From NCBI GenBank assembly GCA_023249645.1, contig JAHFCF010000006.1:56124-120123 (forward strand): DNA of 64,000 bases, given 5' to 3'. The notes beneath the pieces were generated by a model. It worked only from the letters and a program-made list of their open reading frames with translations. It made no database searches and was not told where the DNA came from. Within the stretch, counting starts at the first letter, position 1. The number at the start of each line of letters is the position of its first letter. Below, one piece after another: positions 1 through 64,000 of this stretch. The position numbers were made by a program, and so were the translations under genes. The DNA comes from Elusimicrobiota bacterium (GTDB taxonomy: Bacteria; Elusimicrobiota; Elusimicrobia; UBA1565; UBA9628).

Positions 1-344
1 GGCATCGGCCCCAGGATCCCGCAGGGCCTGGCTGGAGAGCCAGTTCTGGCAGAAGCGGCAGGAGAAGTTGCAGCCGAGCATGCCGAAGGAAAGGGCGCTC
101 TCTCCCGGCAGGACATGGAAGAAGGGTTTTTTCTCGATGGGATCGGCCTGCAGGCCGCAGACATAGCCGTCCGGGACCATGAGCTTGCCCTTCCGGTTGA
201 AGCGCACGCGGCAGATGCCGGTCTTGCCTTCCAGGATGCGGCATTCATGGCCGCAGGCCCAGCAGTGCAGCCGCCCATCGGGCTCCTTTTCGTAGAGTTC
301 GCCCTCTTGGGCAAGCTTCTGTACGGCTTCTTCCACGGAGGTCA
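1..344 (-). CDS. amrS: AmmeMemoRadiSam system radical SAM enzyme, N-terminal part only (gene runs past the window edge)
   Basis: Reverse complement of 1..344 translates as MTSVEEAVQKLAQEGELYEKEPDGRLHCWACGHECRILEGKTGICRVRF...SFGMLGCNFSCRFCQNWLSSQALRDPGADA, with the CxxxCxxC radical-SAM motif. Its ATG at 344 overlaps the stop of the upstream MEMO/AMMECR1 gene. It is missing from the ORF track only because the window edge truncates it. The + ORF 115..405 is its antisense shadow. Confidence 0.75.
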
Positions 345-1757
345 TTGTTCCTCGAAGGTCGAGACCCTGAAGATGGAGAGTGCGGCGTCGGGTCGCTTCC
401 AATAATCTGCGGGCAGGCCCGCCTTGTCCTGGCACAAAGACGACATGAACTCCTCTCGATCAGGGAGTTTTTCCCAAACCTGGGGCAAATAGAGTCCTTG
501 GCGGCCGCTTCTGCCGACGATCACGCCCAGGCCGGACGCGATCTCGTCGGGTTGGGCAGGCTGCGGCTCTGAGAGGATCGAGATCTCGGCGCGCAGATGG
601 GAGAGTTCTTCGTCATCGACAGAGGGGAAACGAGGATCTTCGAAAGCGCTGACCTGGGCATATCGGGCAACCGCGTTGGCTAAAGTATCCTGAGGAACGG
701 TTGTGCCGATGCAGCCGCGCAGTCCGCCATTCTTCGTCCAGGTGACGAAGACGGCGGCCGGGAGATTGAAACGGGGCCTGTCAAAGAGTCTGTGGGTGGA
801 TTTCCTTCCTTTCAAGCGGTCTCGCACGCTTTCGCGCGCCAAGGCCAAAAGCTCGGCTTTCTCCTTAGGCGTCAAGTCCTGTGTGGGCCAGGGCCGTCTT
901 TGACCGCGCTTCAGCAGAAGAGCGGCTCCGTAGCCCACGGTCCGCGACTCATCGCCCGCGAGGTCCGCCGAGTTCATGCAGGCCAGGGGCTCTCCCCAAT
1001 CAGAGCCGAGAGCGACGGCGGCGCTTTGGACGGCGGCGGCAGCCGACGAGCCGCACCAAGCGCAATGCAGGTCCGGGACCTGGAGCTTCATGAGGAATTC
1101 CTCCGTCTTGAAGAGGAACTTCGGGTCCAGGGTCAGGAAGCTCTCCAACGAGGCCGGGTCCACCTGCCGGGCGACGGAGAGCGGGGGATAGTGTGAAAGA
1201 TCGCTGGCCGCGAGGATGAGGGCCTTCTTGCCTTTGAGCGCCGCGGCCAAGGCCTGCCCGAAGCGTTGGGCTTCTGGAAGGCTCTGGCTGTTGGCCGCGA
1301 CGGGAATCAGCGAGAATCTTTTCTTGAAGGTTTTTTGGAGGAAGGGGAGCACGACCTCGATGGAGTGCTCCTCTTCATGGGCTTGGGCGGACAGCTGGGC
1401 TCCAGCCTTGAGGAGTTCGGCGTTTTCCGTTTGGGAGACCGGCACCTCGCCCAAAGGCGTGCGAAAAGCCGCGTGATCATCCAAAAAGAAGCCCTGGCTG
1501 GAGGCAAAATGCGCGGTGCCCACGATGGCGATGATGTCGGGTTCCAGGCCGGAGAGCGCGCGGCAGAGCCTGGCCGTGGCCGGGCCGGAGAATTCATGGC
1601 CCGCGTGGGGCGAGAGTCCGGCGATGATGCGGCCTTCGACGCGCTGCGCAGGCGCGTCATCGAGCATGCGTTGGACCATGGCGGAGAGCCGGGCAGGGTC
1701 TGCGGGATAGAACCGGCCGGCAGCGGCAGGGGGGCGTGCGCGGGGTTCAGCCATCAA
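342..1757 (-). CDS. Fusion protein: AmmeMemoRadiSam system protein B (MEMO1-like, N-terminal) plus AMMECR1 domain (AmrA, C-terminal)
   Basis: The N-terminus (RFYPADPARL...IAGLSPHAGHEFSG...LSHYPP) matches the MEMO1 family. The C-terminus (LPAAVFVTWTKNGGLRGCIGTTVP...FEDPRFPSVDDEEL...ISILSEP) matches the AMMECR1 signature LRGCIG. Linked radical SAM gene lies immediately downstream. Confidence 0.8.
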   Translation of the reverse strand: MMAEPRARPPAAAGRFYPADPARLSAMVQRMLDDAPAQRVEGRIIAGLSPHAGHEFSGPATARLCRALSGLEPDIIAIVGTAHFASSQGFFLDDHAAFRTPLGEVPVSQTENAELLKAGAQLSAQAHEEEHSIEVVLPFLQKTFKKRFSLIPVAANSQSLPEAQRFGQALAAALKGKKALILAASDLSHYPPLSVARQVDPASLESFLTLDPKFLFKTEEFLMKLQVPDLHCAWCGSSAAAAVQSAAVALGSDWGEPLACMNSADLAGDESRTVGYGAALLLKRGQRRPWPTQDLTPKEKAELLALARESVRDRLKGRKSTHRLFDRPRFNLPAAVFVTWTKNGGLRGCIGTTVPQDTLANAVARYAQVSAFEDPRFPSVDDEELSHLRAEISILSEPQPAQPDEIASGLGVIVGRSGRQGLYLPQVWEKLPDREEFMSSLCQDKAGLPADYWKRPDAALSIFRVSTFEEQ

Positions 1758-1832
1758 AGAAGAATATCAGGAGTTTGGTTTTGCGTCAAGAGACTCATTG
1801 TTCTCGCGCGCCAAGCAGGAAAAAATTATATG

Positions 1833-1887
1833 ACTGTGTCCGGACACAGTTGTTGGGCGCCAGTGGCCTACTGTGGTCGCCCACAGT
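1833..1887. repeat. Bipartite palindromic element: ACTGTGTCCGGACACAGT (1833-1850), 19-nt spacer, ACTGTGGTCGCCCACAGT (1870-1887); copy 1 of 5
   Basis: Two perfect or near-perfect 18-bp palindromes of the form CTGT-N8-ACAG. They sit between the amrB/A start and the end of gene 1914. The same pair recurs at 17089, 30383 and 60138, and a related single palindrome at 25153. Confidence 0.8.
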
Positions 1888-1913
1888 TCCATCGCTTGGC
1901 GTGCGGGTGGAAA

Positions 1914-2486
1914 TCAAGTACGGGTCTTCAAGCGCAGGGACTTGAGCACAGACTCGAAAGCCGGCAGATCGTCCTTGTAATCCTGGCCCGCGGCCTTGAA
2001 TGCGAGCACGAGGAATCCTTGTTTCAAGGGCAGGATGACGCGGTCCTCGGTGATCAGCGCGTCGAAGGGGGGGAAGGCCGTGCCCGTGGGGATGTCCAGG
2101 GGTTCGATGCGGTGCTTGCGGGAGCTGACGATCCTCGTCGCCGCCCGGCCCGCGATCGTGATCATTCTGGGCTTGGAGACGCGCCAGGCCTTGTCCTGGC
2201 CCAATCGTGCCTGCAGCGTCAGGAGGTAGTCTTGCGCCCCGCTTTGATGGGGCAGGCGCGTGGGGCTGTATTCGTCTTCCGGATGCGTCTCGATGTGGAT
2301 GCCCGGCCGAAAGCCCCGGGTCTTTCCCGGACCCAGGAGACTGGCGAGGCCCTCTTCGACCGGCCCGACGATCCATGGGGCCGGCACGTCATAGGAATAG
2401 GGTGCGCCCTTCGGGCTCACGACAGCGGCCTGAGCCGCTCCGGCGAGGATCAGGACGGCCAGCCTAACGGATGCGGCAGGCAGCAT
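1914..2486 (-). CDS. Hypothetical secreted protein (N-terminal signal peptide)
   Basis: 190-aa ORF with a hydrophobic N-terminus (LAVLILAGAAQAAVV). It overlaps the stop of the upstream paralog gene by 23 nt. No recognisable domain. Confidence 0.45.
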   Translation of the reverse strand: MLPAASVRLAVLILAGAAQAAVVSPKGAPYSYDVPAPWIVGPVEEGLASLLGPGKTRGFRPGIHIETHPEDEYSPTRLPHQSGAQDYLLTLQARLGQDKAWRVSKPRMITIAGRAATRIVSSRKHRIEPLDIPTGTAFPPFDALITEDRVILPLKQGFLVLAFKAAGQDYKDDLPAFESVLKSLRLKTRT

Positions 2487-4197
2487 ATTCCCAGGTTAAA
2501 GGAGATTCCATCAGCATCTCGACCATGATCCTGTTTTTTTTGGCTTCATTGAGCTTGGGAGCCGCCAGCCGCATGGAGAGCTCATCATACTTGAGGCGCA
2601 TGTTCTGGATGCTTGGATCGCTTTTTTTGAGGGCTTCGCACTCCGCGTGTTTGGCGGACCGCCATTCATCATTGAGGTGGCGCGCCTCTTGGTCAAAGCG
2701 CTCATCGACGGCCAATTGCGCAAGCTTCTCCTCGTCCTTGTCTTGCCGAGCTGATTGCTTTTGCTGATCCAGCGTCACTTGGCCAGCCTGTATTTCCTTC
2801 TTTGGATCAGCGCCATAATACCTGGAAATGAGATCTGCTCGGAAATCAGCAGAGGAGTCTTGAAACTTGTGGAAAATGTCCATCTCTCCATCGGGAAGAA
2901 GGTGGCCGCGTTTTTCCTTGAGTGCGTCGATGGCTTTGCGGTCAGTCTCGATCTGCGAGGGTGCAAGAGGGGTTCCTGAACTCTGAAGATCCTCTTCGAG
3001 TGCTTGGATCTTTTCGTTTAATTCCTGCATTTTATTGGAATAATAACGGTACTCCATCATCCAGGCATAGGTTTCATTGGCGTATTCATTGGTTTTGGGG
3101 TATACATTGTTTCCTCCGCCATGGGATCTGACATGGACGTGGCCCGCTTCATGGAGGAATGTGGCCGCCAAACATTCAATGGAAAAACGTTCCTTGGAGA
3201 TGGCCTCGATCGGCCGGATGATGATTTTGTAGCGGACGGTGTAGTCTGCATTTCGGAGAAGCTGTCCGTTCTGGTCCTTGGCTGTCGTCGTGATCGCGAA
3301 GTTGGGCGATGCGGGGTCCCATTGGATGATGGTGTGATTGCTCGCTACGGCTTCGATGGCTCGCCGCGCATCGGCCAGGGCGATGAGGTCCGTGTGCGGC
3401 GGCCGGCCTGAATCCACGGGCACGGCATGGACGGCCTCCCGCATCAGGGCGAGGATGGAGGCGTCGTAGACCGTGGACAGGGAGTCGACCTGCTGGAGGA
3501 GTTGGGCCTTGATCTGGGCGGGCGTCTGGACTTCGAAAGGCGCATGATCGGATAGGAAGCTGGACTTAATCACCGGCCAGTCAACCGTGTTTTTTCGATC
3601 GGCGCCGTCGAAGTGCGCGGAGAGCAGATAGAAGGCATTCATGCTGGAGGCTTTGTCAATGCCGAGGGGTTGGGACATCCAGGCAGATTGAGCCAGATGC
3701 AGTCCGAATCTTTTGAGCGCCGCGTGCGCGCGCGCCAGGCGTTTCTGCAGGCGCTCTCTTTTGGCCCGGACCGGGAGGGCGGTCGCATCCGCGGCGTCGA
3801 TGATGAATCGCGCGGTCTGGGCCAGGGTGAGCTGCTCTTCGGGCTGGGACATGATGAACGCGACGCGCTTCATCCTCAGGTATTCTTCCGGCGAAAGGCC
3901 CGAGAGCGCTTGCTCGCAGGCGCGGCTCCAGTCTTTGTCCGTGAGGCCGATCGCCGGCGCTTCCTGCCGGTCATAGCGTTCCCGGCATTTTTCCTGCGCC
4001 ACGGCTAGGATGTCCGTGGAGAGCATGGTCCGGCATTGCCAGTCCCAGTCGGCTCGGGTCAGGCCGTAGGGGGCTTCGTAGGATTTCTTGTATCGGCTCG
4101 AGCATCCGGCGGGGTCGAACGGCTGCGCCCGCAGCGATGGCGCGGCCCAGAAGACTGCGAGAAGAAGAAAAAAGCGTTTAACGGATCCGGCAGGCAT
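2464..4197 (-). CDS. Secreted HExxH-motif protein, putative zinc metallopeptidase-like (paralog A of a tandem pair)
   Basis: 577 aa with signal peptide MPAGSVKRFFLLLAVFWAAPSLRAQ. Carries a duplicated N-terminal motif C..RY..x..Y.L.R..WD..C, an FLHEAGHVHV motif and a C-terminal EYAACRIR tail. Collinear with paralog B at HTDLIAL, NHTII, YYGADPKKE and ACRIR. Confidence 0.55.
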   Translation of the reverse strand: MPAGSVKRFFLLLAVFWAAPSLRAQPFDPAGCSSRYKKSYEAPYGLTRADWDWQCRTMLSTDILAVAQEKCRERYDRQEAPAIGLTDKDWSRACEQALSGLSPEEYLRMKRVAFIMSQPEEQLTLAQTARFIIDAADATALPVRAKRERLQKRLARAHAALKRFGLHLAQSAWMSQPLGIDKASSMNAFYLLSAHFDGADRKNTVDWPVIKSSFLSDHAPFEVQTPAQIKAQLLQQVDSLSTVYDASILALMREAVHAVPVDSGRPPHTDLIALADARRAIEAVASNHTIIQWDPASPNFAITTTAKDQNGQLLRNADYTVRYKIIIRPIEAISKERFSIECLAATFLHEAGHVHVRSHGGGNNVYPKTNEYANETYAWMMEYRYYSNKMQELNEKIQALEEDLQSSGTPLAPSQIETDRKAIDALKEKRGHLLPDGEMDIFHKFQDSSADFRADLISRYYGADPKKEIQAGQVTLDQQKQSARQDKDEEKLAQLAVDERFDQEARHLNDEWRSAKHAECEALKKSDPSIQNMRLKYDELSMRLAAPKLNEAKKNRIMVEMLMESPLTWEYAACRIR

Positions 4198-5959
4198 CGT
4201 AGCTCTCCATTAACTTGTTATAGGCGAGATTCAGTTGTGCCCCTCGTCGGTTGAGCGCGTTTTTTTGGGATTCCGATAGTCCGGGTTCATGGGTTCGGAT
4301 GACAATGATGTTGATCTTTTTTCTCAAGTCATTGACGACAGGATCGTTGATGAGCAGGGATCGGCATTCCTCTTTTTTGGCAGTGCGCCATTCTTGGTCG
4401 CGTTGGCGTGTTTCAGCTTCGAAGTCCTCATCCGTGGCCAGTTCTTTGAGCACGGCTGCGCTTTTGATGTCCAGCGCCCATTTTTTTTGCTGCAGGATCG
4501 TCACCTGGCCGGGAAAGATTTCATCTTCTTTGGGGTCAGTGCCATAGTAATCACGGATCATCTCTTCGCGAAACTCAGCAGGCGAGCTCTGGAATGTTTC
4601 CAGGCCGAGCATTTCGGTCTCTGGCATGAAATGGTCCCGCAGGCGTGTGAGCGCTGCAATGGTTTTTGTGAGGTGTTTGCGATCGACCCAAGTCAGAGGG
4701 CTTGGCGAATGGTCGAGATTTTGAGTCAGTCTTTTTATTTGTTCGTTGAACCTCTGGCGCTTGTTCGAGAAATAACGCGCTTCCATTTGATGGGCGTGTA
4801 TTTCATCCGTGTAATTGTTTTTTCCTCCTCCTTGAGCATTGAGATGCACATGGCCGCCGACTTCATGCAAAAGAACTCCAGCTAAAAATTCCAGCGGGTA
4901 ACGGCTCGTTGTGCAAGGCTCTCCGGGTTTGATGGATACTTGATAGCGCCAGGTGCCATCCGCGTTTTTTATCGCTGGGCGGGGTAGAGCTTTCTCTGGT
5001 TTATCTGATTCGGTGAACGTTGTGGCGTAGCTTTTTGATTTGCGGTTTAAAACGATGATGGTATGGTTTAAAATGATGGTTTCAATGGTGTCTTGGACAT
5101 CGGATAGGGCGATGAAGTCCGTGTGCGGCAGCAGCCCTGAGTTGATGGGCACGGAATCGACGAGTTCGCGCATCATGGCGATGATCAGGGGATCATAGGT
5201 CCGTCGGCCCTTTTCGTCTTTGAGCGTGTTCAGGGAGGATATTTGGGCCAGGAGACGAGTCTTGACTTGGAACGGGTCCGGGCGCGTCGGTGCGGCCAGG
5301 CGCGGGGCCGGGCGTTTGGACGCGAGAAAAATGGGGGAAAGCCTGGAGGGCGTCAGGCCGGCGTTGTCAAAGAAATGCGCTGCTTTCCGGTGGAATTCCT
5401 CCGAGGTCTTGGCTTGACCCATCTCGACGGGGAGCGCTCTCAAGTCCGACTCGGCCAAGGAATGTGAGAATCTTTGCCTGGCGGCTTCGGCTTGTTTGAG
5501 GCGGATATGCCACCGTGCCCTTTGTATCAGAATTTTTGGATCCTTCGAATCACTCGTGTCGAACATGAAATCGAAGACATCAGCCACGGTGATCTTATTG
5601 TCCGGCTTTGAGAGGAAACCCCGGATGCGCTGAGCCCGCAGGTATTGTTCCGGGGACACGAATTCCTTCTGCGCTTGATCGCAGTAATCGCGCTCCCACA
5701 TCTCCCTGGTCAGACCGATGTTCTTGCCCTCGTCAGGGTCGTATTTCGCCTTGCATATCTCCTGGGCGATGATCCGGATGTCCGCGGGGACCATCCCCTC
5801 TTCGCATTTGGAATCCCACTCCTCTCGGTTTAAGGAATAAGTCCGATAGGTGTCTTTATACCGTCGTTTGCAATCTTCGATATAGACGGGCGTGACCCCC
5901 CAGGCGCGCGGGGCCATGAGGATCGCGAGAAGGATCAAATAGCGCGCGTGGTTGTGCAT
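4178..5959 (-). CDS. Secreted HExxH-like-motif protein, paralog B of the tandem pair
   Basis: The ORF track gives 4178..6007. The start is more likely the ATG at 5959 (MHNHARYLILLAILMAPRAWG signal peptide, with an AGAGG RBS 10 nt upstream). Motifs: LLHEVGGHVHL, HTDFIAL, NHTII, YYGTDPKED, C-terminal SYDACRIR. Shares the N-terminal Cys-repeat module with paralog A. Confidence 0.55.
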   Translation of the reverse strand: MHNHARYLILLAILMAPRAWGVTPVYIEDCKRRYKDTYRTYSLNREEWDSKCEEGMVPADIRIIAQEICKAKYDPDEGKNIGLTREMWERDYCDQAQKEFVSPEQYLRAQRIRGFLSKPDNKITVADVFDFMFDTSDSKDPKILIQRARWHIRLKQAEAARQRFSHSLAESDLRALPVEMGQAKTSEEFHRKAAHFFDNAGLTPSRLSPIFLASKRPAPRLAAPTRPDPFQVKTRLLAQISSLNTLKDEKGRRTYDPLIIAMMRELVDSVPINSGLLPHTDFIALSDVQDTIETIILNHTIIVLNRKSKSYATTFTESDKPEKALPRPAIKNADGTWRYQVSIKPGEPCTTSRYPLEFLAGVLLHEVGGHVHLNAQGGGKNNYTDEIHAHQMEARYFSNKRQRFNEQIKRLTQNLDHSPSPLTWVDRKHLTKTIAALTRLRDHFMPETEMLGLETFQSSPAEFREEMIRDYYGTDPKEDEIFPGQVTILQQKKWALDIKSAAVLKELATDEDFEAETRQRDQEWRTAKKEECRSLLINDPVVNDLRKKINIIVIRTHEPGLSESQKNALNRRGAQLNLAYNKLMESYDACRIR

Positions 5960-6012
5960 GGAGAAGCCTCTATAAGGAAAGATAACAGAAGCAGTCACAT
6001 CGCGCATGAGCC

Positions 6013-6098
6013 AAAAGACCTAATTAGGTCTAGGTCCTTTTCCAGCCGCTTTCTAGGTCTAAAGCTCCAGAGAGATTGGAGGTCCGCTGAGCTATGAT
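6013..6098 (+). promoter_or_regulatory. Promoter region of gene 6134 with a CTAGGTC(C/T) motif array and a -10-like TATGAT (6093-6098)
   Basis: Contains aaaagacctaattaggtctaggtcctttt (including the perfect 16-nt palindrome agacctaattaggtct), ctttctaggtctaaagc and ggaggtccgc, followed by gctATGATgt and an RBS ggagcaagcc ahead of ATG 6134. Confidence 0.35.
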
Positions 6099-6133
6099 GT
6101 AGGCATGTTTGAAAACCGGCGCAGGAGCAAGCC

Positions 6134-7801
6134 ATGAAACGCTTCCTGGCCTTGGCTCTGAGCTTGACGCTATCCGGGATGCCTGTACGCGCCTTTGCCG
6201 TCGTGGTGCCTTCAGGGGTTGGCTCCACGCCGAGGCCATTCATCCTCGCCGGCCTTCGCGCTGATCTGACTGAGCCGCAGAAGCTCATCGCGCGGCAAGT
6301 GGACGCTGCCGTGGCTTCTCTCACGGCTGAGCAGCTCCGCGCGGCTCCGAGCTTGGCAAGATATCGGGGGATCGATTGGGGAGATCCGGGCTACAAGGCG
6401 ATGGCGCGCTACCTGGAATTCTCCATCCTGCCCCAGGATTCCAAACCGGAGGTCCTGGCCGTACGGCTGGAGGAAGCCCGCGCCGGGGCTGGCCAGGCGA
6501 TCCAGGAGCAGATCCGCAAGGCCTTGGAAGATCGGCTGGCGAACATGACTTTGGGGAATCAGGAAGAGGCCGCGGCAGTGCTCGCTGAGTTGGACCGGGA
6601 GATCGCGGAGTTAAAGCTTCGCCAGACGTTCCCGCAGGAGGTCTCTCTGGGCTTTTCACACGCCGCCCTTCGTGTCAATGAGATGCTGCTTCAGATCACC
6701 GCATCCCAGGCTGTGGAGGAGGTCGTCGCGGCGCCGATGCCGCAGGCTGAAGAACGGAGCCTGCTGTCGCTGCCGAAAGGTCCCGCCCCCGAGGTCGTGG
6801 AAGCTGAGATCGTTTCTCCACAGGATGAGTACAGGATCTTCGATAAAGTGCTTTCAGGCCGCAACATCAGCAGGCCTGCCAGCGACCAAGCCAAAGAGCG
6901 GGGCGTCTTTATTCAGAAAAATTATCACGGCGGTGTGGGACAAATCAAGCTCCCTGAGGAAGCCCGGTATGTCGTCTGGTCCGGGGACGGGGAAGAGGGA
7001 ATCTGGCGCAGAAAAGACGACGGTCGCTATGAGAAATTGTCCGCCACGACCATTGCTGATCTGGCGTTGTTGACAAGAAACTTCGCGAGTCAGAAGGCGT
7101 CTGCCCAAGATCAGGCGTTTAATGAAAGGATGTATACCTCAGACCTGGATCTTAGAAAAACAAAGTTCTTGGATGTTCGTGGCCAGGAAATCGAATACGC
7201 CCCATTCTTCATCGTTAAAACTGGTTTATGGAGGGTCAATGCGGCTGCTTACCAGCCACCGAAGCTGCTGAGACCGCTTACTCTCAAAAATCATCTGGCC
7301 GGTGGTTGGTTGAGCCTTACGCTGGCGGCATGGCCTGGTTTTTTCCTTAACCCGGACCTCTTCACCTTGGCCACGCAGGATTTTACGGTCCTTGGATTGC
7401 TTATTGCATCTGGTTGGGCAGGCACAATAATTGTTGGTTTCGTCTTGAAAAAAAGACTGACAAACGATGAACAAGAAAAATTGATTAAGGATAGCCTTCC
7501 AGCTGCTTTCAAGGCATGGGCTTGCACGGATGAGGGGCGGATCCGGGTTTTGCTAACGGCTGCCATGCTCCCATGGTTGGCCCCCGCTGTTGTTTTTGGA
7601 GCCGGTGCTTTTGCTTTATGGTTTCTGCCGCATATGTTGACGGCTTCTCTGGGGACCGGTGTGTATGCCGCTTATTGCGCGCTGCGCGCCGGCCGGAGCT
7701 ATCGGGAAATGACCCAACGCCTTACGGATTGGAAAAAGGCCCAGCTGGGATTTCAGCCGAACGCCAAGGGACTTCCTTATTCAAGGAGCAAGAAGTCATG
7801 A
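6134..7801 (+). CDS. Hypothetical signal-peptide protein with Gln/Glu-rich coiled-coil region and C-terminal transmembrane helices
   Basis: 555 aa with signal peptide MKRFLALALSLTLSGMPVRAFA. The C-terminal 150 aa are hydrophobic (LTLAAWPGFFL..., LGLLIASGWAGTIIVGFVL, LPWLAPAVVFGAGAFALWFL). Its stop overlaps the start of the M28 gene (ATGA). Confidence 0.5.
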   Translation: MKRFLALALSLTLSGMPVRAFAVVVPSGVGSTPRPFILAGLRADLTEPQKLIARQVDAAVASLTAEQLRAAPSLARYRGIDWGDPGYKAMARYLEFSILPQDSKPEVLAVRLEEARAGAGQAIQEQIRKALEDRLANMTLGNQEEAAAVLAELDREIAELKLRQTFPQEVSLGFSHAALRVNEMLLQITASQAVEEVVAAPMPQAEERSLLSLPKGPAPEVVEAEIVSPQDEYRIFDKVLSGRNISRPASDQAKERGVFIQKNYHGGVGQIKLPEEARYVVWSGDGEEGIWRRKDDGRYEKLSATTIADLALLTRNFASQKASAQDQAFNERMYTSDLDLRKTKFLDVRGQEIEYAPFFIVKTGLWRVNAAAYQPPKLLRPLTLKNHLAGGWLSLTLAAWPGFFLNPDLFTLATQDFTVLGLLIASGWAGTIIVGFVLKKRLTNDEQEKLIKDSLPAAFKAWACTDEGRIRVLLTAAMLPWLAPAVVFGAGAFALWFLPHMLTASLGTGVYAAYCALRAGRSYREMTQRLTDWKKAQLGFQPNAKGLPYSRSKKS

Positions 7802-9033
7802 GAATCTCCCTTAGTCTTCTCATCCTCTGTTCCGGGATCGCGTCTGCTGCTTCAGTTCCCGGAGAGAATTTCAAAAAGCCTCCGGTCGGCGCCGAGTTCC
7901 ATGGCAGCGGCGTGCCCGTGCCGCCCGTCCCGATAGCCCCGGCCACGCTCAAATCCGACGCGCCGGGAGCGCCTGCCCCCGACCAAGTCCCCGGTCCCTT
8001 GCCCGCGCCGGCAGTGCCGGCCCCGGTTCCTGTTCCCGTCCCTGAGAAAAAGCCGGTCGCCCCTCATTCTGGCTTGGCCTCGGTCGTTCCTCCGACGATC
8101 AATGCCCAGGACGTGCAGAAGGTCCAGGCCGATCTCACCGCCCTTTACGACAAGGGCCGCCTGACAGATGCCTCCATCGAGAGCTTCGTCGCATCCGTTC
8201 AGGGGACCCTCTCCCGGCACGGCCGCCCGGCGGTCCTGCGGCCCGAAGGCATGCCCACGGACGACCAGGTGGATCAGAATATGAGGAGCGCGCCCATGCG
8301 CTACGAAGACCGCCTGGCCATGGTCGCCGAGATCTTGACAAAGAATGCCGGGGTCAAGCCCGAAGAGCTCGTCTACCAGGACGTGGACGGACAGAAGAAC
8401 ATCTACTGGGTCAAGAAGGGGAGCACGGATCGGGTCATCGTCATCGGTTCGCACCACGACAAGGTGGATGGGCCGAGCCACGGCACCATCGACAATTGGA
8501 CGGGGAGCATGATCATGGCCCATCTCTCTCAGGTCATGCGGGAGTTGGACACGGAGGCCACCTATATCTTCGCCAGCTTCGCGCGCGAGGAGGATGGGCT
8601 GCTGGGCTCGGCCCAGTTCGTGCGGTCGCTGGCGCAGGATGCGAAGCAGAAGATCAATGCCATGCTCAACTTCGACACCTTGGCCGTGGACGGCACCTAC
8701 ACTTTGAAGAACACTCCTCCCTGGAGGATCTATTCCTCACAGCTTCTGCTTGACCTTTTCAGGAAGGTCGCGGAGGCTGAGAAGCTGCCTCTCGAAGAGG
8801 TGGAGCTCGAAGGCGGGGACGCGGACTCAAGCTCGTTTAAGGAATTCACCCACGCCATCACCGTCTTGGGCGCCAGGCCGCCGGGGATCTTCGACAAGAT
8901 CCATTCGGCGGCGGACAACATGTCGGAGTTCTCCCTGCCGCACTACATCAACGCCCTCAAGCTGGGCGTGGCTGTGCTGATGTACTTGAATCACCATGCC
9001 CTTCCGCCTTTCGAGGCCGCTGCCAGGAGTTGA
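7797..9033 (+). CDS. M28 family zinc aminopeptidase, secreted, with Pro/Ala-rich linker
   Basis: The ORF-track start at 7573 is an upstream extension. The likely start is ATG 7797 (MRISLSLLILCSGIASAASVP). M28 ligand motifs are present: GSHHDKVDG (HxD), DNWTG, AREEDGLLGS (EE), NFD, and a C-terminal His. Confidence 0.7.
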
Positions 9034-9683
9034 TCATGCCCGCCATCCCCCGCATCCGATCCATCGATTTCCTCTCGCCGCAACCGGCCGACCCCAGTTC
9101 CGGAGAAGCCGAGATCAGGGTCACCCTGGAGGATGGAAGCTCGTCGGCTTTCGGCATCCTCACTCCCGACCGGGTGGCGCTGGGCATGGCTGAGGCGGGC
9201 AAGGATTACTCCTTCGGCTCGCCGACGCTTTTCCTCAAACGCTTGGACCAGGACTGCCTGGGCAAGGCGGCCGAGGCCATGGCCGGCCGCATGGGAGGGT
9301 TCTGGCTGAGGTATTACAACTCCAAGCCTCTGGCGGCCGGGCAGGTCAAGAAGCTGCGCGTGGGCTCCGTCGAGCTTTCCGACATCGAGCCGAAGAAGGG
9401 TCCGACCCATGGCAGCGCCGCGGTCCAGGTGAAGCTCTCGGATGAAAGGCAATTCTCCATCCTCGCGGCCACTCCCGGTTGGTTCGTGGAGGCCTTGGAT
9501 AAGCTCGGGCTGGAGTTCTATTTCGGCCCCTGCGTCCTTTTTCTGAGCTCCCTGCAGGCCGACCTGGCGCGTGCGGCCGTCGCCCAGATGATCAAGGGCG
9601 GCGACCAGCGCCTGTGCCGCTACGACACGCCGCGCCTGACCCTGCCGCAGGTCCTCGCCGACTTCAAGGCGAAGTCCGCCTAG
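9030..9683 (+). CDS. Hypothetical protein, third gene of the M28 operon
   Basis: 217-aa ORF whose TTG/ATG start overlaps the stop of the M28 gene. GC3-rich coding. No recognisable domain. Confidence 0.45.
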   Translation: MIMPAIPRIRSIDFLSPQPADPSSGEAEIRVTLEDGSSSAFGILTPDRVALGMAEAGKDYSFGSPTLFLKRLDQDCLGKAAEAMAGRMGGFWLRYYNSKPLAAGQVKKLRVGSVELSDIEPKKGPTHGSAAVQVKLSDERQFSILAATPGWFVEALDKLGLEFYFGPCVLFLSSLQADLARAAVAQMIKGGDQRLCRYDTPRLTLPQVLADFKAKSA

Positions 9684-9783
9684 GTCCTCGGTCCGCCAAA
9701 GGGCCTATTTCAAGCTAGGTCCAAAGACGGCTCTTTTCTGGGTCCAAAGGTCCAAGGCGGCTGGGAGGCCTTGTCGATATAAT
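9680..9783 (+). promoter_or_regulatory. Promoter region of the M48 protease gene: repeated (C/G)TAGGTCC and GGTCCAAAG motifs and a TATAAT -10 (9778-9783)
   Basis: Sequence ctaggtcctcggtccgccaaagggcctatttcaagctaggtccaaagacgg...gggtccaaaggtccaagg...gtcgaTATAATgg. ATG 9796 lies 13 nt after the -10, so the leader is short or absent. Confidence 0.4.
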
Positions 9784-9795
9784 GGTCTCATTATT

Positions 9796-12660
9796 ATGAT
9801 GAAGAAATTTCTCGCTTCCTTTATTGCCGCCGTCCTCATCGTGACCGCTCCCGGCCTTTCCTCGTATGCCGCGGCGGCAGGTGTTTTTGGGAAGTCATGG
9901 CCCATCGGTCCGGGAGGCAGGATCATCGGCCCGGTAGGCGGGCACATAGCCGTGTCTGCCCCTCAGAAGGATTTCCGTATTTTTTCTCTGGAGGCCGAGA
10001 GCCAGTATTCTCCAGCGCCTGGTTGGACTGATCAGGCGGCTTTTACGGGTCGACCTCTCCCAGCTGATCAGCCTTCTCATGAGCCGTTGAAGCGGATATT
10101 GTCAGGCCAGGTGACGCTCGCTACCCCTGATGCGCACAGGCCTGTGGCTGGACTGCGGACCTGGGCCGCTGATGCGATGGACCGCCTCTTAGGCCTGGCC
10201 CCGCAGCGCTCTGCGCCAGACGAGACCCGGGCGCTTGCTGATTCCCAGGAGCCGGCTCCAGCGGCTTCTGCCAAGTTGGGGAGATCATCTTCCCTTACCC
10301 CTGAACAAGCCCCTGAGCTTGCTCAGGTGCCTGCGCCGGTCTTTGAGTCCCGCACCATGATCGTGGTCCGCATCGGTGTCGTCGCCGGGGCCGTGGTCGG
10401 TCTGCAGGCCTTGCTGCCCGCGGCTTTGGGCGCGGTCTCCGTGGCCGCGGTCTGGGCCGTGAGCCCGGGGATATTCCTGTTGCCCGTCGCCCTTTACGCC
10501 CGCCATCGCCTCGCTGCGCGCGACTCGCCGCGCCTGAGCAGCGTCAAGCGGCTGATGGATGGAGCCGTCGGCGCGTTCATCGGCGCCGCCATCGTCGCCG
10601 GCGTCTTCGCTTCCCCGAGCCTAGGACTCCTCTTGGCCGTCAAGCAGCTCGCCTTTGCCGGCCTGCCTTTGGCCTCCCTGGCCGTGGGCCGCGCTCTGTC
10701 CAACGTGACGACCCTGCCTGATTCCGCCGGGACCTACGCGATTTTGGCCATCCTGCCGGGCCTCCTGGGCGCGACAGCGGCCGGTCCCATCGGCCTGGTG
10801 CCCGTGCTGGGAATGCTGGCGCTCGCCGCCATGACGACCATCTCCTTCTGCCTTGGCCGCATCATTGCCGCGGCTGAGTCGGGCAGGCCGTTCTCGGTCC
10901 CCGGCTCCATACAGAAGATGCGTTTCCCTGTCAGCCAGTGGGTCATGCTCGGTGTGATCTTCGCCACTTGGTCCGGGCTCAAGGAGGTCTATGCCAATCA
11001 GGTTTTTTGGGCGTGGCAGATCCTCGGGTCGAGGACCTTCGCGTGGCAGAAGGACGCTCCGCTCTGGAAGAACCTTGTCTACAATCTGGCCAACTTCAAC
11101 GTCCTCTATGCGGGGCTCCTGGCTTTCGTGATCGTGACATTTTTCATGGCCGGGGCTTTGAGCCCCCTGACCTTCCTGGCCTTGGCCTTCGCGCCTGAGC
11201 GAGCGGCTCTAGCGGCGGAGGCGCTCTTGGGCAAGCTTCTGCCCAAGTCCGAACCGGCGCCATCGACGGGCGTCGAGCCAGTGGCTGATCCCTCCACGAC
11301 GGCTGATGAGCCCGTGAAGCGGCCTCAGTTCCATTATTGGCTCAAGACCCTCTCGGCTGTCGCCTCCATCGCCGTCCTGGGCCTGTGCCTGGGGACTTGG
11401 GCGTATACCTGGAAGAACTTCGCCAAGACTTTCGGCATGGCTTCTCTGATGGCCATCGGGCAGTTTTTCGGCTCCAAATATCTCATCAAGCGCCTCATGA
11501 ACACGACTCCGGCCGATGAGAAGAATAAGGATGATCAGAAGGTCTTCGCTGTCCGCAACGATCTGATGCGGCGCATCAACGACGGCCGCGTGCGCAGGGG
11601 CAAGAAGCCCATCGACGACGCTCACCGGCCCGAGCTCGTGGATGATCCCAACCTTCTTCCCAACGCCTATGCCACGGGCTGGGGTCCTTCCCATGCTCTG
11701 ATCGGCGTGACCAAGGGCATCAAGCTGATGCTCTTGGATCCGGAGAATCTGCGCCAGGGGCTTTTGCGGCTCATGGCTTCCTGCGACGCGGAGACCAAGG
11801 CCTTCAAGCTCTTCCGGGCCGCCATCGCCGGCTCGCTGGGCAAGGACCGGATCCCGCCGGAGGCCTCGCCCTCGCAGGTGGCCGAGGCTGTCCAAAGCGC
11901 TCCTGCTGAGGCTCTCGATCTCCTGGGCGTGCGCGTCCTGCGCGGGGTGATGGCTCACGAGCTCAACCATGTGATGGATTGGCACATGGCGATCGGCGCG
12001 GCCGCCGGGGCTTTCACCTCGGCTCTGTCCATGGCGAGCTGGTCGGCCATGTGGCTCGTGGGAAAGTTCAAAGACCTGCCAAAAAAGCTGGAGGCTTGGG
12101 CCGCGGAGCCCCGGCCGTTCACTCCCATCGACCGGGTCAAGACCTGGGGGCTGCAGAGCGCCCAAGCCGTGGCTGAGCCCGTGTCCGTGGTCGTGGTCGG
12201 CGGGGCGATCGCGGTACTGGCCGTGATCAAGGCCTTCGCCATCGTCTGGGGGCCCCTGGCCGCCATTCTTTTGCAGATGGCTTCTTCGCGGGCTGATGAG
12301 GGCATGGCTGATGAGGACGGGGCCAAGCTGTCCGGTGATCCAGAAGCCCTGGGCCTGGGCTTGGGTCTGCTGATGACCTGGCAGCCGCCGAAAGGCTTTC
12401 AGGTGGATAACTTGGCGGTCATCGCGCTCAATGCGCACCGCTACACGGTCAATCCTCTCGAGCAGATGCGCAACGCCGGGGTCTTGCCCCGCTTAAGCCG
12501 CCTGGCCGAAGCGCTCGCGGGCGGCAGCGACGACTTCTTCTTCAACCTCTTCGTCACGCATCCGGACACTCTGCTGCGCATCATGCGGCTGCGCGACATG
12601 ATGTCGCGCATCGACAGGCTTTCCGGAAAGTCCGTCGATGCGGGGCGGCTCAAGCCATGA
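9796..12660 (+). CDS. M48-family (HtpX/Ste24-like) zinc metalloprotease with ~550-aa polytopic N-terminal membrane domain
   Basis: 954 aa with a signal peptide, then about 10 hydrophobic segments. The C-terminal half carries M48 motifs in canonical order: NAYATGWG (NAFATG-like), VMAHELNHVMDWH (HExxH) and FVTHPDTLLRI (HPxxxxRI). Confidence 0.65.
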   Translation: MMKKFLASFIAAVLIVTAPGLSSYAAAAGVFGKSWPIGPGGRIIGPVGGHIAVSAPQKDFRIFSLEAESQYSPAPGWTDQAAFTGRPLPADQPSHEPLKRILSGQVTLATPDAHRPVAGLRTWAADAMDRLLGLAPQRSAPDETRALADSQEPAPAASAKLGRSSSLTPEQAPELAQVPAPVFESRTMIVVRIGVVAGAVVGLQALLPAALGAVSVAAVWAVSPGIFLLPVALYARHRLAARDSPRLSSVKRLMDGAVGAFIGAAIVAGVFASPSLGLLLAVKQLAFAGLPLASLAVGRALSNVTTLPDSAGTYAILAILPGLLGATAAGPIGLVPVLGMLALAAMTTISFCLGRIIAAAESGRPFSVPGSIQKMRFPVSQWVMLGVIFATWSGLKEVYANQVFWAWQILGSRTFAWQKDAPLWKNLVYNLANFNVLYAGLLAFVIVTFFMAGALSPLTFLALAFAPERAALAAEALLGKLLPKSEPAPSTGVEPVADPSTTADEPVKRPQFHYWLKTLSAVASIAVLGLCLGTWAYTWKNFAKTFGMASLMAIGQFFGSKYLIKRLMNTTPADEKNKDDQKVFAVRNDLMRRINDGRVRRGKKPIDDAHRPELVDDPNLLPNAYATGWGPSHALIGVTKGIKLMLLDPENLRQGLLRLMASCDAETKAFKLFRAAIAGSLGKDRIPPEASPSQVAEAVQSAPAEALDLLGVRVLRGVMAHELNHVMDWHMAIGAAAGAFTSALSMASWSAMWLVGKFKDLPKKLEAWAAEPRPFTPIDRVKTWGLQSAQAVAEPVSVVVVGGAIAVLAVIKAFAIVWGPLAAILLQMASSRADEGMADEDGAKLSGDPEALGLGLGLLMTWQPPKGFQVDNLAVIALNAHRYTVNPLEQMRNAGVLPRLSRLAEALAGGSDDFFFNLFVTHPDTLLRIMRLRDMMSRIDRLSGKSVDAGRLKP

Positions 12661-12670
12661 CAACGCATTG

Positions 12671-12805
12671 CCCTTTGGTCCTAGGTTCAGGGGGGTCTTT
12701 TGGCCCATCGAGGGCCCGCCAAAGGTCCCAGATGTCCTGGGTCCAATGCCAGGGCCGTCCTAGGTCCTTGGACCTGTACGCTTTCAGGACGCCGGACGCT
12801 ATAAT
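12671..12805 (+). promoter_or_regulatory. Promoter region of the receiver gene: CTAGGTCC/AAAGGTCC motif array and a TATAAT -10 (12800-12805)
   Basis: Sequence ccctttggtcctaggttcag...gccaaaggtcccagatgtcctgggtccaatgcc...cgtcctaggtccttggacctg...gcTATAATag. Includes the GGTCC-TT-GGACC inverted repeat. Confidence 0.4.
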
Positions 12806-12825
12806 AGATGCGGAAGGTTGATACG

Positions 12826-13233
12826 ATGGATCCAAAAAACGAGATGTTCATTTTTATCGTCGAAGACGACTCTCATTTCCGGGAGACTTTCTCGGACGTG
12901 ATGTCTTTGCGCGGGGTCAAGGTCAGCGGCGCCGGCACGGCCGAGGAAGCCCTGAAGGCCTTGAAGACCCAGACGCCCAGCGTCATCGTCGTGGATGTGC
13001 GTCTGCCGGACATGCATGGCTTCGACCTGTGCCGGCGGCTGCGTCGCATGCCGGGCCTGCAGAAGACGCCCGTCATGCTCCTCTCCGGGGTTTCGCGCTA
13101 CAACGATCCGCGCGACCGCGTGGAAGGACTTTTATCCGGCGCGGCCGCGTTCCTCGTCAAGCCCATCACCATCGAGGACCTCTGGGCCCAGATCTGCGCT
13201 GTTCTCGGCCGGCCGGCGACTGAATTCGCTTGA
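12826..13233 (+). CDS. Stand-alone response regulator receiver (CheY-like) protein
   Basis: Sequence MDPKNEMFIFIVEDDSHFRETF...VIVVDVRLPDMHGFDLCRRLR...LLSG...FLVKP has the receiver acidic pocket and no output domain. The ORF track starts at ATG 12808. ATG 12826 is preferred because it follows a GGAAGG RBS. Confidence 0.65.
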   Translation: MDPKNEMFIFIVEDDSHFRETFSDVMSLRGVKVSGAGTAEEALKALKTQTPSVIVVDVRLPDMHGFDLCRRLRRMPGLQKTPVMLLSGVSRYNDPRDRVEGLLSGAAAFLVKPITIEDLWAQICAVLGRPATEFA

Positions 13234-13258
13234 CTTAGATTGTCGCGCCTGCTATCAT
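13229..13258 (+). promoter_or_regulatory. Sigma70-like promoter for trxA (-35 CTTGAC, 18-nt spacer, -10 TATCAT)
   Basis: Sequence cTTGACttagattgtcgcgcctgcTATCATaag lies 45 nt upstream of the trxA ATG. Confidence 0.4.
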
Positions 13259-13302
13259 AAGACGACGTTGGACGCAACATTCCTTCCTTAATAAATCCCC
13301 GA

Positions 13303-13629
13303 ATGGCTGAGATCGAGGCGACGGATAAGAACTTCCAGACAGAGGTTGTCGGGAGTCCCTTGCCGGTGCTGGTCGATTTCTGGGCTCCCTGGTGCGGACC
13401 CTGCCGGATGATCGCTCCATCTATCGCCGAACTGGCCATTGAATATAAGGACCGCGTGCGCGTGGCCAAGCTCAACATCGACGACAATCCCAACACGGCG
13501 ACGGCCTACCGCGTCATGTCCATCCCGACGCTCCTTTTCTTCAAGGGCGGCAAGCCCGTCGATCAGATCGTGGGCGCCCACTCGAAGGCGGAGATCAAGA
13601 AGCTCCTCGAATCCCTTCTGGCCGCGTAG
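13303..13629 (+). CDS. trxA: Thioredoxin
   Basis: 108 aa with the WCGPC active site ([18 protein letters not shown]). Confidence 0.9.
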
Positions 13630-13668
13630 ATCCAATTTGAGCCGTCCCTGAAAAAAACAAACGACCTC

Positions 13669-16245
13669 ATGAAACCCAGGCTCTACCTGGTCGATGCGCA
13701 TGCCTTTCTCCACAGGGCCTATCATGCCCTGCCGCCCTTGACCAATTCCAAGGGCGAGCCCGTGGGCGCTCTCTATGGGTTTGCCCGGATGCTCCTGCAG
13801 CTATTGAAAAAAGACAAGCCGGAACGCATGGCCGTGTGCTTCGATTCGCCCGGGCCCACCTTCCGGCATAAGATCTTCGCGGACTACAAGGCGACCCGCA
13901 AGGCCATCGATGAAGACCTCGTTTTCCAGCTCAAGCTCGCCCGAGAGATGACCGAGGCCATGGGATTTCCCTGCGTGGGAAAGCCAGGCTTCGAGGCCGA
14001 CGACCTCATGGCCACCTTGGCTGTCCAGGCGAAGAAAGCGGGCTATGAGGCGGTGCTGATCACCGGCGACAAGGACGTCCTTCAGATGGTGGGGCCGGAT
14101 ATCCGGGTCTTCAATCCTTCCAAGCAGGCCTGGATGGGAGCCTCTGAGGTGGAAGCCCGGCTCGGGGTCGGTCCTGAGTCCGTGGTGGATTACCTGGCCC
14201 TGATCGGCGACACCTCGGACAATGTCCCGGGAGTGCGCGGCATCGGCCCTGTGGGAGCGGTCAAGCTCCTTAAACAATTTAAGACGCTGGAGAAAGCGAT
14301 TGCCGCGGCCAAGGCGCATGACCCGGCGATTGCGCCCAAGACGGCCCAGGCGCTCACCGATGGAGAGCAGGACGCCCAGCGCGCCATCGCGCTGATCAGG
14401 CTCGACACCCAGGCTCCGGTGGATAAAAAGTCAGCCGAGATCGGAGCGCCTGAGCCCCAGGCCGAGAAGCTCAAGGCTGTCTTTGGCCGCCTGGAGTTCG
14501 CCAAGCTCCTCCAAGAGATCCTTCCGCGCAGCGGCGACGCCGCCTTGGCTGCCTCAGAGCCCGCCAGCGCGGTGAAGATATCGATCCGGGAAGTGCCTTT
14601 TGATGAATTGCGCCAGGAGTTCTCTCGTGCCAAGACGATCGCGGTGACGGCTCGGCTCAATGCCAAGCCGGACCTGACCGAGGGCGCGGTGCTGGCCGTC
14701 CTGGGTCTGCCGGATGGAAGGGCGGCACTTTTGAATGAGCCGTTCTTGCGCCAGGAAGCCGGGCTTCTTACCCAACTCCTTTCGAGCCCGGCTTTGAAGG
14801 TGGGCTATGACTTGAAAGAGACCCGAGCGGCTCTGCAGACCGTCGGGGTTCGCGCTTCAGGCAGGTTCTTCGACACCATGCTCGCCGCCTATTGCCTCAA
14901 TCCGGCTGATTCAGGCCGAAGCACGGTGGCCAAGGATATCCGACTCTCGGTGCTGCAAGCCGCAGTCAAGGCCCTGGAGCATCAGGTCCTCATCGAGGGC
15001 ATGCAGAGCGCCGGAGTCCTGAAGCTTTTCGAGGATATCGAGATGCCTCTCTGCGAGATTTTGCGCGCCATGGAGGCCGAGGGCGTGGCCGTGGACCAGG
15101 CCTACCTCGAATCTCTTCTGGAGGAGTTCGAGTCCGACATCGCCGCCTTGAACAAGGAGATCGGCGCTCTGGCGGGGGCCGAGGTCAATGTCAATTCGCC
15201 CAAGCAGCTGGGGGTCCTCCTCTACGACACCTTGAAGCTTCCCGTGCCGCATGAGACGGCCAAGGGCGGCCGCTCGACGGATGAGGAGGCTCTGCAGGCC
15301 CTGGCCAAGCTCCATCCCATCGCGGCCAAGATCCTCGATCATCGGGAACTCTCCAAGCTCAAGTCCACCTATGTCGTCGGACTTTTGGAGCGGCTCGACC
15401 CCAAGACCTCTCGCGTGCACACGCATTTCGACCAGACCGGTACGGCCACGGGGCGGCTTTCGAGCCTCGACCCCAATCTTCAGAACATCCCCGTGCGCTC
15501 CGCCTCAGGCCAGAGGATCCGTCGCGCCTTCATCGCTCCCAAGGGGTGCGTGTTGGTCTCCGCGGATTATTCGCAGATCGACCTGCGCGTCTTGGCCCAT
15601 GTCTCGGGAGATGAGACCCTCACGGCGTCCTTTGCCAAGAACGAGGATGTCCACACCCGCACGGCCAGCGAGGTCTTCCACGTGTCCCTCGATGAGGTCA
15701 CGACCGAGATGCGCCGCCGCGCCAAGACCATCAATTTCGGCATCGTCTATGGCCAGACCCCCTTCGGCCTGGCCTCGGAATTGGGCATCCCGCAGTCCGA
15801 GGCCAGCCAAGCCATCAAGGACTATTTCGCCCGCTATCCGGGCATCCAGACCTGGGTCGCGCGCAATCTGGAGGCGGCCCGCAAGGAGGGCTGCGTGCGC
15901 ACACTGGCCGGCAGAGTCCGGCATCTCCCGGAGCTGCATGCCAAGAACACGGCCCTGCGCCAGTTCGCCGAGCGCGCGGCGCGCAACACGCCGATCCAGG
16001 GAGGCTCGGCGGACATCATCAAACTGGCCATGATCGAGGTGGCCAAGGGTCTGCCTTCTCTGGGCAAGGTCAAGATGATCCTGCAGATCCATGACGAGCT
16101 CCTCTTCGAGGTCCCGAAGGCCGAGATGGAGCGTGTGGCTGCTTGGGCCAAGAAGACCATGGAGCATGCGATCGTCTTGAAGGTGCCTTTGGTCGTGGAT
16201 GTGAAGGCCGGCCTCAATTGGCAGGAGATGGAGGCGGTGAAATGA
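13669..16245 (+). CDS. polA: DNA polymerase I
   Basis: 858 aa. N-terminal 5'-3' exonuclease region (LYLVDAHAFLHRAYHA), then the pol A palm motifs (RRAKTINFGIVYG, QIHDELLFE). Confidence 0.95.
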   Translation: MKPRLYLVDAHAFLHRAYHALPPLTNSKGEPVGALYGFARMLLQLLKKDKPERMAVCFDSPGPTFRHKIFADYKATRKAIDEDLVFQLKLAREMTEAMGFPCVGKPGFEADDLMATLAVQAKKAGYEAVLITGDKDVLQMVGPDIRVFNPSKQAWMGASEVEARLGVGPESVVDYLALIGDTSDNVPGVRGIGPVGAVKLLKQFKTLEKAIAAAKAHDPAIAPKTAQALTDGEQDAQRAIALIRLDTQAPVDKKSAEIGAPEPQAEKLKAVFGRLEFAKLLQEILPRSGDAALAASEPASAVKISIREVPFDELRQEFSRAKTIAVTARLNAKPDLTEGAVLAVLGLPDGRAALLNEPFLRQEAGLLTQLLSSPALKVGYDLKETRAALQTVGVRASGRFFDTMLAAYCLNPADSGRSTVAKDIRLSVLQAAVKALEHQVLIEGMQSAGVLKLFEDIEMPLCEILRAMEAEGVAVDQAYLESLLEEFESDIAALNKEIGALAGAEVNVNSPKQLGVLLYDTLKLPVPHETAKGGRSTDEEALQALAKLHPIAAKILDHRELSKLKSTYVVGLLERLDPKTSRVHTHFDQTGTATGRLSSLDPNLQNIPVRSASGQRIRRAFIAPKGCVLVSADYSQIDLRVLAHVSGDETLTASFAKNEDVHTRTASEVFHVSLDEVTTEMRRRAKTINFGIVYGQTPFGLASELGIPQSEASQAIKDYFARYPGIQTWVARNLEAARKEGCVRTLAGRVRHLPELHAKNTALRQFAERAARNTPIQGGSADIIKLAMIEVAKGLPSLGKVKMILQIHDELLFEVPKAEMERVAAWAKKTMEHAIVLKVPLVVDVKAGLNWQEMEAVK

Positions 16246-17054
16246 CCCGGTTCTTCGGCCATGAGCCCATGAGCTTGCGGCGTATGCTGCCCGGGGTCAA
16301 GGCCCTGGTCGTCGCCAATGTCGCCGTCTTTCTTCTGAGCCTTCTGGCGGGGCCGGAGTTCTATCGGCATTTCGGCCTGGTGCCGCGCTTGGTGCTCCAG
16401 GAGCGCTGGGTCTGGCAGGTCTTCACCTATATGTTCGTGCATGGCGGCTTCCTTCACCTCTTCTTCAACCTCTTCATGCTCTGGATGTTCGGCATGGCCG
16501 TGGAGGGGCAGTGGGGGACGCGCGAGTTCGTCAAGTTCTATTTCATCTGCGGCCTGGGCGTGGCCGCGGTTGCTCTCCTCATCGGTCCCAATTCCCCGAT
16601 CCCCTTGATCGGAGCCTCGGGAGCCATCTACGGGCTCTTGGTCGCCTTCGCCATGCTCTATCCCGACGCGGTCGTCTACCTCTATTTCTTCCTCCCGGTC
16701 AAGGCCGCTCACATGGCGATCCTCTGCGGCGTGGTGGAATTCGTCGCCATGGCGACGGACGCGACGCCGGGGGTGGCGCGCTTCGCGCATCTGGCGGGCA
16801 TGATCATCGCCTATGTCTACATCCGCTGGTGGTGGGTGCTGAGGCTCAGGCTTAAATCGGCTTTCCAGCGGCCCCCGTTCGTTGCTCAGGAGAGGCCGGT
16901 CCGACGGGCCAAGCCCCAGGCGGAGCGGCCGATCGCGGCCAGCATGGAAGACGTGGACCGCATCCTCGACAAGATCCTGGCCAGCGGCCTGGAGTCTCTG
17001 ACCGATGCGGAGCGCGCGGTCATGAAGATCTATTCGGACAGGATGCAGCATTGA
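16242..17054 (+). CDS. Rhomboid family intramembrane serine protease
   Basis: ATG 16242 overlaps the polA stop. Multi-TM protein with GASGAIYGLL (catalytic Ser) and AHLAGM (catalytic His). Confidence 0.8.
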   Translation: MTRFFGHEPMSLRRMLPGVKALVVANVAVFLLSLLAGPEFYRHFGLVPRLVLQERWVWQVFTYMFVHGGFLHLFFNLFMLWMFGMAVEGQWGTREFVKFYFICGLGVAAVALLIGPNSPIPLIGASGAIYGLLVAFAMLYPDAVVYLYFFLPVKAAHMAILCGVVEFVAMATDATPGVARFAHLAGMIIAYVYIRWWWVLRLRLKSAFQRPPFVAQERPVRRAKPQAERPIAASMEDVDRILDKILASGLESLTDAERAVMKIYSDRMQH

Positions 17055-17088
17055 AGGCCTCATGAAAAAGAGAAGAATTTCTGCGGCA

Positions 17089-17118
17089 ACTGTGTCCGGA
17101 CACAGTTCGACCCACAGG
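17089..17118. repeat. Palindromic element copy 2: ACTGTGTCCGGACACAGT fused to the right half (tcgacccacagg) of the second palindrome
   Basis: 17089-17106 is identical to the 18-bp palindrome at 1833, 30383 and 60139. It lies between the rhomboid stop and the probable coaE start (TTG 17122). Confidence 0.75.
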
Positions 17119-17121
17119 TCT

Positions 17122-17715
17122 TTGTGCGTTGCTCTGACGGGCACGATGGGTTGCGGCAAGTCCGAGGCGCTGAAGGTTTTTCGCCGTCTGGGTGCCGCGG
17201 CCCTTTGCCTCGACGAAACGGCGCACCGGGTTCTGTCCAAGGGCGGCTCCGCGTATCAGCCGGTCCTCCGGAGTTTTGGGCCAGCCATTCTTGACCGACG
17301 CGGGCAGATCGACCGGCGGACTCTGGGCCGAATCGTCTTCGCGAAACCGGCTCTGCGCCGCAGGCTGGAGCGATTGACTCATCCGGCCATCCTGTCAGAG
17401 ATGCGTTCTTGGATGCGTTCGCGTGGTCGCGGGCTCGCGGTCATTGACGTTCCGCTTCTCTTTGAAAAAGGCTTGGAAAAGGAATTCGATTTGACGATGG
17501 TCGTGGCGGCTAAAAAAACGCTTTGTTTTAAACGACTTTTACGGCGAGACGGACTGAAACTCCGAGAACTGCGTCGTCGTTGCGCGGCTCAGATGCCCTT
17601 GCCTGAGAAGATGAGCCGCGCGGATGTGGTCGTGCGCAATGAAGGTTCTTTAAAGGATTTGGCAAAAAAAATCCAAGAATATGGCAGGGCGTTCCAGCTG
17701 ATACATGGAGGATAA
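17122..17715 (+). CDS. coaE: Dephospho-CoA kinase
   Basis: Sequence (L)[19 protein letters not shown] aligns with the CoaE N-terminus (IVALTGGIGSGKS P-loop). The ORF-track start at 17062 would translate through the palindromic repeat, so it is probably wrong. Start codon uncertain (TTG 17122 or ATG 17146). Confidence 0.75.
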
Positions 17716-19099
17716 ACCCGTGGAGAACACCAGCGTCAATGCGGAAGAGAACAAGGCCGCCCCGGCCGCCGGTCCCGCTTCCAACGGCGGCGAAGCAGCG
17801 GCGCCCAGGCCTTCCGCGCCGCTCACCCAGTTGGACGTCACCCAGCTTTCCAAGATGACCATCGCGCAGCTCAATGAGATCGCCAAGAATCTCAAGCTCG
17901 AAGGCATCTCGGGCCTGCGCAAGCAGGAGATGATCGCCAAGATCCTCGAGGGCCAGCTCAAGGCCAACGGCATGATCTACGACGAGGGCGTCCTGGAGAT
18001 CCTGCCCGACGGCTTCGGTTTCCTGCGCTCGCAGGAGTACAACTACCTCTCCGGCCCGGACGACATCTACATCTCGCCGTCGCAGGTCAAGAGGTTCGGC
18101 TTGCGCAAGGGCGACACGGTCGCTGGCTTCGTGCGCCCGCCCCGGGAGGGAGAGCGCTTCTTCGCTCTGCTGCAGGTCAAGAAGATCAACGGCATCGATT
18201 CCGAGCTCTTGAGGGACCGACCCTTCTTTGACAACTTGACGCCTCTGCATCCCGACGAGCGCTTCACCCTCGAGGTCGAGCGCAACGAGCTCACCACGAG
18301 GCTGATGGACCTCTTCTGCCCCATCGGCAAGGGCCAGCGCGGGCTCATCGTGGCCGCGCCCAAGACGGGCAAGACCATCATCCTGCAGAAGATCGCCAAC
18401 GCGGTCGCCGCCAACCATCCGGGCGTGACGGTCATGGTGCTTTTGATCGACGAGCGGCCCGAGGAAGTGACGGACATGAAGCGCAACATCAAGGGAGAGG
18501 TCATCTCCTCGACCTTCGACGAGCCGGCGGACCGGCACGTGCAGGTGGCCGAGATGGTCCTGGAGCGGGCCAAGCGCTTGGTCGAGATGGGGCGCGACGT
18601 GGTGATCCTGTTGGATTCGATCACGCGGCTGGCGCGGGCCTTCAACACGATCTGTCCCTCCACGGGCCGGGTGCTCTCCGGGGGCCTCGAGGCGACCTCG
18701 CTGCAGAGGCCCAAGCGGTTCTTGGGCGCGGCGCGCAACATCGAGGAGGGGGGCAGCCTCACCATCATGGGCACGGCCCTGGTGGACACGGGCTCTCGCA
18801 TGGACGAGGTCATCTTCGAGGAGTTCAAGGGCACGGGCAATTCCGAGATGTGCCTGGACCGCAAGCTCGCGGATAGGCGCATGTTCCCGGCCATCGACAT
18901 CAACCGCTCCGGCACGCGCAAGGAAGAGCTCCTCATGTCCGAGGATGAACTCAACAAGATGTGGATCCTGCGCAAGGTCCTCGCACCCTTGGGATCGGTG
19001 GAGGCCATGGACCTGCTGCGCGACAAGCTCCTCTCAACAAAGAGCAACAAGGACTTCCTGAGGTCCATGGAACTCTCCAATCTCTCGGAGTCTGAATGA
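17705..19099 (+). CDS. rho: Transcription termination factor Rho
   Basis: 464 aa with an N-terminal extension, an RNA-binding OB domain and the ATPase core ([15 protein letters not shown], Walker A; DSITRLARA). Confidence 0.9.
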
Positions 19100-20037
19100 G
19101 TCTGGAACAGCGCCGCTGGAGGGAATTCTTGGCCTTGTGCTGCGCCTTGTTATTCCTTTCCGTGTATGCGCGTTCCACGCTGGCCCCGCAGGTCCCGGAC
19201 CAGGCTGATTGGGAGCGCTACTCGGTCCTGACGCCGGCCGGTCCCGAGGAGCCCCGCCCCGAGGTCTTCCATAAGATCAAGCGCCTTCTGTGGACCGAGC
19301 ACAAGGTGGGCCGAAACGAGTACCGGGAATCTCTGGCCAAGCTTTACCGCACGACGGTCCCGAGCCTGCAGACCACCAACAACGACGAGCTCTACATCTG
19401 CGGGACCGGCCGCAAGCTGATCGTGCACAACCAGGACGGCAGGCTCTACGAGGTCCGCAAGGATTCGGAGACCTTGGGCCATGTCTTGGCGCGCTTCGAG
19501 AGCGATGCGAAGCGGCGTCAACAGCTTCGGGGATGGGTGGTGAAGGCCAATGCCTTGCCGGGATCGTCTCTCATCGAGACTTATTATCTGGAAAAGGGGC
19601 AGCGCATCCTCCTGCCCGCGGGGCAGCCGAAATTCGACACCTTCCATTATCCGGTCTCGAGCGTCACGCGCTTAAGCTCCCGCTTCGGTCTGCGCCGCCA
19701 TCCCATCTACGGCGATCGGCGCATGCACGCGGGCATCGACATCCCCAAGCCCTACGGCACGCCGGTCTATCCGGCGCGCAGCGGGATCGTGATCGAGACC
19801 GGTTGGAAAGAGGGCTACGGGCTCCTGGTCATCGTCCGCCATTCCGACGGCTGGACGACCCGCTACGGCCATCTCTCCAAGATCGAGGCCCATGTCGGCC
19901 AGGAGGTCCAGCGCGGCAAGACCCTGCTCGGCAAGGTGGGAGCCACCGGCCACGCCACGGGACCGCACCTCCACTTCGAGGTCCGCGACCGCAGCGGCAA
20001 GCCCGTCAATCCCTCCGCCAAAATCGGCCGCCGCTAA
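19096..20037 (+). CDS. M23 family (LytM-domain) peptidoglycan endopeptidase
   Basis: C-terminal HAGIDI...[22 protein letters not shown]...[15 protein letters not shown] matches the M23 HxxxD / HxH signature. Confidence 0.8.
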
Positions 20038-20038
20038 T

Positions 20039-20093
20039 GGGGTCAGGTCTTGACTTTTGACTAAGCTTCAGTCAAAAGTCAAGACCTGACCCC
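20039..20093. repeat. Perfect inverted repeat: 24-bp arms (GGGGTCAGGTCTTGACTTTTGACT / AGTCAAAAGTCAAGACCTGACCCC), 7-nt spacer
   Basis: Seen directly 1 nt after the lytM-like stop and ahead of the rpmE promoter. The right arm recurs at 56891-56917. Confidence 0.8.
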
Positions 20094-20100
20094 CTTATGC

Positions 20101-20106
20101 TATAAT
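20101..20106 (+). promoter_or_regulatory. -10-like TATAAT upstream of rpmE
   Basis: Sequence gcTATAATtgatttATG. It is 7 nt from ATG 20113, so the leader would be very short. Tentative. Confidence 0.3.
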
Positions 20107-20112
20107 TGATTT

Positions 20113-20469
20113 ATGAAACCAGGAATACATCCCCTCTACAACAACGCCAAGGTGGTCTGCGCCTGCGGCACGACCTTTGCGACACGCTCCACCAAGGAGC
20201 TCATCAAGCTGGAGATCTGCTCGGGCTGCCATCCTTTCTTCACCGGCCAGCAGAAGCTCATCGACACGGCGGGCCGCGTCGAGCGCTTCCGCAAGCGCTT
20301 CGAGTCGACCGGCGGCAAGACCGTGGTGCGCGCGCCGATCAAGAGCGCAGTCAAGAGTCTCGAGCAGGTCGGCTCAGCGGCCAAGCGCAAGGTCCTGACC
20401 ACCGCTCCGACCAAGGAGACCAAGCTCAAGGCTCCGGCAGCCAAGAAGCCGGCCAAAAAGGAAGCTTAG
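20113..20469 (+). CDS. rpmE: 50S ribosomal protein L31 with Lys/Ala-rich C-terminal extension
   Basis: Sequence [27 protein letters not shown]...[10 protein letters not shown] matches L31, including the Zn-ribbon cysteines. Confidence 0.85.
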
Positions 20470-20485
20470 ACTCCCGACACGCGTC

Positions 20486-20511
20486 GACCCCGGCCTTTCG
20501 AGGCCGGGGTC
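20486..20511 (+). terminator. Stem-loop between rpmE and prfA (GACCCCGGCC tttcga GGCCGGGGTC); possible terminator or attenuator
   Basis: 10-bp GC stem with a 6-nt loop, followed by gttcatttc (weak U tract). Confidence 0.35.
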
Positions 20512-20520
20512 GTTCATTTC

Positions 20521-21582
20521 ATGGACTCTCAACTCAAGAAGTTGGAAGCCGAGTTCAAGGCTTTGGAGGATCGTCTCTCCCGTGGGGATGTCGCGCCCGC
20601 GGAGATGAAGGACCTTTCCCGCCGGCATGCCCAGCTCGCGCCTCTCTCGGCGCGGGTCCGCGAACTCGATCGCCTGGAAGCCGAGATCCGGGATCTCGAA
20701 ACCCTCCTGGATGGCACGGATCCCGAGATGAGGGAGATGGCCGCCTATGAGAAGCCCGAAGTCGCGCGCCGGGCCAAGGCTTTGGAGGATGCGCTGCGTT
20801 TGGAATTGGTGCCCAAGGATCCCAACGAGGGCAAGAACGTCTTCCTCGAGATCCGCTCGGGCGCCGGCGGCGACGAGGCGGCGCTCTTCGCCGCCGAGCT
20901 CTTGCGCCTTTACACGCGATTCGCCGAGAACCAGGGCTGGAGGGCGGAGCTCGTGGACATGAACTCCACGGGCTTGAAGGGCGTCAAGCAGGCCATCCTC
21001 TACATCCAAGGCAAGGAGGTCTACTCCTGGCTGCGCCACGAGGGGGGAGTCCACCGCGTGCAGCGCGTGCCCGTGACCGAGGGCTCCGGTCGCATCCATA
21101 CTTCGACCGTGACCGTGGCGGTCATGCCCGAGGCCGACGAGGTCGAGGTGGCCATCAAGACCGATGAGCTCAAGATCGATACCTACCGCGCCGGCGGCGC
21201 GGGCGGCCAGAACGTCAACAAGGTCGAGACAGCGATCCGCATCACGCATCTGCCCACGGGAGTCGTGGTGCAGTGCCAGGACGAGCGCTCACAGCTCAAG
21301 AACAAGATGAAGGCCATGAAGGTCCTGGCCGCCAAGCTCGCCGACATCCAAAGAGAAAAGGCCGTGGCCGAGAACGTGTCGGCACGGCGCCTTCAGGTCG
21401 GCACCGGCGACCGCTCCGAAAAGATCCGCACCTACAATTTTCCCCAGAACCGCGTGACCGACCACAGACTCGAACAATCCTGGTATAACCTTCCAGCAGT
21501 CATGGAAGGCGAGATCGCGCCGATCTTCCAAGCCCTGCGCGACGAAGCCCGGCGCAAGGCCCTGGAAGGTTCCCCGTCTTGA
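20521..21582 (+). CDS. prfA: Peptide chain release factor 1
   Basis: Has the GGQ motif ([16 protein letters not shown]) and the PxT-region architecture of RF1. Confidence 0.95.
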
Positions 21583-22409
21583 CCTTGGCCGACGCCGCCG
21601 CTTTTCTTTCCGAACATGGCGTGGATGAGGCGCAGGCCAACGCGGAGATCATCCTGGCCGCTGTCCTGAAGACCGGCCGCAATGAGGCAAAGCTCAGGGC
21701 TTCTGAGCCCTTGAGCGATGAGCAAACAAATGTTTTTCGGCGTTATGTGGAGGAACGGGCCAGCCGCCGGCCCTTGGCTTATGTCCTGGGCTCTCAGAGC
21801 TTCATGGGTCTCGACATGGCCGTCGATCCGCGCGTCCTGATCCCGCGGCCGGAGACCGAGGAACTGGTGGTCGAGGCTGAGAAATGCCTGCGTTCGTTGA
21901 ATGCGCCCAAGCCGCATATCCTGGAGATCGGGACCGGCTCAGGCTGCATCGCCATCGCCTTGGCCAAGAGTTTCCCGTCCGCCGAGGTCCGCGCCACGGA
22001 CATCAGCCTCGAGGCTCTCGCCGTGGCTGCACGCAACGCGCGCACCCACGGCGTGGAGCGCCGCGTCCGTTTGATCCAGGAGGATCTTTTTCAGCCTTCG
22101 GATCTGCCCGCAGGCTGGGCGCATCTCGTCGTCTCCAATCCTCCCTACATCCCCCAAGACGCGATCGAGGGGCTTGATCCCGAGGTCTGTCAGGAACCGC
22201 ATGAGGCCTTGGATGGCGGTCCGGACGGCTTGGACGCCCTGCGCGTTTTGGCGCAGAAGGCGCAGCGTTGGCTGGGCTTTGATGGTTTTTTTGTGTTCGA
22301 GTTCGGAGCCGGCCAGGGTCCGGCAGTCTCTTCCATGGTTTTTTTCCGCGAGATTAGGCTGCTCAAGGATGCGCAGGGCCTAGAGCGCATCGCTGTGGCG
22401 CGTTTCTAG
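21579..22409 (+). CDS. prmC: Release factor glutamine N5-methyltransferase
   Basis: Has the SAM-binding motif ([13 protein letters not shown]) and the NPPY motif (VSNPPYI). Overlaps the prfA stop. Confidence 0.85.
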
Positions 22410-22461
22410 GTTTTTTCGGGTCTGACGGTTGAGTGTTTATGTATAATTCACGAACCTAAAT

Positions 22462-23715
22462 ATGGACCGCTTTATCATTGATGGCGGAAAATCCTTGCGC
22501 GGGACCTTGCGCGTGAGTGGTTCCAAGAATGCCGCGCTGCCCATCCTCATCGCCACGCTCTTGACGGACGAGCCCTGCCTCATCGAGAACGTGCCCACGC
22601 GTCTGCGCGACATCCGGCTCACCTTCCGCGTGCTGGAAGCCATCGGCAAGCGTGTGGAGGTCTCAGGGACCAATGTCACGGTCGTCGATGACAAGCCCCT
22701 GAAGACCCGCGCGCCCTACGAGCTCGTCAAGCAGATGAGGGCCTCGGTCCTCGTGGCCGGGCCGCTCTTGGCGCGCTTTGGCTGGGTGCGCGTTCCTATC
22801 CCGGGGGGCTGTGCCATCGGGGTGCGGCCCATCGACATCCATCTCAAGGGCTTCGAGGACCTGGGAGCTCGGCGCACCTTCGAGGCCGGAGACATCATCC
22901 TGGATTCGCCCCTGCGCCCGGGGACGATCCGCTTCAAATTCCCCAGCGTGGGCGCGACCGAGAACCTCATGCTGGCGGCCGCGGCGCTGCCGGGAATGAC
23001 GATCCTGCGCAACGCCGCGCGCGAGCCGGAGATCGGGGATCTGGGCCGCTTCTTGACCGCCATGGGAGCGCGCGTGACCGGGGCCGGCACCTCGACCATC
23101 ACCGTGCGAGGCGCGCGCCATTTGCATGGCGCTCGCCACGCCGTCATCGCGGACCGCATCGAGGCGGGCACCTTGATGCTCGCGGCCGCGGCTGCTCAGG
23201 GCAGCCTGAGGCTCCTGGCCGTGGAGCCGAAGCATCTTAAGGCCCTGACGGGGAAGATGCGTTGCGCCGGGGCTGTCGTCCGCGAGGAAAAAGACGGGAT
23301 CTTCATGTCCATGAAGGGCCGGCCTAGGCCTGTCTCGATTGCGACTGCGCCCTATCCGGGATTTCCCACGGACCTGCAGGCGCCGTGGATGGCCTGGATG
23401 TGCCTGGCCCGCGGCCGATGCCGCGTGCAGGAGACGGTGTTCGAGAACCGCTTCCTCCATGCCGCCGAGCTCTCGCGCATGGGGGGCCGAGTCTCTCTGT
23501 CCGGGAAGACGGCGGCGGTCGAGGGCGTGCCGCAGCTTTGCGGCGCTCCGGTCATGGCCTCGGATCTGCGCGCCGGAGCGGCGCTCGTGGTCGCGGCGCT
23601 CGCGGCCCGCGGCAGGACCATGGTGCAGCGCGTCTACCACATCGATCGGGGCTATGAGCGCCTGGAGATCCGGCTCAGAGTCTTGGGCGCGAAGATCAGG
23701 CGCGTGCATCGATGA
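22462..23715 (+). CDS. murA: UDP-N-acetylglucosamine 1-carboxyvinyltransferase
   Basis: 417 aa. MDRFIIDGGKSLRGTLRVSGSKNAALPIL is the typical MurA N-terminus. Confidence 0.95.
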   Translation: MDRFIIDGGKSLRGTLRVSGSKNAALPILIATLLTDEPCLIENVPTRLRDIRLTFRVLEAIGKRVEVSGTNVTVVDDKPLKTRAPYELVKQMRASVLVAGPLLARFGWVRVPIPGGCAIGVRPIDIHLKGFEDLGARRTFEAGDIILDSPLRPGTIRFKFPSVGATENLMLAAAALPGMTILRNAAREPEIGDLGRFLTAMGARVTGAGTSTITVRGARHLHGARHAVIADRIEAGTLMLAAAAAQGSLRLLAVEPKHLKALTGKMRCAGAVVREEKDGIFMSMKGRPRPVSIATAPYPGFPTDLQAPWMAWMCLARGRCRVQETVFENRFLHAAELSRMGGRVSLSGKTAAVEGVPQLCGAPVMASDLRAGAALVVAALAARGRTMVQRVYHIDRGYERLEIRLRVLGAKIRRVHR

Positions 23716-25001
23716 CCTTCCCGTCAGCGCTGCGCCGGCTCGAGCAACGCCAGGAAGAGCGCGTGAGGCTCGGTCTTTTGCGCGTGCGCCGCGTGTTGAA
23801 GCGCCTGGGCGATCCCCAGCAGGACCTTTCCTGCCTCCATGTGGCCGGCACCAATGGCAAGGGCTCTGTCTGCGCGATCCTGGAATCAGTCCTGCGTGCG
23901 GCGGGACGCAAGACCGGGCTCTACATCTCTCCGCATCTTCAGTCCGTGCGTGAGCGCATCCAGGTCGGAGGCCGGCCGATCTCTGCGTTCGATTTTTCTC
24001 GGCTTTTCAGTGCCGTCTGGAAAGCGGACGATCGTCAGGAGCTGAGCTATTTCGAGCTTCTGACCTGCGTCGCTTTTCTCCACTTCCGCCAGACCCGGAC
24101 GGAGATCGTCGTCTTGGAAACCGGCCTGGGAGGCCGTCTGGATGCGACGAATGTCGTGCCCCAACCCCTGGCCAGCGTCATCACCTCCGTGGATTACGAC
24201 CATCAAGAGTGGTTGGGCTCGACCTTGTCTCTGATCGCGGCTGAAAAAGCTGGGATCATCAAGCCGGGCTGCCCGGTCTTCTGCCCGAGACTGCCTGACG
24301 CGGCTCTGCGTCCGATCCAGCGTCGGGCTCGCGCATGTCGAGCGTCCCTGAGCGTCTTGCGCCGGCCCTGGGACACGATCTCCGTGGATTGGCGCCGCAA
24401 TCGTCAGGTCGTGAGCGATGGCCGACGGAGATACGTCCTGTCCCTTCTCGGTTCGTCGCAGGGCGGCAACGCCGCCCTGGCTCGGATGGTCCTGGACCGC
24501 GTCTTTCCCGTGCCTGAATCCGCTTGGCGCGCGGGTCTCTCCCAGGTGCATTGGCCCGGCCGCTTCGAGGTCATCCCCATCAACGGAAAGACAGCGATCG
24601 TGGACGGCGGCCATAATCCCGAGGCTCTCCGGGCTCTGGAGAGGACTCTGGCGCAATCGCCCTGGCAGCATCGCTCTCTGCGCTGGATCATGGGCCTGAT
24701 GCGCGAGAAGGACCGCCGATCCGTTGTGGGCGCGTTGGCCCGGCGACTCAAAGACGTGGTGGTGACCCAGCCGCGTTCTCCCCGGGCCCTGGCGGCGGCG
24801 GAGCTGGCCCGTGAGATCCAGCGGCAAGCGCCCGCGGCAATGGTGCGGGAGACTGCGGATGTGCGCCAAGCCATGCGCGAGTGGCTTGCCGATCCGCAGA
24901 CGCCCAAGACCGCGATGATCTGCGGCTCGTTTTATCTGGCTGCTCAGGCTCGTTGTGTTCTGGCGATGAAGAGGAGAGGCTTCCGTGAATCCGTTTTGTG
25001 A
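23712..25001 (+). CDS. folC: Folylpolyglutamate synthase / dihydrofolate synthase
   Basis: Mur-ligase-family P-loop HVAGTNGKGS. 429 aa. Confidence 0.85.
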   Translation: MTFPSALRRLEQRQEERVRLGLLRVRRVLKRLGDPQQDLSCLHVAGTNGKGSVCAILESVLRAAGRKTGLYISPHLQSVRERIQVGGRPISAFDFSRLFSAVWKADDRQELSYFELLTCVAFLHFRQTRTEIVVLETGLGGRLDATNVVPQPLASVITSVDYDHQEWLGSTLSLIAAEKAGIIKPGCPVFCPRLPDAALRPIQRRARACRASLSVLRRPWDTISVDWRRNRQVVSDGRRRYVLSLLGSSQGGNAALARMVLDRVFPVPESAWRAGLSQVHWPGRFEVIPINGKTAIVDGGHNPEALRALERTLAQSPWQHRSLRWIMGLMREKDRRSVVGALARRLKDVVVTQPRSPRALAAAELAREIQRQAPAAMVRETADVRQAMREWLADPQTPKTAMICGSFYLAAQARCVLAMKRRGFRESVL

Positions 25002-25048
25002 TGGCGGCATGGTGAAAAAAAGAGATTATTTTTTAAGCACTTCTTTAG

Positions 25049-25074
25049 TTTTACCTCCACCGGTGGAGGTAAAA
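25049..25074. repeat. Perfect palindrome TTTTACCTCCACCGGTGGAGGTAAAA in an AT-rich spacer
   Basis: 26-nt perfect inverted repeat centred on CCGG, 48 nt after the folC stop. It is flanked by T4/A4, so it is not a canonical terminator on either strand. Confidence 0.7.
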
Positions 25075-25152
25075 CGGAAAAAGGCCAATGATTTAAATTT
25101 GAATTTCATCTCAAGCTACCATCTTTTTTGCGACATTGATAATTTTTTCAAG

Positions 25153-25174
25153 CAACTGTTGCCGGCAACAGTTG
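25153..25174. repeat. Palindrome CAACTGTTGCCGGCAACAGTTG (CTGT-N8-ACAG type) upstream of the ROK kinase gene
   Basis: Same CTGT-N8-ACAG architecture with a CCGG core as the 18-bp element at 1833, 17089, 30383 and 60139. Lies 43 nt upstream of ATG 25217. Confidence 0.7.
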
Positions 25175-25216
25175 GTCGACGTTCTTGGGGATGCGTCGAA
25201 AGTTTTGGAGGTCACA

Positions 25217-26173
25217 ATGCCTGAATCAGCTTTCGGCGTGGACGCGGGGGGGACTTTCACCAAGATCGCGGCGGTCTCAGGCCGGGGCAAGGTTCTTCGT
25301 TTGGAGGAATTTCCAACGGACCCGGCGGCGGGTCCCGGGGATTTTCTGGAGCGGGTCATCCGCGTCCTGGAACTCTGGCGCCGGCATGGCATCAAGGCTT
25401 CCAGCTTCGGACTGGGCCTAGCCGGGGATGTGGACCATGAGCGCGGCACGCTCAGGCTCACCCCCAACCTGCCCGGCTGGCAGGGATATCCTTTCGCCAA
25501 AGAATTCCACCAGCGGCTCCGCCTGCCCATGGTCGTCGAGAACGACGCCAACGCGGCGGTCTGGGGCGCCTATGTCACGCAGCTTGAGCGCCGGCCGCGC
25601 TCTGTCGTCGGCGTGACCCTGGGCACGGGCGTGGGCGGTGGCCTCATCATCGACGGCCGGCTTTACCGGGGGGCCACGGGCACCGCGGGAGAGATCGGAC
25701 ACACGCGGGTGGCGGCGTCCGGGGAGCCGTGCCATTGCGGGGCGCGGGGATGCCTGGAGGCCTATGTGGGCAACTACGGCATCGTGCGCACGGCCCGCAA
25801 GCTGCTGCGCGCCCGTCCGGGAAGCGGCCGCATCCTGCGCCGCTTGGTCCCGGATCTTAAGACTCTCACGCCCAAGCATCTTAAGGTTGCGGCGCAACGG
25901 GGGGATGCTCTTTCGCGCGAGGTGTGGGAGCGCACGGGAGAGATGCTGGGCCTGGGCCTTGCCAATGTGGTCATGGCGCTCAACCCGGACACGGTCGTGC
26001 TTTTAGGGGGCGTTTCCCGCGCCGGCCATTGGCTGCTCGATCCCGTGAAGCGCGTCTTCCTCGAACACCCTTTCCAAACCGCCCTGCGCCATGTCTCGCT
26101 GGGCCGAGCGGACAATCCGAATGCCGGCTGTGTGGGCGCGGCGCTCTTGGCCCGGGAGGGAGCGGGGCGTTGA
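25217..26173 (+). CDS. ROK family sugar kinase (glucokinase-like, no HTH domain)
   Basis: Sequence MPESAFGVDAGGTFTKIAAV carries the ROK/ASKHA N-terminal motif. The Zn motif CHCGARGCLE is present. GGAGGT RBS. The ORF-track start at 25136 is an upstream extension through the AT-rich spacer. Confidence 0.8.
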   Translation: MPESAFGVDAGGTFTKIAAVSGRGKVLRLEEFPTDPAAGPGDFLERVIRVLELWRRHGIKASSFGLGLAGDVDHERGTLRLTPNLPGWQGYPFAKEFHQRLRLPMVVENDANAAVWGAYVTQLERRPRSVVGVTLGTGVGGGLIIDGRLYRGATGTAGEIGHTRVAASGEPCHCGARGCLEAYVGNYGIVRTARKLLRARPGSGRILRRLVPDLKTLTPKHLKVAAQRGDALSREVWERTGEMLGLGLANVVMALNPDTVVLLGGVSRAGHWLLDPVKRVFLEHPFQTALRHVSLGRADNPNAGCVGAALLAREGAGR

Positions 26174-28263
26174 TCTTTCATTTTCTGCTGACGTTTTTTT
26201 TGGCGGCGCCCAGGCTCTGGGCCGCGGACAATGTCCTGCCGCCGCCGCCCGCGGCGCCTCATCTGGATTTCGTCGCCGACCATCTGGACTATGACCGTTC
26301 CGCTTCGATGCTTCACCTCAAGGGGGCGGTCGTTGTGCATGAGAGCACCTGGACTCTGAAGGGCGACGAGGTCTGGATCAACACGACGCAGAAGCGCGGC
26401 CGCTCCGAAGGCCACCTGTTCGTGGACAACGGCTTGAGCGCTGTCTCGGGGCAGGCGGGGGAGTTCGATTTTTCGGACCATTCCGGCGTCCTTTACAACG
26501 CTTCGGCCGGCTACGGTGAGTGGCGCGTGCACGCCAAGAGCATGGCCCTGGATCCGACCAAGCACCTCTATTATGCGGACGCGAATTTCACGAGCTGCTA
26601 CTATGTGCCGCCCCACTATCATTTCCACGCCACCCACATGACCGTGCTTCCTGGCGATTATTTTACGGCTCGCAATGTCCTCTTCTATATCGGGCCCGTC
26701 CCGGTGTTCTACCTGCCGTATCTCTACAAATCCATCAGCGCTTCCCATCTGTTACGCTTTAAATTCCAGCCCGGCTATGACCATCGCAACGGGGCCTTCC
26801 TCAAGGGGACCCTGACCACACAGCACTCTCCGACGTGGCGCAGCAAGATCTTTTTGGATTATTTCAGCAACCAGGGGGTCGGGGCCGGCGGAGAGATCAG
26901 CCATCGCGCGGGAATGGACTCGCGCGGCATCCTCTCCGGCTACCGCATCAAGGAGGACCAGACTTCCCTGCAGCGCTGGTCCGTGACCGGGGACCTCTAT
27001 CAGGGCTTTTTGAGTTCCTTCGCGGTCCAGGGGCGCCTGCAGGCCATGTCCGATCCGAACTTCAACAATGACTACGCGCGGGCCAGCCCCTTCCCCGTGA
27101 CGACGAATCTTCTCAACAGCGGCGCGCTGGTCTGGCGGCTGCCGCAGGTCACCAGCCGCCTCAGCTATTCGCGCGAGGACGACGCCGTTTCCACGAGCAC
27201 GTTCAAGAAAACCAGCGAGAGTTCGCCTCGGCTGGACGTCAACTCGGCCTCGCTGAAGTTTTTCGGGCTGCCCTGGCTCAATAACCTGTCGGGTTTCGCT
27301 GAAAACAACTTCAGCAACGGCCGCGACTACTTCCAAAAGACCGTGGGAGGCACTTGGCAGGCCATTCAGACCATCCCCCTGACGCAGAGCTTGAAGCTCA
27401 CCCCCTCGGCGCAATACGGTCGGACCCTCTATGACAAGCTGGATACGACTTCGGGTTCCGGGCCGACCTCGAGATTCAATAATGCCCAAGTCGGTCGCTA
27501 CACGCTCGCTGCCAACATGCGCTGGAGCAGTGTTCTGGGAAACCTCGATCTGGCACAGACCTACGGGGTGCGTGAAAAGGTGGATTCTTTCACCGACGAT
27601 TCGGGTGCCGTGGATCATGGGGTGGAAACCAACATGCTTACGGCCCTGCATGCCTACCGGCCGTATCGCACCGTTCTCATGCGTTTTAATTCCGGCTATG
27701 ATTTCCGGGTCTTTCGGGACCATGAGGTGGGTTTTCGCGACCGGGTCCAGCCCATCGTCGGCGACGTCTACTACACGCCCGCCCCTAATTTCAGCCTGAC
27801 CTTGCGGGATTATTATCAGCTGCACGGCGGCAACCAGAACTGCATCCTCAACGCCACCTGGGGCGACGAGCTGGGGACTTTCCTGACGACCGGCGTGGGC
27901 TACAACCTCTCCACCGCGGATATCTACTACCTCAATACCGAGTTCGGGATATCCGACTCCACGGGGATCGGCTCCAAGGGGACCTGGCATCTGAATGCTG
28001 CCTTGCGCTCCTTGGTCGTTTCCGATGGAAGCATCGGGAATCTTCACCGTTTCCAGATTTTCGAGAAAGAGGTGGCCTTGATCAAGAACTGGCACGACTT
28101 CTTCGGCCGCGTGGGCGTGCGTTTCAGGCCCGGCAACGTCAAGGAGTTCACCGTGCGCGCGGAGATGAAATTCGGGAGTTTCGACCAGGACCGCAAGATC
28201 ATCCATGACTGGGAGTCGGAGTGGTTCCCGGAGCGCGTCCATGGCAGAGAGGACAGGCCGTAA
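26170..28263 (+). CDS. lptD: LPS-assembly outer-membrane protein LptD
   Basis: TTG start at 26170 gives a signal peptide (LIFHFLLTFFLAAPRLWAADN). OstA-like N-terminal domain, then a large beta-barrel. The ORF-track 5' extension to 25924 overlaps the ROK gene and is rejected. Confidence 0.8.
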   Translation: MIFHFLLTFFLAAPRLWAADNVLPPPPAAPHLDFVADHLDYDRSASMLHLKGAVVVHESTWTLKGDEVWINTTQKRGRSEGHLFVDNGLSAVSGQAGEFDFSDHSGVLYNASAGYGEWRVHAKSMALDPTKHLYYADANFTSCYYVPPHYHFHATHMTVLPGDYFTARNVLFYIGPVPVFYLPYLYKSISASHLLRFKFQPGYDHRNGAFLKGTLTTQHSPTWRSKIFLDYFSNQGVGAGGEISHRAGMDSRGILSGYRIKEDQTSLQRWSVTGDLYQGFLSSFAVQGRLQAMSDPNFNNDYARASPFPVTTNLLNSGALVWRLPQVTSRLSYSREDDAVSTSTFKKTSESSPRLDVNSASLKFFGLPWLNNLSGFAENNFSNGRDYFQKTVGGTWQAIQTIPLTQSLKLTPSAQYGRTLYDKLDTTSGSGPTSRFNNAQVGRYTLAANMRWSSVLGNLDLAQTYGVREKVDSFTDDSGAVDHGVETNMLTALHAYRPYRTVLMRFNSGYDFRVFRDHEVGFRDRVQPIVGDVYYTPAPNFSLTLRDYYQLHGGNQNCILNATWGDELGTFLTTGVGYNLSTADIYYLNTEFGISDSTGIGSKGTWHLNAALRSLVVSDGSIGNLHRFQIFEKEVALIKNWHDFFGRVGVRFRPGNVKEFTVRAEMKFGSFDQDRKIIHDWESEWFPERVHGREDRP

Positions 28264-28284
28264 AATGGTAAAATCCAAACGCGC

Positions 28285-29376
28285 ATGAACAAGACCCAGA
28301 GAGTCCCCATGAAGGCCCTGGTCCTCTCCGGCGGCAAGGGCAGCCGCCTGCGGCCCATCACCCACACCTCGGCCAAGCAGCTCATCCCCATCGCCAACAA
28401 GCCCATCCTTTTCTACGGTCTGGAGGCCATCGCCCGGGCCGGCATCCGGGAGGTGGGCATCATCGTGGGCGACACGGCCGCCGAGATCCGCGCGGCCGTG
28501 GGCGACGGCTCGGCCTTCGGATTCAAGGCCACCTACATCCCTCAAGAGGCGCCTCTGGGCCTGGCCCATGCGGTCAAGATCTCCAAAGAGTTCATGGGGG
28601 AGTCGCCCTTCCTGATGTTCTTGGGGGACAACCTGCTCAAGGGGGAGCTTTCGCCCTTGGTCGAGGATTTTCTCCAGACCAAACCCAATTCCCAGATCCT
28701 GGTGGCCCAGGTGCCCAATCCGTCCTCCTTCGGCGTGGTGGAACTCAAGGATGGCAAGGTCTCCCGGCTGGTGGAAAAACCCAAGGAGCCCAAGAGCGAC
28801 CTGGCCCTGGTCGGGGTCTACCTCTTCGACAAGAACATCTTCACGGCCATCGATCACATCCAGCCCTCGGCGCGCGGGGAACTCGAGATCACGGATGCCA
28901 TCCAGTGGCTGGTGGACCAGAAGTTCACCGTCGTGTGCAAGCGCACGCAGGGCTGGTGGAAGGACACGGGAAAACTGGCGGACCTTTTGGAGGCCAATCG
29001 TCTCATCCACGAGACCCTCGAGCCCTCCATCCACAAGGACGCCCATGTGGATGCCGGTTCTCGACTGGAGGGTCGGGTGACGCTCGAGGCCGGGGCCATC
29101 ATTGAGTCCTCCATCATCCGGGGCCCGGCCGTGATCGGCGCTCGTTCGCGCATCATCCATTCCTACGTCGGCCCGTACAGTTCCATCTACTACGACACCC
29201 TCATCGAGAACAGCGAGATCGAACATTCGATCGTGCTCGAACACGCCAAGATCCGTGACATCAAGCGCATCCAGGACTCGCTCATCGGGCAGAGGGTGGA
29301 ACTGCTGCGCTCGGGAGCCAAACCCCAGGCCTACCGCATCATGGTGGGCGACTCCAGCCGCATCGAGATCCCGTAA
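28285..29376 (+). CDS. rfbA: Glucose-1-phosphate thymidylyltransferase, long form with C-terminal left-handed beta-helix
   Basis: Sequence MKALVLSGGKGSRLRPITHTSAKQLIPIANKPILFYGLEAIARAGIREVGIIVG is RmlA-like. The C-terminal repeats are hexapeptide-like. Start is either 28285 or 28309. Confidence 0.7.
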   Translation: MNKTQRVPMKALVLSGGKGSRLRPITHTSAKQLIPIANKPILFYGLEAIARAGIREVGIIVGDTAAEIRAAVGDGSAFGFKATYIPQEAPLGLAHAVKISKEFMGESPFLMFLGDNLLKGELSPLVEDFLQTKPNSQILVAQVPNPSSFGVVELKDGKVSRLVEKPKEPKSDLALVGVYLFDKNIFTAIDHIQPSARGELEITDAIQWLVDQKFTVVCKRTQGWWKDTGKLADLLEANRLIHETLEPSIHKDAHVDAGSRLEGRVTLEAGAIIESSIIRGPAVIGARSRIIHSYVGPYSSIYYDTLIENSEIEHSIVLEHAKIRDIKRIQDSLIGQRVELLRSGAKPQAYRIMVGDSSRIEIP

Positions 29377-29392
29377 ATCCCCAGGAGTGGGC

Positions 29393-30364
29393 ATGCGAAA
29401 AAAAGAGAGTCTTTGGCTGGTGACGGGCGGGGCGGGCTTCATCGGCTCCAACATCGTGGCCGAGCTCGTGCGCCGCAAGAAGCGCGTGCGGGTCCTCGAC
29501 AATCTCTGCACGGGAAAGCCGGAGCACATGGCCTCCTTCCGCGGCCAGATCGAGTTCGTGCGCGGCGACATCCGCGAACCGCGCGACTGCCGCCGCGCGG
29601 CCCAGGGCGCGGATGTCGTCATCCATCAGGCCGCCCTGCGCTCCGTGCCGAAATCCGTGGACAACCCCGGCGGTTCGCATGATTCCAATGCGACGGGGAC
29701 CTTGAACATGCTCATCGCCGCGCGCGAGGCCAAGGCGAAACGCTTCGTGTACGCTTCGTCGAGCTCGGTTTATGGGGATACTCAGTTGTTTCCGCAACGG
29801 GAGGACCATCTGCCCCGGCCCGTGTCGCCTTACGCGGCCCAGAAGCTCGCGGGCGAGCACTACGCCATGCTGTTCACCAAGACCTACGGCCTGGAGACCG
29901 TGAGCCTGCGCTATTTCAATGTTTTCGGCCCGCGCCAGGATCCCGAGTCCCTCTATTCCGCGGTCATCCCGAAATTCATGGAGGCCGCCTACCTGGGAAA
30001 GACCCTGGAGGTCCACTGGGATGGGCGGCAGTCCCGGGATTTCACTCATGTGGCCAATGTGGTCGAGGCCAATCTCCTGGCTGCCGTGACCAAGACCGGT
30101 ATCGGCGAGAACTTCAACATCGCCAACGGCCGCAACTACTCTCTTCTGGACATCATCCGCGTCATCGAGGATATCGTGGGACGCCGGCTCAAGCGCCACC
30201 ATACCCCCATGCGCCAGGGCGACGTGCGAAAGACTTACGCGGACATCTCCAAGGCCAAGCGCCTCTTGGGCTACCGTCCCTGCATGGGCTTGGAGGAGGG
30301 CCTCCGGGATACCTGGAGCTATTTTGAGGCTGTTTATTTCCGGCATAAAAATAAGAACTCATGA
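29393..30364 (+). CDS. NAD-dependent nucleotide-sugar epimerase/dehydratase (UDP-sugar 4-epimerase-like)
   Basis: Sequence VTGGAGFIGSN (Rossmann) with YASSSSVYG and YAAQK (the SDR catalytic YxxxK). AGGAG RBS upstream of ATG 29393. Confidence 0.75.
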   Translation: MRKKESLWLVTGGAGFIGSNIVAELVRRKKRVRVLDNLCTGKPEHMASFRGQIEFVRGDIREPRDCRRAAQGADVVIHQAALRSVPKSVDNPGGSHDSNATGTLNMLIAAREAKAKRFVYASSSSVYGDTQLFPQREDHLPRPVSPYAAQKLAGEHYAMLFTKTYGLETVSLRYFNVFGPRQDPESLYSAVIPKFMEAAYLGKTLEVHWDGRQSRDFTHVANVVEANLLAAVTKTGIGENFNIANGRNYSLLDIIRVIEDIVGRRLKRHHTPMRQGDVRKTYADISKAKRLLGYRPCMGLEEGLRDTWSYFEAVYFRHKNKNS

Positions 30365-30382
30365 CAAAAAGCGTGAATTGGA

Positions 30383-30432
30383 ACTGTGTCCGGACACAGT
30401 ATCTTCGCGAGGGAACTGTGGGCGCCCACAGT
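30383..30432. repeat. Bipartite palindromic element copy 3: ACTGTGTCCGGACACAGT (30383-30400), 14-nt spacer, ACTGTGGGCGCCCACAGT (30415-30432)
   Basis: Both halves are perfect 18-bp palindromes. Lies between the epimerase stop and the rfbB start. Confidence 0.8.
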
Positions 30433-30443
30433 GGGCCGCCTAG

Positions 30444-31457
30444 ATGAAACTTTTGGTGACTGGCGGCTTGGGTTTCATTGGCTCGAATTTCATAAGGCAT
30501 CTGCTTGCCACGCAACGTAATACTCGCGTCACCAACCTCGACCTGCGCACCTACGCGGGCAATCCGGCCAACTTGAAGGAGTTCGCCCGCGATGCGCGCT
30601 ATCGCTGGGTGAAGGGAGACATCGCCGATCCTCGCGTGGTGGACCGCTGCATGACGGATGTCGACGCGGTGGTCCATTTCGCGGCGGAGACCCACGTGGA
30701 CCGCTCCATCCTCGACGCCGCGGTCTTCTTGCGGACCAATGTGATCGGGACCCAGGTCCTCCTCGACGCGGCCCTGCGCCGCAAGATCGGCCGGTTCGTC
30801 CATGTCTCGACGGACGAGGTCTACGGCAGCGTGGCCAAGGGATTCTCCACCGAGGGCGATCGTCTGTGGCCCAACAGCCCCTACGCGGCCTCCAAGGCGG
30901 CCTCTGACCTCTTGGTGCGCTCCTATGTGGTCACGCACAAGTTGCCGGCCATCGTGACGCGCGCTTCCAATAATTTCGGTCCCTATCAGTATCCGGAGAA
31001 GGCTCTGCCTCTCATGATCACCAATTGGATGGATGGCGAGCCCTTCCCGCTCTACGGGGACGGCCGCAATGTCCGCGACTGGCTTTTCGTCCTGGACCAC
31101 GCCCGGGCCATCGCGCAGGTCCTTCGCCGCGGTCAGGACGGCGAGATCTACAACATCGGCGGGACTTATTCCTGCGACAATCGCGAACTCGTCGCGCGTG
31201 TCAGGACTCTCATGGGCGTGGGATCAGAGCTCGTGCGCCCGGTGCCGGACAGGCTGGGCCATGACCGGCGCTATGCCTTGGATTGCGGCAAGCTCAAGGG
31301 GCTGGGATTTAAGCATGCCTATCGGTTCGAGGAGGCTTTGCGCTTGACGGTGGAGTGGTACCGCGCCCATGAGTCCTGGTGGCGCCCCTTGAAAAAAGGG
31401 GAGGGATACCGCCAGTATTACCGCGGCCAATATTCCTCTCGTTTGAAAAGGAGCTGA
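30444..31457 (+). CDS. rfbB: dTDP-glucose 4,6-dehydratase
   Basis: Sequence MKLLVTGGLGFIGSNFIRHLL with YAASKAASD (YxxxK). 337 aa. Confidence 0.85.
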   Translation: MKLLVTGGLGFIGSNFIRHLLATQRNTRVTNLDLRTYAGNPANLKEFARDARYRWVKGDIADPRVVDRCMTDVDAVVHFAAETHVDRSILDAAVFLRTNVIGTQVLLDAALRRKIGRFVHVSTDEVYGSVAKGFSTEGDRLWPNSPYAASKAASDLLVRSYVVTHKLPAIVTRASNNFGPYQYPEKALPLMITNWMDGEPFPLYGDGRNVRDWLFVLDHARAIAQVLRRGQDGEIYNIGGTYSCDNRELVARVRTLMGVGSELVRPVPDRLGHDRRYALDCGKLKGLGFKHAYRFEEALRLTVEWYRAHESWWRPLKKGEGYRQYYRGQYSSRLKRS

Positions 31458-32056
31458 TGGCGATGAAACGGAGATTGCAGAGCGGTAGTCACCCGGTCGC
31501 GCCGATCCATTGGGGGCCCACGGGGGGCTGGATCGAGGTCGTGGTGGGCTCCATGTTCTCAGGCAAGACGCAGGAACTCATCCGACGCCTGCGCCTGGCC
31601 ACCATCGCGCGCCAGAAGGTGCAGGTCTTCAACCACGGTCTGGACACTCGCTACTCCAAGGACCATATCGTCTCGCATGACCTGACCAAGGTCCCTGCCC
31701 GGTCGGTGGCCAGGGCTCACGACATCCTGGGCTTGGTCAAGCCCGATACCCAGATCGTCGGCATCGACGAGGTCCAGTTCTTCGACGAGGACATCGTCGA
31801 GGTCTGCGAGACCCTGGCGGACCAGGGCCGGCGCGTCATCGTGGCGGGCCTCGATCAGGACTACAGAGGAGTCCCCTTTCCCGTGACCTGCCGCATCATG
31901 GGCGTGGCGGAGTTCGTGACGAAGAATCTGGCCGTTTGTTCCGTGTGCGGCAACCCGGCCAACCGCTCCCAGCGCCTCTCCTCCACCAAGAAGCTCATCG
32001 AGGTCGGGACCGCCGACAAGTACGAGGCTCGCTGTCGCGCGTGTTTTAAGCGGTGA
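31457..32056 (+). CDS. tdk: Thymidine kinase
   Basis: ATG 31457 overlaps the rfbB stop (TGATG). P-loop VVVGSMFSGKTQELIRR. C-terminal Zn-ribbon CxxC...CxxC. Confidence 0.85.
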   Translation: MAMKRRLQSGSHPVAPIHWGPTGGWIEVVVGSMFSGKTQELIRRLRLATIARQKVQVFNHGLDTRYSKDHIVSHDLTKVPARSVARAHDILGLVKPDTQIVGIDEVQFFDEDIVEVCETLADQGRRVIVAGLDQDYRGVPFPVTCRIMGVAEFVTKNLAVCSVCGNPANRSQRLSSTKKLIEVGTADKYEARCRACFKR

Positions 32057-32068
32057 TCCTCGACGTCC

Positions 32069-32515
32069 TTACTGAGGCAGCCAGTTGGTGCAGGTGATCC
32101 CAGCTCCGCCGGCGTTGCAGGCGTAGGTGGGTGATCCTCCGGCCGCAGCGATGGTCATGGCCACGGAATAACCTGCCGATATGCTGGATGGGACGGACGT
32201 GGCATTCCGGGTCAATGTGATGGTATAGCCGGCGCCGGCCACCGCCACGACCGGGGCGTTGAAATATTTGAGAGCAGGCGGGGCGATGTCCAGGTTGGCC
32301 AATACCCCGGTGTACGCGCTGCCCTGCAGGTAGTATCTTTCCTCCGCTCCCCTCATGACACCGAGGCAATTGAGGGCCTCTGCGAAATGGGCTTTTTCAA
32401 TGACTTGAAAGAACTGGGGCATGGCGATCGCGGCCAGGATGCCGATGATAAGAACGACCACGAGCAACTCGATGAGGGTGAAGCCCTTTTTGGCCTTCTT
32501 GAGCATTTTTTTCAT
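32069..32515 (-). CDS. Type IV pilin / pseudopilin-like protein (prepilin N-terminal cleavage/methylation domain)
   Basis: Sequence MKKMLKKAKKGFTLIELLVVVLIIGILAAIAMPQ. GGGAGG RBS. The ORF-track start at 32584 is an upstream extension. Confidence 0.7.
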   Translation of the reverse strand: MKKMLKKAKKGFTLIELLVVVLIIGILAAIAMPQFFQVIEKAHFAEALNCLGVMRGAEERYYLQGSAYTGVLANLDIAPPALKYFNAPVVAVAGAGYTITLTRNATSVPSSISAGYSVAMTIAAAGGSPTYACNAGGAGITCTNWLPQ

Positions 32516-32565
32516 GACAGCCTCCCGGCGGCTCTCATAGTATAGCCGTTGGGAGTGAATTTTGC

Positions 32566-32605
32566 ATGGCAAAATTGTGTGCAAATTGTGAATTGTTGCT
32601 ATAAT
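32566..32605. promoter_or_regulatory. Divergent promoter region between the pilin gene and the two-component system, with AAATTGTG direct repeats and a TATAAT (32600-32605)
   Basis: Sequence ggcAAAATTGTGtgcAAATTGTGaattgttgcTATAATgg. The -10 is only 11 nt from the RR ATG at 32617. Confidence 0.3.
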
Positions 32606-32616
32606 GGCGGACAGCC

Positions 32617-33303
32617 ATGCCGAAGATCCTTATCATCGAGGACGATCCTCATATCGTGGAGGCTGTGGAAAAAATCCTGAGTTTAGAGGAGGGCTTCAGC
32701 CTGGAACATGTCGCGGTCCCGGACAAAGCCCTCGCCGAGGCGGTGCGCCTGAAACCGGACCTCATCCTTCTCGACGTCCGTCTGCCCGGCGGCGATGGGC
32801 GTTCGATCCTCAAGTCCCTCAAACAGAACGCTGCGACCGGCGCCATCCCGGTGATCTTCCTCACGGGCCTGGCCGGCGAGGCGGACAAAGTCTTGGGCCT
32901 GAATCTCGGCGCGGACGACTATGTGGCCAAGCCTTTCGGCGCGCTGGAGCTTCTGGCGCGCATCCAGAGCGTGCTGCGGCGCTGTCAGCCGCAGGGTCCT
33001 GCCGGCGGGAGCATCGAGCTGCCCGGCCTGCGCCTGGATGGGGAGAACCGCGACGCTTTCGTCAACGGCAAGCCTTTGGGGCTGCAGCCCCGGGAATTCG
33101 AAGTGCTCTCCCTTCTTGCCTCCCGCCCGGGGCGGGCCTTGAGCCGCCGCTATCTCATCGAGAATACCTCCTCCTATGGGCGCGAGGTGTTCAGCCGGAG
33201 TCTGGACACCCACATCAAAAACATCCGCAAAAAGCTGGGGCCGAAGGCCGACTTAATCGAGACCGTCTCCAAGCTGGGATACCGTTTGAATCCCCATGCC
33301 TGA
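32617..33303 (+). CDS. OmpR-family response regulator (receiver + winged-helix DNA-binding domain)
   Basis: Sequence MPKILIIEDDPHIVE...LILLDVRLPGGDG...YVAKPF, then a winged helix (EFEVLSLLASRPGRALSR...VSKLGYRL). Confidence 0.85.
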   Translation: MPKILIIEDDPHIVEAVEKILSLEEGFSLEHVAVPDKALAEAVRLKPDLILLDVRLPGGDGRSILKSLKQNAATGAIPVIFLTGLAGEADKVLGLNLGADDYVAKPFGALELLARIQSVLRRCQPQGPAGGSIELPGLRLDGENRDAFVNGKPLGLQPREFEVLSLLASRPGRALSRRYLIENTSSYGREVFSRSLDTHIKNIRKKLGPKADLIETVSKLGYRLNPHA

Positions 33304-34516
33304 CCGCCGCGGTTCCTATTTCGCCTTCCAGGGCCTCTTGATGGCGGTGCTTTGCCTCATCTTCGTCTATCAGTGCCGCGATGTCTCTGAATGGGCGGCG
33401 CGCCTCTCGTTCTTGACCATCGTTTTCGGATCCTCGCTGGTCTTCATCAAGATGGCTCCGATCGGGATCCTTTCGCGCTGGTATTTCCAAGCCGGACTCT
33501 TCGTGGGCGACGCCCTCCTGGCTTCCATCATCCTGCATTGGACCAATTCAGACTCGGAGCTCTATCTCATCTATTTCTTGATCATTTTCGGCACGGCTTT
33601 GACCCGGAGCTGGCTGCAGAGCTTTTTGGTGGCGTTGATCACCTCGGGGCTCTACCTGCTCTCGGCCTGGCGGCCGGTGCAGGGACTGCCGCACGAGACC
33701 GCCTTCTGGCTCCGGATGCATTTCCTATGGATCAGTTCGGTGCTGATGGCGATTCTCTCGCATGACACCCGCCGCACGCAGACAGAGGCCGAGCGCCGCT
33801 ACCAGGACCGCCTGGTGCAGTTCGAAAGGCTCGCCGCCTTGGGCCAGATGGCCGGCGAGGTGGCGCACCGCATCAAGGGGCCTCTCACGACCATCATGGT
33901 CAATGCCGAGGTCCTGGCCCGGCGCGCCCTGAATTTCCCGGAGGCGCAGAAGGACCTCGACCAGATCCGCGACGAGGTGGGGCATTGCCGAGAGATCCTC
34001 AAAAGACTCCTGGATCTAGGCCGCATCGAGGAGATGGATGATGTGCGATTCGATCTTCGCGAGCCCATCCAACTGGCCTTGGCGGCCATGGAGCCGATCG
34101 CCCGACAGCGTGCCATCCGGCTGGAGGCCGCGGTCCTGTCTCAGTCGCTGCCCGCGCGAGGGGACCCTTCCCTCATGCAGGAGGCCATCGTCGCCGTGCT
34201 TTATAACGCGCTTGACGCGGTCAAGGACCGCGGCTGTGTTCGACTCAAGGCGCTGGCTGCCGCGGGGCCTTGGCGCCACTTTTTTTCCAGTCCTCGCGTC
34301 TGGCAGATCATCGTCGAGGATGACGGCCGGGGGATCGAGGCTCAGAACTTGGATCGAATCTTCCATCCCTTCTTCACGACCAAGGGCGAGGCCGGCAGCG
34401 GCTTGGGTCTTTCCGCGGCTCTGCGCATCTTCCAGAAGCACCGCGGCGGCATCGAAGCTTTCAGCGACGGCCCCGGACGGGGCGCGCGCTTCGTCCTGAC
34501 GATCCCGCGGCGCTAA
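33296..34516 (+). CDS. Sensor histidine kinase with membrane-embedded multi-TM sensor region
   Basis: About 5 N-terminal TM helices. H-box VAHRIKGPLTTI. HATPase motifs (IVEDDGRGI, GSGLGLS). Overlaps the RR stop. Confidence 0.8.
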   Translation: MPDRRGSYFAFQGLLMAVLCLIFVYQCRDVSEWAARLSFLTIVFGSSLVFIKMAPIGILSRWYFQAGLFVGDALLASIILHWTNSDSELYLIYFLIIFGTALTRSWLQSFLVALITSGLYLLSAWRPVQGLPHETAFWLRMHFLWISSVLMAILSHDTRRTQTEAERRYQDRLVQFERLAALGQMAGEVAHRIKGPLTTIMVNAEVLARRALNFPEAQKDLDQIRDEVGHCREILKRLLDLGRIEEMDDVRFDLREPIQLALAAMEPIARQRAIRLEAAVLSQSLPARGDPSLMQEAIVAVLYNALDAVKDRGCVRLKALAAAGPWRHFFSSPRVWQIIVEDDGRGIEAQNLDRIFHPFFTTKGEAGSGLGLSAALRIFQKHRGGIEAFSDGPGRGARFVLTIPRR

Positions 34517-35799
34517 TTCGACCAGGCCGGCGTGATCGTGTTGCCCGGGATCTCGGAGAGCCGATGGGGGGCCGAGCCATCCGCGTCCATGACGAAGAGC
34601 TCCGAGCGTTCGTGGCGCGTCGTGATGAAGGCGAGAAAGCGCCCATCCGGGGACCAGACAGGGTTTTCGTTGGCCCCTTCGCCGTGGGTGAGCTGGCGCA
34701 CCTGGTTGCCGGTGACGTCCACGAGGAAGATATCGAGCCTGTCCGCGCGATGGACGCGGCCTGAGAAGGCGATCCATTCCCCGGTCGGCGACCAAGAGGG
34801 GGAGTCGCACCAGTTGAGGTCGGTGAGGCGCTTGACGCGCTGGGTGGCCAGGGCGAGGAGGTAGATCTGCGGGTTGCCGGCGCGGTCCGAGACGAAGGCC
34901 GCCTGCCCTCCGTCGGGAGAGAAGGTGGCGGAGCTGTCCGCTCCGAAGTGGTGGGTGAGCCGGGATGTGGAGCCGTCGACGAGATTCTTGAGATAGAGGT
35001 TGGGGCTCTTCTGGCGCGAGAGGGTCATGAGGAGTTGCGTGCCGTCGGGAGAGAAGCCGCCGGCTACGTTGAGTCCCTGATCGGCTGAGAGTGTACGCGA
35101 GCGGCCGGTGGCGAGGTCCAGAAGAAAGAGATCCGGGTTTTCCTCCTTGTAGCTGGTGTAAGCCAGGGATCTTCCATCCGGGGAGAAGCGCGGCAGAAGA
35201 GCGATGGAGCCGTCGTCCGTCAGGGCCCGGAGGTTGGCCCCGTCATAGTCCATGACGGAGATCTCCTTGCGGCCCGTGCGGTCATTGGCGAAGGCGATCC
35301 GGCTGTGGGCGATACCGTTCTTCCCCGTAAGGGCCAGGACGATGTCATCGGAGACCCGGTGGGCGATCGCCCGGGAGGATGACGCTTCGGACCTGTAGGT
35401 GCGCTCGAAGGCGGTTTCTCCGGAGCCGGCGTCCAGGAGCCAGACTTTCAGGGAGAGACGGTCCGTGAGGTCCGTCTGGGCAGCCAGCAGCCAGCCCGCC
35501 AGACGCGTCTTCCAGGCGGGGAGGATGTCGTTGATGTTGGCGCCGTTGAAGACAGGGCCGTCCTCCAGCAGGGTGAAGCGGCGCGAGAAGAGGAGATCGT
35601 CGCGCACGATGTCATGGAGCTCCTTGGCCAGGAGCGCGTCTGGCTTGTTCCGGGGATCGGCGGCGATGAACGGCGGCAGGCCGAGCGCCAGGGTCCGGGC
35701 CTCTCCCGTATGCCCGGCCAGGGCGATGTAGACATCCGGGGCCTGGCCGGCTTGGAGAGACAGAGTCAGGAGCGCCAGGCCGAGGAAAAGCGAGGTCAC
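34513..35799 (-). CDS. tolB: Tol-Pal system beta-propeller protein TolB
   Basis: GTG start at 35799 overlaps the cpoB stop (GTGA). Signal peptide VTSLFLGLALLTLSLQAGQA. C-terminal beta-propeller repeats (FSPDGRSLAY, FSPDGTQLLM, WSPDGRFLAF). The 761-aa ORF-track call 34513..36798 runs into the cpoB region in another frame and is rejected. Confidence 0.85.
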   Translation of the reverse strand: MTSLFLGLALLTLSLQAGQAPDVYIALAGHTGEARTLALGLPPFIAADPRNKPDALLAKELHDIVRDDLLFSRRFTLLEDGPVFNGANINDILPAWKTRLAGWLLAAQTDLTDRLSLKVWLLDAGSGETAFERTYRSEASSSRAIAHRVSDDIVLALTGKNGIAHSRIAFANDRTGRKEISVMDYDGANLRALTDDGSIALLPRFSPDGRSLAYTSYKEENPDLFLLDLATGRSRTLSADQGLNVAGGFSPDGTQLLMTLSRQKSPNLYLKNLVDGSTSRLTHHFGADSSATFSPDGGQAAFVSDRAGNPQIYLLALATQRVKRLTDLNWCDSPSWSPTGEWIAFSGRVHRADRLDIFLVDVTGNQVRQLTHGEGANENPVWSPDGRFLAFITTRHERSELFVMDADGSAPHRLSEIPGNTITPAWSN

Positions 35800-36530
35800 T
35801 TTTTGTGGAGCTTCTTGATCTCGAGGGCCGCGGCCTTGGCTTCGGGGCTTGCGGGGAAATCGGCGATCACGGAATCCAGATATTGCCTCGCCTCGGCGAT
35901 GTCCTTCTTCATGTGGATGAGGCAGAGCGCGTACATGAGCCGGGCCGCCGGGGTCAGGCCGGTCTTCGGATATTTTTCCAGGTAAAGGGCGTATTGCCGG
36001 CCGGCCGGCTCCCATTTCTTGAGGCCGTAATAGGACTCCGCCAGATTGTAGACGGCGGCATCCGCGAGCGCCCCTTTGGGGAAGCGGGCGAGGTAATCCG
36101 CAAAGCCCTTGGCGGCCAGGTCGTAGGATTTCATGGCGAGCCGCACCTCGGCCGTTTGGAAGAGTTCGGTGGGCACACCCTGCTGGAGATCCTTGGCCAG
36201 GGCCGCTTTCTGCGCTTCGAGGCTCTTGGCTTGGGTCGCGGTCAGGTCCATGCCGATGGATGAGACCTTGGCGGTGACGACGGCGGTGAGATCGTCGATC
36301 TTGGAGGAGAGGCGGCTGAGATCGTCCTGGGATTGCTTGCGGGCCTCCATGAAGGCGGCCAGGTCTTCGTGGACCTGCTTGAATTGGGCCAGGAGGTCCG
36401 CCTGATTGGCCTGCAGCGAGGAGATGGTCCCCTTGAGCTCCGACATCTGGTTCTGCATGTCGAGGACGTCGTTCTGGGTGGCCACGCAGCCGGCCAAGGC
36501 GCAGGCGCCTAGAAGCAGCAGGATTCTCAT
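35796..36530 (-). CDS. cpoB: Tol-Pal system protein CpoB/YbgF (coiled-coil + TPR)
   Basis: Sequence MRILLLLGACALAGC with a signal/lipobox. Gln-rich coiled coil. C-terminal TPR-like region (YNLAESYYGLKKWEPAGRQYALYLEKYP). Confidence 0.75.
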   Translation of the reverse strand: MRILLLLGACALAGCVATQNDVLDMQNQMSELKGTISSLQANQADLLAQFKQVHEDLAAFMEARKQSQDDLSRLSSKIDDLTAVVTAKVSSIGMDLTATQAKSLEAQKAALAKDLQQGVPTELFQTAEVRLAMKSYDLAAKGFADYLARFPKGALADAAVYNLAESYYGLKKWEPAGRQYALYLEKYPKTGLTPAARLMYALCLIHMKKDIAEARQYLDSVIADFPASPEAKAAALEIKKLHKK

Positions 36531-37051
36531 GGAGCGGTTTTTCGCGAACGGGCTTTCGTATCCGCGCGGCGATTCTGGCGCCAGCATTCCTCCGTGGGCT
36601 GCGTGCAGATGGGATCTTCCTTGCCGTAGGAGATGGTGGCCACGGCGGTGCCTGGGAGGCCGAGACGGATGTAGTATTCGCGCACCTCTTTGGCGCGCTT
36701 TTGACCCAGAGCCAGGTTGTACTCGACGGTGCCCCTCTCGTCGCAGAAGCCGGCGGCCAGGATCTCCAGGCCGGGATGCTCCTTGAGGAAGGAGGCATTG
36801 GCTTTCAGCGTGCCCAGGGCCTCGTCGCTCAGGCTGGCGCTGTCATAGTCGAAGGTGATGCTTTGGAGGCCCTCGGCGCTTTGGAACTTCTCGCCGCGCA
36901 GGCTCGCCTCGATCACGTCGATGGGGGCGGTGGCCGTGTCGGTTGATTTTTCCACGGGCGGCGGGGTGGGCTTGGTTCGCGCGCCCGCGCAGGCGCCCAA
37001 CAGCCAAGCGCCCGCCAGAGCCGCGATGGGGAGGATCAGTCTCGTTCGCAT
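36527..37051 (-). CDS. pal: Peptidoglycan-associated lipoprotein Pal (OmpA-like domain)
   Basis: Sequence MRTRLILPIAALAGAWLLGACAG has a lipobox. OmpA-family motif: FDYDSASL...LKANASFLKEHP...ILAAGFCDERGTVEYNLALGQKRA. Confidence 0.85.
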   Translation of the reverse strand: MRTRLILPIAALAGAWLLGACAGARTKPTPPPVEKSTDTATAPIDVIEASLRGEKFQSAEGLQSITFDYDSASLSDEALGTLKANASFLKEHPGLEILAAGFCDERGTVEYNLALGQKRAKEVREYYIRLGLPGTAVATISYGKEDPICTQPTEECWRQNRRADTKARSRKTAP

Positions 37052-37055
37052 GGGG

Positions 37056-37454
37056 TTACCTTGACTCAGGATGTGCGGGATGGGTTTCGGAGACCAGGAG
37101 TTTGGCGATGGCCTTACGGAAATCCTGCAGGTGGATGGGCTTGGCCAGGAAGCTGGCGCCGGCCGGATCGGAGATCTCGTTGAGGATGTCATCGGCAGAG
37201 GCTTCTCCGCTCATGAAGAGGACCGGCGTCTGATGGGTCGCCTGGTTGCGCCGCAGGGATTCATAGAGATGGGCGCCGGACATGCCCGGCATATGATAAT
37301 CGAGGATGACGAGGTCCGGCTTGGCGGTGCGCGCCTTCTGCATGCCTTCCACGGCCTCGTTGGCGGCAGTCACCTCGTGGCCGTCATGCGTCAGGATGTC
37401 TGTGAGCAGTTCGACGATGGAAAAATCGTCGTCGATGATGAGGATCTTCGCCAT
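37056..37454 (-). CDS. Single-domain response regulator (CheY-like)
   Basis: Sequence MAKILIIDDDFSIVELL...LVILDYHMPGMSG...FLAKP. Confidence 0.8.
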   Translation of the reverse strand: MAKILIIDDDFSIVELLTDILTHDGHEVTAANEAVEGMQKARTAKPDLVILDYHMPGMSGAHLYESLRRNQATHQTPVLFMSGEASADDILNEISDPAGASFLAKPIHLQDFRKAIAKLLVSETHPAHPESR

Positions 37455-37503
37455 GGGAACTGCCGAGATTATACCTCTCCCTGGGGCGCGGCGTCCAGGA
37501 TGC

Positions 37504-38421
37504 TTACGCGCGGTGCTTGTGCGCCGCTTTCATGGTGAACATGCGGCGGTCGGCCAGGCGCAGGAGTTCCGTTGCCGTGCCGACGTTGGCCGTCAGCGTC
37601 GCGGCGCCCCAACTGAAATGCGTCCGTTCGGTCTGTCGACGATGGGCCGCGGCTTCGATGCGCGCGGCCACATCGCGGGCGCGCTTCAAGCCCAGGCCGG
37701 GCAGGAGGATGACGAACTCGTCGCCCCCGTAGCGATAGGCCGAGTCCACCTCCTTGCGGATGCTGGCGTGCAGGAGGGAGGAGAACTCCCTGAGGATCTT
37801 GTCTCCGGCCGGATGGCCGAGACGGTCGTTGAAGGTCTTGAAGGCGTCGAGATCGATGAGGAGCAGCGAGAACTTCTGGCGCAAGCGGCGGGCGCGGCTG
37901 ACTTCCTGGGTGAGGCGCTCATGGAAATGCCTTTTGTTGTAGAGTCCGGTCAGATCGTCCGTGATGGCCAGGTCGCGCAGTCGGGTCTCGAGTTCCACGC
38001 GCCGGGTGATGTCCTTGGCGATGCCGAGAGTGCCGATGACGTGGCCGGCCCGGTCCTTGAGCAGCGAGGCGGACATGCTGACGTGGATGGCGCGGCCGTC
38101 CTTGGAGGTGAAGACCATCTCGTGGTCCTGGATGCGGCCCTCGCGCCGCAGCCGGCCCATGATGCGCAGGGCCTGCTCGCGGCCTCCCTGGTAGAGCTCG
38201 TGGACCGGCTTGCCGCAGGCCCCCAGGCTCGAGAGGCCCAGCATGGCTTCGGCTCCGGGGCTGAAATAGATGATGCGCCCGGCGGCGTTGGCGGCGACGA
38301 TGGCGTCCGTGGTCGAGGTGATGATGGCCTCGAAATACTCCTGGGCGCGCAGATAGTCGCTGGCCAGCCGGACGACTGGCCAGACCGTGGCGCCAGGTCT
38401 GAGGATGAGATCATGCGACAT
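37504..38421 (-). CDS. PAS-domain diguanylate cyclase (GGDEF)
   Basis: N-terminal PAS-like region. C-terminal DDLTGLYNKRHF...FSLLLIDLDAFKTFND...AYRYGGDEFVILL. Confidence 0.8.
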   Translation of the reverse strand: MSHDLILRPGATVWPVVRLASDYLRAQEYFEAIITSTTDAIVAANAAGRIIYFSPGAEAMLGLSSLGACGKPVHELYQGGREQALRIMGRLRREGRIQDHEMVFTSKDGRAIHVSMSASLLKDRAGHVIGTLGIAKDITRRVELETRLRDLAITDDLTGLYNKRHFHERLTQEVSRARRLRQKFSLLLIDLDAFKTFNDRLGHPAGDKILREFSSLLHASIRKEVDSAYRYGGDEFVILLPGLGLKRARDVAARIEAAAHRRQTERTHFSWGAATLTANVGTATELLRLADRRMFTMKAAHKHRA

Positions 38422-38454
38422 ACACCTACAGGTTAATGGTTTCTTTAAAATACG

Positions 38455-38500
38455 ACCAGGGACTTTAGACCTGCTCGAGGATGGGTCAAAGGGCCTAGGC
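38455..38500 (-). promoter_or_regulatory. CTAGG/AGACCT/CAAAGG motif cluster upstream of the GGDEF gene
   Basis: Sequence ctttagacctgctcgaggatgggtcaaagggcctagg. Same motif family as at 6013, 9680, 12671 and 49770. Lies between the doxX stop and the GGDEF start. Confidence 0.25.
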
Positions 38501-38962
38501 GGATTGCGGCCGTTGACGGCACCAAAGGTCCAGACTGAGGAGTCGTTCTCCCCGGCGCCAGGCCTGCAGAGTCACGATGATGAGCAGCGTGTCCAGCATG
38601 AGGGCATGGGAAGGCGTGGGATGGAACCCGAAGCCGAAGCAGCCGCAGTTGGGAAGCTCCAGGCCGCGCAGCTTGGTCGAGCCGATGGCCGCGATGAAGC
38701 CCAGGAGCATGGCGCCGGCCGCTGTCGCCGCGGGCCGCGTCAAGAATCCGAAGATCAAGGCATATCCGATGATGACTTCCAACCACGGCAGGAATGCCGC
38801 CACGAACAGGATGACTTCGGTGGAGGGGATGATCCGGTAGTATTCGATGACCAGGGCGAACTCCTCCGGCGCAGCCGCAGCCTTGAGCGTGCCGGAGGCG
38901 ACGAAAACGAGGCCGACGAGGATGCGCGCGGCAAGGCCCAGCGAGGAATCAGTTTTTTCCAT
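38495..38962 (-). CDS. DoxX/MauE-family membrane protein
   Basis: 4-TM protein with a CGCFGFG motif, as in MauE. Downstream of, and overlapping, the DsbA-like gene. Confidence 0.65.
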   Translation of the reverse strand: MEKTDSSLGLAARILVGLVFVASGTLKAAAAPEEFALVIEYYRIIPSTEVILFVAAFLPWLEVIIGYALIFGFLTRPAATAAGAMLLGFIAAIGSTKLRGLELPNCGCFGFGFHPTPSHALMLDTLLIIVTLQAWRRGERLLSLDLWCRQRPQSA

Positions 38963-39581
38963 GTCGGTTCTTGAGGAGCTTATCGATCCAGATCACGCCG
39001 CGGTCCGTGAGCTGGCGCGCGCCTGCAAAGCGTCTGCTGTTGATGAAGAAGGTGGGCGTGGACACGACCCACCGATCATCGCCTTCCTTCATGTCGCGTT
39101 CGATGGCCGCGGAGGTAGACGGGTCTTTGAGACAGGCGGCGAAGGCAGTCTGGTCGAGTTTTAGTTCGCGGGCATAGTCCTCGAGGTTTTGTCCATTGTC
39201 CTTGGTCCAGTCGGCCTGATGGCCGTAGAGCGTGTCATGAAATTCCCAGAAACGGCCCTGTCGGCCGGCGCATTCCGCGGCGATGGCCGCGGCTTTGGCC
39301 TTGGGATGCATGCGCGTGAGAGGGTAGTGCTTGAAGATCACTCTCAGGTCCTGGGCATAAAGGGATTGCAGCCCCTTCATGGGTTCGACGGCGAACCGGC
39401 AGGCCGGGCATTGGAAGTCCGAAAATTCGACGACGGTGATGGAGGCGTTGGCGGGTCCCTTCTGCCTGTAGGCCGGCGCGTCCGGAGCGTATGGCTTTAA
39501 AATCCTGCGAACGAATAAAAGTGCAACCGTAGCCCCTGAGAGTGCGAGGATCCCCACAGCACAAGTGATGCGGCGCATCAT
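38949..39581 (-). CDS. DsbA-family thiol:disulfide oxidoreductase
   Basis: Signal/TM N-terminus, then VVEFSDFQCPACRF (CPAC active site) and a thioredoxin fold. Confidence 0.7.
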   Translation of the reverse strand: MMRRITCAVGILALSGATVALLFVRRILKPYAPDAPAYRQKGPANASITVVEFSDFQCPACRFAVEPMKGLQSLYAQDLRVIFKHYPLTRMHPKAKAAAIAAECAGRQGRFWEFHDTLYGHQADWTKDNGQNLEDYARELKLDQTAFAACLKDPSTSAAIERDMKEGDDRWVVSTPTFFINSRRFAGARQLTDRGVIWIDKLLKNRHGKN

Positions 39582-39599
39582 GGGCTTACTTTAGCATTT

Positions 39600-40271
39600 C
39601 TAAAAAAACGAGAGGAATTTATCCTCGTACTCGTCGAAGAGCCCGTATTCCCGCAGCTTGCGCCCCAGGGCCTCCAGGACCGATCGGTCTTTTCTCGCCG
39701 CGGCGAAAAGTTCCTCGATCTCTCGCCGACGGCGGCCGGCTTGCCTGCCCGTCGGATCGAAGAGTCCGCGGCGCTCGAGGTCGCGGACATGCACGGGGAA
39801 AGACCGCGCCGTGTGGTCCAGGGTGAATTTCATGAGGGCCAGGCCCCAGGCCGAGTCCGGGCAGCGGATGATGGCTTCACTCTGAGCCTCGCGTTTGCCT
39901 AGGTCAGCCTGGATGCGCTCAGCCACGTCTTGAGGAGACGCCGTGATGACACGGGTCGTGAGATCTTGGTTCTTGAAGCTGTATTCCAAAGCCCTCAGGA
40001 GGTCCCGGTAGGCGGGGGTGAGGAGTTCGGCGAATTCAGAGGCCTTGCGGCCGAAGCCCTGGAAGCGTTCCTTCAGCGCGTCGGGAGTGAGTATCTTCGG
40101 CTTTTGGGAGACGACCGTTCCGCGGCGCAGGCGCGTGCGGTCCGGGAGCTTGTCGATGGGAGAGAGCAGGTGATAGGCCAGATTCGTGGCGCCGAAGGTG
40201 GCCAGGGCATGGGAGGGCGCGTGGACGACCTCGATCTGGCGCAGGAGCTTCTGGAAGGCGGCGGTGTCCAT
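39600..40271 (-). CDS. Hypothetical protein
   Basis: 223-aa ORF with GC3-rich codon use. No recognisable domain. Confidence 0.4.
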   Translation of the reverse strand: MDTAAFQKLLRQIEVVHAPSHALATFGATNLAYHLLSPIDKLPDRTRLRRGTVVSQKPKILTPDALKERFQGFGRKASEFAELLTPAYRDLLRALEYSFKNQDLTTRVITASPQDVAERIQADLGKREAQSEAIIRCPDSAWGLALMKFTLDHTARSFPVHVRDLERRGLFDPTGRQAGRRRREIEELFAAARKDRSVLEALGRKLREYGLFDEYEDKFLSFF

Positions 40272-40354
40272 TTTGGGACCTTGATTATACCAGAGAGTTT
40301 GGCAAAGCGTCTTGAAAATAACCTAGAATACGCCTCTCCGGAGGAGGAAGACCG

Positions 40355-41686
40355 ATGACCCTGCGCAGAAAAAATCTTTGTGCCGTCATTCTGGCATGCT
40401 CCCTGACCGGGTGCGCGACACCCAAGCCCGCGGTGACTGTCTTCGAACTTGTTTCCAGGGCACCGGCGCAGCTGACGGCCCGTGAGGAATGCGTGGTCAA
40501 GAGCGTGATGCCGGGTTCGCCGGCCGCCCAGGGAGGGATCAGGGCGGGGGATGCCCTCACGGGGTTGAACCGGGACACCGCGCCTGCCGGGGATTTGAAT
40601 TTCGAGGCGTTCCTCTCCAGCCGCACGGGGCCGTTCCAAGTCGAACTCACGCGTCAGGGAAAGCCGCTGCAGCTGGATATCATGCACACGGAAGATCTTC
40701 ATCCTTTCGGGGTGACCTGCGATTTTGGCGACATCGAGGCCAGCCAGGACGAGGCGTTTGTGGCCATCAAGGGCTCGCTCGAGCTTCTGGTGCGCGCGGA
40801 AGTGATCGGTCCGGCGAGCTTCATCTGGGTCCGCCTTCAGAACCGCTCCACCAAGCCGCTCAAGGTCTCTCCGGATATGTTTTCGGCCTCGTCGGCGGAT
40901 TGGACGATCTTGAACCCCATCCGCTTCTCCGACATGGTCTCCTCTCTGCAGGCGATGGAGGTCTCGGGCCGCTTCGCGGGCAAGGGGGCTGAGTCAGCGA
41001 GCTATACCTTCGGCGTGGGCGACGCCCTCAGTCAGATCCCCAACATCATCCCCATCCCGGGAGCCGGCATGGGCGCCAACTTTCTTTTGAAGAACACGGG
41101 CCTGACGGACATGGTGAATGCTCAAACATCCTCCGTGACTTCCCTGCCCTTGGGAGAGGAGAACGGGCTCGGGCCGAGGTTCCGGGGCGCCAGCAAAGGA
41201 TTGGCGGCCACCTGGATCCCATCGAGCGGCAACGTGGACAGCGACCTGGCCGTGGCGGCCAACGAGATCATCCGCAGAAAACCCTTCCGGGAGACGGTGC
41301 TGACTCCGGGCTACGCCCAGGAAGGCTATCTGTATTTCGAGCAGCCGGACAAGCTGCCCTTGCGCCTGAGCCTAGATGCCGGCGAAGAGCATCTGGCGCT
41401 CCTCTTCGACGAGAAAAAATTCACGATGACCCCGCGGGAGCTGGCAGTCTACGCCCGGGGCGTCCCCGAGTTTTCGCACAAACAGGCGGTCCTGGCCGAC
41501 GGCCAGTTCTTCGAAGGGGAGATCGGCGCCTGGGATCGCATGGCGCACGGATTCAAGACCCGGATCCGCAAGAACGGCCAGGAAGTGAAAAGCAAACTGC
41601 TTCTTAAGGACATCCGGATCCTGAAGGTCGCGGGCCGCAACACCATCTTGGTGGCGGAGCCGCCCAAACCGGCGAAGCCTCAGTAG
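40355..41686 (+). CDS. Lipoprotein with PDZ domain
   Basis: Lipobox LTGCATP. PDZ-like VVKSVMPGSPAAQGGIRAGDALTGLN. The rest is unassigned. Confidence 0.6.
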   Translation: MTLRRKNLCAVILACSLTGCATPKPAVTVFELVSRAPAQLTAREECVVKSVMPGSPAAQGGIRAGDALTGLNRDTAPAGDLNFEAFLSSRTGPFQVELTRQGKPLQLDIMHTEDLHPFGVTCDFGDIEASQDEAFVAIKGSLELLVRAEVIGPASFIWVRLQNRSTKPLKVSPDMFSASSADWTILNPIRFSDMVSSLQAMEVSGRFAGKGAESASYTFGVGDALSQIPNIIPIPGAGMGANFLLKNTGLTDMVNAQTSSVTSLPLGEENGLGPRFRGASKGLAATWIPSSGNVDSDLAVAANEIIRRKPFRETVLTPGYAQEGYLYFEQPDKLPLRLSLDAGEEHLALLFDEKKFTMTPRELAVYARGVPEFSHKQAVLADGQFFEGEIGAWDRMAHGFKTRIRKNGQEVKSKLLLKDIRILKVAGRNTILVAEPPKPAKPQ

Positions 41687-41717
41687 CGGTAGTTGTCCGG
41701 CTTGTAGGGCCCATCGG
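41680..41717. repeat. Direct repeat, left copy: 38-nt duplicate of the ahcY 3' end (TCAGTAGCGGTAGTTGTCCGGCTTGTAGGGCCCATCGG)
   Basis: Identical to 42032-42069. It supplies the TAG stop of the PDZ lipoprotein gene. Confidence 0.85.
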
Positions 41718-42031
41718 CTGGCAGCATCCAACAGAGCTTTCAATGCGGTGCTGATCGCGCCGCATTGAAAGCAGCGCGTCCCCTTTCCGATGGGACGCGC
41801 AACAACGCAAAGGTCTTTAGAAATTCGACGCGAGTGAGGAATAGCTCTCGCGTCGGGCTTTCAGCCCCATGGAAAGCCATGGGACTGAAAGCTTTGGGAC
41901 AGAATCGTGTTCGGAGGATAGTTATCCACAAACTCTTCGCGCGAAGAGTCAGCGGAGGAACTTGGTACGCACCGAGTTGGTGGCAGTCACTCGCGCTTAA
42001 CTCGCCGCGCGGCGAGTCGGTGGATAAGTCT
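41718..42031. other. 314-bp hairpin-dense insert between the duplicated ahcY 3' ends; candidate structured ncRNA or miniature mobile-element remnant
   Basis: At least six consecutive non-identical stem-loops: gctttcaatgcgg/ccgcattgaaagc, gcgcgtccc/gggacgcgc, cgacgcgag/ctcgcgtcg, gctttcag..ccccatgg aaag ccatggg..ctgaaagc, ctcttcg/cgaagag, ctcgccg/cggcgag. No ORF. No tmRNA, RNase P or SRP signature. Confidence 0.4.
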
Positions 42032-42069
42032 TCAGTAGCGGTAGTTGTCCGGCTTGTAGGGCCCATCGG
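42032..42069. repeat. Direct repeat, right copy: the authentic 3' end of ahcY
   Basis: Identical 38 nt to 41680-41717. Encodes the conserved SAHH C-terminus ...[11 protein letters not shown]. Confidence 0.85.
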
Positions 42070-43354
42070 TCGGAATGCCTAGGTATTCCGACTGCTCTCG
42101 AGTCAGGCGCGTGAGCTGGGCGCCGAGCTTTCCCAGATGCAGGCGAGCCACCTTCTCATCCAGGAGCTTGGGCAGGGTGTAGACCTGGTTCTTGTATTTG
42201 CCCTTGCCGCGGTTGGTCCACAGCTCGATTTGAGCCATGGTCTGGTTGGTGAAGGAGGCGCTCATGACGAAGCTGGGGTGGCCCGAGGCGCAGCCGAGGT
42301 TGACCAGGCGCCCCTCGGCCAGCAGGGTCAGTCTCTTGCCGTTGGGCCAGACGAACTGGTCCACCTGCGGCTTGATGTTGACCCTCTGCAGCTTCGAATC
42401 GCTGGTCAGAGAGGCCACGTCGATCTCCAAGTCGAAATGACCGATGTTGCAGACGATGGCCTGGTCCTTCATGGCGTCCAAGTGCTTGCGGGTGATGATG
42501 TCCCGGCAGCCCGTGGCCGTGATGAAGATGTCGCCCAGGGCGGCGGCCTCGTCCATGAGCACGACCTGGTAGCCTTCCATGCAGGCCTGAAGAGCGTTGA
42601 TAGGGTCGATCTCGGTCACGAGCACGCGTGCCCCCATGCCGCGCAAAGACTGGCAGCAGCCCTTGCCCACGTCGCCGTAGCCGGCCACGACACAGGTCTT
42701 GCCCGCGATCATGACGTCGGTGGCGCGCTTGATGCCGTCCAAAAGCGATTCCCGGCAGCCGTAGAGGTTGTCGAACTTCGACTTGGTGGTCGAATCATTC
42801 ACGTTGATGGCCGGGCACTTCAAGGTGCCGGCGGCCTGGCGCTGATAGAGCCGGTGCACGCCCGTGGTCGTCTCCTCGGAGAGGCCGATGATGTCCTTGA
42901 AGAGCTCGGGCTTCTGGTCATGGATCATGTTGGTCAGATCCCCGCCGTCGTCCAAAAGCAGCGTGGGGCCCAGGCCCTTGGGCCAAACGAGGGTCTGCTC
43001 GATGCACCAGTCGTATTCCTTTAAAGTCTCGCCCTTCCAGGCGAAGACAGGGACTCCGGCCTTGGCCACGGCGGCCGCCGCGTGGTCCTGGGTCGAGAAG
43101 ATGTTGCAGGAGCTCCAGCGCACGGAGGCTCCGAGCTCGACGAGGGTCTCGATCAAGACCGCGGTCTCGATGGTCATGTGCAGGCAGCCGGCGATGCGGG
43201 CGCCTTCCAGCGGCTTTTTGCCGCGGTATTCCTCGCGCAGGGCGCTTAAGCCCGGCATCTCGTATTGCGCGATGGTGATCTCTTTGCGGCCCCAATCGGC
43301 GAGACTGATGTCTTTGACTTTATAATCCATGGTGGAGGTGGTCATGTGCCTCAT
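42032..43354 (-). CDS. ahcY: Adenosylhomocysteinase (S-adenosyl-L-homocysteine hydrolase)
   Basis: NAD-binding motif ([15 protein letters not shown]). Conserved C-terminal KPDNYRY. 440 aa. Confidence 0.95.
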
Positions 43355-43383
43355 TATACTTTAATTTGTTATCATCATCGACG

Positions 43384-44415
43384 ATGCTCAGCCAAGAATT
43401 CCTAGGCAATCCCCTGGGTTCCTATCTGCTCTCCCTGGCCGCTTTCCTGGCCGTGCTCGGGGCCTGCGTTTTCGCGCGCCGGGACATGGTCGCGCGTTTG
43501 AGGAGCCTGGCCCAAGCCGCGGCCACGGACTTGGACGAACTCGTCGGCGACATCCTGGGGAAGATCCGCCTGCCGGAACTTCTTCTTCTCGCCTTCTGGG
43601 CGGCGACCAGGCATCTGCACCTGCCTGCCATCGTCAATCGCCTGCTTCACGCGCTTCTGCTGATGGTGTTGACCTACCGGTTCGTGACCATGCTCCAAGT
43701 GGCGGCGAACTACTCTCTGCGCCGTATGCTGGTCGCTGAGGAGGGGGTGGCGCGCAGCTTCTCGTATCTCGTCAGCGGGCTCCTGTGGTTCTTGGCAGCC
43801 CTCTTCGTCCTGAGCAACCTGGGCTTCAATGTCAGTTCCATGCTCGCGGGATTGGGCATCGGCGGCGTAGCCGTGGCCCTGGCGGCCCAGGCCATCCTGG
43901 GAGACCTTTTCAGCGCGTTCGCCATCTATCTCGACCGGCCGTTCGTGGTCGGCGACTTCATCGTCGTGGACACGCTGATGGGCACGGTGGAACACATCGG
44001 CATCAAGACGACGCGCGTTCGGGCTCTCTCGGGAGAGATGCTCATCATCGCCAATTCCAAGCTGACCTCCTCGCAGATTCAGAATTTCCGCCACCTCCAT
44101 GAGCGCCGCATCGCGCTCTCCATCGGCGTTCCTTATGAACTGACCGAGGCCAAGGTGAAAAAGGTCCCGGAGATCCTGCGCCACGCGGTGACCTCGACGG
44201 CCAAGGCGCGCTTCGACCGGGCGCACCTCAAAGCCTTCAGTGAGACTTGTTTTTCCTTCGAGCTGATCTACTATGTCGTGGATTCGAGCTATGCCGTGTA
44301 CATGGACGTCAATGAAGCCATCCACCTCGCCATACTCGAGGCTTTCCGCCGCGAAGGCATCGATTTCGCTCTGCCCACGCGCACGCTGCATCATCGCACG
44401 CCTCCACCCTCGTGA
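43384..44415 (+). CDS. Small-conductance mechanosensitive channel (MscS family)
   Basis: N-terminal TM helices, then the MscS beta-domain. Start is ATG 43384 (MLSQEFLGN) or the upstream TTG 43366. Confidence 0.75.
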   Translation: MLSQEFLGNPLGSYLLSLAAFLAVLGACVFARRDMVARLRSLAQAAATDLDELVGDILGKIRLPELLLLAFWAATRHLHLPAIVNRLLHALLLMVLTYRFVTMLQVAANYSLRRMLVAEEGVARSFSYLVSGLLWFLAALFVLSNLGFNVSSMLAGLGIGGVAVALAAQAILGDLFSAFAIYLDRPFVVGDFIVVDTLMGTVEHIGIKTTRVRALSGEMLIIANSKLTSSQIQNFRHLHERRIALSIGVPYELTEAKVKKVPEILRHAVTSTAKARFDRAHLKAFSETCFSFELIYYVVDSSYAVYMDVNEAIHLAILEAFRREGIDFALPTRTLHHRTPPPS

Positions 44416-45017
44416 GTCGGCTCTCAGCAGGCTTTCTTCTGGTCGCGCTTCTCGGCGGCTGCCGTCATGCTGAGCCTCTGGTCGATTTTTCCAAACTGCA
44501 TCCGGCGGCGGTCTTGGACATCCGCTACGCCACGTCGAATAATTTCACGCATCAGCAGGTCTATCCCGTGGCGCGCTGCCTGCTTCGGCGTTCAGCCGCT
44601 GGCCGCCTGGCAGAGGCGGTAGCGGAATTCGAGTCCAGGGGCCTGCGGCTCAAGGTCTTCGACTGCTATCGGCCTTTGTCAGTCCAGAAGAAATTCTGGG
44701 CGCTCGTGCCTGATGAGCGCTATGTGGCCGATCCGGCCAAGGGTTCGCGCCATAATCGCGGCGCGGCCGTGGATGTTACCTTGACGGACGCGAGCGGACA
44801 CGAATTGGAGATGCCCACGGGCTATGATGATTTCACGGAGCATGCCCATCGCGATTGGGCTGGGGCTTCGGCTGCGGCGGCCAAGGATCGCGCACTTTTA
44901 GAGCAGGTCATGGCCCGGCACGGTTTTGTCGGGCTTGCCACAGAATGGTGGCACTTCGATGCGGCGGGCTGGGAGAGATATCCGGTCGAGGATGTCCCTT
45001 TCGACTCTGTTCCCTAG
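44412..45017 (+). CDS. D-alanyl-D-alanine dipeptidase (VanX/DdpX-like, M15 family) lipoprotein
   Basis: Sequence LDIRYATSNNFT...FDCYRP...SRHNRGAAVDVTL...EWWHFD matches VanX-family motifs. Lipobox LLGGC. Confidence 0.75.
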   Translation: MSRLSAGFLLVALLGGCRHAEPLVDFSKLHPAAVLDIRYATSNNFTHQQVYPVARCLLRRSAAGRLAEAVAEFESRGLRLKVFDCYRPLSVQKKFWALVPDERYVADPAKGSRHNRGAAVDVTLTDASGHELEMPTGYDDFTEHAHRDWAGASAAAAKDRALLEQVMARHGFVGLATEWWHFDAAGWERYPVEDVPFDSVP

Positions 45018-45538
45018 AAGCGTTTCAAGTCCGCGATGAAGGGGTGTTCGTTGATGACCAGGTTGAGGGAGAGGCCGCCGGCTTCGCCGTAGACCTCGGT
45101 CTTCTCCTCCACGCAGGCCAGCCAGTCCTTGAACAGCCCGCCGGGCCAGGCCATGATCTCGACGCGTTGGGGCCGGTCGAGCTGAGCCTCGACATCTTCC
45201 CGCAGCCTTTGGGCGTCGCGCTCGAGCTCCTTGATCACGACGATGCGTCCCTGGGGCAGTCGCCGGGTGAGTTTGGTGAGCTTGTTCATGGTCGTGGAGC
45301 CGCATTCGACCCACAGCTTGATGGTTCCGCTCTCATCGAGGCACATCAAGTCCGGCAGAAAATCGAAGTCAGCCAGGGCGGGGTTCTTGGCCCCGACGCC
45401 CATGATCGGGTCCTCGGACCAGAAGAGGAGATAGGCCGCGAGCTTGAGCGCCAGATGCGAGGCGGGTTCGTTGGGGCCGGCCACGAGGATGAGCTTGCGC
45501 GCGGCGTTATGGACGTGCAGGTCGCAGCGGATTTTCAC
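45014..45538 (-). CDS. YaeQ family protein (putative)
   Basis: Sequences LVAGPNEPASHLALKLAAYLLFW and IKLWVECG align with E. coli YaeQ [22 protein letters not shown] and IDLWIELG. Confidence 0.55.
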   Translation of the reverse strand: MKIRCDLHVHNAARKLILVAGPNEPASHLALKLAAYLLFWSEDPIMGVGAKNPALADFDFLPDLMCLDESGTIKLWVECGSTTMNKLTKLTRRLPQGRIVVIKELERDAQRLREDVEAQLDRPQRVEIMAWPGGLFKDWLACVEEKTEVYGEAGGLSLNLVINEHPFIADLKRF

Positions 45539-45565
45539 GGAGCGATATTATAGTATAGTCGGGCG

Positions 45566-46126
45566 ATGACGACCGGGGCGCAAGCGTATCTTTTGGCTGC
45601 CGGCATGGGCCGGCGCGCCGGCGGGCCCAAGGCGTGGCGCACTTTTGATGGCCAGCCGCTTTTGGCTCGTCAGATCGAGTTTTTGCGTGGGATATTCCCT
45701 GCGGAGCGCATCGCGGTCTCCATCCAGCCAGGGTGGGAGGAGCGCTGCCGGCTTTTGGATCCAGGAATTTGTTGGACAGCCGTGGATCCCCAGGCTCCGG
45801 CGCTGGCTTCTGTCCTGGCCTTGGCACGAACCTTGCCTTTGGATCGTTGGACCTTCCTTTATCATGTGGACATGCGGGTCTGGGAACCGGAGCTTTGGCG
45901 GTTTTTAGCTGACCGTGTTGTGGAGGCGGACAAGGACGGCTTCGAGGCCTTGGCGCCCTGTTTTCAGGGCGCCAAAGGCCATCCGATCTTGCTTTCTCCG
46001 AGGATCAAGGACGCTCTTTCGGTCTTGGATCCGGCCAAGGACCGATTGGACCATTGGCTCAGCTCCCGCAGGGTCTCCGTCGTGGAGGTCCCGTTTGCCT
46101 GCATCCGCGACAATTGGAATGAATAA
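45566..46126 (+). CDS. MobA-like nucleotidyltransferase, probably molybdenum cofactor cytidylyltransferase (MocA-like)
   Basis: Sequence YLLAAGMGRRAGGPKAW matches the N-terminal NTP-transferase motif. Adjacent to an XDH-family molybdoenzyme operon. Confidence 0.6.
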   Translation: MTTGAQAYLLAAGMGRRAGGPKAWRTFDGQPLLARQIEFLRGIFPAERIAVSIQPGWEERCRLLDPGICWTAVDPQAPALASVLALARTLPLDRWTFLYHVDMRVWEPELWRFLADRVVEADKDGFEALAPCFQGAKGHPILLSPRIKDALSVLDPAKDRLDHWLSSRRVSVVEVPFACIRDNWNE

Positions 46127-46195
46127 ATTCGCCGCAGGTCTCCTTTAAATTAGTGTTGCACTTCGAGGTTGAACTCGCACTCGGGAACTTTTGCT

Positions 46196-47068
46196 TTAAC
46201 GTTGGGGAACGTGCCCCAGCAGGAAGGCTTCCAAAAGATTCTGGGACACGCGCAGGCGATACTCGATCGTGGAGCGCCAGTCGTCGATGGGGGAGACGTC
46301 CTTTTTGAGGAGTTCGAGCGCCTCGGAGACGATTTCAGGCGTCAACTTCTTTCCTTTCACGAACTTCTCCGCGGCTCTCAAACGCCGGACCGTGGGCGCC
46401 ATGCTGCCCAAAGCGAAGCGCAGTTCTTTGACCGCGCCATCAGGCTTGAGCCAGAGAAGCCCGGCTGCCGCGGTTTTGGAGATGGTCATGGCCGCGCGTC
46501 CGCCCACTTTGCGGAAGAGCTGGCGGTCGGGGTTTTGCTTGAGAAAGGGAAGTTCGATGGAGGCGATGAGCTCGCCGGGACCCAGCGTCGTCTTCTTGAC
46601 GCCGGCGAAGACCTCGCGCACGGGAATCGACCTGGGGCCATGCGGCGAGACGGTGTGGACCACGGCTTCGTAGACGACCAGGGGTGGGAAGGTGTCGCCG
46701 GCCGGCGAGGCATTGGCGATGTTGCCTGCCAGGGTGGCGCGGTTCTGGATCTGCCAGGCGCCCACGATCGAGGCTGCCTGGACCAAAAGGGGGAACTTCT
46801 CAAAGATGACAGGGTCTTTTTGAAGCTCTGAAAGCGGGAGCAAGGAGCCGATCAGCACTCCTGTCTCGGTCTTTGCGATGGCGCGCCATTCGCGGACAGC
46901 GGAGAGGTCCAGGATGGTCTTGTGGTTGAGAGTTCCTCTGTTCCAGGCGACCATGAGGTCTGTCCCGCCGGCCAGGGGGATGGCCTGAGGATTTTTTTCA
47001 TAGAGCGCGACGGCCTCCGAGCCCGTCCGCGGGCCGAGTACCGTCATGCTCCCGGGATCGCCTCTCAT
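46196..47068 (-). CDS. Xanthine dehydrogenase-family FAD-binding (medium) subunit
   Basis: Starts at ATG 47068, overlapping the stop of the Fe-S subunit gene (ATGA). Sequence AIPLAGGTDLMV is a FAD-binding motif. The ORF-track 5' extension to 47371 overlaps the upstream gene and is rejected. Confidence 0.8.
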   Translation of the reverse strand: MRGDPGSMTVLGPRTGSEAVALYEKNPQAIPLAGGTDLMVAWNRGTLNHKTILDLSAVREWRAIAKTETGVLIGSLLPLSELQKDPVIFEKFPLLVQAASIVGAWQIQNRATLAGNIANASPAGDTFPPLVVYEAVVHTVSPHGPRSIPVREVFAGVKKTTLGPGELIASIELPFLKQNPDRQLFRKVGGRAAMTISKTAAAGLLWLKPDGAVKELRFALGSMAPTVRRLRAAEKFVKGKKLTPEIVSEALELLKKDVSPIDDWRSTIEYRLRVSQNLLEAFLLGHVPQR

Positions 47069-47496
47069 TTGTTCCTTATGGAGTCCACGATCTGCTGGTA
47101 GCCCGTGCAGCGGCACAGATGCCCGGCCATGGCCTTTCGGATGCCGCTGTGTTTTTTTGTTTGCAGGCGCGAGGCACTCATGAGGATTCCCGGCGTGCAG
47201 AAACCGCATTGGGAGCCGCCGTGCTTGAGGAAGGACTTCTGCAGGGGGTGGAGCTTGTCCGGCCGGCCGAGGTTTTCGACGGTCTCGATGGCGCGGCCCT
47301 GCATCTGCCCGATGGGGATCAGACAGCTGGTCGCCGGCAGGTCGTCGACGAGCACGGTGCAGGCCCCGCATTCGCCCTCCCCGCAGCCTTCCTTGGTCCC
47401 CGTGAGAGCGAAGTCCTCGCGCAACACGTCGATGAGCCTCTTGAAGGCAAGGCCCTTGTAGGTCCGCTTCTTGCCGTTGATCGTGAAAGTGATCAT
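47065..47496 (-). CDS. (2Fe-2S)-binding small subunit of the XDH-family oxidoreductase
   Basis: Sequences GCGEGECGACTVLVDD and CGFCTPG. Confidence 0.85.
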   Translation of the reverse strand: MITFTINGKKRTYKGLAFKRLIDVLREDFALTGTKEGCGEGECGACTVLVDDLPATSCLIPIGQMQGRAIETVENLGRPDKLHPLQKSFLKHGGSQCGFCTPGILMSASRLQTKKHSGIRKAMAGHLCRCTGYQQIVDSIRNK

Positions 47497-49724
47497 GGAG
47501 ACTTCCTCAGGAGCTCATGGCAGATCTTCTCGGGTAGGACCGGGATCTGGGAGAACCAGTGGCCGGTCGCATCCGCGATGGCCGCGACCACGGCCGGGGC
47601 CGGCAGGTCCATGGGCATCTCTCCCAAGCCTTTGGCGCCGTGGGGGCCGCGCGCATAGGGCTCCTCGACGATGGTCACGTCCATGGGCGGCGTGTCCTCG
47701 AAGGTGGGGATGAGATAGTTGGTGAGCTGGGAGTTCCTCATCCAGCCGCCCCGGAAGTCCGCATGCTCCCAAAGGGCCCACCCCAGGGCCTGGGCCGTGC
47801 CGCCCATGATCTGGCCTTTGGCGAGCCGCGGGTTGATGGCCTTGCCGATGTCCTGGGCGGTCGTGACCTGGCGCACGCGCGCCTCATAGGTGAGTTTGTC
47901 CACCTCCACCTCCACGGCCACGGCCGCGTAGGAGTAGACGCCGTAGGCCTCGCCGCGGAAGAGCTGGTCGTCCCAGGTGATGTCCGCGGGCTTCTCGAAT
48001 TGGACCTCGTAGCGTTTGACGGGTTCTCCGTCGCAGAGTACTTTAGCGGCCCGCTTGAGCGCCGCTTGCGTTCTGGGCAGCGTCCGGGAGGCCTTGAGGA
48101 GATCGGCTTTCAAGTCGTGAGCCGCGCGCTCGATGAGGCCCCCGATGACCATGGTGGTACGACTCGCCACGGTAGGCCCGCTGTTAGGAACCATCGCCGT
48201 GTCCGGGGTCTCGATGCGGATGAGGCTCGTAGGCAGGCCCAAGGCCTGGGCCGCGATCTGGGCGAAGATGGTCGATGTCCCCTGGCCCAGGTCGGTCGAG
48301 GCGGCCAGGATGGTGATGAGGCCGTCCTGAGAGAGAGAGACGCCGGCCCGGCTGGCCAGGGTGACCTCGCCGCTGCCGGTGAATCCCGCGCCGTGATGGC
48401 ACAGGGAGAATCCGATCCCGCGCCAGGTCGGGTTCGATCTTTTGGAGTTCCAGCGCGCGTATTCGCGCCGTTTCTGGGCATAGCGGCTTTTGGCGGCGCA
48501 GATCGAGAGGCACTTCAGGGCGCCCACGCTGTCCTTGAGATGCTGCCCCGTGGCCGTGAGGGTCCCGGGCCGCCAGGCGTTCTTGCGCCGCAGCTCCAGG
48601 GAGTCGATGCCCACGGCCAGGGCGACTTTCTCCATCTGGAGCTCGGCGGCGAATATGGCTTGCGGCACTCCGAAGCCGCGGAAGGCTCCGTTGGGCGGCG
48701 CGTTGGTCGCTACTGCGGTCGAGCGCACGCGGACGTGCAGGCATTCGTAGGCGCCGGTCGCGTGTAGGGTGGCGCGCGAGAGCACCACGGGAGAGCAGGT
48801 GGCGAAGGCCCCGCCGTCGATGGTGATCTCGATGTCCTGGGCCACGAGCCGGCCTTCCTTGGTGACCCCGGTCTTATGCCGGATGACCGCGGGATGGCGC
48901 TTGGTCGTGGAGGCCATGTCCTCCTCTCGGTCGTAGATGATCTTGACGGGTTTGCCGGCCTTGAGCGCGAGGAGCGCCGCGTGGCCCGCGATGATCGAGG
49001 GATAATCCTCCTTGCCGCCGAAGGCGCCTCCGGTCGCGGCCTGGATGATGCGGATCTTGTCCACGGGCTTGGCGAAGATCTTGACCAGGGCCTTGTGCAC
49101 GTAGTAGGGGCACTGCAGGGAGCCCAGGACCGTGATCGTGCCGTCCTTCTCGACCCAGGCGGCCACGCCTTGGTTTTCGAGGTAGGCCTGTTCCTGGTGG
49201 CCGACGCGGTATTCTCCCTGGATGACGAAGTCGGCCATGGCGAAGCCTTCCTCGATGTCGCCTTTCTCGACGAGGCAGGTCTTGAGCACGTTGTCCTCGC
49301 CGCGGATGACGTGCTTCCGGGCGAGGGAATCCTCGATGGAAAGGACGGGTTCCCACTCGTCGTATTCGACCTGGATGTGCTTGAGCGCCTCGGCGGCCTT
49401 GACTCTTTGCGCGTGGGCGACGAGGAGGATAGCCTGCTGGGGATGCATGACCAGGTCCTCGGTCAAAAGAGGCTGGTCGTGTTCGATGAAGAGGACGTTG
49501 TTGGCGCCGGGGATGTCCGTGCTGCGGGCGATGACGCACTCATCCCAGGGGAAGGATGCGTCGAAGGAGATCTTGGTGATGCGGCCGCGGGCGATCGTGG
49601 TGCGCAGGGTCGCGCCGAAGAGTCCGCCTGGGAACTGATAGTCATCGATGAACTTGGCCGTGCCGCAGAGTTTCTGCGGCGCATCCAGCCTTTCGACGCT
49701 GACCCCCACCTGGGCGGAGCTCAT
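47493..49724 (-). CDS. Molybdopterin-binding large subunit of the XDH-family oxidoreductase (xanthine dehydrogenase/aldehyde oxidoreductase type)
   Basis: 743 aa. Aldehyde-oxidase/xanthine-dehydrogenase a/b hammerhead and MoCo-binding regions (GGAFGGKE, AFRGFG). Confidence 0.85.
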   Translation of the reverse strand: MSSAQVGVSVERLDAPQKLCGTAKFIDDYQFPGGLFGATLRTTIARGRITKISFDASFPWDECVIARSTDIPGANNVLFIEHDQPLLTEDLVMHPQQAILLVAHAQRVKAAEALKHIQVEYDEWEPVLSIEDSLARKHVIRGEDNVLKTCLVEKGDIEEGFAMADFVIQGEYRVGHQEQAYLENQGVAAWVEKDGTITVLGSLQCPYYVHKALVKIFAKPVDKIRIIQAATGGAFGGKEDYPSIIAGHAALLALKAGKPVKIIYDREEDMASTTKRHPAVIRHKTGVTKEGRLVAQDIEITIDGGAFATCSPVVLSRATLHATGAYECLHVRVRSTAVATNAPPNGAFRGFGVPQAIFAAELQMEKVALAVGIDSLELRRKNAWRPGTLTATGQHLKDSVGALKCLSICAAKSRYAQKRREYARWNSKRSNPTWRGIGFSLCHHGAGFTGSGEVTLASRAGVSLSQDGLITILAASTDLGQGTSTIFAQIAAQALGLPTSLIRIETPDTAMVPNSGPTVASRTTMVIGGLIERAAHDLKADLLKASRTLPRTQAALKRAAKVLCDGEPVKRYEVQFEKPADITWDDQLFRGEAYGVYSYAAVAVEVEVDKLTYEARVRQVTTAQDIGKAINPRLAKGQIMGGTAQALGWALWEHADFRGGWMRNSQLTNYLIPTFEDTPPMDVTIVEEPYARGPHGAKGLGEMPMDLPAPAVVAAIADATGHWFSQIPVLPEKICHELLRKSP

Positions 49725-49769
49725 GACCGGGGTATTCTAGCAAAGACTGGCGGATGCCGTAGAGTAATC

Positions 49770-49833
49770 ATCAGGGTCGGGAGCCTAGGTCAAGAGACCT
49801 AGGAGGCGTAGGTCTTATGCGGGATTTTTTTTA
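49770..49833 (+). promoter_or_regulatory. CCTAGGTC inverted repeat (cctaggtc aaga gacctagg), additional TAGGTCT and palindrome GGCCCTTTGGCCC upstream of gene 49877
   Basis: Seen directly. Same CTAGGTC motif family as the other promoter arrays. Confidence 0.35.
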
Positions 49834-49876
49834 GGCCCTTTGGCCCTTACGGTTTTTCGGAGGAGGGGCTATCCTT

Positions 49877-50491
49877 ATGCGTATGAGAGGAACTCCTATG
49901 AAAAAGATCCGAGCCAGACTTGTTGCCATCGCGCTCTTGGCTAGTCCCGCGCCGCTTCTAGCGAAAGACGGGGGAGGCCTGGCTGCCGTCAAGAATAAGG
50001 CGGCCCGATTCTTCCAAGGAGCGGATGCCACCGCCAAGGAGACGTTCCAGAAAGCGGCTGAGGAACAAGCCCGCAGCGGCGCTCAGGATCAGGCGGCGAT
50101 CGCGGCGAGCGACGAGGCGCAAGACATGCTCAATCTGCGAAGGCGTGCTCTGGCCCAGTTGGCGTCTCGGCATGTGGATGCTGGTGAGCTGACCAAGGGG
50201 CCTGACATGGACGAGATGCAGATCATCTACGGCAACAGCCCGCCGGTGGCCGCTCCTGCGGATTCCAGGCTCAATAAGTTATTCGTCGCGGAGATGGCAG
50301 GCCGCCGCCGAGTGAACATGTCCGAGAACCGGGCGACGTGTTTTTATGCTGAGACCAAGGATCACGCCTACAAGATCGTCCTGAACGATTTATTGGAGAG
50401 GAATTGGCAGGCGGCTTCAGATGCTCTTGTGAGGATTTCTCATTCAGACACCGTGGAGCGTGTGTCGCTGACCAAAAAGGTCGCGCCCTAG
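49877..50491 (+). CDS. Hypothetical secreted protein
   Basis: 204 aa. GGAGG RBS. Signal peptide (MKKIRARLVAIALLASPAPLLA from the internal ATG 49898). Its TAG stop lies inside the duplicated purQ 3'-end copy. Confidence 0.45.
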   Translation: MRMRGTPMKKIRARLVAIALLASPAPLLAKDGGGLAAVKNKAARFFQGADATAKETFQKAAEEQARSGAQDQAAIAASDEAQDMLNLRRRALAQLASRHVDAGELTKGPDMDEMQIIYGNSPPVAAPADSRLNKLFVAEMAGRRRVNMSENRATCFYAETKDHAYKIVLNDLLERNWQAASDALVRISHSDTVERVSLTKKVAP

Positions 50492-50513
50492 CTCCGGCAG
50501 TATTCCACCGCGT
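50489..50513. repeat. Direct repeat, left copy: duplicate of the purQ 3' end (TAGCTCCGGCAGTATTCCACCGCGT)
   Basis: 24 of 25 nt identical to 50670-50694. A 156-bp insert (50514-50669) with a ttcgga/tccgaa stem-loop lies between the copies. Confidence 0.8.
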
Positions 50514-50668
50514 CCGGGTTGGGCTTTATGATCATTGAAGGTCGTGGCGCAGCTGAGCCAGGGGGATGGCCTCGACGTAACTTCCCAGTGGATATCCTTT
50601 TGTGCCGCATGAAATTTCGGATTAATACTCCGAATTTTCATTGAGAAGGCAAGCGGGTCTTTGAGGCC

Positions 50669-51445
50669 TTAGCCCCGGCAGTATTCCACCGCGTTGCGCA
50701 GCATCTCCAGGCCCACGGCCTGCTTGGCGAAAGTCTGGCGCGTCCAGTTGGGATGCTGGAAGGGCGTCGTGTAGCGCTCCGGATGCGGCATCATGCCCAG
50801 GCAGTTGCCCTCGGGATTGGAGAGGGCCGCGATGTTGAAGACCGAGCCGTCGGGATTGGCCGGATAGTCCGCCAGCTTGCCGTCGTCCGAGACGTACTGC
50901 ATGGCGATGGACTTGTTCTTCTTGAGCTCCTCGAGTTGGCGGGGGGATTTCAAGACCAGCTTGCCCTCGCCGTGCGCGACCGGCAGCTCGATCATCTCGG
51001 GCAGGCCCTTGAAGAAGAGGCACGAGCTCTGCGTGTTGAGCCTCAAGTGCACCCAGCGCGTCTCGAAGCGCCCGGAGTCGTTGGCCGTGAAGGATGCCGT
51101 CTGCTCGCCGGAATGCATGAGGGGCAGCGCCCCGGTCTTGACCAGGGCCTGGAAGCCGTTGGAGATGCCCAGCACCGGGCGGCTCAAGCGCACGAACTGG
51201 CGCAGCTCCTTGACGTAGAGCTTGAGCTGGTTGGCCAGGATCTTTCCCGCGGCCACGTCGTCGCCGTAGGAGAAGCCGCCCGGCAGGACCAGGATGTCGT
51301 AGTCCAACAGATGAACCTTGCCCGCTTTAAGGAGATTGATGTGCACGCGCTCGGGCGCGCCGCCAACGGATGAGAAGGCCTCGGCGGTCTCCGCGTCGCA
51401 ATTCGTTCCCGGAGCGCGCAGGACGAGGACCTTGGGCCTCTTCAT
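50669..51445 (-). CDS. purQ: Phosphoribosylformylglycinamidine synthase subunit PurQ (glutaminase)
   Basis: Class I glutamine amidotransferase: LPGGFSYGDD, catalytic SNGFQAL, HPER. ATG 51445 overlaps the purL stop. Confidence 0.9.
   Translation of the reverse strand: MKRPKVLVLRAPGTNCDAETAEAFSSVGGAPERVHINLLKAGKVHLLDYDILVLPGGFSYGDDVAAGKILANQLKLYVKELRQFVRLSRPVLGISNGFQALVKTGALPLMHSGEQTASFTANDSGRFETRWVHLRLNTQSSCLFFKGLPEMIELPVAHGEGKLVLKSPRQLEELKKNKSIAMQYVSDDGKLADYPANPDGSVFNIAALSNPEGNCLGMMPHPERYTTPFQHPNWTRQTFAKQAVGLEMLRNAVEYCRG
50670..50694. repeat. Direct repeat, right copy: the authentic purQ 3' end
   Basis: Encodes ...NAVEYCRG* of PurQ on the minus strand. Confidence 0.8.
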
Positions 51446-53601
51446 CCCAGCCTCCGCGGCAGGACTTCCTGCCAGGCGGTCTTCAATTCTGCGAGGTCTG
51501 CTTCCATGCACACGCAGCCGTCCAGGCCCATGACCTTGAGCACCGGGTTGGCCACGGTGGTGCCCACGCGCTTGACCGCCGCGCCGCGCAGGGCCTTGAG
51601 GAAGGCCGCCTCGCGCTCCGGCGCGACCTCGAGGAGCAGGCGGCTGGCGCTCTCCGAGAAGAGAAGGACCTCGTCCGAGTAGATGGGCGCGCGGCGCGGG
51701 ACCTTGTCCAGATCGAGGATGGCGCCGAATTCTCCGGAGAATCCCATCTGGGCGGCGCAGACCCCGAGGCCTCCGGCGGCCAGATCGTGAGCGGAGAGGA
51801 CCAGGCCTTTGGTCATAGCTGCGTATACGGCTTTGAACGCAGCTATGGCCGAGCGCGGATCGACGGACGGGACGCTGCAGCTCCAGCAGCGTCCGCAGAT
51901 CTCGTGGAAAAGAGAGGCGCCGAGCTCCTCCGCGGTTGAACCCACGAGGTAGAGGGCGTTGCCCGGGCCTTTGATATCCATGGTCAGGGCCTTTCGCGCG
52001 TCGGCGACAGGAGCCAACGCGCTCACGAGCAGGGTGTCAGGGCTTTGGGTTCGGAGGCTGAGCTTCGCTGACAACAGCGGCACGCCGTATCCCTGGGCGG
52101 CGCTGCGCAGGCCGAGCGCCGCGCTGACCAAGGCGCCGAGCCTGGCCGGATTGTCGCTGCTGCCGACGAGGTTGGCGCAGAAGGCCGCGCGCGAGACGTC
52201 CGCGCCGACGCAGAGGAGGTTGCGCAGGGCTTCATCCGCGCAGGCCATGGCCATGCGGCCGGGGTGGGACTTGCCATAGGCCGGGTTGAGGCCGTGGCTC
52301 GCCGCGAAGCCGCGCCAATCCTTGGGATCTGCGGCCGGCCGGACCACGCAGGCGTCTCCCGGGCCGTCATGGCGCACGCCTTGCAGCGGCTTGATGAGGA
52401 CGCCCGCCTGCGCCTCGTGATCGTACTGGCGGATGATCCATTCGCGGCTGCAGACGCTCGCATGGGTGAGGCACTCTTTGAGGATGTGGGCGAGGGTCTT
52501 CTTGTGGCCGGGTGCTTTGGCGGGCGCTGGTTTGGCGGTTTGCCAGACCGCCCTCTGTTCAATGGCGGGGCGGCCTTCGAGCAAGAAGCGCATGTCGAGG
52601 CTGATCGCGGGCTCATGATCGAAGAAAGCCTCCAGTCGGCCGGTGGACGTGATCTCTCCTAGGACAGCCGTTTCGCAATCCTCGGAGGCGAAGAGCTCCT
52701 CGAAGGCCCTGCGCTTGGGCGCCGGCACCACGAAGACCATGCGCTCTCCTCCCTCGGAAAGCCAGATCTCCCAGGGCTTCATGTCCGCGGAGAGCTGCGG
52801 GACCTTTCCAAGGTCGATCTTGGCTCCCCGGCCGCTGGCCAGGCGCAGGATGGCCGATGCCAAGCCGCCCGTGGAGCAGAAGACCTGTCCGCGGTGGAGT
52901 TTTTTGTCGCGGGCCGCCAGCAGAGCGTCTAAGAGCTTTTTGGTGTTGAGAGGATGCGAGAGCTTGACCTCGGGGTCCGAGGCATCTCGGTCCGTGCGGC
53001 TGCCGGCGACCAGGAGGAGGTCTCCCGGTTTGGCCTTCTCTGCGGATCTGCCCGAGGGCAAGAAGCCCACGGTGCCGCAGAGGATGAGGGGGTCCTGGCG
53101 ATGCGCTTCGTCGAGCCACAGGGCCCCCGAGGCCATGGGCACGCCGAGACGGTTGGTGTAGTCCCGCGCGCCCAAGACCGATTCCTGCAGGATGCGGCGC
53201 GAGGGAAGGTCGTCTGGCGGGGCGCAGAAGAAAGCGGTGGTGGCGAGCACGGGCTTGGCTCCCAGGTCCGTGGAGAGGGCTTGGCCGATGGCCGAGCCCA
53301 TCGCGGCTTGGGCCGCGCCGTAAGGCTCGACCGCACAGGGAGATTGGCAAGCCTCGACCGCAAAGGTCAGCGACCCGCGGCCGAAAGGCAGGAAGCCTTC
53401 GGCCGGTTCGAAGAGATCCTTGATCAGGATGGTCTTTTTTCCGTCGTTGTAGCGGATGGGGCCCAGAGCGTCGCGGCGCTTCTGCGACCAGACTTGTGAG
53501 ATGGTTTTGAGCTCGGCCAAGGTCGGCGCGCGTTTCAAGGCCTTGAAATGCGCCTGGATGGCGGCGAGTTCTTCCGTGGTCGGGGCGGTCGTCTCGGACA
53601 T
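51442..53601 (-). CDS. purL: Phosphoribosylformylglycinamidine synthase subunit PurL
   Basis: 719 aa with duplicated AIRS-like domains of the PurL/PurM superfamily. Confidence 0.9.
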   Translation of the reverse strand: MSETTAPTTEELAAIQAHFKALKRAPTLAELKTISQVWSQKRRDALGPIRYNDGKKTILIKDLFEPAEGFLPFGRGSLTFAVEACQSPCAVEPYGAAQAAMGSAIGQALSTDLGAKPVLATTAFFCAPPDDLPSRRILQESVLGARDYTNRLGVPMASGALWLDEAHRQDPLILCGTVGFLPSGRSAEKAKPGDLLLVAGSRTDRDASDPEVKLSHPLNTKKLLDALLAARDKKLHRGQVFCSTGGLASAILRLASGRGAKIDLGKVPQLSADMKPWEIWLSEGGERMVFVVPAPKRRAFEELFASEDCETAVLGEITSTGRLEAFFDHEPAISLDMRFLLEGRPAIEQRAVWQTAKPAPAKAPGHKKTLAHILKECLTHASVCSREWIIRQYDHEAQAGVLIKPLQGVRHDGPGDACVVRPAADPKDWRGFAASHGLNPAYGKSHPGRMAMACADEALRNLLCVGADVSRAAFCANLVGSSDNPARLGALVSAALGLRSAAQGYGVPLLSAKLSLRTQSPDTLLVSALAPVADARKALTMDIKGPGNALYLVGSTAEELGASLFHEICGRCWSCSVPSVDPRSAIAAFKAVYAAMTKGLVLSAHDLAAGGLGVCAAQMGFSGEFGAILDLDKVPRRAPIYSDEVLLFSESASRLLLEVAPEREAAFLKALRGAAVKRVGTTVANPVLKVMGLDGCVCMEADLAELKTAWQEVLPRRLG

Positions 53602-53603
53602 CC

Positions 53604-54065
53604 TCAGGAATCCTCGCGGACGCTGAAGCTGTGGAGGGCGGGATTGGCCAGCAGGCGGTTGACGGCTTTCTCAAGCTGGACGCATCCGCACCGGCCCGAG
53701 ATGTGGTAGGCCAGGCCGCAGCGCACGGCGAGGGGCTGGGGGACGCCGAGCTCCAGAAGGGCATGAGCGGCGCTTTCTCCCCGCGAGTCCGCGAGAGTGG
53801 ATTTGAGCCAGACCTCCACGCGCCAGGCGTTGCCGCCGTTGGAAGACGGCGCGGCGGAGCTCAGGATGCGGAAGTCCTGCGTCACGCAGTCGCACAAGAG
53901 CTCGCGCGCCGCGGTCTGGGCGTGGCTCAGATTGAGCGCGCCGCGGAGCTCATAGAGCTTGCCCACGCGCACGCGATGCGCGGTGAAGACGCCCGCCGCG
54001 CGCAGCAGTTCCAAGGCCCGGGCCCCGTCGACGTCGGGCAGTTCGGGCTTCAAGGTCGCTTCCAC
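53604..54065 (-). CDS. purS: PurS, tandem duplicated PurS domains (start codon uncertain)
   Basis: Two consecutive PurS-like modules (YVVEATLKPELPDVDG...VRVGKLYEL and WRVEVWLKSTL...LANPALHSFSVRE). The ORF-track start at 54284 would put a Ser/Pro/Arg-rich N-terminus over the tRNA-Gln promoter and gene. GTG 54065 is taken as a provisional start. Confidence 0.55.
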   Translation of the reverse strand: MEATLKPELPDVDGARALELLRAAGVFTAHRVRVGKLYELRGALNLSHAQTAARELLCDCVTQDFRILSSAAPSSNGGNAWRVEVWLKSTLADSRGESAAHALLELGVPQPLAVRCGLAYHISGRCGCVQLEKAVNRLLANPALHSFSVREDS

Positions 54066-54282
54066 GACGTATCTCCCGTTGGCGAGAGCGGGGCGGCGGG
54101 TGATTTCAGGAAGGGGGGAAGGGAGGACGGCGGGGTCGGAGCTGGGGCTCTTTCGGTCTCGGCTTGCGATGGGCGACACGCTGCACCTCCCGGGCCGGCT
54201 CGGCGATTTGCGAATGGATAATTTATCAATTTTGGAGTGGACTGGCAAGGACGGCCGGGCTTCTGCTAAGATATTTGCGCTC

Positions 54283-54356
54283 ACCGATCGATTGCGGGAT
54301 GGTGAAATGGTATCACGGGTGGCTCTGAACCACTTATTCTAGGTTCGAATCCTAGT
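54283..54356 (+). tRNA. tRNA-Gln (anticodon CUG)
   Basis: Folded by hand. Acceptor TGCGGGA/TCCCGCA with U1-A72 and G73 (Gln identity). D-arm GTGA/TCAC. Anticodon stem GGTGG/CCACT with loop CTCTGAA. T-arm CTAGG-TTCGAAT-CCTAG. CCA encoded. Confidence 0.85.
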
Positions 54357-54386
54357 CCCGCAGCCACTTTAGTCGTTATAAGGACT

Positions 54387-54413
54387 GCTGAACAAAAAGC
54401 CCTCCGAAAGGAG
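54387..54413 (+). terminator. Rho-independent terminator after tRNA-Gln
   Basis: Sequence AGCCCTCC gaaa GGAGGGCT followed by TTTTTTG. Confidence 0.8.
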
Positions 54414-54434
54414 GGCTTTTTTGTATCATTATTC

Positions 54435-55697
54435 ATGTTTCGGTTCGCGTTGGGCCTCGCGCTTCTCTTCCCGTTGATCGGCTGCTCCGGCACGCAGCTA
54501 CGGGAGGAGGAACGCCAACCTGTCCGCCTCGATATCGGGCTCATGCCCCTCCTCAGCAGCGGCGCTCCCGTTGAGCCGAAAGACACCGACACCCTCATCG
54601 CGCGGCTCCAAGCCATGAGCATCTTCGATTCGGTCCGCTCGGTCGACTCGTCACACTCTCCCGATGTCGATCTGGTTCTTGCGCTGGAGGCGCACCTGGC
54701 CTCGGTGTCTCTGCGCATCTATGGAGCGGCTTCCCAGGAACAACTCTACGTCGGGAAGCTCCGGATGGACTGGAACGCCGATTACGGCATCAATGCCGTC
54801 TATGTGGCGCGGGAAATCATCGGGAAGTTCGGCCCCGGAACGCCGGAATTCAAAAAACTCATCGCCGCCCGCGCGACGCGTCCCGCGCGGCAAGCGCCCG
54901 GTCTCGAAACCCCCCATCTGTTCCAATCGGACATCGACCGGCCGGGCTACCGCATGGCCGAACACCCCGACGATTTCGCCCTTGTCGTGGGGGTCGAGAA
55001 GTATTCGGACCTGCCGGAGGCCCGGTTCGCTGGACGTGACGCTGAGGCGGCCAAGGACCACTTGCTGGCTCTTGGCTTCCCGAGCCGGAACATCGTCCAA
55101 TTGAGCGACGACAAGGCCGGCTACAAGAGCATCGAAAAATATCTGGAAACCTGGCTGCCCCGGAACAGCAACGAGAACAGCCGCGTCTTCTTCTACTTCT
55201 CGGGCCATGGCGCCCCGGATGTGCGGACTGGGCAGGCATATCTTCTCCCCTGGGACGGAGACCCGGGCTTCCTGGAGACAACCGGCTATCCGGTCAAGCG
55301 TCTCTATGAGAAATTGTCCACGCTCAAGGCCAAAGAGGTCATCGTGGCTTTAGACGCCTGCTTCTCGGGGGCGGGCGGACGGTCGGTCCTGGCCAAAGGG
55401 GCTCGGCCTTTGGTTATGAAGGTGGACACCGCGACAGCGCCTCAAAACCTGACCGTGTTCGCAGCGGCCTCGGGCGAACAAATCACCAGCACGCTCGAAG
55501 ACCAGGGGCACGGGACCTTCACCTACTACTTCCTGAAAGGCTTGAGTGGTGGAGCCAAGGACGCCTCCGGACGGGTCACGACGCAGGCCCTTTACGACTA
55601 CCTCAAGCCCAAGGTGCAGGACGCGGCCCGGCGGCAGAACCGAGACCAGGAGCCGGTCCTGCACGGCCAAGGCGACCGGGAACTCGTTCGGTTCTGA
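54435..55697 (+). CDS. Caspase-like (peptidase C14 family) lipoprotein
   Basis: Lipobox LIGCSG. C14 catalytic dyad context: FFYFSGHGAPD (His) and VALDACFSGAGG (Cys). 420 aa. Confidence 0.65.
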   Translation: MFRFALGLALLFPLIGCSGTQLREEERQPVRLDIGLMPLLSSGAPVEPKDTDTLIARLQAMSIFDSVRSVDSSHSPDVDLVLALEAHLASVSLRIYGAASQEQLYVGKLRMDWNADYGINAVYVAREIIGKFGPGTPEFKKLIAARATRPARQAPGLETPHLFQSDIDRPGYRMAEHPDDFALVVGVEKYSDLPEARFAGRDAEAAKDHLLALGFPSRNIVQLSDDKAGYKSIEKYLETWLPRNSNENSRVFFYFSGHGAPDVRTGQAYLLPWDGDPGFLETTGYPVKRLYEKLSTLKAKEVIVALDACFSGAGGRSVLAKGARPLVMKVDTATAPQNLTVFAAASGEQITSTLEDQGHGTFTYYFLKGLSGGAKDASGRVTTQALYDYLKPKVQDAARRQNRDQEPVLHGQGDRELVRF

Positions 55698-55758
55698 TAG
55701 CGTCCTATTCGGGTTGCGGACAACTCGGCAGAATTTTAAGTCGCTTCTTCTCGCCTGA

Positions 55759-56007
55759 CTAGATGAAGTCTCCGCCGCCGTTGATCGTGCCGCGGATGGA
55801 TGAGTGCTCGGAGCTGGCGCTGAATTTCTTGACGATCTCCGGCGGCCAGCCTCCGGACTTCGGGAAGTTCAGCACGTGTCCGGGCTGGAAGGCGTCGTTG
55901 ATGTCCTCCGTTTGGATCGCGAGGAAGATCGTGTTGATGTCGTCGATGGAGAAGCCGGTCTTATGCGCCAGTTCCCCCACGAGGGCGCCGTACCTGGGGT
56001 CGTTCAA
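55759..56007 (-). CDS. Small hypothetical protein (82 aa, TTG start)
   Basis: GC3-rich codon usage on the minus strand, consistent with real coding. No recognisable domain. Start codon non-ATG. Confidence 0.3.
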   Translation of the reverse strand: MNDPRYGALVGELAHKTGFSIDDINTIFLAIQTEDINDAFQPGHVLNFPKSGGWPPEIVKKFSASSEHSSIRGTINGGGDFI

Positions 56008-56089
56008 AAAAACCGGCAGTTCATTGATCGCTCCATGGCATTGTCAGGTCTGAGATTTGCTGTAATCTCCTTCTTCCAGGAGGAAACGA

Positions 56090-56856
56090 TCATGCCGATC
56101 AAGGGCGCTGAGCTGGCGTTGGGCCTGACCCTTCTGTTGTGCGCGCACGGTGCGTGGGCCGAGCCGGCGCATGCCAAGTACGGGCTCTCAGCCGTCCCCT
56201 TGGCCCAGGAGCATTCCTATCTCCAGGATCCCAAGCAGCCGGCGCCGGATTTCTGGAACTTGAACGCCTACTATGTGTCGCAGCCCGATGAGAGCGCCTG
56301 CTCGGCGGCCGCGGTCTCCATGGTCCTCAACGCCTTGCTCAACGCCGAGCGGCCGCGCGGCGATCAGGAACGCAACATCACGCCGGCGGGGCTCCTGAAG
56401 AAGATCCAGGGGGATTGGAAGCCGCGGCTCGCGCCGAAGGGTTTGGACGGCCGCCACGGCGTCACTCTGGGACAGCTCGAGATCTTCCTCAAGGCGGGCC
56501 TCAGCGAATACTCCCGATTCCCATTCATTGTGGAAAGGCATGAGGTCGCGGCAGTCGATGCCCAGGGGCTTGAGCGCCTGCGCGAGGCCCTGCGCGAGAA
56601 CGAGAGGAATGCGCACGACTTCATTCTGCTCCATTTCGTCCAGGACGAACTGACCGGGGCGCCGGGCGGACCGTTCCCCCATGTCTCCCCGGTCGGGGCC
56701 TATGACGCGGTCCGGCGGAAGGTCCTGATCTTCGACGTGGATCGAGATTGGTACGAGCCTTATTGGGTCTCGGATGAGGATCTGCTCCGGGCGCTGGCGC
56801 ATCCCACCAAGGCTTTCGGCCGCGGCGGCGTCCTTCGGGTCGGACGCGCTCCGTGA
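56090..56856 (+). CDS. Secreted phytochelatin-synthase-like protein (peptidase C83 / papain-fold)
   Basis: ATG 56090 with signal peptide (MPIKGAELALGLTLLLCAHGAWA). Sequence YVSQPDESACSAAAVSMVLNAL resembles the PCS catalytic-Cys motif (Q..YCGLASLSMVLNAL). Sequence PHVSPVGAYDAVRRKVLIFDVDRDWYEPYWVS resembles the PCS His/Asp region (HFSPIGGYH..LILDVARFKYPPHWV). The ORF-track 5' extension to 55804 is rejected. Confidence 0.5.
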
Positions 56857-56890
56857 ATATTTTGTATAAGAATATTGATTTCCAGGAAAG

Positions 56891-56917
56891 TTCAGTCAAA
56901 AGTCAAGACCTGACCCC
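56891..56917. repeat. Single-arm copy (TTCAGTCAAAAGTCAAGACCTGACCCC) of the 20039-20093 inverted repeat
   Basis: 27/27 nt identical to 20067-20093. Immediately followed by the AAGGAGG RBS and the ATG of the ferritin-like gene. Confidence 0.8.
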
Positions 56918-56928
56918 AAGGAGGGGCG

Positions 56929-57432
56929 ATGAAACAATCCGCGTTGCCTGAAGTTTTCCAGTTTGCGTTGAAGATGGAAGCCGACGGAGAGAGGCTGTAT
57001 CGGGCTATGGCCGCCAAGACGGCGGATGCCGGGGTGAAGAGCATCTTGAACGGCCTGGCCGACGACGAGATCAAGCATGCGCGCATCATCCGCGAGATGG
57101 CCCAGGGCGCCGTCCCTGAGATGGCGCAGACCCATATCCTGCAGGACGCCAAGAACGTGTTCTCAGGCTTGGACGTGAAAAAAGGCTTTGAAGCCGCGGG
57201 GGCCGATCAGGTCGCGCTCTACCGGCAGGCGCTGGATGTGGAGACCAAGTCGCGGGACTACTACAAGGCCCAGGCGGCGCAGGCCCAGGAGAAGGGCGCC
57301 CGGGATCTCTTCGAGAGGCTTTCCGCAGAAGAGGCGCGGCACATGTTCCTCGTGGACAACATGCTGCAATTCATCCAGCGGCCCAAGATGTGGCTCGAGA
57401 ACGCGGAGTTCAACCACCTCGAAGAGTATTAG
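56929..57432 (+). CDS. Ferritin-like diiron protein (rubrerythrin family, no rubredoxin domain)
   Basis: Two ExxH diiron motifs (DDEIKHARII and EEARHMFLVD). 167 aa. Confidence 0.7.
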   Translation: MKQSALPEVFQFALKMEADGERLYRAMAAKTADAGVKSILNGLADDEIKHARIIREMAQGAVPEMAQTHILQDAKNVFSGLDVKKGFEAAGADQVALYRQALDVETKSRDYYKAQAAQAQEKGARDLFERLSAEEARHMFLVDNMLQFIQRPKMWLENAEFNHLEEY

Positions 57433-58611
57433 TCACAGCACTCGGCACCAAATGACCTTGAGGTACTCTCCTTCCGGAGAGTCGACCGCTACGGGATGAT
57501 CCGGTCCGGCGCCGCTTTTGCGCAGGATCTCCACGCGCCGGCGCGCTGAGCCGGCCGCGGTGCGCAGGGCCTGCAGGAAATCCTCCCAGCCGAGAAGACC
57601 GCTGCAGGAGGCTGTCACGAGGAAGCCGCCTTCCTTAATAACGGAGAGAGCCAGACGGTTTAAATCAACGTATTTCTGCCTTCCGAGCGTATAGCCCTCC
57701 CGCGAGGCGATCATCTTGTAGGGGTCGAGCACGACCACGTCGTAGGTCTGATGGTTGGCCGCCATCTGGCGCAGGTAGGGGAAGGCGTCCACGCAGACGG
57801 TCTCGATGTCGACCTTGTTGAGCCGGGCGTTCTTCTTGCAGAGCTCGCAGGCTTCGGGGTCGAGCTCCACGGCCGTGACCTCCTGGGCGCCTCCCAGCTT
57901 CTTGGCATAGAGCCCGAAACCGCCGGTGTAGCTGCACACATCGAGCACCTTGCGTCCTGGACAAAAGGGCACAAGGGCGCTGCGGTTGTCGCGCTGATCG
58001 CAGAAGAAGCCCGTCTTGTGCCCTGTCGCGAGGTTGACCTCGAAATCCACCCCGTTTTCCGTGACGCGGGTGAAGCTCGGACCGCTGGGCTTGAGCCGGA
58101 AGCCTTCCATGCTCTCGGTATGGCTGCTGGCCCGGTGGAGGAATTTCGCGTTGGGATAAAGAGAGGCCAAGGCTCTCTCGATGCGGGCCGCCTGCTTGAA
58201 CATCCCCAGGGAATAGAACTCGAGCACGAGGAAGTCCCCATAGCGGTCCACGATGAGGCCGGGCAGGCCGTCGCCCAGGTCATGGACGATGCGGTAGGCA
58301 TCGGTCGCGGCGTCGAGCTTGAGGATGTCGCGGCGCAGCTCGACTGCGCGGCTGATGCGCCGGCTGAAGAAGGCCTCAGCGTCGAAGTGCGCTAAATCGC
58401 GGTCCACCAGCCTCAGGGTGATGAGGCTTTTGGGATTGTAGAGGGCCACGCCGTAGGGCGCGTCCGCCTTGTCGTAGACCGCGACCAGGTCGCCCGCCTT
58501 GGCCTTGGGATCGGTCTCGTCGATCATGCGCTTGAAGATGTTGGCCGAGGCCGAGGCGGAGCGCAGCTTGACCCACGGCAGGGGAGAGATGTGTCCGGCG
58601 GGCGCGGGCAT
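57433..58611 (-). CDS. rlmI: Class I SAM-dependent rRNA methyltransferase, RlmI/RlmK-like (PUA + MTase)
   Basis: Sequences VLDVCSYTGGFGLYA (SAM motif I), VVLDPYK, and an N-terminal PUA-like region. Confidence 0.7.
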   Translation of the reverse strand: MPAPAGHISPLPWVKLRSASASANIFKRMIDETDPKAKAGDLVAVYDKADAPYGVALYNPKSLITLRLVDRDLAHFDAEAFFSRRISRAVELRRDILKLDAATDAYRIVHDLGDGLPGLIVDRYGDFLVLEFYSLGMFKQAARIERALASLYPNAKFLHRASSHTESMEGFRLKPSGPSFTRVTENGVDFEVNLATGHKTGFFCDQRDNRSALVPFCPGRKVLDVCSYTGGFGLYAKKLGGAQEVTAVELDPEACELCKKNARLNKVDIETVCVDAFPYLRQMAANHQTYDVVVLDPYKMIASREGYTLGRQKYVDLNRLALSVIKEGGFLVTASCSGLLGWEDFLQALRTAAGSARRRVEILRKSGAGPDHPVAVDSPEGEYLKVIWCRVL

Positions 58612-58613
58612 GG

Positions 58614-60104
58614 TCAGCTCAGGGCGAAGAGGCGGCGGATGCGGGAGAGCAGGTCTCCGCGCGCGTCTTCGAGCCGTCGGCGGCCGGCGTCTTCCTGCAG
58701 GGCCGCGCGCGCGGTCTTCAGCTCCCCTTGGCGCTGGGCCAGGGTCGCCGAGATGCTCACCGCGATCTCCGGCCGCTTTTTAAGGATGTCTTTGAAGTCC
58801 TCGCGCTCGAGCCTGTAGGCGAGCACGTCGCTCAAGGCCACGATGGTCGCCGAGCGCGGCTCGCCGGTCATCAGAGACATCTCGCCCGCGAAGTCGCCGG
58901 GCTTCAGGCGCGCCACGCTGCGCGAGCGTCCGCCTTCCTCCAAACGCACCTCGGCCTCGCCTTCCTGGATGAGGAAGAACCAGTCCGCCGAGCCGCCCTG
59001 GCGGGCGATGGCTTCCGTGCGGGCGAAGGGCGCGGGCTTCAATCGTTGGGCCAGGGTCTCGATCTCCTCGTCGCTCAGGGCCTTGAAGATGTCCACGCCG
59101 CGCAGGGCCTGGCTGCGGCGCTGGAGTTCCGCATCCAGGGAAACGGCCTGCGGCGCGACTGTGAGGCAGCGCGCCGGGACGGCTAGGGAGATGCCGGCGC
59201 GGGTCAGGGCGAAGAAGGCGCGCAGCCGGACCTCGGAGGCGACTTCCTCGGACCGCGCCAGATCGCTCAGCCAGAAGCGGGCTCTATAGGACGCGTGGCT
59301 TGCCGTCAGCGCATTGAGGAGGCAATCCGGCGGCGGGTCAGCGGCCACGCCCGGGGGCGGGTCCTCGCGCAGGGCGGACTCCACGACGCCGATGACCTGG
59401 GTGGGGAGCCGGCCGGCATCAGCCTCGAAGTCGACTTTCATGAGACGAGGAGAGACTCGTCCCTGCCGGCGGCCCAGGACCATGACCACGCTCTTGATGA
59501 GGGTCCCGTTGGGGATGATGACCGTATCTCCGCCATCCGTCTCGATCGTGGTCTGGCGCCAGCGGATCTCGCGGACCACGCCCTCATCGACTCCCATGCG
59601 GATGCGGTCTCCGGGGGAGAGGGAATTTTCCAGGTGCAGGACCATGCCGCCCAGGATGTTGCCCAGCGTGTCCTGCAAAGAGAAGGCGATGACGGCCGTC
59701 ACGACCGCCGAGGTCGCCAGGATCCCGGTGAGGTTGGCTCCCTCGTGAGAGAGCACGGTCAGGGTGATGGCGACATAGGCCCCGGCCAGGATGAGGTCTT
59801 GGATGAGAGCCGCCAGGGTCAGCCGCAGTCCCAGGAGGATGAGGTCGAAGGCGACGGCCGCCGAGGTGTTGACCAGGGCGAGAGCCAGCAGGATGTGAGA
59901 GAGGCCGCGTACGATGCGGCAGAGGCCCGAATCCAGCGGAAGGCCCATGCGGCTGAAGATCGCGGCTGCGAAAAGTCCCGCAGCGGAAATCAGCGCGAGC
60001 AGAGCCGCCGCGGCGACGCGCCGGCGGGTGGCCGGCGCCAGGAGGTAGAGGAATCCCAGCGCGACCAGAAAGAGAGGGATGAACCAGAGATGGAGGAAGT
60101 TCAT
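58614..60104 (-). CDS. MscS-like mechanosensitive channel fused to a C-terminal cyclic-nucleotide-binding domain
   Basis: N-terminal TM helices plus the MscS beta-domain (DRIRMGVDEGVVREI...TVIIPN). C-terminal cNMP-binding motif (GDFAGEMSLMTGEPRSATIVA). Confidence 0.7.
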   Translation of the reverse strand: MNFLHLWFIPLFLVALGFLYLLAPATRRRVAAAALLALISAAGLFAAAIFSRMGLPLDSGLCRIVRGLSHILLALALVNTSAAVAFDLILLGLRLTLAALIQDLILAGAYVAITLTVLSHEGANLTGILATSAVVTAVIAFSLQDTLGNILGGMVLHLENSLSPGDRIRMGVDEGVVREIRWRQTTIETDGGDTVIIPNGTLIKSVVMVLGRRQGRVSPRLMKVDFEADAGRLPTQVIGVVESALREDPPPGVAADPPPDCLLNALTASHASYRARFWLSDLARSEEVASEVRLRAFFALTRAGISLAVPARCLTVAPQAVSLDAELQRRSQALRGVDIFKALSDEEIETLAQRLKPAPFARTEAIARQGGSADWFFLIQEGEAEVRLEEGGRSRSVARLKPGDFAGEMSLMTGEPRSATIVALSDVLAYRLEREDFKDILKKRPEIAVSISATLAQRQGELKTARAALQEDAGRRRLEDARGDLLSRIRRLFALS

Positions 60105-60137
60105 AAGTATATTCTAGCTAAAAGTCCCTAGCCTTGT

Positions 60138-60193
60138 GACTGTGTCCGGACACAGTCACTGATTTTTTGAACCGACTGTGGTCGACCACAGTC
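60138..60193. repeat. Bipartite palindromic element copy 4: GACTGTGTCCGGACACAGTC (60138-60157), 16-nt spacer, GACTGTGGTCGACCACAGTC (60174-60193)
   Basis: The second palindrome lies within the last codons (…LWSTTVG…) of the EndoQ-like gene. The first straddles its stop codon. Confidence 0.8.
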
Positions 60194-61451
60194 CATGGAT
60201 CTTAAAGTCTTCCTCATTCAGCAGGGAGACGGTCCCGAATTCTCCGTCAAAGCCAGGCTGGACTGAGACCTGGCCTGCGCGCATGCGTTTCAAAGCGAGC
60301 GCGAGCAGTGGGTGTCCTTCCTCATCTATTCGGTCGACTGGGAGCTCTCGCAGGATGGAGAATTCGTTGCCGAAACGCTCCAGAAGCTTGTGATAGAGCG
60401 CGTCCACCTTGACGCTTTGCACGCCCACGCGTAGGACCTGGCCCAGGACCTCTTTTAAAGGAAGGAGATGCTCAAAACCCGTACCGCCTCCCGGCTGGGC
60501 GCCTGGACTCCTGTCAGCAAGCTTCATGACGCGGCTCAGGACGCCGACGGTCACCGGCTTCTTGCAGGAGGGGCAAAGGCCGCCTTGCCGCAGGGTCTCC
60601 GCTGGCTCGAGCCGCGCGCCGCACGCACGATGCCCGTCCATATGGTATTTGCCTTCTTCCGGGAAGAACTCGAGGGTCTTTAGGAATCTCTTGGGATCGC
60701 GGCTGCGGATGGAGGAGAAGATATCGGCATAGGAGAGTCCGCAGTCGAAAAGGTTGGCCTCCCGGCCGAGTTTCTCCGGCGAGTGCGCGTCCGAGTTGGA
60801 GATGAGCGCGATGCGGTCCAAGGCTGAGAGCCGCCGATTCATGGGAGGGTCGGAGGAAAGCCCGGTCTCGATGGCGAAGATCTCCTTGGTCAGATCTCCG
60901 AAGCATTCTTCCAGCGTGTCGAAGCCGGATTGCGAACCGAAGACCGCGAAATGAGGCGTCCAGGCGTGAGCCGGGATGAGATAGGCCTCGGACGATGTCT
61001 CGCGGACCAGGGCCAGGAGTTTTTGGGAGTCGAGGCCCAGGATAGGGCGGCCGTCGGACTTGAGATTGCCGATCTTGGCCAGCTTCGCATTGATCTTCTC
61101 GACGACCTGGAAGGAAGGGGCATAGACGAGGTTGTGGACCTTGCGTGTGCGTCCGGCCCTCTTGTAGATGGTCGAGATCTCGGTCTGCAGGAGAAAGCGC
61201 ACCGGAGCCCGGCAGGATGGGGGGACCTTCTGCGCCTTGGCCAGGCCGGGTTTCAAGGAATAGAGTCCAGGCTCCGCCTCCACCAACTTGGACTTGAGTT
61301 CCGCGAGCCATTCTGGATGGGTGAAATCAGCGGTGCCGAGGATCGAGATCCCCTTGAGCTGGCACCAGCGGTGCAGGTTCTCTGGATTCAGCGAGGGGCT
61401 GCAGGCCCGCGAGTAGCGCGAATGGACGTGGAGGTCGGCGATGAGGCGCAT
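60156..61451 (-). CDS. PHP-domain protein with C-terminal zinc ribbon, endonuclease Q-like (TIGR00375 family), tentative
   Basis: Sequence MRLIADLHVHSRYSRA is a PHP metal-binding motif. The length (431 aa) and the C-terminal C-x17-CPSC ribbon resemble archaeal/Bacillus EndoQ. Confidence 0.45.
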   Translation of the reverse strand: MRLIADLHVHSRYSRACSPSLNPENLHRWCQLKGISILGTADFTHPEWLAELKSKLVEAEPGLYSLKPGLAKAQKVPPSCRAPVRFLLQTEISTIYKRAGRTRKVHNLVYAPSFQVVEKINAKLAKIGNLKSDGRPILGLDSQKLLALVRETSSEAYLIPAHAWTPHFAVFGSQSGFDTLEECFGDLTKEIFAIETGLSSDPPMNRRLSALDRIALISNSDAHSPEKLGREANLFDCGLSYADIFSSIRSRDPKRFLKTLEFFPEEGKYHMDGHRACGARLEPAETLRQGGLCPSCKKPVTVGVLSRVMKLADRSPGAQPGGGTGFEHLLPLKEVLGQVLRVGVQSVKVDALYHKLLERFGNEFSILRELPVDRIDEEGHPLLALALKRMRAGQVSVQPGFDGEFGTVSLLNEEDFKIHGLWSTTVGSKNQ

Positions 61452-61455
61452 GGCC

Positions 61456-62646
61456 TCAAGGGTACAGCAGGTATTTTTCGCGGGTCTGGGCGAATCGCCG
61501 CCAGCTTATCTCGTATTCCGACAGGAGGTCTTGCGGGGTTTTTTTAGAGTTGAAAGCGGCCTGGAAGATATTGGCTCCCACCACGTTGGTGGAGCCTGTT
61601 TCCCGCATGTCAAAGCCTTTTTGATGGCGCAGGGCGTAGACAGCATGGACGAATACGTCGAGACTGCGCACCTGGCGGCGGTCGCGGACTTTGAGCGCCA
61701 CCCCGCGGCAGGCGTGGCCGGCATAGGGTTCCTCGCTGGGGGTCCGCTTTTCAACCGCGAAATCCATGCCGGCGATCTTAGCGGCCTTCAAGGCCTTGAC
61801 CACTTTCTTGGCATCCATCCAAGGCGCGCCGAACCAGAGGAAGGGCGAGTCGGTCCCCCGGCCCACGGAGATGTTGGTGGCTTCAAAGCAGCCGATGCCG
61901 GGATAGACGATCGCTGCGTCCAGATCTTTGATGTTGGGAGACGGCGCGATCCAATCGTAGCCGGTCTGGTCGAAGAGCATCTCCCGGTTCCAACCTTGCA
62001 AAGCGATGATCGTCGGCTTCTGGAGTCCTTTCACATCGGCGTTGAGCCGGGCCATCTCCGCCGGTGTGAGGCCGTGGCGCGTCGGCACTGGGAAATAGCC
62101 GGTCGGGTCCTTGGGATCGGGATCCTCCAGGACATGGCCTTCCATCACCGTGCCGCCGATGGGATTGGGGCGGTCCAGGACCACGAATCCTATATGGCGC
62201 TTGGAGGCTTCTTCTTGGGCCATGGCCATGGTGGCGAGATACGTGTAGAAGCGAGTTCCCACGTCCTGGATGTCGAAGACCAGAGTGTCTATCCCGCGCA
62301 GCATCTCATCCGTGGGCTGTTTGGTCTTTCCGTAGAGGCTGTAGATGGGCAACCCGGTCTTTTTATCCTTAGAGTCATCCACCGGCGCGCCGGCTGGTTG
62401 ATCGGCGCGCAGGCCGTGCTCCGGACCGAAGAGCGCGACGAGAGTGAGCTGGTCTGAAGCGAAGAGAACATCGATCGCGCTCCTGCCGGAGCGGTCCACG
62501 GCGGTCTTGTTGGTGATGAGCCCGACCCTCTTGCCCTTGAGCTGCTGGAAGTGGTCGCGCTCAAGGACGTCGAGGCCGCTCATGAAGCCCGAGGCCGGCT
62601 GCGCCGCGCAGAGCGCCAACGAAAGCAGAGGGAGGAAGAGCTTCAT
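61456..62646 (-). CDS. DUF1343 family protein (exo-beta-N-acetylmuramidase NamZ-like), secreted
   Basis: Signal peptide, then GKRVGLITN...LFGPEHG...[17 protein letters not shown], characteristic of DUF1343. Confidence 0.6.
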
Positions 62647-62702
62647 GCGTGCGTTTGATTCTACAAAATTCGTATCATCTCCCCAGGCACTCAGGAGAGA
62701 CC

Positions 62703-63632
62703 ATGAAAATTGCCGATGACATCACCCAATTGACGGGCCGCACGCCGCTGGTGCGCTTGAAGCGCCTGGCCGCGGGCCTGCCGGCCGAAGTGGCGGTCAA
62801 GCTCGAATCTTTCAACCCCTGTTCCTCGGTCAAGGACCGCATCGGCGTGTCCATGATCGACGCCGCCCAGCAAAAAGGGCTCATCCAGCCGGGGACCGTC
62901 CTCATCGAACCCACCAGCGGCAACACCGGCATCGCTCTGGCCTTCGTGTGCGCGGCGCGCGGCTTAAAGCTCATCTTGACCATGCCGGACACCATGAGCG
63001 TGGAGCGCCGCAAGCTGCTCAAATTCTTCGGCGCCGAGCTCGTGCTCACCCCGGGAGCCGAGGGGATGAATGGGGCCATCAAGAAAGCCAAGGAACTCGT
63101 GGCCGCTGATCCGCGGGCGCTGATGCTTCAGCAGTTCGAGAATCCGGCCAATCCCGACATCCACCGCCGCACCACGGCCGTCGAGATCTGGGACGACACG
63201 GACGGCAAGGTGGACATCGTCATCTCCGGCATCGGCACGGGCGGGACCATCACGGGGGTCGGCCAGGTCTTGAAGAAAAAGAAGCCCTCGGTGCGCATGG
63301 TGGCCGTGGAGCCTGAGGCTTCGCCGGTGCTCTCCGGCGGCAAGGCCGGTCCACACAAGATCCAGGGCATCGGCGCGGGCTTCGTGCCCCAGGTGCTCGA
63401 CTGCGGCGTCATCGACGAGATCGTGAAGGTCTCCAACGAGAACGCGGGCAAGTCCGCCCGCGAGCTCGCCCGCCAGGAGGGGATCCTGGTCGGCATCTCC
63501 TCGGGCGCCGCCCTGTGGGCGGCTTTGGAAGTCGCCAAGCGGCCCGAGAACAAGGGCAAGCTCATCATCGCCATCCTGCCGGACACGGGCGAGCGCTACG
63601 CCAGCACCTGGCTTTTCGAGGAGGCGGCATGA
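62703..63632 (+). CDS. cysK: Cysteine synthase A (O-acetylserine sulfhydrylase)
   Basis: PLP-lysine motif SSVKDR and the glycine-rich loop [10 protein letters not shown]. Start at ATG 62703 (AGGAGAG RBS). The ORF-track start at 62649 is an upstream extension. Confidence 0.9.
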
Positions 63633-64000
63633 CGGAGAACAACTTTTCCGGAATCGTGGAAGGGCTTTCCGCCCACATCAGCGATCCGACCAGCCCCTTG
63701 CAGAGGCGCCACGCGGAGATCCCCTTGCCCAGCCGCGAGGAGGTCAGCCGCGTGGTCGAGATGCTCCGCTCGGCGCTCTTCCCCGGCTACTCCGGCGCGC
63801 CGCAATTCCCGGCGCAGAACACCTCCTACTACATGGGCGCGACGCTCGACGCCGCGGCCAAGCTCTTGGCCGAGCAGGTGGAAAGGAGCTTCTGCTTCTT
63901 CTGCGAGTCGGGCAGCTGCGCTGAATGCCGCACAAAGACCTCGGAGATCATCGTCGCTTTCTTGAAGACCCTGCCCGAAGTGCAGAGGCTGCTCATGACC
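63629..64000 (+). CDS. Probable serine O-acetyltransferase, N-terminal fragment (gene continues past the window end)
   Basis: ATG overlaps the cysK stop. The N-terminal helical region is consistent with the SAT N-terminal domain. The hexapeptide domain is outside the window, so the call is tentative and rests mainly on cysK linkage. Confidence 0.3.

Follow-up and report, generated by a model that had tools for sequence, protein, structure and literature searches.

Dispersed 18-bp palindromes in an Elusimicrobia genome and their association with an HNH endonuclease gene family

A 64-kb stretch of an Elusimicrobia genome (the whole stretch analyzed, here termed the window) contained a dispersed family of 18-bp palindromes, and in other genomes the same palindrome lay within or beside genes encoding one family of HNH endonucleases. 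The reading favored here, with confidence slightly better than even, is that the palindromes are predicted duplex recognition sites of an HNH nuclease that were multiplied in this genome as solo, paired, and composite copies.

Palindrome family in the window

Hairpin-capable 18-mers of the form ACT-N12-AGT numbered 11, at seven loci, compared to 0.01 expected (Table 1). The window contained 24 18-nt hairpins with stems of ≥7 bp (6.7 expected), 10 of which were perfect palindromes (0.49 expected); these expectations were derived from 300 first-order Markov simulations. Conserved ACT and AGT ends and, in most cases, a central CG defined the 18-bp module. As originally predicted, one perfect palindrome, P1 (ACTGTGTCCGGACACAGT), was present in four exact copies, with 0.01 expected from shuffles, and CTGT-N8-ACAG was matched eight times (0.31 expected). 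In three cases, P1 was followed by a second palindrome, P2, after spacers of 19 nt (1833 pair), 14 nt (30383 pair), and 18 nt (60139 pair), and each pair folded as two separate hairpins. At 17089, the sequence fused to P1 resembled half of a P2, and the related palindrome at 25153 was also confirmed. All five predicted loci were real, and the family proved larger than had been described, with three further members between 41922 and 42028 and a weaker candidate at 57465.

Table 1. Positions and surroundings of palindromic elements in the window
Feature	Position	Strand	Remarks
P1 ACTGTGTCCGGACACAGT, solo copy	1833..1850	.	Exact match; between minus-strand codirectional genes 1914..2486 and 342..1757 (AMMECR1/Memo)
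P2 variant ACTGTGGTCGCCCACAGT	1870..1887	.	7-bp stem; 19 nt from P1
P1 directly followed by TCGACCCACAGGT	17089..17119	.	TCGACCCACAGGT resembles right arm of P2; between rhomboid (+) and CoaE (+) genes
22-nt perfect palindrome CAACTGTTGCCGGCAACAGTTG, core ACTGTTGCCGGCAACAGT	25153..25174	.	Between FolC-like (+) and ROK kinase (+) genes
P1	30383..30400	.	19 nt past stop of epimerase gene 29393..30364 (+)
P2 variant ACTGTGGGCGCCCACAGT	30415..30432	.	Followed after 11 nt by ATG of dTDP-glucose dehydratase-like gene 30444..31457 (+)
Two direct repeats of 38 bp, identical to each other (41680-41717; 42032-42069)	41680..42069	.	
REPIN/MITE-like composite, ~105 nt	41922..42028	.	Between convergent genes
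Composite member ACTCTTCGCGCGAAGAGT	41932-41949		
Composite member ACTTGGTACGCACCGAGT	41960-41977		Imperfect
Composite member ACTCGCCGCGCGGCGAGT	42000-42017		
Weak candidate ACTCTCCTTCCGGAGAGT	57465..57482	.	7-bp stem, 4-nt loop
P1	60139..60156	.	35 nt upstream of start of MscS/cNMP-binding gene 58614..60104 (-)
P2 variant ACTGTGGTCGACCACAGT	60175..60192	.	Inside 3' end of EndoQ-family gene 60156..61451 (-)

Every copy was intergenic or at the 3' end of a gene, in agreement with the earlier placement in or at the edge of spacers. The neighboring genes were housekeeping genes functionally unrelated to each other (AMMECR1/Memo, rhomboid, CoaE, epimerases, ROK kinase, MscS-like, EndoQ family, AdoHcy hydrolase, and PDZ protein). 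Other assemblies of the same strain were identical at these sites. A classical terminator, different in kind from the palindromes, was present at 54394-54421.

The composite had inverted ends of the A(G/C)TTATCCAC type, and positions 41925-42025 folded as a single long hairpin (z of -4.1 on one strand and -5.7 on the other). It was located in a 314-bp hairpin-rich insert flanked by the 38-bp direct repeats, each of which duplicates the 3' end of the AdoHcy hydrolase gene. The weak candidate, within the last codons of a methyltransferase gene (57433..58611, minus strand), could be a chance match.

The copy at 60138-60193 had been reported to enter the last codons of the EndoQ-like gene, and it does so: P2 is translated as GLWSTTV, and the TGA stop shares the first bases of P1. 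Together, P2, the spacer, and P1 specify the C terminus, which reads ..EEDF-KIH-GLWSTTV-GSKNQ before the stop. Orthologues have 427 amino acids, with a tail of nine residues after ..DF, and comparison of these ends indicates that the P2/P1 pair took the place of that tail. No ACT-type palindromes were found in 21 kb of a relative with 74% EndoQ identity. Neither a target-site duplication nor a locus in both filled and empty states was obtained for any P1/P2 pair, and for this reason the mobility of the short units themselves is putative.

Association with HNH endonuclease genes

Exact P1 was found in 59 loci in a scan of species-representative genomes, including several Elusimicrobia and Acidobacteriota. 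It was multicopy in at least three Elusimicrobia genomes and one Acidobacteriota chromosome, and copies were sometimes arrayed and sometimes carried extended stems. One Elusimicrobia metagenome-assembled genome (MAG; CAZZGQ) had ~10 P1 loci; the HNH gene was absent from the fetched pieces of this MAG, whose assembly is fragmentary. When the ORFs of the 59 loci were clustered all against all, only the HNH family contained or abutted P1. The HNH protein was encoded at nine P1 loci in eight genomes from two phyla (eight loci from ORF clustering and L035 through tblastn). P1 was positioned 10 to 14 nt ahead of the HNH ATG (L046 and L008), in the linker (L035, L040, and L052), or in the C-terminal tail (L014, L024, and L029). 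In Marinacidobacterales, each P1 copy of resolvable context was in or just upstream of an HNH gene, and another locus from this group, L038, was like the upstream region of L035 but reached the end of the locus. The RAYT/IS200-like transposase that had been proposed as partner was detected neither in the window nor in the 59 palindrome-bearing loci; the recurrent gene encoded the HNH endonuclease. Within the 64-kb window, no gene or relic of the HNH family was found, and a cognate HNH gene is predicted to lie elsewhere in this genome.

As an independent test, 80 metagenome HNH loci were picked by protein similarity alone. Of these, 43 carried an ACT-N12-AGT hairpin (stem, ≥7 bp), and most of the palindromes lay in frame within the interdomain linker. 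In 271-nt linker windows, all four inner pairs were complementary in 34 of 52 ACT-N12-AGT occurrences (chance, 1/256), and 33 of the 34 were in the same reading frame. The far flanks (206 kb) contained just two fully paired occurrences, both ~450 to 500 nt upstream of the HNH gene, and such palindromes were essentially absent more than ~500 nt from the HNH gene across the 80 loci. All 14 Elusimicrobia-type HNH loci examined had an ACT-type palindrome ~125 nt or less from the start or stop, and the HNH loci L147 and L148 contained ACTGTGGCCGGCCACAGT, with arms of the window's P2 type.

The peptide encoded by the linker palindrome differed among loci (LRPDG, LGPDR, LVARR, and others), and the constraint therefore acts on nucleotides. 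Inner bases covaried, with 49 compensatory cells compared to 12.8 in shuffles (0 of 500 shuffles as high), a pattern that fits a hairpin or cruciform as well as a symmetric duplex site recognized by paralogues that diverge. The symmetry reached the center of the palindrome, and G.U was not preferred among stem mismatches on the sense strand (3 G.U, 9 A.C, and 12 other); together, these features of the sequences fit recognition of a duplex site by a dimer.

The palindrome-linked protein is an HNH endonuclease of ~300 to 370 amino acids with weak DUF222 similarity. In an AlphaFold model (pLDDT, 90.7), an N-terminal helical domain is followed by the HNH domain, and the predicted N-terminal fold resembles ParB/KorB/SopB DNA-binding domains. 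The HNH catalytic motif was present, with invariant C, H, and N columns in the alignment. The Elusimicrobia protein matched DUF222 (PF02720) at 17.2 bits, below the cutoff of 24.4 (E = 0.0034), and several Acidobacteria-type members had precomputed PF02720 matches; the family appears to be distantly DUF222/REP13E12-like. It comprises at least 2,005 proteins at an E value of ≤1e-10, is multicopy in some genomes, and currently carries no annotation beyond “HNH endonuclease,” “McrA,” or “hypothetical protein.” No match was found by tblastn against 72,556 plasmids, and 2.9 million viral contigs yielded essentially no members of the family; the gene is chromosomal.

Possible origins of the palindromes

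Under the favored explanation, the palindrome in most genomes occurs only within the HNH gene, where it is in frame in either the linker or the C-terminal tail, or in the ~500 nt around the gene; a few lineages, among them this Elusimicrobia genome and one Acidobacteriota genome, differ in that the palindrome has multiplied in intergenic regions and at the 3' ends of genes. In the lineages with such spread, it behaves like a REP-type repeat with an HNH nuclease, not a RAYT, as partner. The family has a REP-type look with an unusual partner enzyme because the window copies would be stray examples of sites that elsewhere lie in or beside HNH genes. Most likely, a dimer of the N-terminal domain would read the two half-sites on duplex DNA; the HNH domain might then nick or cut near the palindrome, and repair or recombination at cut palindromes could copy, pair, or delete sites. 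More tentatively, and with somewhat less than even confidence, a gene encoding a ParB/KorB-like domain and an HNH nuclease, with its own in-frame 18-bp site, may constitute a previously unrecognized selfish or domesticated element that, in some lineages, seeds REP-like solo palindromes throughout the chromosome.

The palindromes might instead be nonmobile operators or parS-like sites of the ParB/KorB-like domain, serving in autoregulation and, as extra chromosomal sites, in gene regulation or chromosome organization by the solo copies. Elusimicrobia-type HNH loci do have the palindrome in operator-like places, either 4 to 18 nt upstream of a promoter-like GGAAC-N16/17-CGTA motif or immediately downstream of it, and the predicted fold is like that of the palindrome-binding KorB and ParB. 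In Bacillus subtilis, a parS site is located inside spo0J, the gene for the protein that binds it. This explanation is nevertheless unlikely, given solo copies located within the 3' ends of genes or between convergent genes, palindromes in arrays and long composite hairpins, their absence from a related Elusimicrobia contig, and a retained HNH catalytic motif that points to cutting beyond binding alone. It is quite unlikely that the copies are footprints of HNH genes deleted by recombination between flanking palindromes, as with solo long terminal repeats. Some HNH genes (L071, L072, and L060) have the same palindrome variant on both sides, Acidobacteria-type copies form a discrete ~1.3-kb unit in differing flanks, and the spacers of the window pairs are unrelated to each other, but this origin requires many independent gene insertions within 64 kb, none of the spacers contains a protein-coding relic, and Elusimicrobia-type HNH genes are mostly single per contig.

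Hairpins acting in RNA (terminators, processing sites, or mRNA stabilizers) or LexA/GntR operators are scarcely probable. All window copies do lie in probably transcribed stretches, between codirectional genes or at 3' ends, and form stable predicted hairpins (z of -4.5 for the P1/P2 pair termed site 4). However, none of the hairpins has a T-run after it when read along the flanking genes, the classical terminator at 54394 is of another kind, the order of P1 and P2 relative to transcription varies, the symmetry continues through the would-be loop with no G.U bias, and the palindrome is upstream of the promoter-like motif in three loci (L145, L149, and L151). The LexA box or GntR operator of the original prediction found no support, as no SOS genes are beside the sites and inner positions covary across members. 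Its alternative suggestion of a REP/BIME-type repeat fared better, with unrelated flanking genes, an overwritten gene tail, and multiple copies elsewhere, but no RAYT partner was found in the window or the 59 palindrome-bearing loci. Classical REP/BIME elements mobilized by a RAYT (HUH Y1 transposase) encoded elsewhere would account for short, GC-rich, extragenic, paired, and multicopy palindromes, and a related Elusimicrobia contig (L140) contains a Y1_Tnp gene (14772-15773). That gene lacks flanking palindromes and has no homologue in the window or any palindrome-bearing locus, GTAG/CTAC and CGTC/GACG tags were absent beside the window copies when flanks were read directly, and the HNH gene is the sole recurrent neighbor of the palindrome, leaving this the least probable explanation.

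Dispersed palindromic repeats of bacteria are now explained mainly by RAYT transposases, and a second, unrelated enzyme class would widen this picture. If correct, the HNH-linked element would be an HNH-based counterpart to the RAYT/REPIN partnership and would offer an initial clue to what the large DUF222/REP13E12-type HNH families do; the link may bear on the long-unexplained REP13E12/DUF222 repeats of mycobacteria. The conserved in-gene palindrome is a concrete candidate substrate for the HNH family. For annotation, such palindromes can rewrite gene ends, as in the EndoQ-family gene.

Comparison with known systems

P1 and P2 formally fit the CTGT-N8-ACAG pattern of the gammaproteobacterial LexA box, but their spacer is GC-rich, other family members begin with ACTC and not ACTG, and the host belongs to the Elusimicrobia. 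Like free-standing HNH homing endonuclease genes, the system pairs a selfish-looking HNH gene with a specific, here predicted, DNA site; unlike in those genes, the intact site is within or beside the HNH gene itself. REP13E12 of Mycobacterium is referred to in one source as a repetitive element (PMC10589994), and REP13E12/DUF222-HNH genes share multiple copies and an HNH protein whose N-terminal region is of the DUF222 type, although the relationship is distant and the DUF222 score of the Elusimicrobia protein is below the cutoff. In ParB-parS and KorB-OB systems, sites are likewise palindromes of 13 to 18 bp, and the N-terminal domain of the HNH protein is predicted to be similar in fold; in contrast, the ParB N-terminal CTPase domain was undetected in the HNH protein, which also carries a nuclease domain, the palindromes are scattered, occurring in arrays and within gene ends, and a partition ATPase context is absent.

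REP superfamilies are defined by a conserved tag, GTAG or CGTC, that marks one palindrome end (PMC3733652). The palindrome described here has no such tag, keeps perfect symmetry over its 18 bp up to the center, and often lies in frame inside the partner's ORF; pairs consist of two different variants placed adjacently, unlike the inversion of one unit. In place of an HUH Y1 transposase, the partner gene encodes an HNH (beta-beta-alpha-metal) nuclease that carries a ParB/KorB-like domain. As in REP/REPIN-RAYT systems, the palindromes are short, GC-rich, mainly extragenic, and often paired or in longer composite hairpins, and they are multicopy and lineage specific in sequence, with a partner gene that bears or is flanked by copies.

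Palindrome family of the window and its genomic setting

The perfect 18-bp palindrome ACTGTGTCCGGACACAGT (P1) on which the original prediction was built was recovered in four exact copies, for which shuffled sequences predicted 0.01, and every other palindromic element described there was found again. The CTGT-N8-ACAG pattern matched 8 times in the window (0.31 expected), a partner palindrome (P2, ACTGTGG-NCGN-CCACAGT) trailed three P1 copies at gaps of 19, 14, and 18 nt, and the fourth ran without a gap into an apparent P2 right arm. A scan of all short palindromes extended the family beyond that description (see the table); all perfect 18-nt palindromes in the window had the form ACT-N12-AGT. 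Compared to 300 first-order Markov simulations, ACT-type 18-nt hairpins (11 versus 0.01 expected) and perfect 18-mers (10 versus 0.49 expected) were strongly enriched. The ACT and AGT ends were invariant among window copies, CG was central in every perfect copy, and the intervening bases varied while complementarity was kept. Six outer bases per side (ACTGTG...CACAGT) were common to P1 and P2, whose only differences fell in the central six.

Positions of palindromes and associated features in the window and in external loci (L numbers)
Source	Position	Feature	Sequence or detail
Window	1833, 17089, 30383, 60139	P1, exact copies	ACTGTGTCCGGACACAGT
Window	25153	Related 22-nt palindrome	
Window	25048-25075	Perfect 28-nt palindrome	GTTTTACCTCCACCGGTGGAGGTAAAAC
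Window	41932	Added member, short-palindrome scan	ACTCTTCGCGCGAAGAGT
Window	41960	Third added member, imperfect, short-palindrome scan	
Window	42000	Added member, short-palindrome scan	ACTCGCCGCGCGGCGAGT
Window	57465	Weak candidate, short-palindrome scan	
Window	41680-41717, 42032-42069	Identical 38-bp direct repeats	352 bp apart
Window	41925-42025	Long REPIN-like hairpin	z, -4.1 and -5.7 on the two strands
Window	54293-54366	tRNA-Gln	
Window	54394-54421	Terminator-like hairpin	AAAAAGCCCTCCGAAAGGAGGGCTTTTT
Window	60156-61451 (-)	EndoQ-family gene	
Window	60175-60192	P2 at 3' end of EndoQ-family gene	
L046, L008	10-14 nt before HNH start codon	P1	
L001, L035	82-231 nt upstream of HNH gene	P1	
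L035, L040, L052	HNH inter-domain linker	P1	
L014, L024, L029	HNH C-terminal tail	P1	
L008 (MAG JACQAZ)	5702-6430 (-)	HNH-family gene ending before the HNH domain	243 aa
L049 (OY970399.1)	5902-6764	Tandem array, 367-bp unit	2.4 copies, 93% identity
L061	447-1523	HNH gene with in-frame palindrome	L-x-x-x-x-V
L140	14772-15773	Y1_Tnp (IS200/RAYT-type) gene	333 aa

The window was assigned to Elusimicrobia by best protein matches, and genes were called from codon-position GC together with publicly available calls for this strain. Genes adjoining the palindromes were mutually unrelated, encoding an AMMECR1/Memo fusion, a rhomboid protein, CoaE, two sugar-nucleotide epimerases/dehydratases, a FolC-like protein, a ROK kinase, an MscS-like channel, the EndoQ-family protein, AdoHcy hydrolase, a PDZ protein, rubrerythrin, and a methyltransferase. 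Co-directional genes flanked five of the seven window loci and convergent genes flanked two; none lay in a divergent promoter region, which is not significant at n = 7. Both orders of P1 and P2 relative to transcription occurred, and other assemblies of the same strain were identical at the palindrome sites. The organism is also represented in ENA ERZ27279563 and ERZ27297709 and in SRA SRR14366756 and SRR14366760. Rfam identified one tRNA in the window and nothing else. The classical bidirectional terminator-like hairpin directly after tRNA-Gln shows that this genome uses ordinary terminators, distinct from the ACT..AGT palindromes. The 28-nt palindrome, which lies 47 nt past the FolC-like stop codon and about 80 nt before the 22-nt palindrome, contains CCTCC/GGAGG and is not of the ACT..AGT type.

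Association of the palindrome with HNH-family genes

Scanning a single genome for each species recovered exact P1 at 59 loci: approximately 10 in each of two Elusimicrobia MAGs, 5 in a third, single loci in four more, approximately 23 in one closed Acidobacteriota chromosome, and a few in Marinacidobacterales genomes. Gene calling at these loci, made with a crude ORF caller, was unreliable, and a table classifying their contexts is left out. In other Elusimicrobia, P1 was often lengthened by outer arms that were genome specific yet complementary (GCGTGCTCN-P1-NGAGCACGC and GTCCACT-P1-AGTGGAC), and P1 arrays included the variants ACTGTGGTCGACCACAGT, ACTATGGTCGACCATAGT, and ACTGCGTCCGGACGCAGT. 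In the Acidobacteriota genome, longer repeats had P1 at their tip or edge; among them was the tandem array of L049, each unit of which held three different ACT..AGT variants.

All-against-all clustering of ORFs from the P1 loci revealed one family that contained or abutted P1, encoding proteins of about 300 to 370 aa with an HNH motif; with tblastn included, this family was present at 9 loci in 8 genomes from two phyla. P1 within these ORFs always translated as (Q/S/E)LCPDTV. All P1 copies with resolvable context in Marinacidobacterales lay in or just upstream of an HNH gene, the exception being a copy at the end of its locus (L038) with flanks resembling the upstream region of L035.

As an independent test, metagenome contigs were searched with the protein profile alone, and 80 loci were kept. 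ACT-N12-AGT hairpins whose stem reached 7 bp or more occurred in 43 of these, and 47 of all 120 hairpins with such stems started with ACT (1/64 expected). The linker windows (271 nt each, 21.7 kb in total) contained 52 ACT-N12-AGT sequences when pairing was not required; all four inner pairs were complementary in 34 (chance, 1/256), 33 of them in the same reading frame. The 206 kb of far flank contained only two fully paired sequences, both about 450 to 500 nt upstream of the gene. With one mismatch allowed, most remaining loci had a degenerate palindrome in the corresponding position. Among 48 distinct linker sequences, 89.6% of pairing cells were complementary, versus 77.1% in shuffles, and 49 cells were compensatory, versus 12.8 (0 of 500 shuffles as high). 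The encoded peptide varied (LRPDG, LGPDR, LVARR, and others), which places the constraint on DNA or RNA rather than on protein. In-ORF palindromes nearly always occupied the frame A-CTN-NNN-NNN-NNN-NNN-GT (L-x-x-x-x-V), both in HNH linkers and tails and in the window EndoQ-family gene, where P2 encodes GLWSTTV. At Elusimicrobia-type HNH loci, a palindrome lay no farther than roughly 125 nt from the gene start or stop in all 14 examined; inverted copies flanked the gene in L060, and L147/L148 carried ACTGTGGCCGGCCACAGT, with the arms of window P2. We consider linkage between palindrome and HNH gene highly probable.

The HNH protein and its predicted site

The HNH family comprised at least 2,005 proteins at an E value of ≤1e-10, with at least 15 distinct paralogues on a single 7.07-Mb contig; the Elusimicrobia-type clade contained about 340 proteins, mostly one per contig. 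Pfam identified the HNH domain (2.8e-7) and a subthreshold DUF222 match, and precomputed DUF222 matches existed for some members. The family was unassigned in NCBIfam and PADLOC, and no solved relatives were found beyond the HNH motif. Plasmids yielded no tblastn match to the family, which was essentially absent from viral contigs (one P1 match; the sole protein match was a 34-residue stretch). Acidobacteria-type copies had the form of a discrete unit, about 1.3 kb long, starting CAACTTTCCCCTTGACAAC and spanning about -212 to +65 around the ORF, with 80 to 86% nucleotide identity and unrelated flanks (L067, L073, L074, L080, L084, L087, L091, and L108). The approximately 190 nt conserved upstream of these genes showed too little covariation for an RNA call (8 close sequences), and no Rfam match was obtained at six HNH loci with the threshold relaxed to E ≤ 1.

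The AlphaFold model of the Elusimicrobia-type member P0243 had a pLDDT of 90.7 and a pTM of 0.75. Foldseek matches to this model were weak overall; the only non-HNH matches with 104- to 130-column alignments were structures of ParB and Spo0J, of which two were complexes with parS. Proteins of the ParB/Spo0J type bind palindromic duplex sites as dimers. A conserved GGAAC-N16/17-CGTA motif, which the Elusimicrobia-type palindrome usually adjoins, was located upstream of HNH genes (L046, L008, L060 to L064, L068, L077, L145, L147, L149, L151, and L153); its resemblance to ECF-sigma promoters suggests that expression of the nuclease may be stress dependent. The HNH-family gene in L008 kept its N-terminal and middle parts, and P1 still stood 14 nt upstream of the start codon, but the gene stopped before the HNH domain; it may be a DNA-binding-only truncated form or a pseudogene.

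Palindrome symmetry usually passed through the center (CCGG, GCGC, TCGA, or CGCG), beyond what an RNA loop would need. Stem mismatches on the sense strand (3 G.U, 9 A.C, and 12 other) showed no G.U preference, and the palindrome could stand upstream of a promoter-like motif. Together these features favor recognition by a dimer of a symmetric site in duplex (or cruciform) DNA; covariation among paralogues is indecisive here, as it would arise just as well were specificity to drift along with the protein. The central dinucleotide was CG in 33 of 48 aligned linker palindromes, with exceptions mostly CA or TG (TCCAGA and TCTGGA), the pattern expected from deamination of methylated CpG, and the common centers are typical methyltransferase targets.

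Origin of the copies and comparison with known systems

Two window loci are insertional. EndoQ orthologues have 427 aa, ending in ..DF plus a 9-residue tail, and the window protein ends ..EEDF-KIH-GLWSTTV-GSKNQ*; the element reaches into the last codons, as originally noted, with P2 translated in frame and the stop codon overlapping P1. At the second locus, the 38-bp direct repeats, each a copy of the AdoHcy hydrolase 3' end (last codons and stop; 11 encoded residues), bracket a 314-bp insert in which seven or more hairpins follow one another and which includes the long REPIN-like hairpin. The left repeat abuts the stop codon of the convergent PDZ-protein gene, and the structure resembles an insertion whose target duplication is unusually long. 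No ACT-type palindromes were present in 21 kb of a related contig from Elusimicrobia (74% identity in EndoQ), and P1/P2 sites yielded no filled-versus-empty pair.

On balance, we favor the reading that the window palindromes are copies of the predicted cognate site of a ParB/KorB-like HNH nuclease, multiplied in this genome. The HNH protein would bind and cut the palindrome, and we infer that this activity generates new copies, although any particular copying mechanism is doubtful. The cognate gene would lie elsewhere in the genome; no HNH-family gene or relic was detected in the 64-kb window with 240 query proteins, and five Elusimicrobia-type homologues looked up for the organism's own gene all came from other samples. 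That the palindromes serve purely as operators or parS-like sites for this protein, a reading consistent with the ParB-like fold and with the palindrome beside the promoter-like motif at Elusimicrobia-type HNH loci, is unlikely, since copies also lie between convergent genes and inside gene 3' ends and occur in arrays. Deletion of an HNH gene between flanking palindromes, an arrangement seen in L060, could have left the copies as footprints, but with no relic in the window this is less likely still.

Hairpins acting in RNA, or LexA/GntR operators (CTGT-N8-ACAG being formally the layout of the gammaproteobacterial LexA box), are very improbable. The RNA version is disfavored by the central symmetry, and an operator of either kind was rejected because the neighboring genes are unrelated and SOS context, for which they were checked, is absent. 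Classical REP/RAYT elements appear the least probable. The predicted RAYT partner did not materialize: a Y1_Tnp gene about 3.5 kb from the EndoQ gene on a related Elusimicrobia contig (L140) was not palindrome flanked, no homologue occurred in the window or any palindrome-bearing locus, and the recurrent neighbor was instead the HNH gene.

No paper containing the 18-mer, no link of REP elements with HNH or of DUF222/13E12 with ParB-like palindromes, and no account of the palindrome or its HNH partnership was found in the literature. The suggested REP/BIME affinity holds in part, REP/REPIN-RAYT being the functionally closest system, but neither the GTAG/CGTC tag nor the Y1 transposase, both defining features of that system, was found here. 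The gene that accompanies the palindrome is distantly related to the DUF222/REP13E12 HNH repeats. These elements are best described as dispersed palindromic repeats with a putative cognate nuclease, and they could represent a new class if biochemistry confirms the partnership.

What the first reader, a model, noticed from the sequence alone, without database searches (positions are those of the whole stretch)
1914..5959. Tandem paralogous secreted proteins sharing an HExxH motif, an N-terminal Cys-repeat module and an ACRIR C-terminal tail
The two adjacent minus-strand genes (2464-4197 and 4178-5959) encode proteins of about 580-600 aa that have diverged strongly overall. They still keep these collinear features:
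- a duplicated N-terminal motif (C..RY....Y.L.R..WD..C, twice in each protein);
- HTD(L/F)IAL;
- NHTII;
- FLHEAGHVHV in A versus LLHEVGGHVHL in B, a zincin-like HExxH with a one-residue insertion in B;
- YYG(A/T)DPK(K/E);
- an identical terminal pentapeptide ACRIR-stop.
A tail this short that survives such divergence suggests a C-terminal sorting, processing or anchoring signal rather than chance. The pair is co-transcribed with a third small secreted protein (1914-2486). I do not recognise the family.
Basis: seen in the sequence. Interest (0 to 1): 0.65.

Follow-up and report, generated by a model that had tools for sequence, protein, structure and literature searches.

The report
Duplicated exported HExxH protein with partner
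Two neighbouring genes are diverged copies of an unannotated, exported, probably zinc-dependent protease-like protein that is always made together with a small partner protein, and their identical five-residue tail is explained by a conserved cysteine plus an overlap with the start of the next gene rather than by a sorting signal.

Summary
Genes A (2464-4197, minus strand) and B (4178-5959, minus strand) are full-length paralogs (38% identity, E 7e-122). All listed motifs are present.

They belong to a very small family with no Pfam, NCBIfam or PDB sequence match. An exhaustive search of 1.84 billion representatives found 16 proteins. The lineage is probably Elusimicrobiota.

The sorting-signal idea is not supported. 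Only Cys-x-[Val/Ile]-x is conserved in the tail. That cysteine is present or absent together with Cys520, which suggests a disulfide.

The tail DNA also encodes the start codon and first codons of the next gene. The ribosome-binding site lies just upstream, in the big gene's preceding codons. A 20-26 nt overlap with a homologous small exported partner (gene C) occurs in all six partner-bearing loci.

Gene A's first seven codons look like gene C's. This marks the endpoint of a tandem duplication.

This is a new unannotated family of modest interest.

The parts
4178..5959 (-). Gene B, 593 aa. Exported HExxxH (HEVGGH) paralog and 5' copy of the tandem pair, with the ancestral-type N-terminus MHNHARYLILL.
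   Evidence: ORF. The exact product is in the public collection. An AGAGG ribosome-binding site lies 8 nt before the ATG at 5959. 38% identical to A.
2464..4197 (-). Gene A, 577 aa. Exported HExxH (HEAGH) paralog and 3' copy. Its first 7 codons resemble the partner gene's start.
   Evidence: Nucleotides 1-21 are 86% like C's nt 1-24, and nt 22-75 are 67% like B's nt 16-69. AlphaFold model with pLDDT 85.2.
1914..2486 (-). Gene C, 190 aa. Small exported partner protein with no family annotation.
   Evidence: Homologs at 23-39% identity lie directly downstream of the big gene, overlapping it, in L001, L002, L047, L048 and L049.
4178..4197 (-). B/A overlap of 20 nt, ATGCCTGCCGGATCCGTTAA. It encodes ..DACRIR-stop in B's frame and MPAGSVK in A's frame.
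2464..2486 (-). A/C overlap of 23 nt, ATGCTGCCTGCCGCATCCGTTAG. It encodes ..YAACRIR-stop in A's frame and MLPAASVR in C's frame.
   Evidence: The same 23-26 nt overlap is present in five homolog loci.
4203..4208 (-). GGAGAG ribosome-binding site for gene A, formed by B's conserved M-E-S codons, 5 nt before A's ATG.
   Evidence: A GGAG lies 4-8 nt upstream of the partner ATG in all five homolog junctions.
3133..3153 (-). A residues 349-355, HEAGHVH, the candidate metal-binding and catalytic motif.
   Evidence: H349 and H353 are invariant, and E350 is kept in 12 of 14 members. The motif lies in predicted helix 340-360.
4844..4867 (-). B residues 365-372, HEVGGHVH, the one-residue-longer HExxxH variant.
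   Evidence: The same variant is found in P0006, P0014, P0008 and P0009.
3064..3120 (-). A residues 360-378, GGG...N...NE..A. Invariant Asn370 and Glu375, the candidate third metal ligand, sit at the start of the next helix.
4793..4831 (-). B residues 377-389, GGGKNNYTDEIHA, the equivalent segment in B.
3916..4104 (-). A's two N-terminal Cys-bounded modules, residues 32-55 and 71-94.
   Evidence: pLDDT is above 90 in the model.
5681..5872 (-). B's two N-terminal Cys-bounded modules, residues 30-52 and 69-93.
2638..2667 (-). A residues 511-520, EWRSAKHAEC. Cys520 is the inferred disulfide partner of tail Cys574.
   Evidence: The two cysteines are present together or absent together across the family.
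4364..4393 (-). B residues 523-532, EWRTAKKEEC, the equivalent cysteine in B.
1833..1850 (-). Hairpin ACTGTGTCCGGACACAGT followed by a T-run, 64 nt after C's stop. A possible end of the B-A-C transcript.
   Evidence: This is a consensus match only.

Best explanation
B, A and C form one translationally coupled operon. It encodes two diverged copies of an unannotated exported protein and one copy of its conserved small exported partner.

The large protein has five parts:
- a Sec-type signal peptide;
- two (in one homolog four) about 24-residue modules, each bounded by two cysteines;
- a helical domain and a disordered linker;
- a catalytic core with gluzincin-like anatomy: backing helix, small beta-sheet, a helix carrying HExxH (A) or HExxxH (B), then a helix starting with an invariant (N/D)E glutamate;
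- a C-terminal helical bundle, probably closed by a disulfide between Cys520 and the tail cysteine.

The most likely activity is zinc-dependent peptide hydrolysis in the periplasm or outside the cell.

Partner C is made in a fixed ratio. Its ribosome-binding site, ATG and first 6-8 codons lie inside the last 10 or so codons of the big gene. I judge it most likely to be a cognate inhibitor or safety-catch for the protease (about 0.35), or otherwise a chaperone or adaptor (about 0.25).

The identical ACRIR tail has two causes:
- a protein-level need for Cys-x-[V/I] at the C-terminus;
- dual-coding and initiation-site constraints on the same DNA.

The window has two copies because a tandem duplication ran from the signal-peptide region of the big gene to the signal-peptide region of C. 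This gave A a C-like start and recreated the coupled junction between B and A.

Shown: paralogy, family conservation, the overlaps, partner conservation and the predicted fold.
Inferred: metal binding, proteolysis, the disulfides, export and the partner's role.
For: Paralogy and duplication:
- A and B are 38% identical over their full length.
- They are each other's closest relatives, at 47% identity in the core.
- A's nt 1-21 are 86% like C's start but 50% like B's. A's nt 22-75 are 67% like B's.

Family:
- The exhaustive profile search found only 16 representatives.
- There is no Pfam, NCBIfam, PADLOC or PDB sequence hit.

Active site:
- H349, H353, N370, E375 and R384 are invariant in all 14 members that carry the domain.
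- The model has pLDDT 85.2 and pTM 0.81. It shows helix 271-286, strands 290-293, 301-305 and 323-327, helix 340-360 with HExxH, and helix 371-406 with E375.
- In BFVD the only high-probability hits are IrrE and SprT-like zincins.
- Sub-threshold Pfam hits to SprT-like and BSP fall on the motif.
- HExxxH is a working zinc site in DPP III (HELLGH) and TldD (HEAIGH) (PMC3268031 and PMC3497727).

Tail:
- Homolog tails keep only C-x-[V/I]-x.
- Cys520 and the tail Cys are both present in 10 members and both absent in 3.
- P0008, P0009 and P0014 keep the tail without any overlapping downstream gene.

Coupling:
- A 20-26 nt overlap with the ATG at a fixed place occurs in all 7 junctions. GGAG lies 4-8 nt upstream in six of them; the window's own A/C junction has only GGGA 2 nt before the ATG.
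- Partner homologs are present in 6 of 6 loci of that clade.
Against: - No significant sequence or Foldseek match to any peptidase. The best Foldseek result against PDB has E 0.3.
- Two family members have HGxxGH without the catalytic Glu, so some members may not be enzymes.
- The model rests on only 15 sequences.
- Model coordinates could not be read, so Cys-Cys distances and metal-site geometry are unchecked.
- Nothing is known about the partner's fold. Its profile finds nothing in Pfam or PDB.
- The A/C junction has only a weak, badly spaced GGGA before the ATG, because of an A-specific insertion.
Confidence: 0.6

Rival explanations
1. The ACRIR tail is a dedicated C-terminal sorting, processing or anchoring signal read by a specific machinery.
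For: The tail is one of only two fully identical pentapeptides between A and B. A C-x-[V/I]-x ending recurs in 10 family members, including three without gene overlap.
Against: - Only Cys and one aliphatic residue are conserved.
- The distance to the C-terminus varies from 3 to 4 residues, or about 8-11 in the P0013/L058 clade.
- The tail Cys is present or absent together with an upstream Cys, as expected for a disulfide.
- From general knowledge, known bacterial C-terminal signals (LPXTG, PEP-CTERM, GlyGly-CTERM, the type IX secretion domain) are 20-80 residues long with a hydrophobic helix or a folded domain. Nothing like that is here.
- In the 64 kb window the only other ORFs with such an ending are a cytoplasmic methyltransferase and a 108-aa overlapping frame.
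- No sortase-like gene was found in the window.
Confidence: 0.08
2. The conserved core is a zincin-like fold used for something other than peptide hydrolysis. It could be an Fe/alpha-ketoglutarate oxygenase like the RiPP HExxH hydroxylases, or a non-catalytic binding protein.
For: - One member gives a sub-threshold hit to TIGR04267.
- HExxH proteins with oxygenase chemistry exist (PMC12636437).
- P0008 and P0009 lack the catalytic Glu.
Against: - The TIGR04267 hit covers 22 residues at 14.6 bits against a cut-off of 40, so it is motif-level only.
- The proteins carry signal peptides and paired cysteines, so they work outside the cytoplasm, where alpha-ketoglutarate is not expected (inference).
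- No RiPP precursor, radical SAM gene or transporter lies nearby.
- A, B and 10 other members keep the Glu, plus an invariant downstream Glu typical of gluzincins.
Confidence: 0.15
3. The C-x-[V/I]-x ending is a CaaX-type prenylation box used after delivery into a eukaryotic host cell.
For: Eight of ten tails have Cys exactly four residues from the end with V or I at the third position. From general knowledge, some bacterial effectors use host prenylation.
Against: - Two tails have five residues, CRVSP and CRVRR.
- From general knowledge, the last residues (R, D, N) are not those preferred by farnesyl or geranylgeranyl transferases.
- The proteins have Sec signal peptides and three conserved Cys pairs.
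- Cys520 is present or absent together with the tail Cys.
- The distant clade extends past the Cys by about 8-11 residues.
Confidence: 0.02
4. The tail identity is purely a nucleotide-level by-product of the overlap (start codon, ribosome-binding site, partner signal peptide) or of gene conversion between the two junctions. The big protein's C-terminus has no role of its own.
For: - The tail DNA is dual-coding in every partner-bearing locus.
- It is 16/18 nt identical between the junctions.
- The partner N-termini are themselves conserved as M-x-P/I-A-A.
Against: - Three members with no overlapping downstream gene still end in CGIR, CLVR or CRVR.
- Both nucleotide differences between the two window junctions are silent in the tail frame but change the residue in the downstream frame: G/A and K/R.
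Confidence: 0.12

Closest known systems
Gluzincin metallopeptidases (MEROPS clan MA(E), e.g. thermolysin M4, M48, minimal gluzincins)
   Different: There is no significant sequence or Foldseek match to any family. The core is embedded in a novel architecture of Cys-bounded N-terminal repeats, long helical domains and a C-terminal Cys pair. Activity is untested.
Dipeptidyl peptidase III (M49, HELLGH) and TldD (HEAIGH): HExxxH zinc sites
   Same: B, P0006 and P0014 carry HE-x-x-G-H with a one-residue insertion and a Gly before the second His. This is the same as the working zinc sites of DPP III and TldD (PMC3268031 and PMC3497727).
   Different: No sequence relationship. In DPP III the third ligand is 52 residues downstream in an EExxAE motif, whereas here it is about 16 residues downstream. 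In this family the insertion comes and goes between close relatives.
Alpha-ketoglutarate-dependent HExxH peptide hydroxylases of RiPP pathways (TIGR04267 / IPR026337, ChlH, PflC)
   Different: Below the family threshold, at 14.6 bits against 40, in one member only. Those enzymes are cytoplasmic and sit in RiPP gene clusters (PMC12636437). These proteins are exported and have no such neighbours.
Secreted metalloprotease plus cognate periplasmic inhibitor operons (e.g. serralysin-type protease with Inh/AprI), recalled from general knowledge
   Same: An exported metalloprotease-like protein is encoded next to a small signal-peptide-bearing protein and made together with it.
   Different: No homology to those proteases or inhibitors. 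The inhibitor role of C is only a hypothesis. Coupling here works through a conserved 20-26 nt overlap.

Membership tests
Zincin / gluzincin metallopeptidase | HExxH motif on an alpha-helix, with two His as metal ligands and Glu as the general base | tested here: met
   A has HEAGH in predicted helix 340-360. Both His residues are invariant, and Glu is kept in 12 of 14 members. B has the HExxxH variant.
Zincin / gluzincin metallopeptidase | Third metal ligand Glu on a following helix | tested here: inconclusive
   The invariant Glu375 in the (N/D)E motif sits at the start of helix 371-406. Its geometry could not be checked because model coordinates were not readable.
Zincin / gluzincin metallopeptidase | Fold of backing helix, mixed beta-sheet and active-site helix, similar to solved zincins | tested here: inconclusive
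Zincin / gluzincin metallopeptidase | Binds zinc and hydrolyses peptide bonds | not testable with these tools
   This needs biochemistry.
Any curated peptidase family (Pfam-A 2025, NCBIfam r20) | Score above the family's gathering threshold | tested here: not met
   No hit for A or B. Across all 15 members only sub-threshold motif-level hits appear: SprT-like E 0.0026, BSP E 0.011, TIGR04267 E 0.025.
Alpha-ketoglutarate HExxH hydroxylases (TIGR04267) | Match to the TIGR04267 domain model, with cytoplasmic RiPP cluster context | tested here: not met
   14.6 bits against a cut-off of 40, covering 22 residues, in 1 of 15 members. No RiPP-type neighbours.
DPP III (M49) | HELLGH plus EExxAE about 52 residues downstream | tested here: not met
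   B has HEVGGH, but the only invariant Glu is about 16 residues downstream. There is no EExxAE motif and no sequence match.
Known C-terminal sorting signals (sortase LPXTG, PEP-CTERM, GlyGly-CTERM, type IX CTD) | A signature motif followed by a hydrophobic helix and basic tail, or an 80-residue folded domain, with the cognate sorting enzyme in the genome | tested here: not met
   The tail is 4-5 polar or basic residues after a Cys, with no hydrophobic segment. No sortase-like gene lies in the 64 kb window. The rest of the genome was not available.
CaaX prenylation box | Cys exactly four residues from the C-terminus in a cytosolic protein, with aliphatic a2 and X from the preferred set | tested here: not met
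   8 of 10 tails fit C-x-[V/I]-x, but 2 have five residues and the final residue is mostly R, D or N. The proteins carry signal peptides and paired cysteines.
DcrB / PsbP-like fold (idea for partner C, from memory) | Detectable profile similarity to DcrB | tested here: not met
   hhalign of the partner family against E. coli DcrB gives probability 0.3% over 13 columns. No Pfam or PDB hit.

The most novel reading that the evidence does not exclude
A and B define a new, lineage-restricted family of exported metallopeptidases. The family repeatedly switches between HExxH and HExxxH metal sites, in at least three lineages and here within one tandem pair. It works as an obligate pair with a small exported partner made by translational coupling. 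That would be a previously undescribed protease-inhibitor or toxin-immunity type of module. The C-terminal Cys would serve a structural or regulatory role: a disulfide staple or, less likely, a zinc-capping latency switch.
Probability: 0.35. Interest if true: 0.5.

Novelty: new variant of a known kind. Interest (0 to 1): 0.35.

Why it matters
If the biochemistry holds, this adds an unclassified peptidase family from a poorly studied phylum, probably Elusimicrobiota.

It also offers a natural side-by-side pair, A with HExxH and B with HExxxH. That pair could show how a one-residue insertion in a zinc-binding helix is tolerated.

The conserved coupled partner gives a direct route to finding what controls the enzyme.

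The case is also a useful caution. A short, strikingly conserved C-terminal peptide can reflect an overlapping start region of the next gene rather than a targeting signal.

Tried and rejected
- **Word-index homolog search:** with A and with the 15-sequence profile it returned only the query itself. It was useful only for the partner family.
- **Degenerate-pattern scans:** scans of GTDB genomes, JGI metagenomes and viral contigs with the A/B alignment found no relatives. Alignments A2 and A4 were too divergent for that tool. My own DNA pattern for HExxH-x6-GGG-x-N-x3-(N/D)E found one more member, L058.
- **First AlphaFold run:** with two sequences it was unusable, at pLDDT 48.
- **Structure and sequence searches:** Foldseek against PDB and BFVD gave nothing significant. 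The afdb50 library was unavailable. Profile searches against PDB sequences found nothing.
- **PADLOC:** no defence-system hit.
- **DcrB/PsbP-like idea for the partner:** not supported by hhalign.
- **L050:** the HExxH protein upstream of the partner-like P0021 matches the family only at the motif.
- **L053:** the gene downstream of P0014 is not partner-like.
- **Readings considered and rejected:** a CaaX box, known sorting signals and membership of the alpha-ketoglutarate HExxH family. Details are in the membership tests.
- **Not possible:** model coordinates are not exposed, so Cys-Cys distances and a domain-only fold search could not be done.

Full report
**1. The observation**

The three minus-strand ORFs exist as described: B 4178-5959 (593 aa), A 2464-4197 (577 aa) and C 1914-2486 (190 aa). 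Exactly these products are present in the public protein collection.

A and B align over their whole length at 38% identity, E 7e-122. The Cys-bounded N-terminal module occurs twice in each protein.

The ACRIR identity is not trivial:
- Only two of 495 ungapped pentapeptide windows are fully identical between the paralogs, NHTII and ACRIR.
- The tail DNA is 16/18 nt identical against 55% overall.

**2.

- B's last 20 nt, ATGCCTGCCGGATCCGTTAA, are also A's first 20 nt. They read ..DACRIR-stop in one frame and MPAGSVK in the other.
- A's last 23 nt, ATGCTGCCTGCCGCATCCGTTAG, are C's first 23 nt. They read ..AACRIR-stop and MLPAASVR.
- No alternative start codon would preserve the signal peptides of A or C, as read.

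**3. Family and lineage**

A, B and C have no Pfam, NCBIfam or PADLOC hit. They also have no sequence match in the PDB.

An exhaustive HMM search of 1.84 billion representative proteins found 16 proteins in total. One further member was recovered from JGI metagenomes with a hand-made DNA pattern.

The lineage is probably Elusimicrobiota:
- The window's DNA polymerase I is closest, at 59%, to an Elusimicrobia MAG.
- The one named homolog locus (L002, GCA_016212795.1) is annotated as Elusimicrobia bacterium.

The rest of the window is ordinary chromosome, carrying PolA, Rho, MurA, RF, PurL and other housekeeping genes.

**4. The catalytic core**

Across the 14 members that contain the domain, His349, His353, Asn370, Glu375 and Arg384 (A numbering) are invariant. 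Glu350 is kept in 12.

With the 15-sequence alignment AlphaFold gave a confident model, pLDDT 85.2 and pTM 0.81. The order of elements in the core is:
- helix 271-286;
- strands 290-293, 301-305 and 323-327;
- helix 340-360, carrying HExxH;
- a Gly-rich loop;
- helix 371-406, beginning with the invariant (N/D)E.

From general knowledge, this is the gluzincin layout.

Fold-search results:
- Foldseek against the PDB was not significant.
- Against viral models the only high-probability hits were IrrE and SprT-like zincins.
- Sub-threshold Pfam hits to SprT-like and BSP sit on the motif.

I take this as reasonable but unproven support for a zincin-like metallohydrolase.

**5. HExxH versus HExxxH**

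B's one-residue insertion (HEVGGH) also occurs in P0006, P0014, P0008 and P0009. On a distance tree these lie in at least three separate lineages, while A and B are each other's closest relatives. The insertion has therefore arisen or been lost repeatedly.

HE-x-x-G-H is a working zinc site in DPP III (HELLGH) and TldD (HEAIGH) (PMC3268031 and PMC3497727). B therefore need not be inactive.

P0008 and P0009 have lost the Glu (HGVGGH) and may be non-catalytic.

**6. The tail at protein level**

Homolog tails read CRVD, CRVN, CSVF, CRVSP, CRVRR, CGIR, CLVR and CRVR. Only the Cys and the aliphatic residue two positions later are conserved.

The tail Cys and Cys520, in a conserved WR-x6-C motif, are both present in 10 members and both absent in P0012, P0015 and P0017. 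P0013 and L058 have a displaced pair. This is the pattern expected of a disulfide. The mature proteins otherwise carry two conserved Cys pairs in the N-terminal modules.

Three members with no overlapping downstream gene (P0008, P0009, P0014) still keep the tail. The Cys-x-[V/I] ending is therefore selected in the protein itself.

**7. The tail at DNA level**

In all six loci of the A/B/P0004-7/P0010 clade, the big gene is followed by a homolog of C at 23-39% identity. Its ATG lies 20-26 nt before the big gene's stop.
- The ATG is formed by the [Y/H/N] and following codons.
- A GGAG 4-8 nt upstream is formed by the conserved M-E-[S/N] codons in six of the seven junctions. The window's A/C junction has only a GGGA 2 nt before the ATG.
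- TGCCGC (Cys-Arg) reads as Ala-Ala in the partner's signal peptide.

So the last 10 or so codons of the big gene double as the translation-initiation region of the partner. Together with point 6, this explains the exceptional conservation.

**8. Duplication history**

A's first 21 nt match C's start at 86% but B's at only 50%. From nt 22 on, A matches B at 67%. A's N-terminus MPAGSVKR looks like partner N-termini (MLPAASVR, MAPAASVL, MPPAAFAA) and unlike those of other family members.

The simplest history is a tandem duplication whose endpoints lay in the signal-peptide regions of the big gene and of C. It produced B (original 5' end), A (C-like start fused in frame) and an intact C, and it copied the coupled junction.

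This inference is not independent of the tail conservation. It is the same DNA read in the other frame.

**9. Mechanism proposed**

The most likely mechanism is an exported, disulfide-stabilised, zinc-dependent peptidase made together with a small exported partner.

I consider a cognate inhibitor or safety-catch the most likely partner role, then a chaperone or adaptor. There is no direct evidence. The partner's profile finds nothing in Pfam or PDB, and a remembered resemblance to DcrB/PsbP-like proteins failed an hhalign test.

**10. Rivals**

- **Dedicated sorting signal:** unlikely, for the reasons in points 6 and 7. The tail is also nothing like known signals, and no sortase-like gene is in the window. 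The other two frames in the window with such an ending are a cytoplasmic methyltransferase and a 108-aa overlapping frame.
- **CaaX-type box:** fits 8 of 10 tails in form but conflicts with the signal peptides, the Cys pairing and the terminal residues.

**11. Verdict**

The metalloprotease-like reading is moderately supported. The sorting-signal reading is replaced by a disulfide cysteine plus a dual-coding coupled junction.

This is an unannotated, lineage-restricted family with a known kind of active site in a new architecture. It is of modest interest, mainly as a candidate new peptidase family with a natural HExxH/HExxxH pair and an obligate partner.

Noticed in passing
window 6016-6031 (and 6037-6061): A perfect 16-bp palindrome, AGACCTAATTAGGTCT, sits in the 174-bp divergent region between gene B and the plus-strand gene at 6134. 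It is flanked by further GACCTAG repeats. It could be an operator for the B-A-C operon or its divergent neighbour.
   Followed up: no
window 4178-7801: B (GC3 0.63), A (0.69) and the divergent 555-aa exported or membrane protein at 6134-7801 (0.63) have clearly lower third-position GC than neighbouring genes (0.75-0.91). This suggests a different expression level or more recent arrival.
   Followed up: partly
window 6134-12660: Next to the operon lies a plus-strand run rich in exported peptidases: an unknown 555-aa protein, an M28 peptidase (7573-9033), an unknown 217-aa protein, and a 954-aa membrane protein with a C-terminal M48 peptidase domain. This neighbourhood is not conserved in homolog loci.
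   Followed up: partly
L050 2-1781: A more distant partner-like protein (P0021, E 1e-10 to the partner profile) lies about 100 nt downstream of a different HExxH protein (LFVHEANH). That protein matches the family only at the motif. The upstream ORF's 3' end looks frameshifted.
   Followed up: partly
L051 2227-4422: A weak partner-like, membrane-anchored protein (P0022, E 6e-3) sits between a PrsW-family protease gene and a trypsin-like protease gene. This may hint that this small-protein family accompanies proteases more generally.
   Followed up: no
P0006 (L002 8001-10091) and P0016: The Cys-bounded N-terminal module is mobile. P0006 carries extra copies and has 12 cysteines in the mature region. 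P0016, 253 aa, shares only this module with an unrelated C-terminal part.
   Followed up: partly
window 54435-55697: A 420-aa protein with a caspase (Peptidase_C14) domain lies directly after the single tRNA-Gln gene at 54293-54366.
   Followed up: no
window 342-1757: A single 471-aa ORF fuses a Memo-like domain and an AMMECR1 domain, directly downstream of the operon.
   Followed up: no

Follow-up and report, generated by a model that had tools for sequence, protein, structure and literature searches.

A giant HtpX-like M48 protease and its conserved gene neighbours in an Elusimicrobiota genome

Overview

A 954-aa protein encoded in an Elusimicrobiota genome is predicted to be an integral-membrane M48 zinc protease whose catalytic core is HtpX-like, although the protein is not an HtpX equivalog. 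The core is preceded by a domain of about ten helices which, judged from sequence searches, appears confined to this subfamily of giant M48 proteases. This architecture—an HtpX-type core joined to a large membrane domain found only in Elusimicrobia—is new. The gene directly upstream encodes a 217-aa protein that is a conserved neighbour of the protease. Among bacterial membrane quality-control proteases, HtpX-type enzymes are, to our knowledge, those least understood; a phylum-restricted form with a dedicated membrane domain, frequent transporter fusions and a conserved, putative cytoplasmic partner may reveal how substrates are selected or received.

The locus and its start codons

The window, the whole 64-kb stretch of DNA that was analysed, carries five open reading frames of interest, all on the + strand. 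The set of five genes, the protein motifs and the upstream repeat arrays given in a preliminary description are all present, with small corrections to coordinates. The genes are:

6134..7801, + strand: orphan protein of 555 aa; signal-like segment at the N terminus, hydrophobic helices towards the C terminus at about residues 416-499
7798..9033, + strand: exported M28 aminopeptidase-family protein, 411 aa (Pfam match, signal peptide)
9036..9683, + strand: the 217-aa protein (w217), cytoplasmic, with two paralogous alpha+beta domains of ~105 aa; 215 aa from ATG 9036
9796..12660, + strand: HtpX-like M48 zinc metalloprotease, 954 aa (Pfam, motifs, structure model)
12826..13233, + strand: stand-alone CheY-like receiver, 135 aa (Pfam Response_reg)

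Three genes, those for M48, the 217-aa protein and the receiver, have their start codons corrected here; the public version of the M48 protein, P0001, has 767 aa. An ATGA overlap was said to join the M28 gene to the 555-aa gene, and ATG 7798-7800 does overlap TGA 7799-7801, with AGGAG 9 nt upstream, which places the start at 7798 and not 7797. The TTGA overlap proposed for the next junction exists literally at 9030-9033, but the supported start is ATG 9036: AGGAG lies at 9025-9029, an identical public protein (P0043) begins at this codon, and the alignments of all homologues begin at its residue. For the receiver, ATG 12826, preceded by GGAAGG, is the most likely start, rather than 12808.

The M48 protease

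The 954-aa protein is laid out as follows:

residues 1-28: signal peptide
residues 29-185: Pro/Ala-rich region, disordered, poorly conserved and modelled with low confidence
residues 186 to ~480 (nt 10351-11235): conserved, family-specific polytopic domain of ~300 aa with ~10 helices
between that domain and the core: linker
residues 514-954: HtpX core
residues 514-563: two helices, counterpart of HtpX TM1-2
residue 623: NAYATG
residues 721-725 (nt 11956-11970): HELNH (HExxH)
residues ~730-830: hydrophobic hairpin
residue 833: ADEGMADEDG, with the Glu ligand E835
residue 922: HPDTLLRI

NAYATG, HExxH and HPxxxxRI fall in the order first reported, with the Glu-ligand motif between the last two. 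An N-terminal domain of ~550 aa with about ten transmembrane segments had also been described; the ten or so helices are upheld, while the region itself divides into four parts, of which the conserved polytopic domain occupies just residues 186 to ~480. Assignment to family M48 is supported by the Pfam profile (PF01435 Peptidase_M48, 41.3 bits against a gathering cutoff of 20.3, residues 715-935), by HExxH with its downstream Glu ligand, and by an M48 catalytic fold; 33 homologues all keep E835, A838 and D839. Hydropathy places hydrophobic blocks at 519-561 and ~735-826; the HtpX plan has two hydrophobic segments ahead of the catalytic domain and two between HExxH and the Glu ligand, with the active site in the cytoplasm. 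The HtpX equivalog models (NCBIfam PRK03001 and others) gave at best 91 bits against a cutoff of 369.

At three times the length of HtpX (M48B, E. coli type), the protein differs from it in the signal peptide, spacer of disordered sequence and ~10-helix domain that lie ahead of the core, and in an insert of ~85 residues in the hairpin; some of its relatives bear C-terminal MFS, cold-shock or Rce1-like fusions. Ste24/ZMPSTE24 (M48A), the seven-helix chamber protease, has no detectable sequence similarity to it outside the catalytic core, Foldseek giving just E = 0.06 with TM-scores of 0.33-0.41, and the number and order of helices differ. Unlike BlaR1/MecR1, which belong to M56, the M48 protein lacks a penicillin-binding sensor domain and an adjacent BlaI-type repressor. 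Exact-sequence look-ups of the 954-aa protein and P0001 returned no record, and literature searches found nothing on the giant M48 architecture.

The N-terminal half had been called unusual, which holds for its membrane domain; the possibility that would refute this, a separate, widely distributed domain, was tested and not borne out. A profile of the membrane domain matched 43 of 1.84 billion representative proteins, and none of the 43 is a complete protein consisting of the membrane domain alone. Full-length matches carry the domain at the same position in large proteins, short ones look like truncated reading frames, and in all eight of the weakest matches scanned Peptidase_M48 follows directly. 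Every one of the 42 word-indexed homologues with a source name is from Elusimicrobia. Among GTDB representatives, matches N-terminal to about residue 465 come only from Elusimicrobia loci, other phyla matching the HtpX part alone. A lenient Pfam scan of the domain gave stray single matches only, and its profile, run against all reading frames of the related loci, showed no similarity to the ~1100-aa MFS-like neighbour described below. The structure model of the domain is moderately confident (pLDDT 40-92 per 10-residue block).

Orientation of the catalytic core

The neighbourhood had been presented as extracytoplasmic. For the M48 core the evidence points the other way: a cold-shock domain lies 28 residues past the M48 domain in P0005 and P0003, an MFS domain lies past it in P0012 and P0035, and no membrane segment intervenes between the M48 C-terminus and either domain in these relatives. 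Since such fusions, together with the HtpX-like layout, place the catalytic side in the cytoplasm, the active site probably lies on that side, like that of HtpX. The abundance of K and R in loops 233-253 and 469-518 also favours this orientation. No self-consistent topology model for the N-terminal part came from hydropathy combined with the positive-inside rule: the conserved N-terminal signal peptide and paired hydrophobic blocks conflict with the positive-inside pattern at loop 233-253. Because of this conflict, the orientation is drawn from the domain fusions of relatives. The term 'extracytoplasmic' also fails for the 217-aa protein and the receiver, neither of which has a signal peptide.

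The 217-aa protein

This protein, listed at first as unknown from 9030 to 9683, indeed has no Pfam match, but is now resolved as a fusion of two paralogous ~105-aa domains, which in relatives are encoded by separate genes for 109 and 113 aa directly upstream of the giant M48 gene. The search for solved structures likewise gave no match, and the structure model itself is confident. Of about 21 genome loci, 17 have the 217 family upstream of M48; anchored instead on the 217 family, the giant M48 gene is next on the same strand in 18 of the 26 metagenome loci with enough downstream sequence. M48 occurs with no 217 gene nearby in four loci (L016, L023, L027, L028), and the 217 gene with no adjacent M48 in another four (L001, L112, L116, L129). 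A further protein, P0044, from a short contig, is 83% identical.

The receiver

The receiver contains PF00072 Response_reg only (82 bits) and no output domain. Aligned with a CheY sequence, it conserves the positions D12/D13, D57, T87 (Ser here) and K109, and K-P is kept; with its phospho-acceptor constellation intact, it is a stand-alone CheY-like receiver, as reported. The label 'orphan' is also apt, the neighbours being M48 and Trx with no adjacent histidine kinase; the only kinase identified among the reading frames scanned (33296-34516) lies beside its own regulator. Like the single-domain response regulators DivK, EpsW and CheY, it consists of a receiver domain alone with conserved Asp-Asp, Asp57, Ser/Thr and Lys; unlike them, it is found here without chemotaxis or cell-cycle gene context and without a nearby partner kinase. 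Its orthologue in relatives is the receiver after S8 (58-75% identity), and in two divergent loci, L023 and L027, the gene right after M48 encodes a single-domain receiver.

Promoter motif arrays

Three arrays of a short motif lie between the genes:

6016..6059, + strand: array upstream of the 555-aa gene, with palindrome AGACCTAATTAGGTCT at 6016-6031 and TAGGTC at 6025, 6031 and 6054
6093-6098: -10-like TATGAT upstream of the 555-aa gene
9680..9783, + strand: M48 promoter region, a (CTA)GGTCC array with CTAGGTC at 9680 and 9715 and five GGTCC in all
12671..12805, + strand: M48-receiver intergenic region, a GGNCC/TAGGTC array with CTAGGTC at 12760 and palindrome GGTCCTTGGACC
12671-12694: terminator-like hairpin between M48 and the receiver
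12800-12805: TATAAT upstream of the receiver

CTAGGTC occurs at 6030, 6053, 9680, 9715 and 12760, and these five copies, upstream of the 555-aa, M48 and receiver genes, agree with the report of arrays ahead of all three transcription units. Across the three intergenic regions, 409 nt in total, TAGGTC/GACCTA is present in 7 copies where 0.195 would be expected, and none of 20,000 shuffles reached 7. The two densest GGTCC windows in the whole 64 kb are those upstream of M48 and of the receiver. The arrays lie ~25 to ~115 nt upstream of the -10 box; TATAAT at 9778-9783 is 12 nt before the M48 ATG, so the M48 transcript is predicted to be nearly leaderless.

Related GGNCC arrays are kept at orthologous promoters in relatives, ahead of M48, of S8 and of the ~1100-aa gene, and are absent upstream of Trx and PolI. 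The region before the receiver is homologous to the promoter of the S8(-M50)-receiver operon of relatives (local alignment score 34, shuffle maximum 25). The genes had been called co-regulated; what stands is motif evidence, an enriched motif common to three promoters with related arrays in relatives, which makes co-regulation of the units through common arrays plausible. No DNA-binding regulator that might act on the motif was identified. In the same region an Rfam scan gave no RNA family and a generic repeat search nothing besides the short motifs.

A probably remodelled gene block

Relatives share a conserved gene order: M28, an AddAB-like pair, a ~1100-aa MFS-like protein, the 217 family, M48 (often fused to an MFS or cold-shock domain), an S8/M50 protease, the receiver, Trx and PolI. 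The S8 peptidase between M48 and the receiver is often S8+M50, and a C39-like peptidase occasionally lies upstream, all of which reinforces the proteolytic theme of a 'peptidase neighbourhood' while its extracytoplasmic character does not extend to the M48 core. The window's version lacks the AddAB-like pair, the ~1100-aa gene and S8, and on balance is probably a trimmed, lineage-specific version of a block conserved across Elusimicrobiota. Trx, PolI, rhomboid, CoaE and AddAB-like genes keep the same order in the block across genomes, with 45-75% protein identity. Because housekeeping genes also keep their order, neighbourhood alone is weak evidence of a common function, and the synteny may be partly historical.

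In the M28 protein a signal peptide and a Pro-rich linker precede the M28 domain, residues 205-381 (PF04389, 69 bits against a cutoff of 21); it is thus a putative secreted peptidase, as first described. Its family assignment is supported by a profile score above gathering and by the co-catalytic metal ligands, whose positions (GSHHD, IDNWTG, REED, NFDT, IHS) are conserved across Elusimicrobia orthologues; the last His is presumably a ligand, as in the structures of SGAP and GCPII. Set apart from the core of the block by the AddAB-like pair in relatives, M28 is, from comparison of the loci, a conserved neighbour at the block's edge.

The 555-aa protein, first described as a coiled-coil/TM protein, has a signal-like segment at its N terminus, hydrophobic segments at its C terminus and no Pfam match. 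A homology search with it returned nothing, not even itself, low-complexity words having probably swamped the candidate list; it is treated as an orphan because tblastn against all related loci fetched gave no homologue. Neither the gene nor the pair of paralogues occurs in any related locus. Across 2401-7800 the GC content is mostly 0.50-0.56, with two 600-nt bins at 0.62-0.64, and mostly ~0.60-0.65 in flanking bins, which suggests that the gene sits in a low-GC insertion gained in the window's lineage; we think this somewhat likely. The supposed operon of 555-aa, M28 and 217-aa genes is a lineage-specific juxtaposition, since relatives have three or four genes between M28 and the 217 family; the apparent operon is thus a recent mosaic.

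Interpretation

The explanation we favour, with modest confidence, is that of an HtpX-like protease with an extra domain, a 217-aa partner, a receiver and a common regulator, in a remodelled block. The M48 enzyme would cut membrane or membrane-associated proteins from the cytoplasmic side, with the extra polytopic domain as a substrate-docking, gating or sensing module; the C-terminal MFS fusion of many relatives suggests physical coupling of the protease to a transporter. The 217-aa protein may be its cytoplasmic partner, whether adaptor, regulator or inhibitor, and the receiver probably connects the block to a histidine kinase. One DNA-binding factor probably co-regulates the three units through the arrays. 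From promoter homology, the S8 gene appears to have been lost and the receiver kept behind the former S8 promoter; loss of intervening genes would have brought M28 next to the 217-aa gene, and the 555-aa gene would have come in with the low-GC insertion.

A bolder reading, which we consider rather unlikely, unites the block in one membrane machine, not described before, that carries out regulated proteolysis or couples proteolysis to transport. It would be built from the ~1100-aa MFS-like protein, the two-domain 217 protein, the giant protease with or without MFS, the S8/M50 fusion and the receiver. The ten-helix domain and the 217 family would then be new folds, acting as sensing or gating and regulatory subunits, under a dedicated factor binding GGNCC/TAGGTC.

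It is less probable that the genes form a co-regulated extracytoplasmic module in which exported and membrane peptidases degrade external or envelope proteins, for example for peptide supply. The signal peptide and intact metal ligands of M28 fit such a module, as do the conserved signal peptide of M48 with its Pro/Ala-rich spacer resembling that of M28, the shared promoter motif, and the S8/M50 and C39-like peptidases and MFS domains in the relatives' block. The HtpX-like core with its C-terminal fusions nevertheless points to the cytoplasm, neither the 217-aa protein nor the receiver carries an export signal, and the AddAB-like pair between M28 and the core in relatives argues against a dedicated operon.

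Just as doubtful is a proteolytic signalling device, where the polytopic domain would be the sensor of a membrane or envelope cue and M48 would cleave a cytoplasmic regulator, like BlaR1/MecR1 or in a site-1/site-2 cascade via S8/M50, with the 217-aa protein as substrate or regulator and the receiver as output or input. The fusion of S8 to M50 and its predicted co-transcription with the receiver in relatives, the adjacency of receiver and M48 in three divergent lineages, and the tight linkage of the 217-aa gene to M48 would suit it. However, neither the 217-aa protein nor the receiver has a DNA-binding domain, S8/M50 is missing from the window, and the match to BlaR1 reflects the common gluzincin core, not the sensor architecture.

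Slightly less credible again is that there is no functional module, only an inherited Elusimicrobiota gene order, remodelled by deletions and one insertion, whose genes act independently. The order of Trx, PolI, rhomboid, CoaE and AddAB-like genes and the independent loss of individual members speak for this; the enriched arrays common to three promoters, kept at orthologous promoters and not before Trx or PolI, and the 217-M48 adjacency found from both anchors speak against it.

We give almost no credence to the 217-aa protein being an Imm8-type immunity or inhibitor protein neutralising the neighbouring protease, which is not a polymorphic toxin. In a lenient Pfam scan 10 of 19 family members matched Imm8 (PF15586) weakly, always in the second domain and over profile positions ~43-90, but at 14-19 bits against a cutoff of 27; the window protein itself had no match, and membership was rejected. 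Imm8 confers immunity to Ntox7 and Tox-EHHH nucleases and has a C-terminal WEa motif (PMC3482391), a part of the profile that the 217 family leaves unmatched. PADLOC models of anti-phage defence matched none of the M48, 217-aa, 555-aa and M28 proteins or the paralogues, giving generic receiver-domain matches only.

Two uncharacterised families are defined here, the ten-helix domain and the tandem ~105-aa domain protein; being sharply delimited, both are good structural and biochemical targets, and the conserved promoter element is directly testable.

Gene organisation

The region 6013-13233 carries five genes, all on the plus strand. Trx and PolI lie downstream of them, and a rhomboid protease gene and CoaE come after PolI. 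These genes, the paralogue pair upstream and the predicted promoter boxes are:

2464-4197 and 4178-6007, minus strand: paralogue pair, 38% identical
6093-6098: -10-like box TATGAT, array upstream
6134-7801, plus strand: 555-aa gene, without family match
7798-9033, plus strand: M28 gene, 411 aa, Pfam Peptidase_M28
9036-9683, plus strand: '217-aa' gene, 215 aa from the supported start, without Pfam match
9778-9783: -10-like box TATAAT, array upstream
9796-12660, plus strand: M48 gene, 954 aa, Pfam Peptidase_M48
12800-12805: -10-like box TATAAT, array upstream
12826-13233, plus strand: receiver gene, 135 aa, Pfam Response_reg
13303-13629: Trx, downstream of the receiver
13669-16245: PolI, downstream of Trx

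The genes listed in the preliminary description were confirmed with minor corrections. The ATG of the M28 gene overlaps the upstream TGA as ATGA (7798-7801), and AGGAG stands nine bases ahead of it. A similar TTGA, described as joining M28 to the next gene, is present at 9030-9033 but is not that gene's start; this is ATG 9036, because it is preceded by AGGAG (9025-9029), is the first codon of the identical public protein P0043 and marks the point from which all homologues align. A Pfam scan of the 555-aa and 217-aa proteins returned no family.

In the M28 protein a Pro-rich linker joins the signal peptide to the M28 domain, and seven Elusimicrobia orthologues share the ligand-bearing motifs of this domain; the last His ligand is presumably that of the IHS motif, going by the SGAP and GCPII structures. 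In an alignment to CheY, the receiver retains both residues of the acidic pair, the Asp that accepts the phosphoryl group and the Lys-Pro, with Ser at position T87. The sole kinase identified among the window ORFs scanned (33296-34516) lies beside its own regulator.

Elsewhere in the window, two ORFs without a Pfam match, of 956 aa (26752-29622, minus strand) and of 779 aa, overlap on opposite strands, and a Memo-AMMECR1 fusion protein is encoded at 342-1757 on the minus strand. In L008, the public contig identical to this DNA, the fusion gene has a radical SAM gene beside it, giving an AmmeMemoRadiSam trio whose position relative to M28 is kept in relatives.

Architecture of the 954-aa M48 protease

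The layout of the protein was drawn from an alignment of 33 homologues, hydropathy and an AlphaFold2 model:

Residues 1-28: signal peptide
Residues 29-185: Pro/Ala-rich variable segment, low confidence
Residues 186 to about 480: conserved polytopic domain of about ten helices
Between polytopic domain and HtpX-like core: Pro-rich linker
Residues 514-563: two membrane helices of the HtpX-like core
Residues 623, 721, 833-842 and 922: core motifs NAYATG, HELNH, the Glu-ligand motif and HPDTLLRI

Invariant polar residues of the polytopic domain in this alignment include E361, R376, E468 and R469. A hydrophobic hairpin follows HELNH in the core and carries an insert of about 85 residues. The AlphaFold2 model has a mean pLDDT of 67, with values above 90 in the catalytic domain and of 40-92, in ten-residue blocks, in the membrane domain. 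HtpX models of NCBIfam match the protein best, yet far under their equivalog cutoffs; a PDB sequence search was empty, and nothing was found that specifically matches the membrane domain.

Homologues (42 hits, 38-54% identity) often span 98% of the query, and all those with a named source are annotated Elusimicrobia or Elusimicrobiota. In GTDB, sampled at one genome per species, the alignment of about twenty Elusimicrobia loci starts in the N-terminal part and extends to residue 935-953; in other phyla the HtpX-like part alone matches, no match beginning before about residue 465. The public copy, P0001, is called as 767 aa with its start at residue 188. The 954-aa reading is preferred because the signal peptide is conserved, relatives align over the full length and a promoter lies directly upstream of 9796; the deposited MAG probably has the wrong start for this gene (the 9796-10357 stretch). 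Some family members are extended at the C-terminus by a fused domain, which is either an MFS transporter domain (about 650 aa), a cold-shock domain or a CPBP protease domain of the Rce1-like type (P0012, P0035, P0005, P0008 and P0095).

The preliminary description had regarded this architecture as unusual. The alternative, that the N-terminal half is a separate and widespread domain, fared poorly when a profile of the membrane domain only (A2) was searched against 1.84 billion representative proteins, of which 43 matched. Full-length matches are large proteins with the domain at roughly residues 200-600, the sole exception being a 2405-aa protein (1702-2027), while short matches sit at a protein end and appear to be truncated ORFs. 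When nine weaker matches were scanned with Pfam, Peptidase_M48 lay right behind the domain in eight, including the seven weakest; one of these eight also had MFS_1 and one an Rce1-like domain. The ninth, of 815 aa, had no Pfam match. Since the eight carry M48 and only 43 proteins were found, the membrane domain is not a widespread, separately encoded module. As judged from these searches, the M48 protein has an unusual architecture that is confined to the phylum.

Orientation of the catalytic part

A cold-shock domain is a nucleic-acid-binding module, and MFS proteins have their termini in the cytoplasm. A cold-shock domain begins about 28 residues after the M48 domain in the relatives P0005 and P0003 and also follows it in P0008, and an MFS domain follows it in P0012 and P0035. 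Because of these fusions the C-terminal catalytic part is most likely cytoplasmic, as it reportedly is in E. coli HtpX. Family averages show many Lys and Arg residues in loops 233-253 and 469-518; in the N-terminal part, a cleavable signal peptide and paired hydrophobic blocks conflict with the positive-inside pattern. The term 'extracytoplasmic', first applied to the proteolysis module, thus finds no support for this protease from the fusions in relatives, which suggest a core that probably faces the cytoplasm.

The 217-aa protein

By BLAST the 217-aa protein corresponds to two adjacent genes, of 109 and 113 aa (60-65% identity per half), that several relatives carry directly ahead of the giant M48 gene; others have the fused form. 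Its halves are paralogous (about 28% identity, E = 1e-7). The AlphaFold2 model is confident (pLDDT 87, pTM 0.86) and gives each half the topology strand-strand-strand-helix-strand-helix-helix. Weak matches to Pfam Imm8 (14-19 bits against a cutoff of 27) were found in 10 of 19 family members, always in the second half. Imm8 is described as conferring immunity to nuclease toxins and has a signature C-terminal motif (PMC3482391), which falls outside the part matched by the 217 family; the possible relation to Imm8 is a lead only.

A conserved block in relatives

In genome and metagenome loci of relatives a recurrent order is found: M28, an approximately 770-aa protein, a PDDEXK_1 protein, an approximately 1100-aa protein and the 217 family, followed by (sometimes) a C39-like peptidase, the giant M48, S8, the receiver, Trx, PolI, rhomboid and CoaE. 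The 770-aa and PDDEXK_1 proteins form an AddAB-like pair, and the 1100-aa protein has weak HAD and MFS matches. In 17 of about 21 genome loci a 217 family gene precedes M48. Among the 26 metagenome loci anchored on 217 with at least 1.5 kb downstream, the giant M48 comes next on the same strand in 18. The approximately 1100-aa gene stands immediately before the 217 family in most loci; its product, of about 1100-1270 aa, is the most constant upstream neighbour (L004 2782-6105, L005 2996-6283, L006 2905-6726).

A large S8 (subtilase) gene lies between M48 and the receiver (L006 14379-17621, L005 10195-13257, L009 13688-16000), with an S8-to-receiver gap of 10-30 nt in relatives. In some relatives S8 is fused to Peptidase_M50 (site-2 protease), an unusual combination. 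The S8 gene is predicted to be co-transcribed with the receiver.

At the most divergent M48 loci, L023 and L027, the 217 family gene and S8 are both absent, and a single-domain receiver stands directly behind M48; next comes a 287-aa protein whose HxHxDH motif resembles that of metallo-beta-lactamases (L023 13018-14378, L027 12726-13981). M48 is found without a nearby 217 gene in L016, L023, L027 and L028, and the 217 gene without an adjacent M48 in L001, L112 and L116; in L129 Trx directly follows it.

Differences in the window

The window lacks the AddAB-like pair, the approximately 1100-aa gene and S8, which brings M28 next to the 217-aa gene and M48 next to the receiver. The M28-217 adjacency recurs in one metagenome contig, L141. 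The 165 nt ahead of the receiver align with the S8 promoter of L005, L009 and L006 (local score 34; shuffle maximum 25), the common elements being GGTCCCAG, TGGGTCnAwTG, a GGACCTTCGACCCGTACG-like element and CGCTATAAT. The window receiver is 73-75% identical to the post-S8 receivers of L005 and L009 and about 60% to those of other loci. The most economical explanation is a deletion of the S8 coding region that spared its promoter and the receiver.

No counterpart of the paralogue pair or the 555-aa gene was found in relatives, and GC over this segment is mostly 0.50-0.56 against roughly 0.60-0.65 in most flanking bins, consistent with an insertion between a conserved 190-aa gene and M28. On this comparison the 555-M28-217 unit is a recent mosaic. 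The 'operon' proposed for M28 and the 555-aa gene is a lineage-specific accident, as relatives have intervening genes and lack the 555-aa gene. The paralogues, for which Pfam returned nothing, may be secreted metalloprotease-like proteins: the N-terminus of each resembles a signal peptide, and an HExxH motif is present in one as HEAGH and, in degenerate form, in the other as HEVGGH.

Promoter motif and predicted regulation

Motif arrays precede all three transcription units, as first described, and are strongly enriched. Seven of the 18 copies of TAGGTC/GACCTA in 64 kb fall in the three intergenic regions (409 nt) where 0.195 are expected, a count reached in 0 of 20,000 shuffles. Plus-strand GGTCC occurs 11 times in these regions against 0.55 expected, and the two densest GGTCC windows of the whole sequence are the regions upstream of M48 and the receiver. 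The M48 -10 box ends 12 nt from the ATG, with the same layout in relatives, so the transcripts are predicted to be nearly leaderless. Related GGNCC arrays lie upstream of M48 (for example TTAGGACCTAAGACC and TGGGCCGAA), S8 and the approximately 1100-aa gene in relatives. The Trx promoter is a plain TTGACT-17-TATCAT, and no array was found upstream of PolI. A shared regulator for the motif-bearing units is a reasonable inference.

Of the proteolysis module originally proposed, a conserved, protease-rich block with shared promoter elements stands, but its core probably faces the cytoplasm and the M28/555-aa operon is not upheld. The block includes conserved housekeeping neighbours; because of these, synteny alone overstates functional coupling. 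In the best-supported model, the membrane protease is HtpX-like, has a dedicated membrane domain, acts with a cytoplasmic partner and would be co-regulated with a receiver.

At 49785-49815 there is a further, inverted TAGGTC array (CTAGGTC-aaga-GACCTAG, then TAGGTC), which suggests that the motif marks a small regulon. It lies between two divergently oriented genes, that for the large subunit of a molybdenum hydroxylase (47493-49724, minus strand) and a family-less 204-aa ORF (49877-50491, plus strand).
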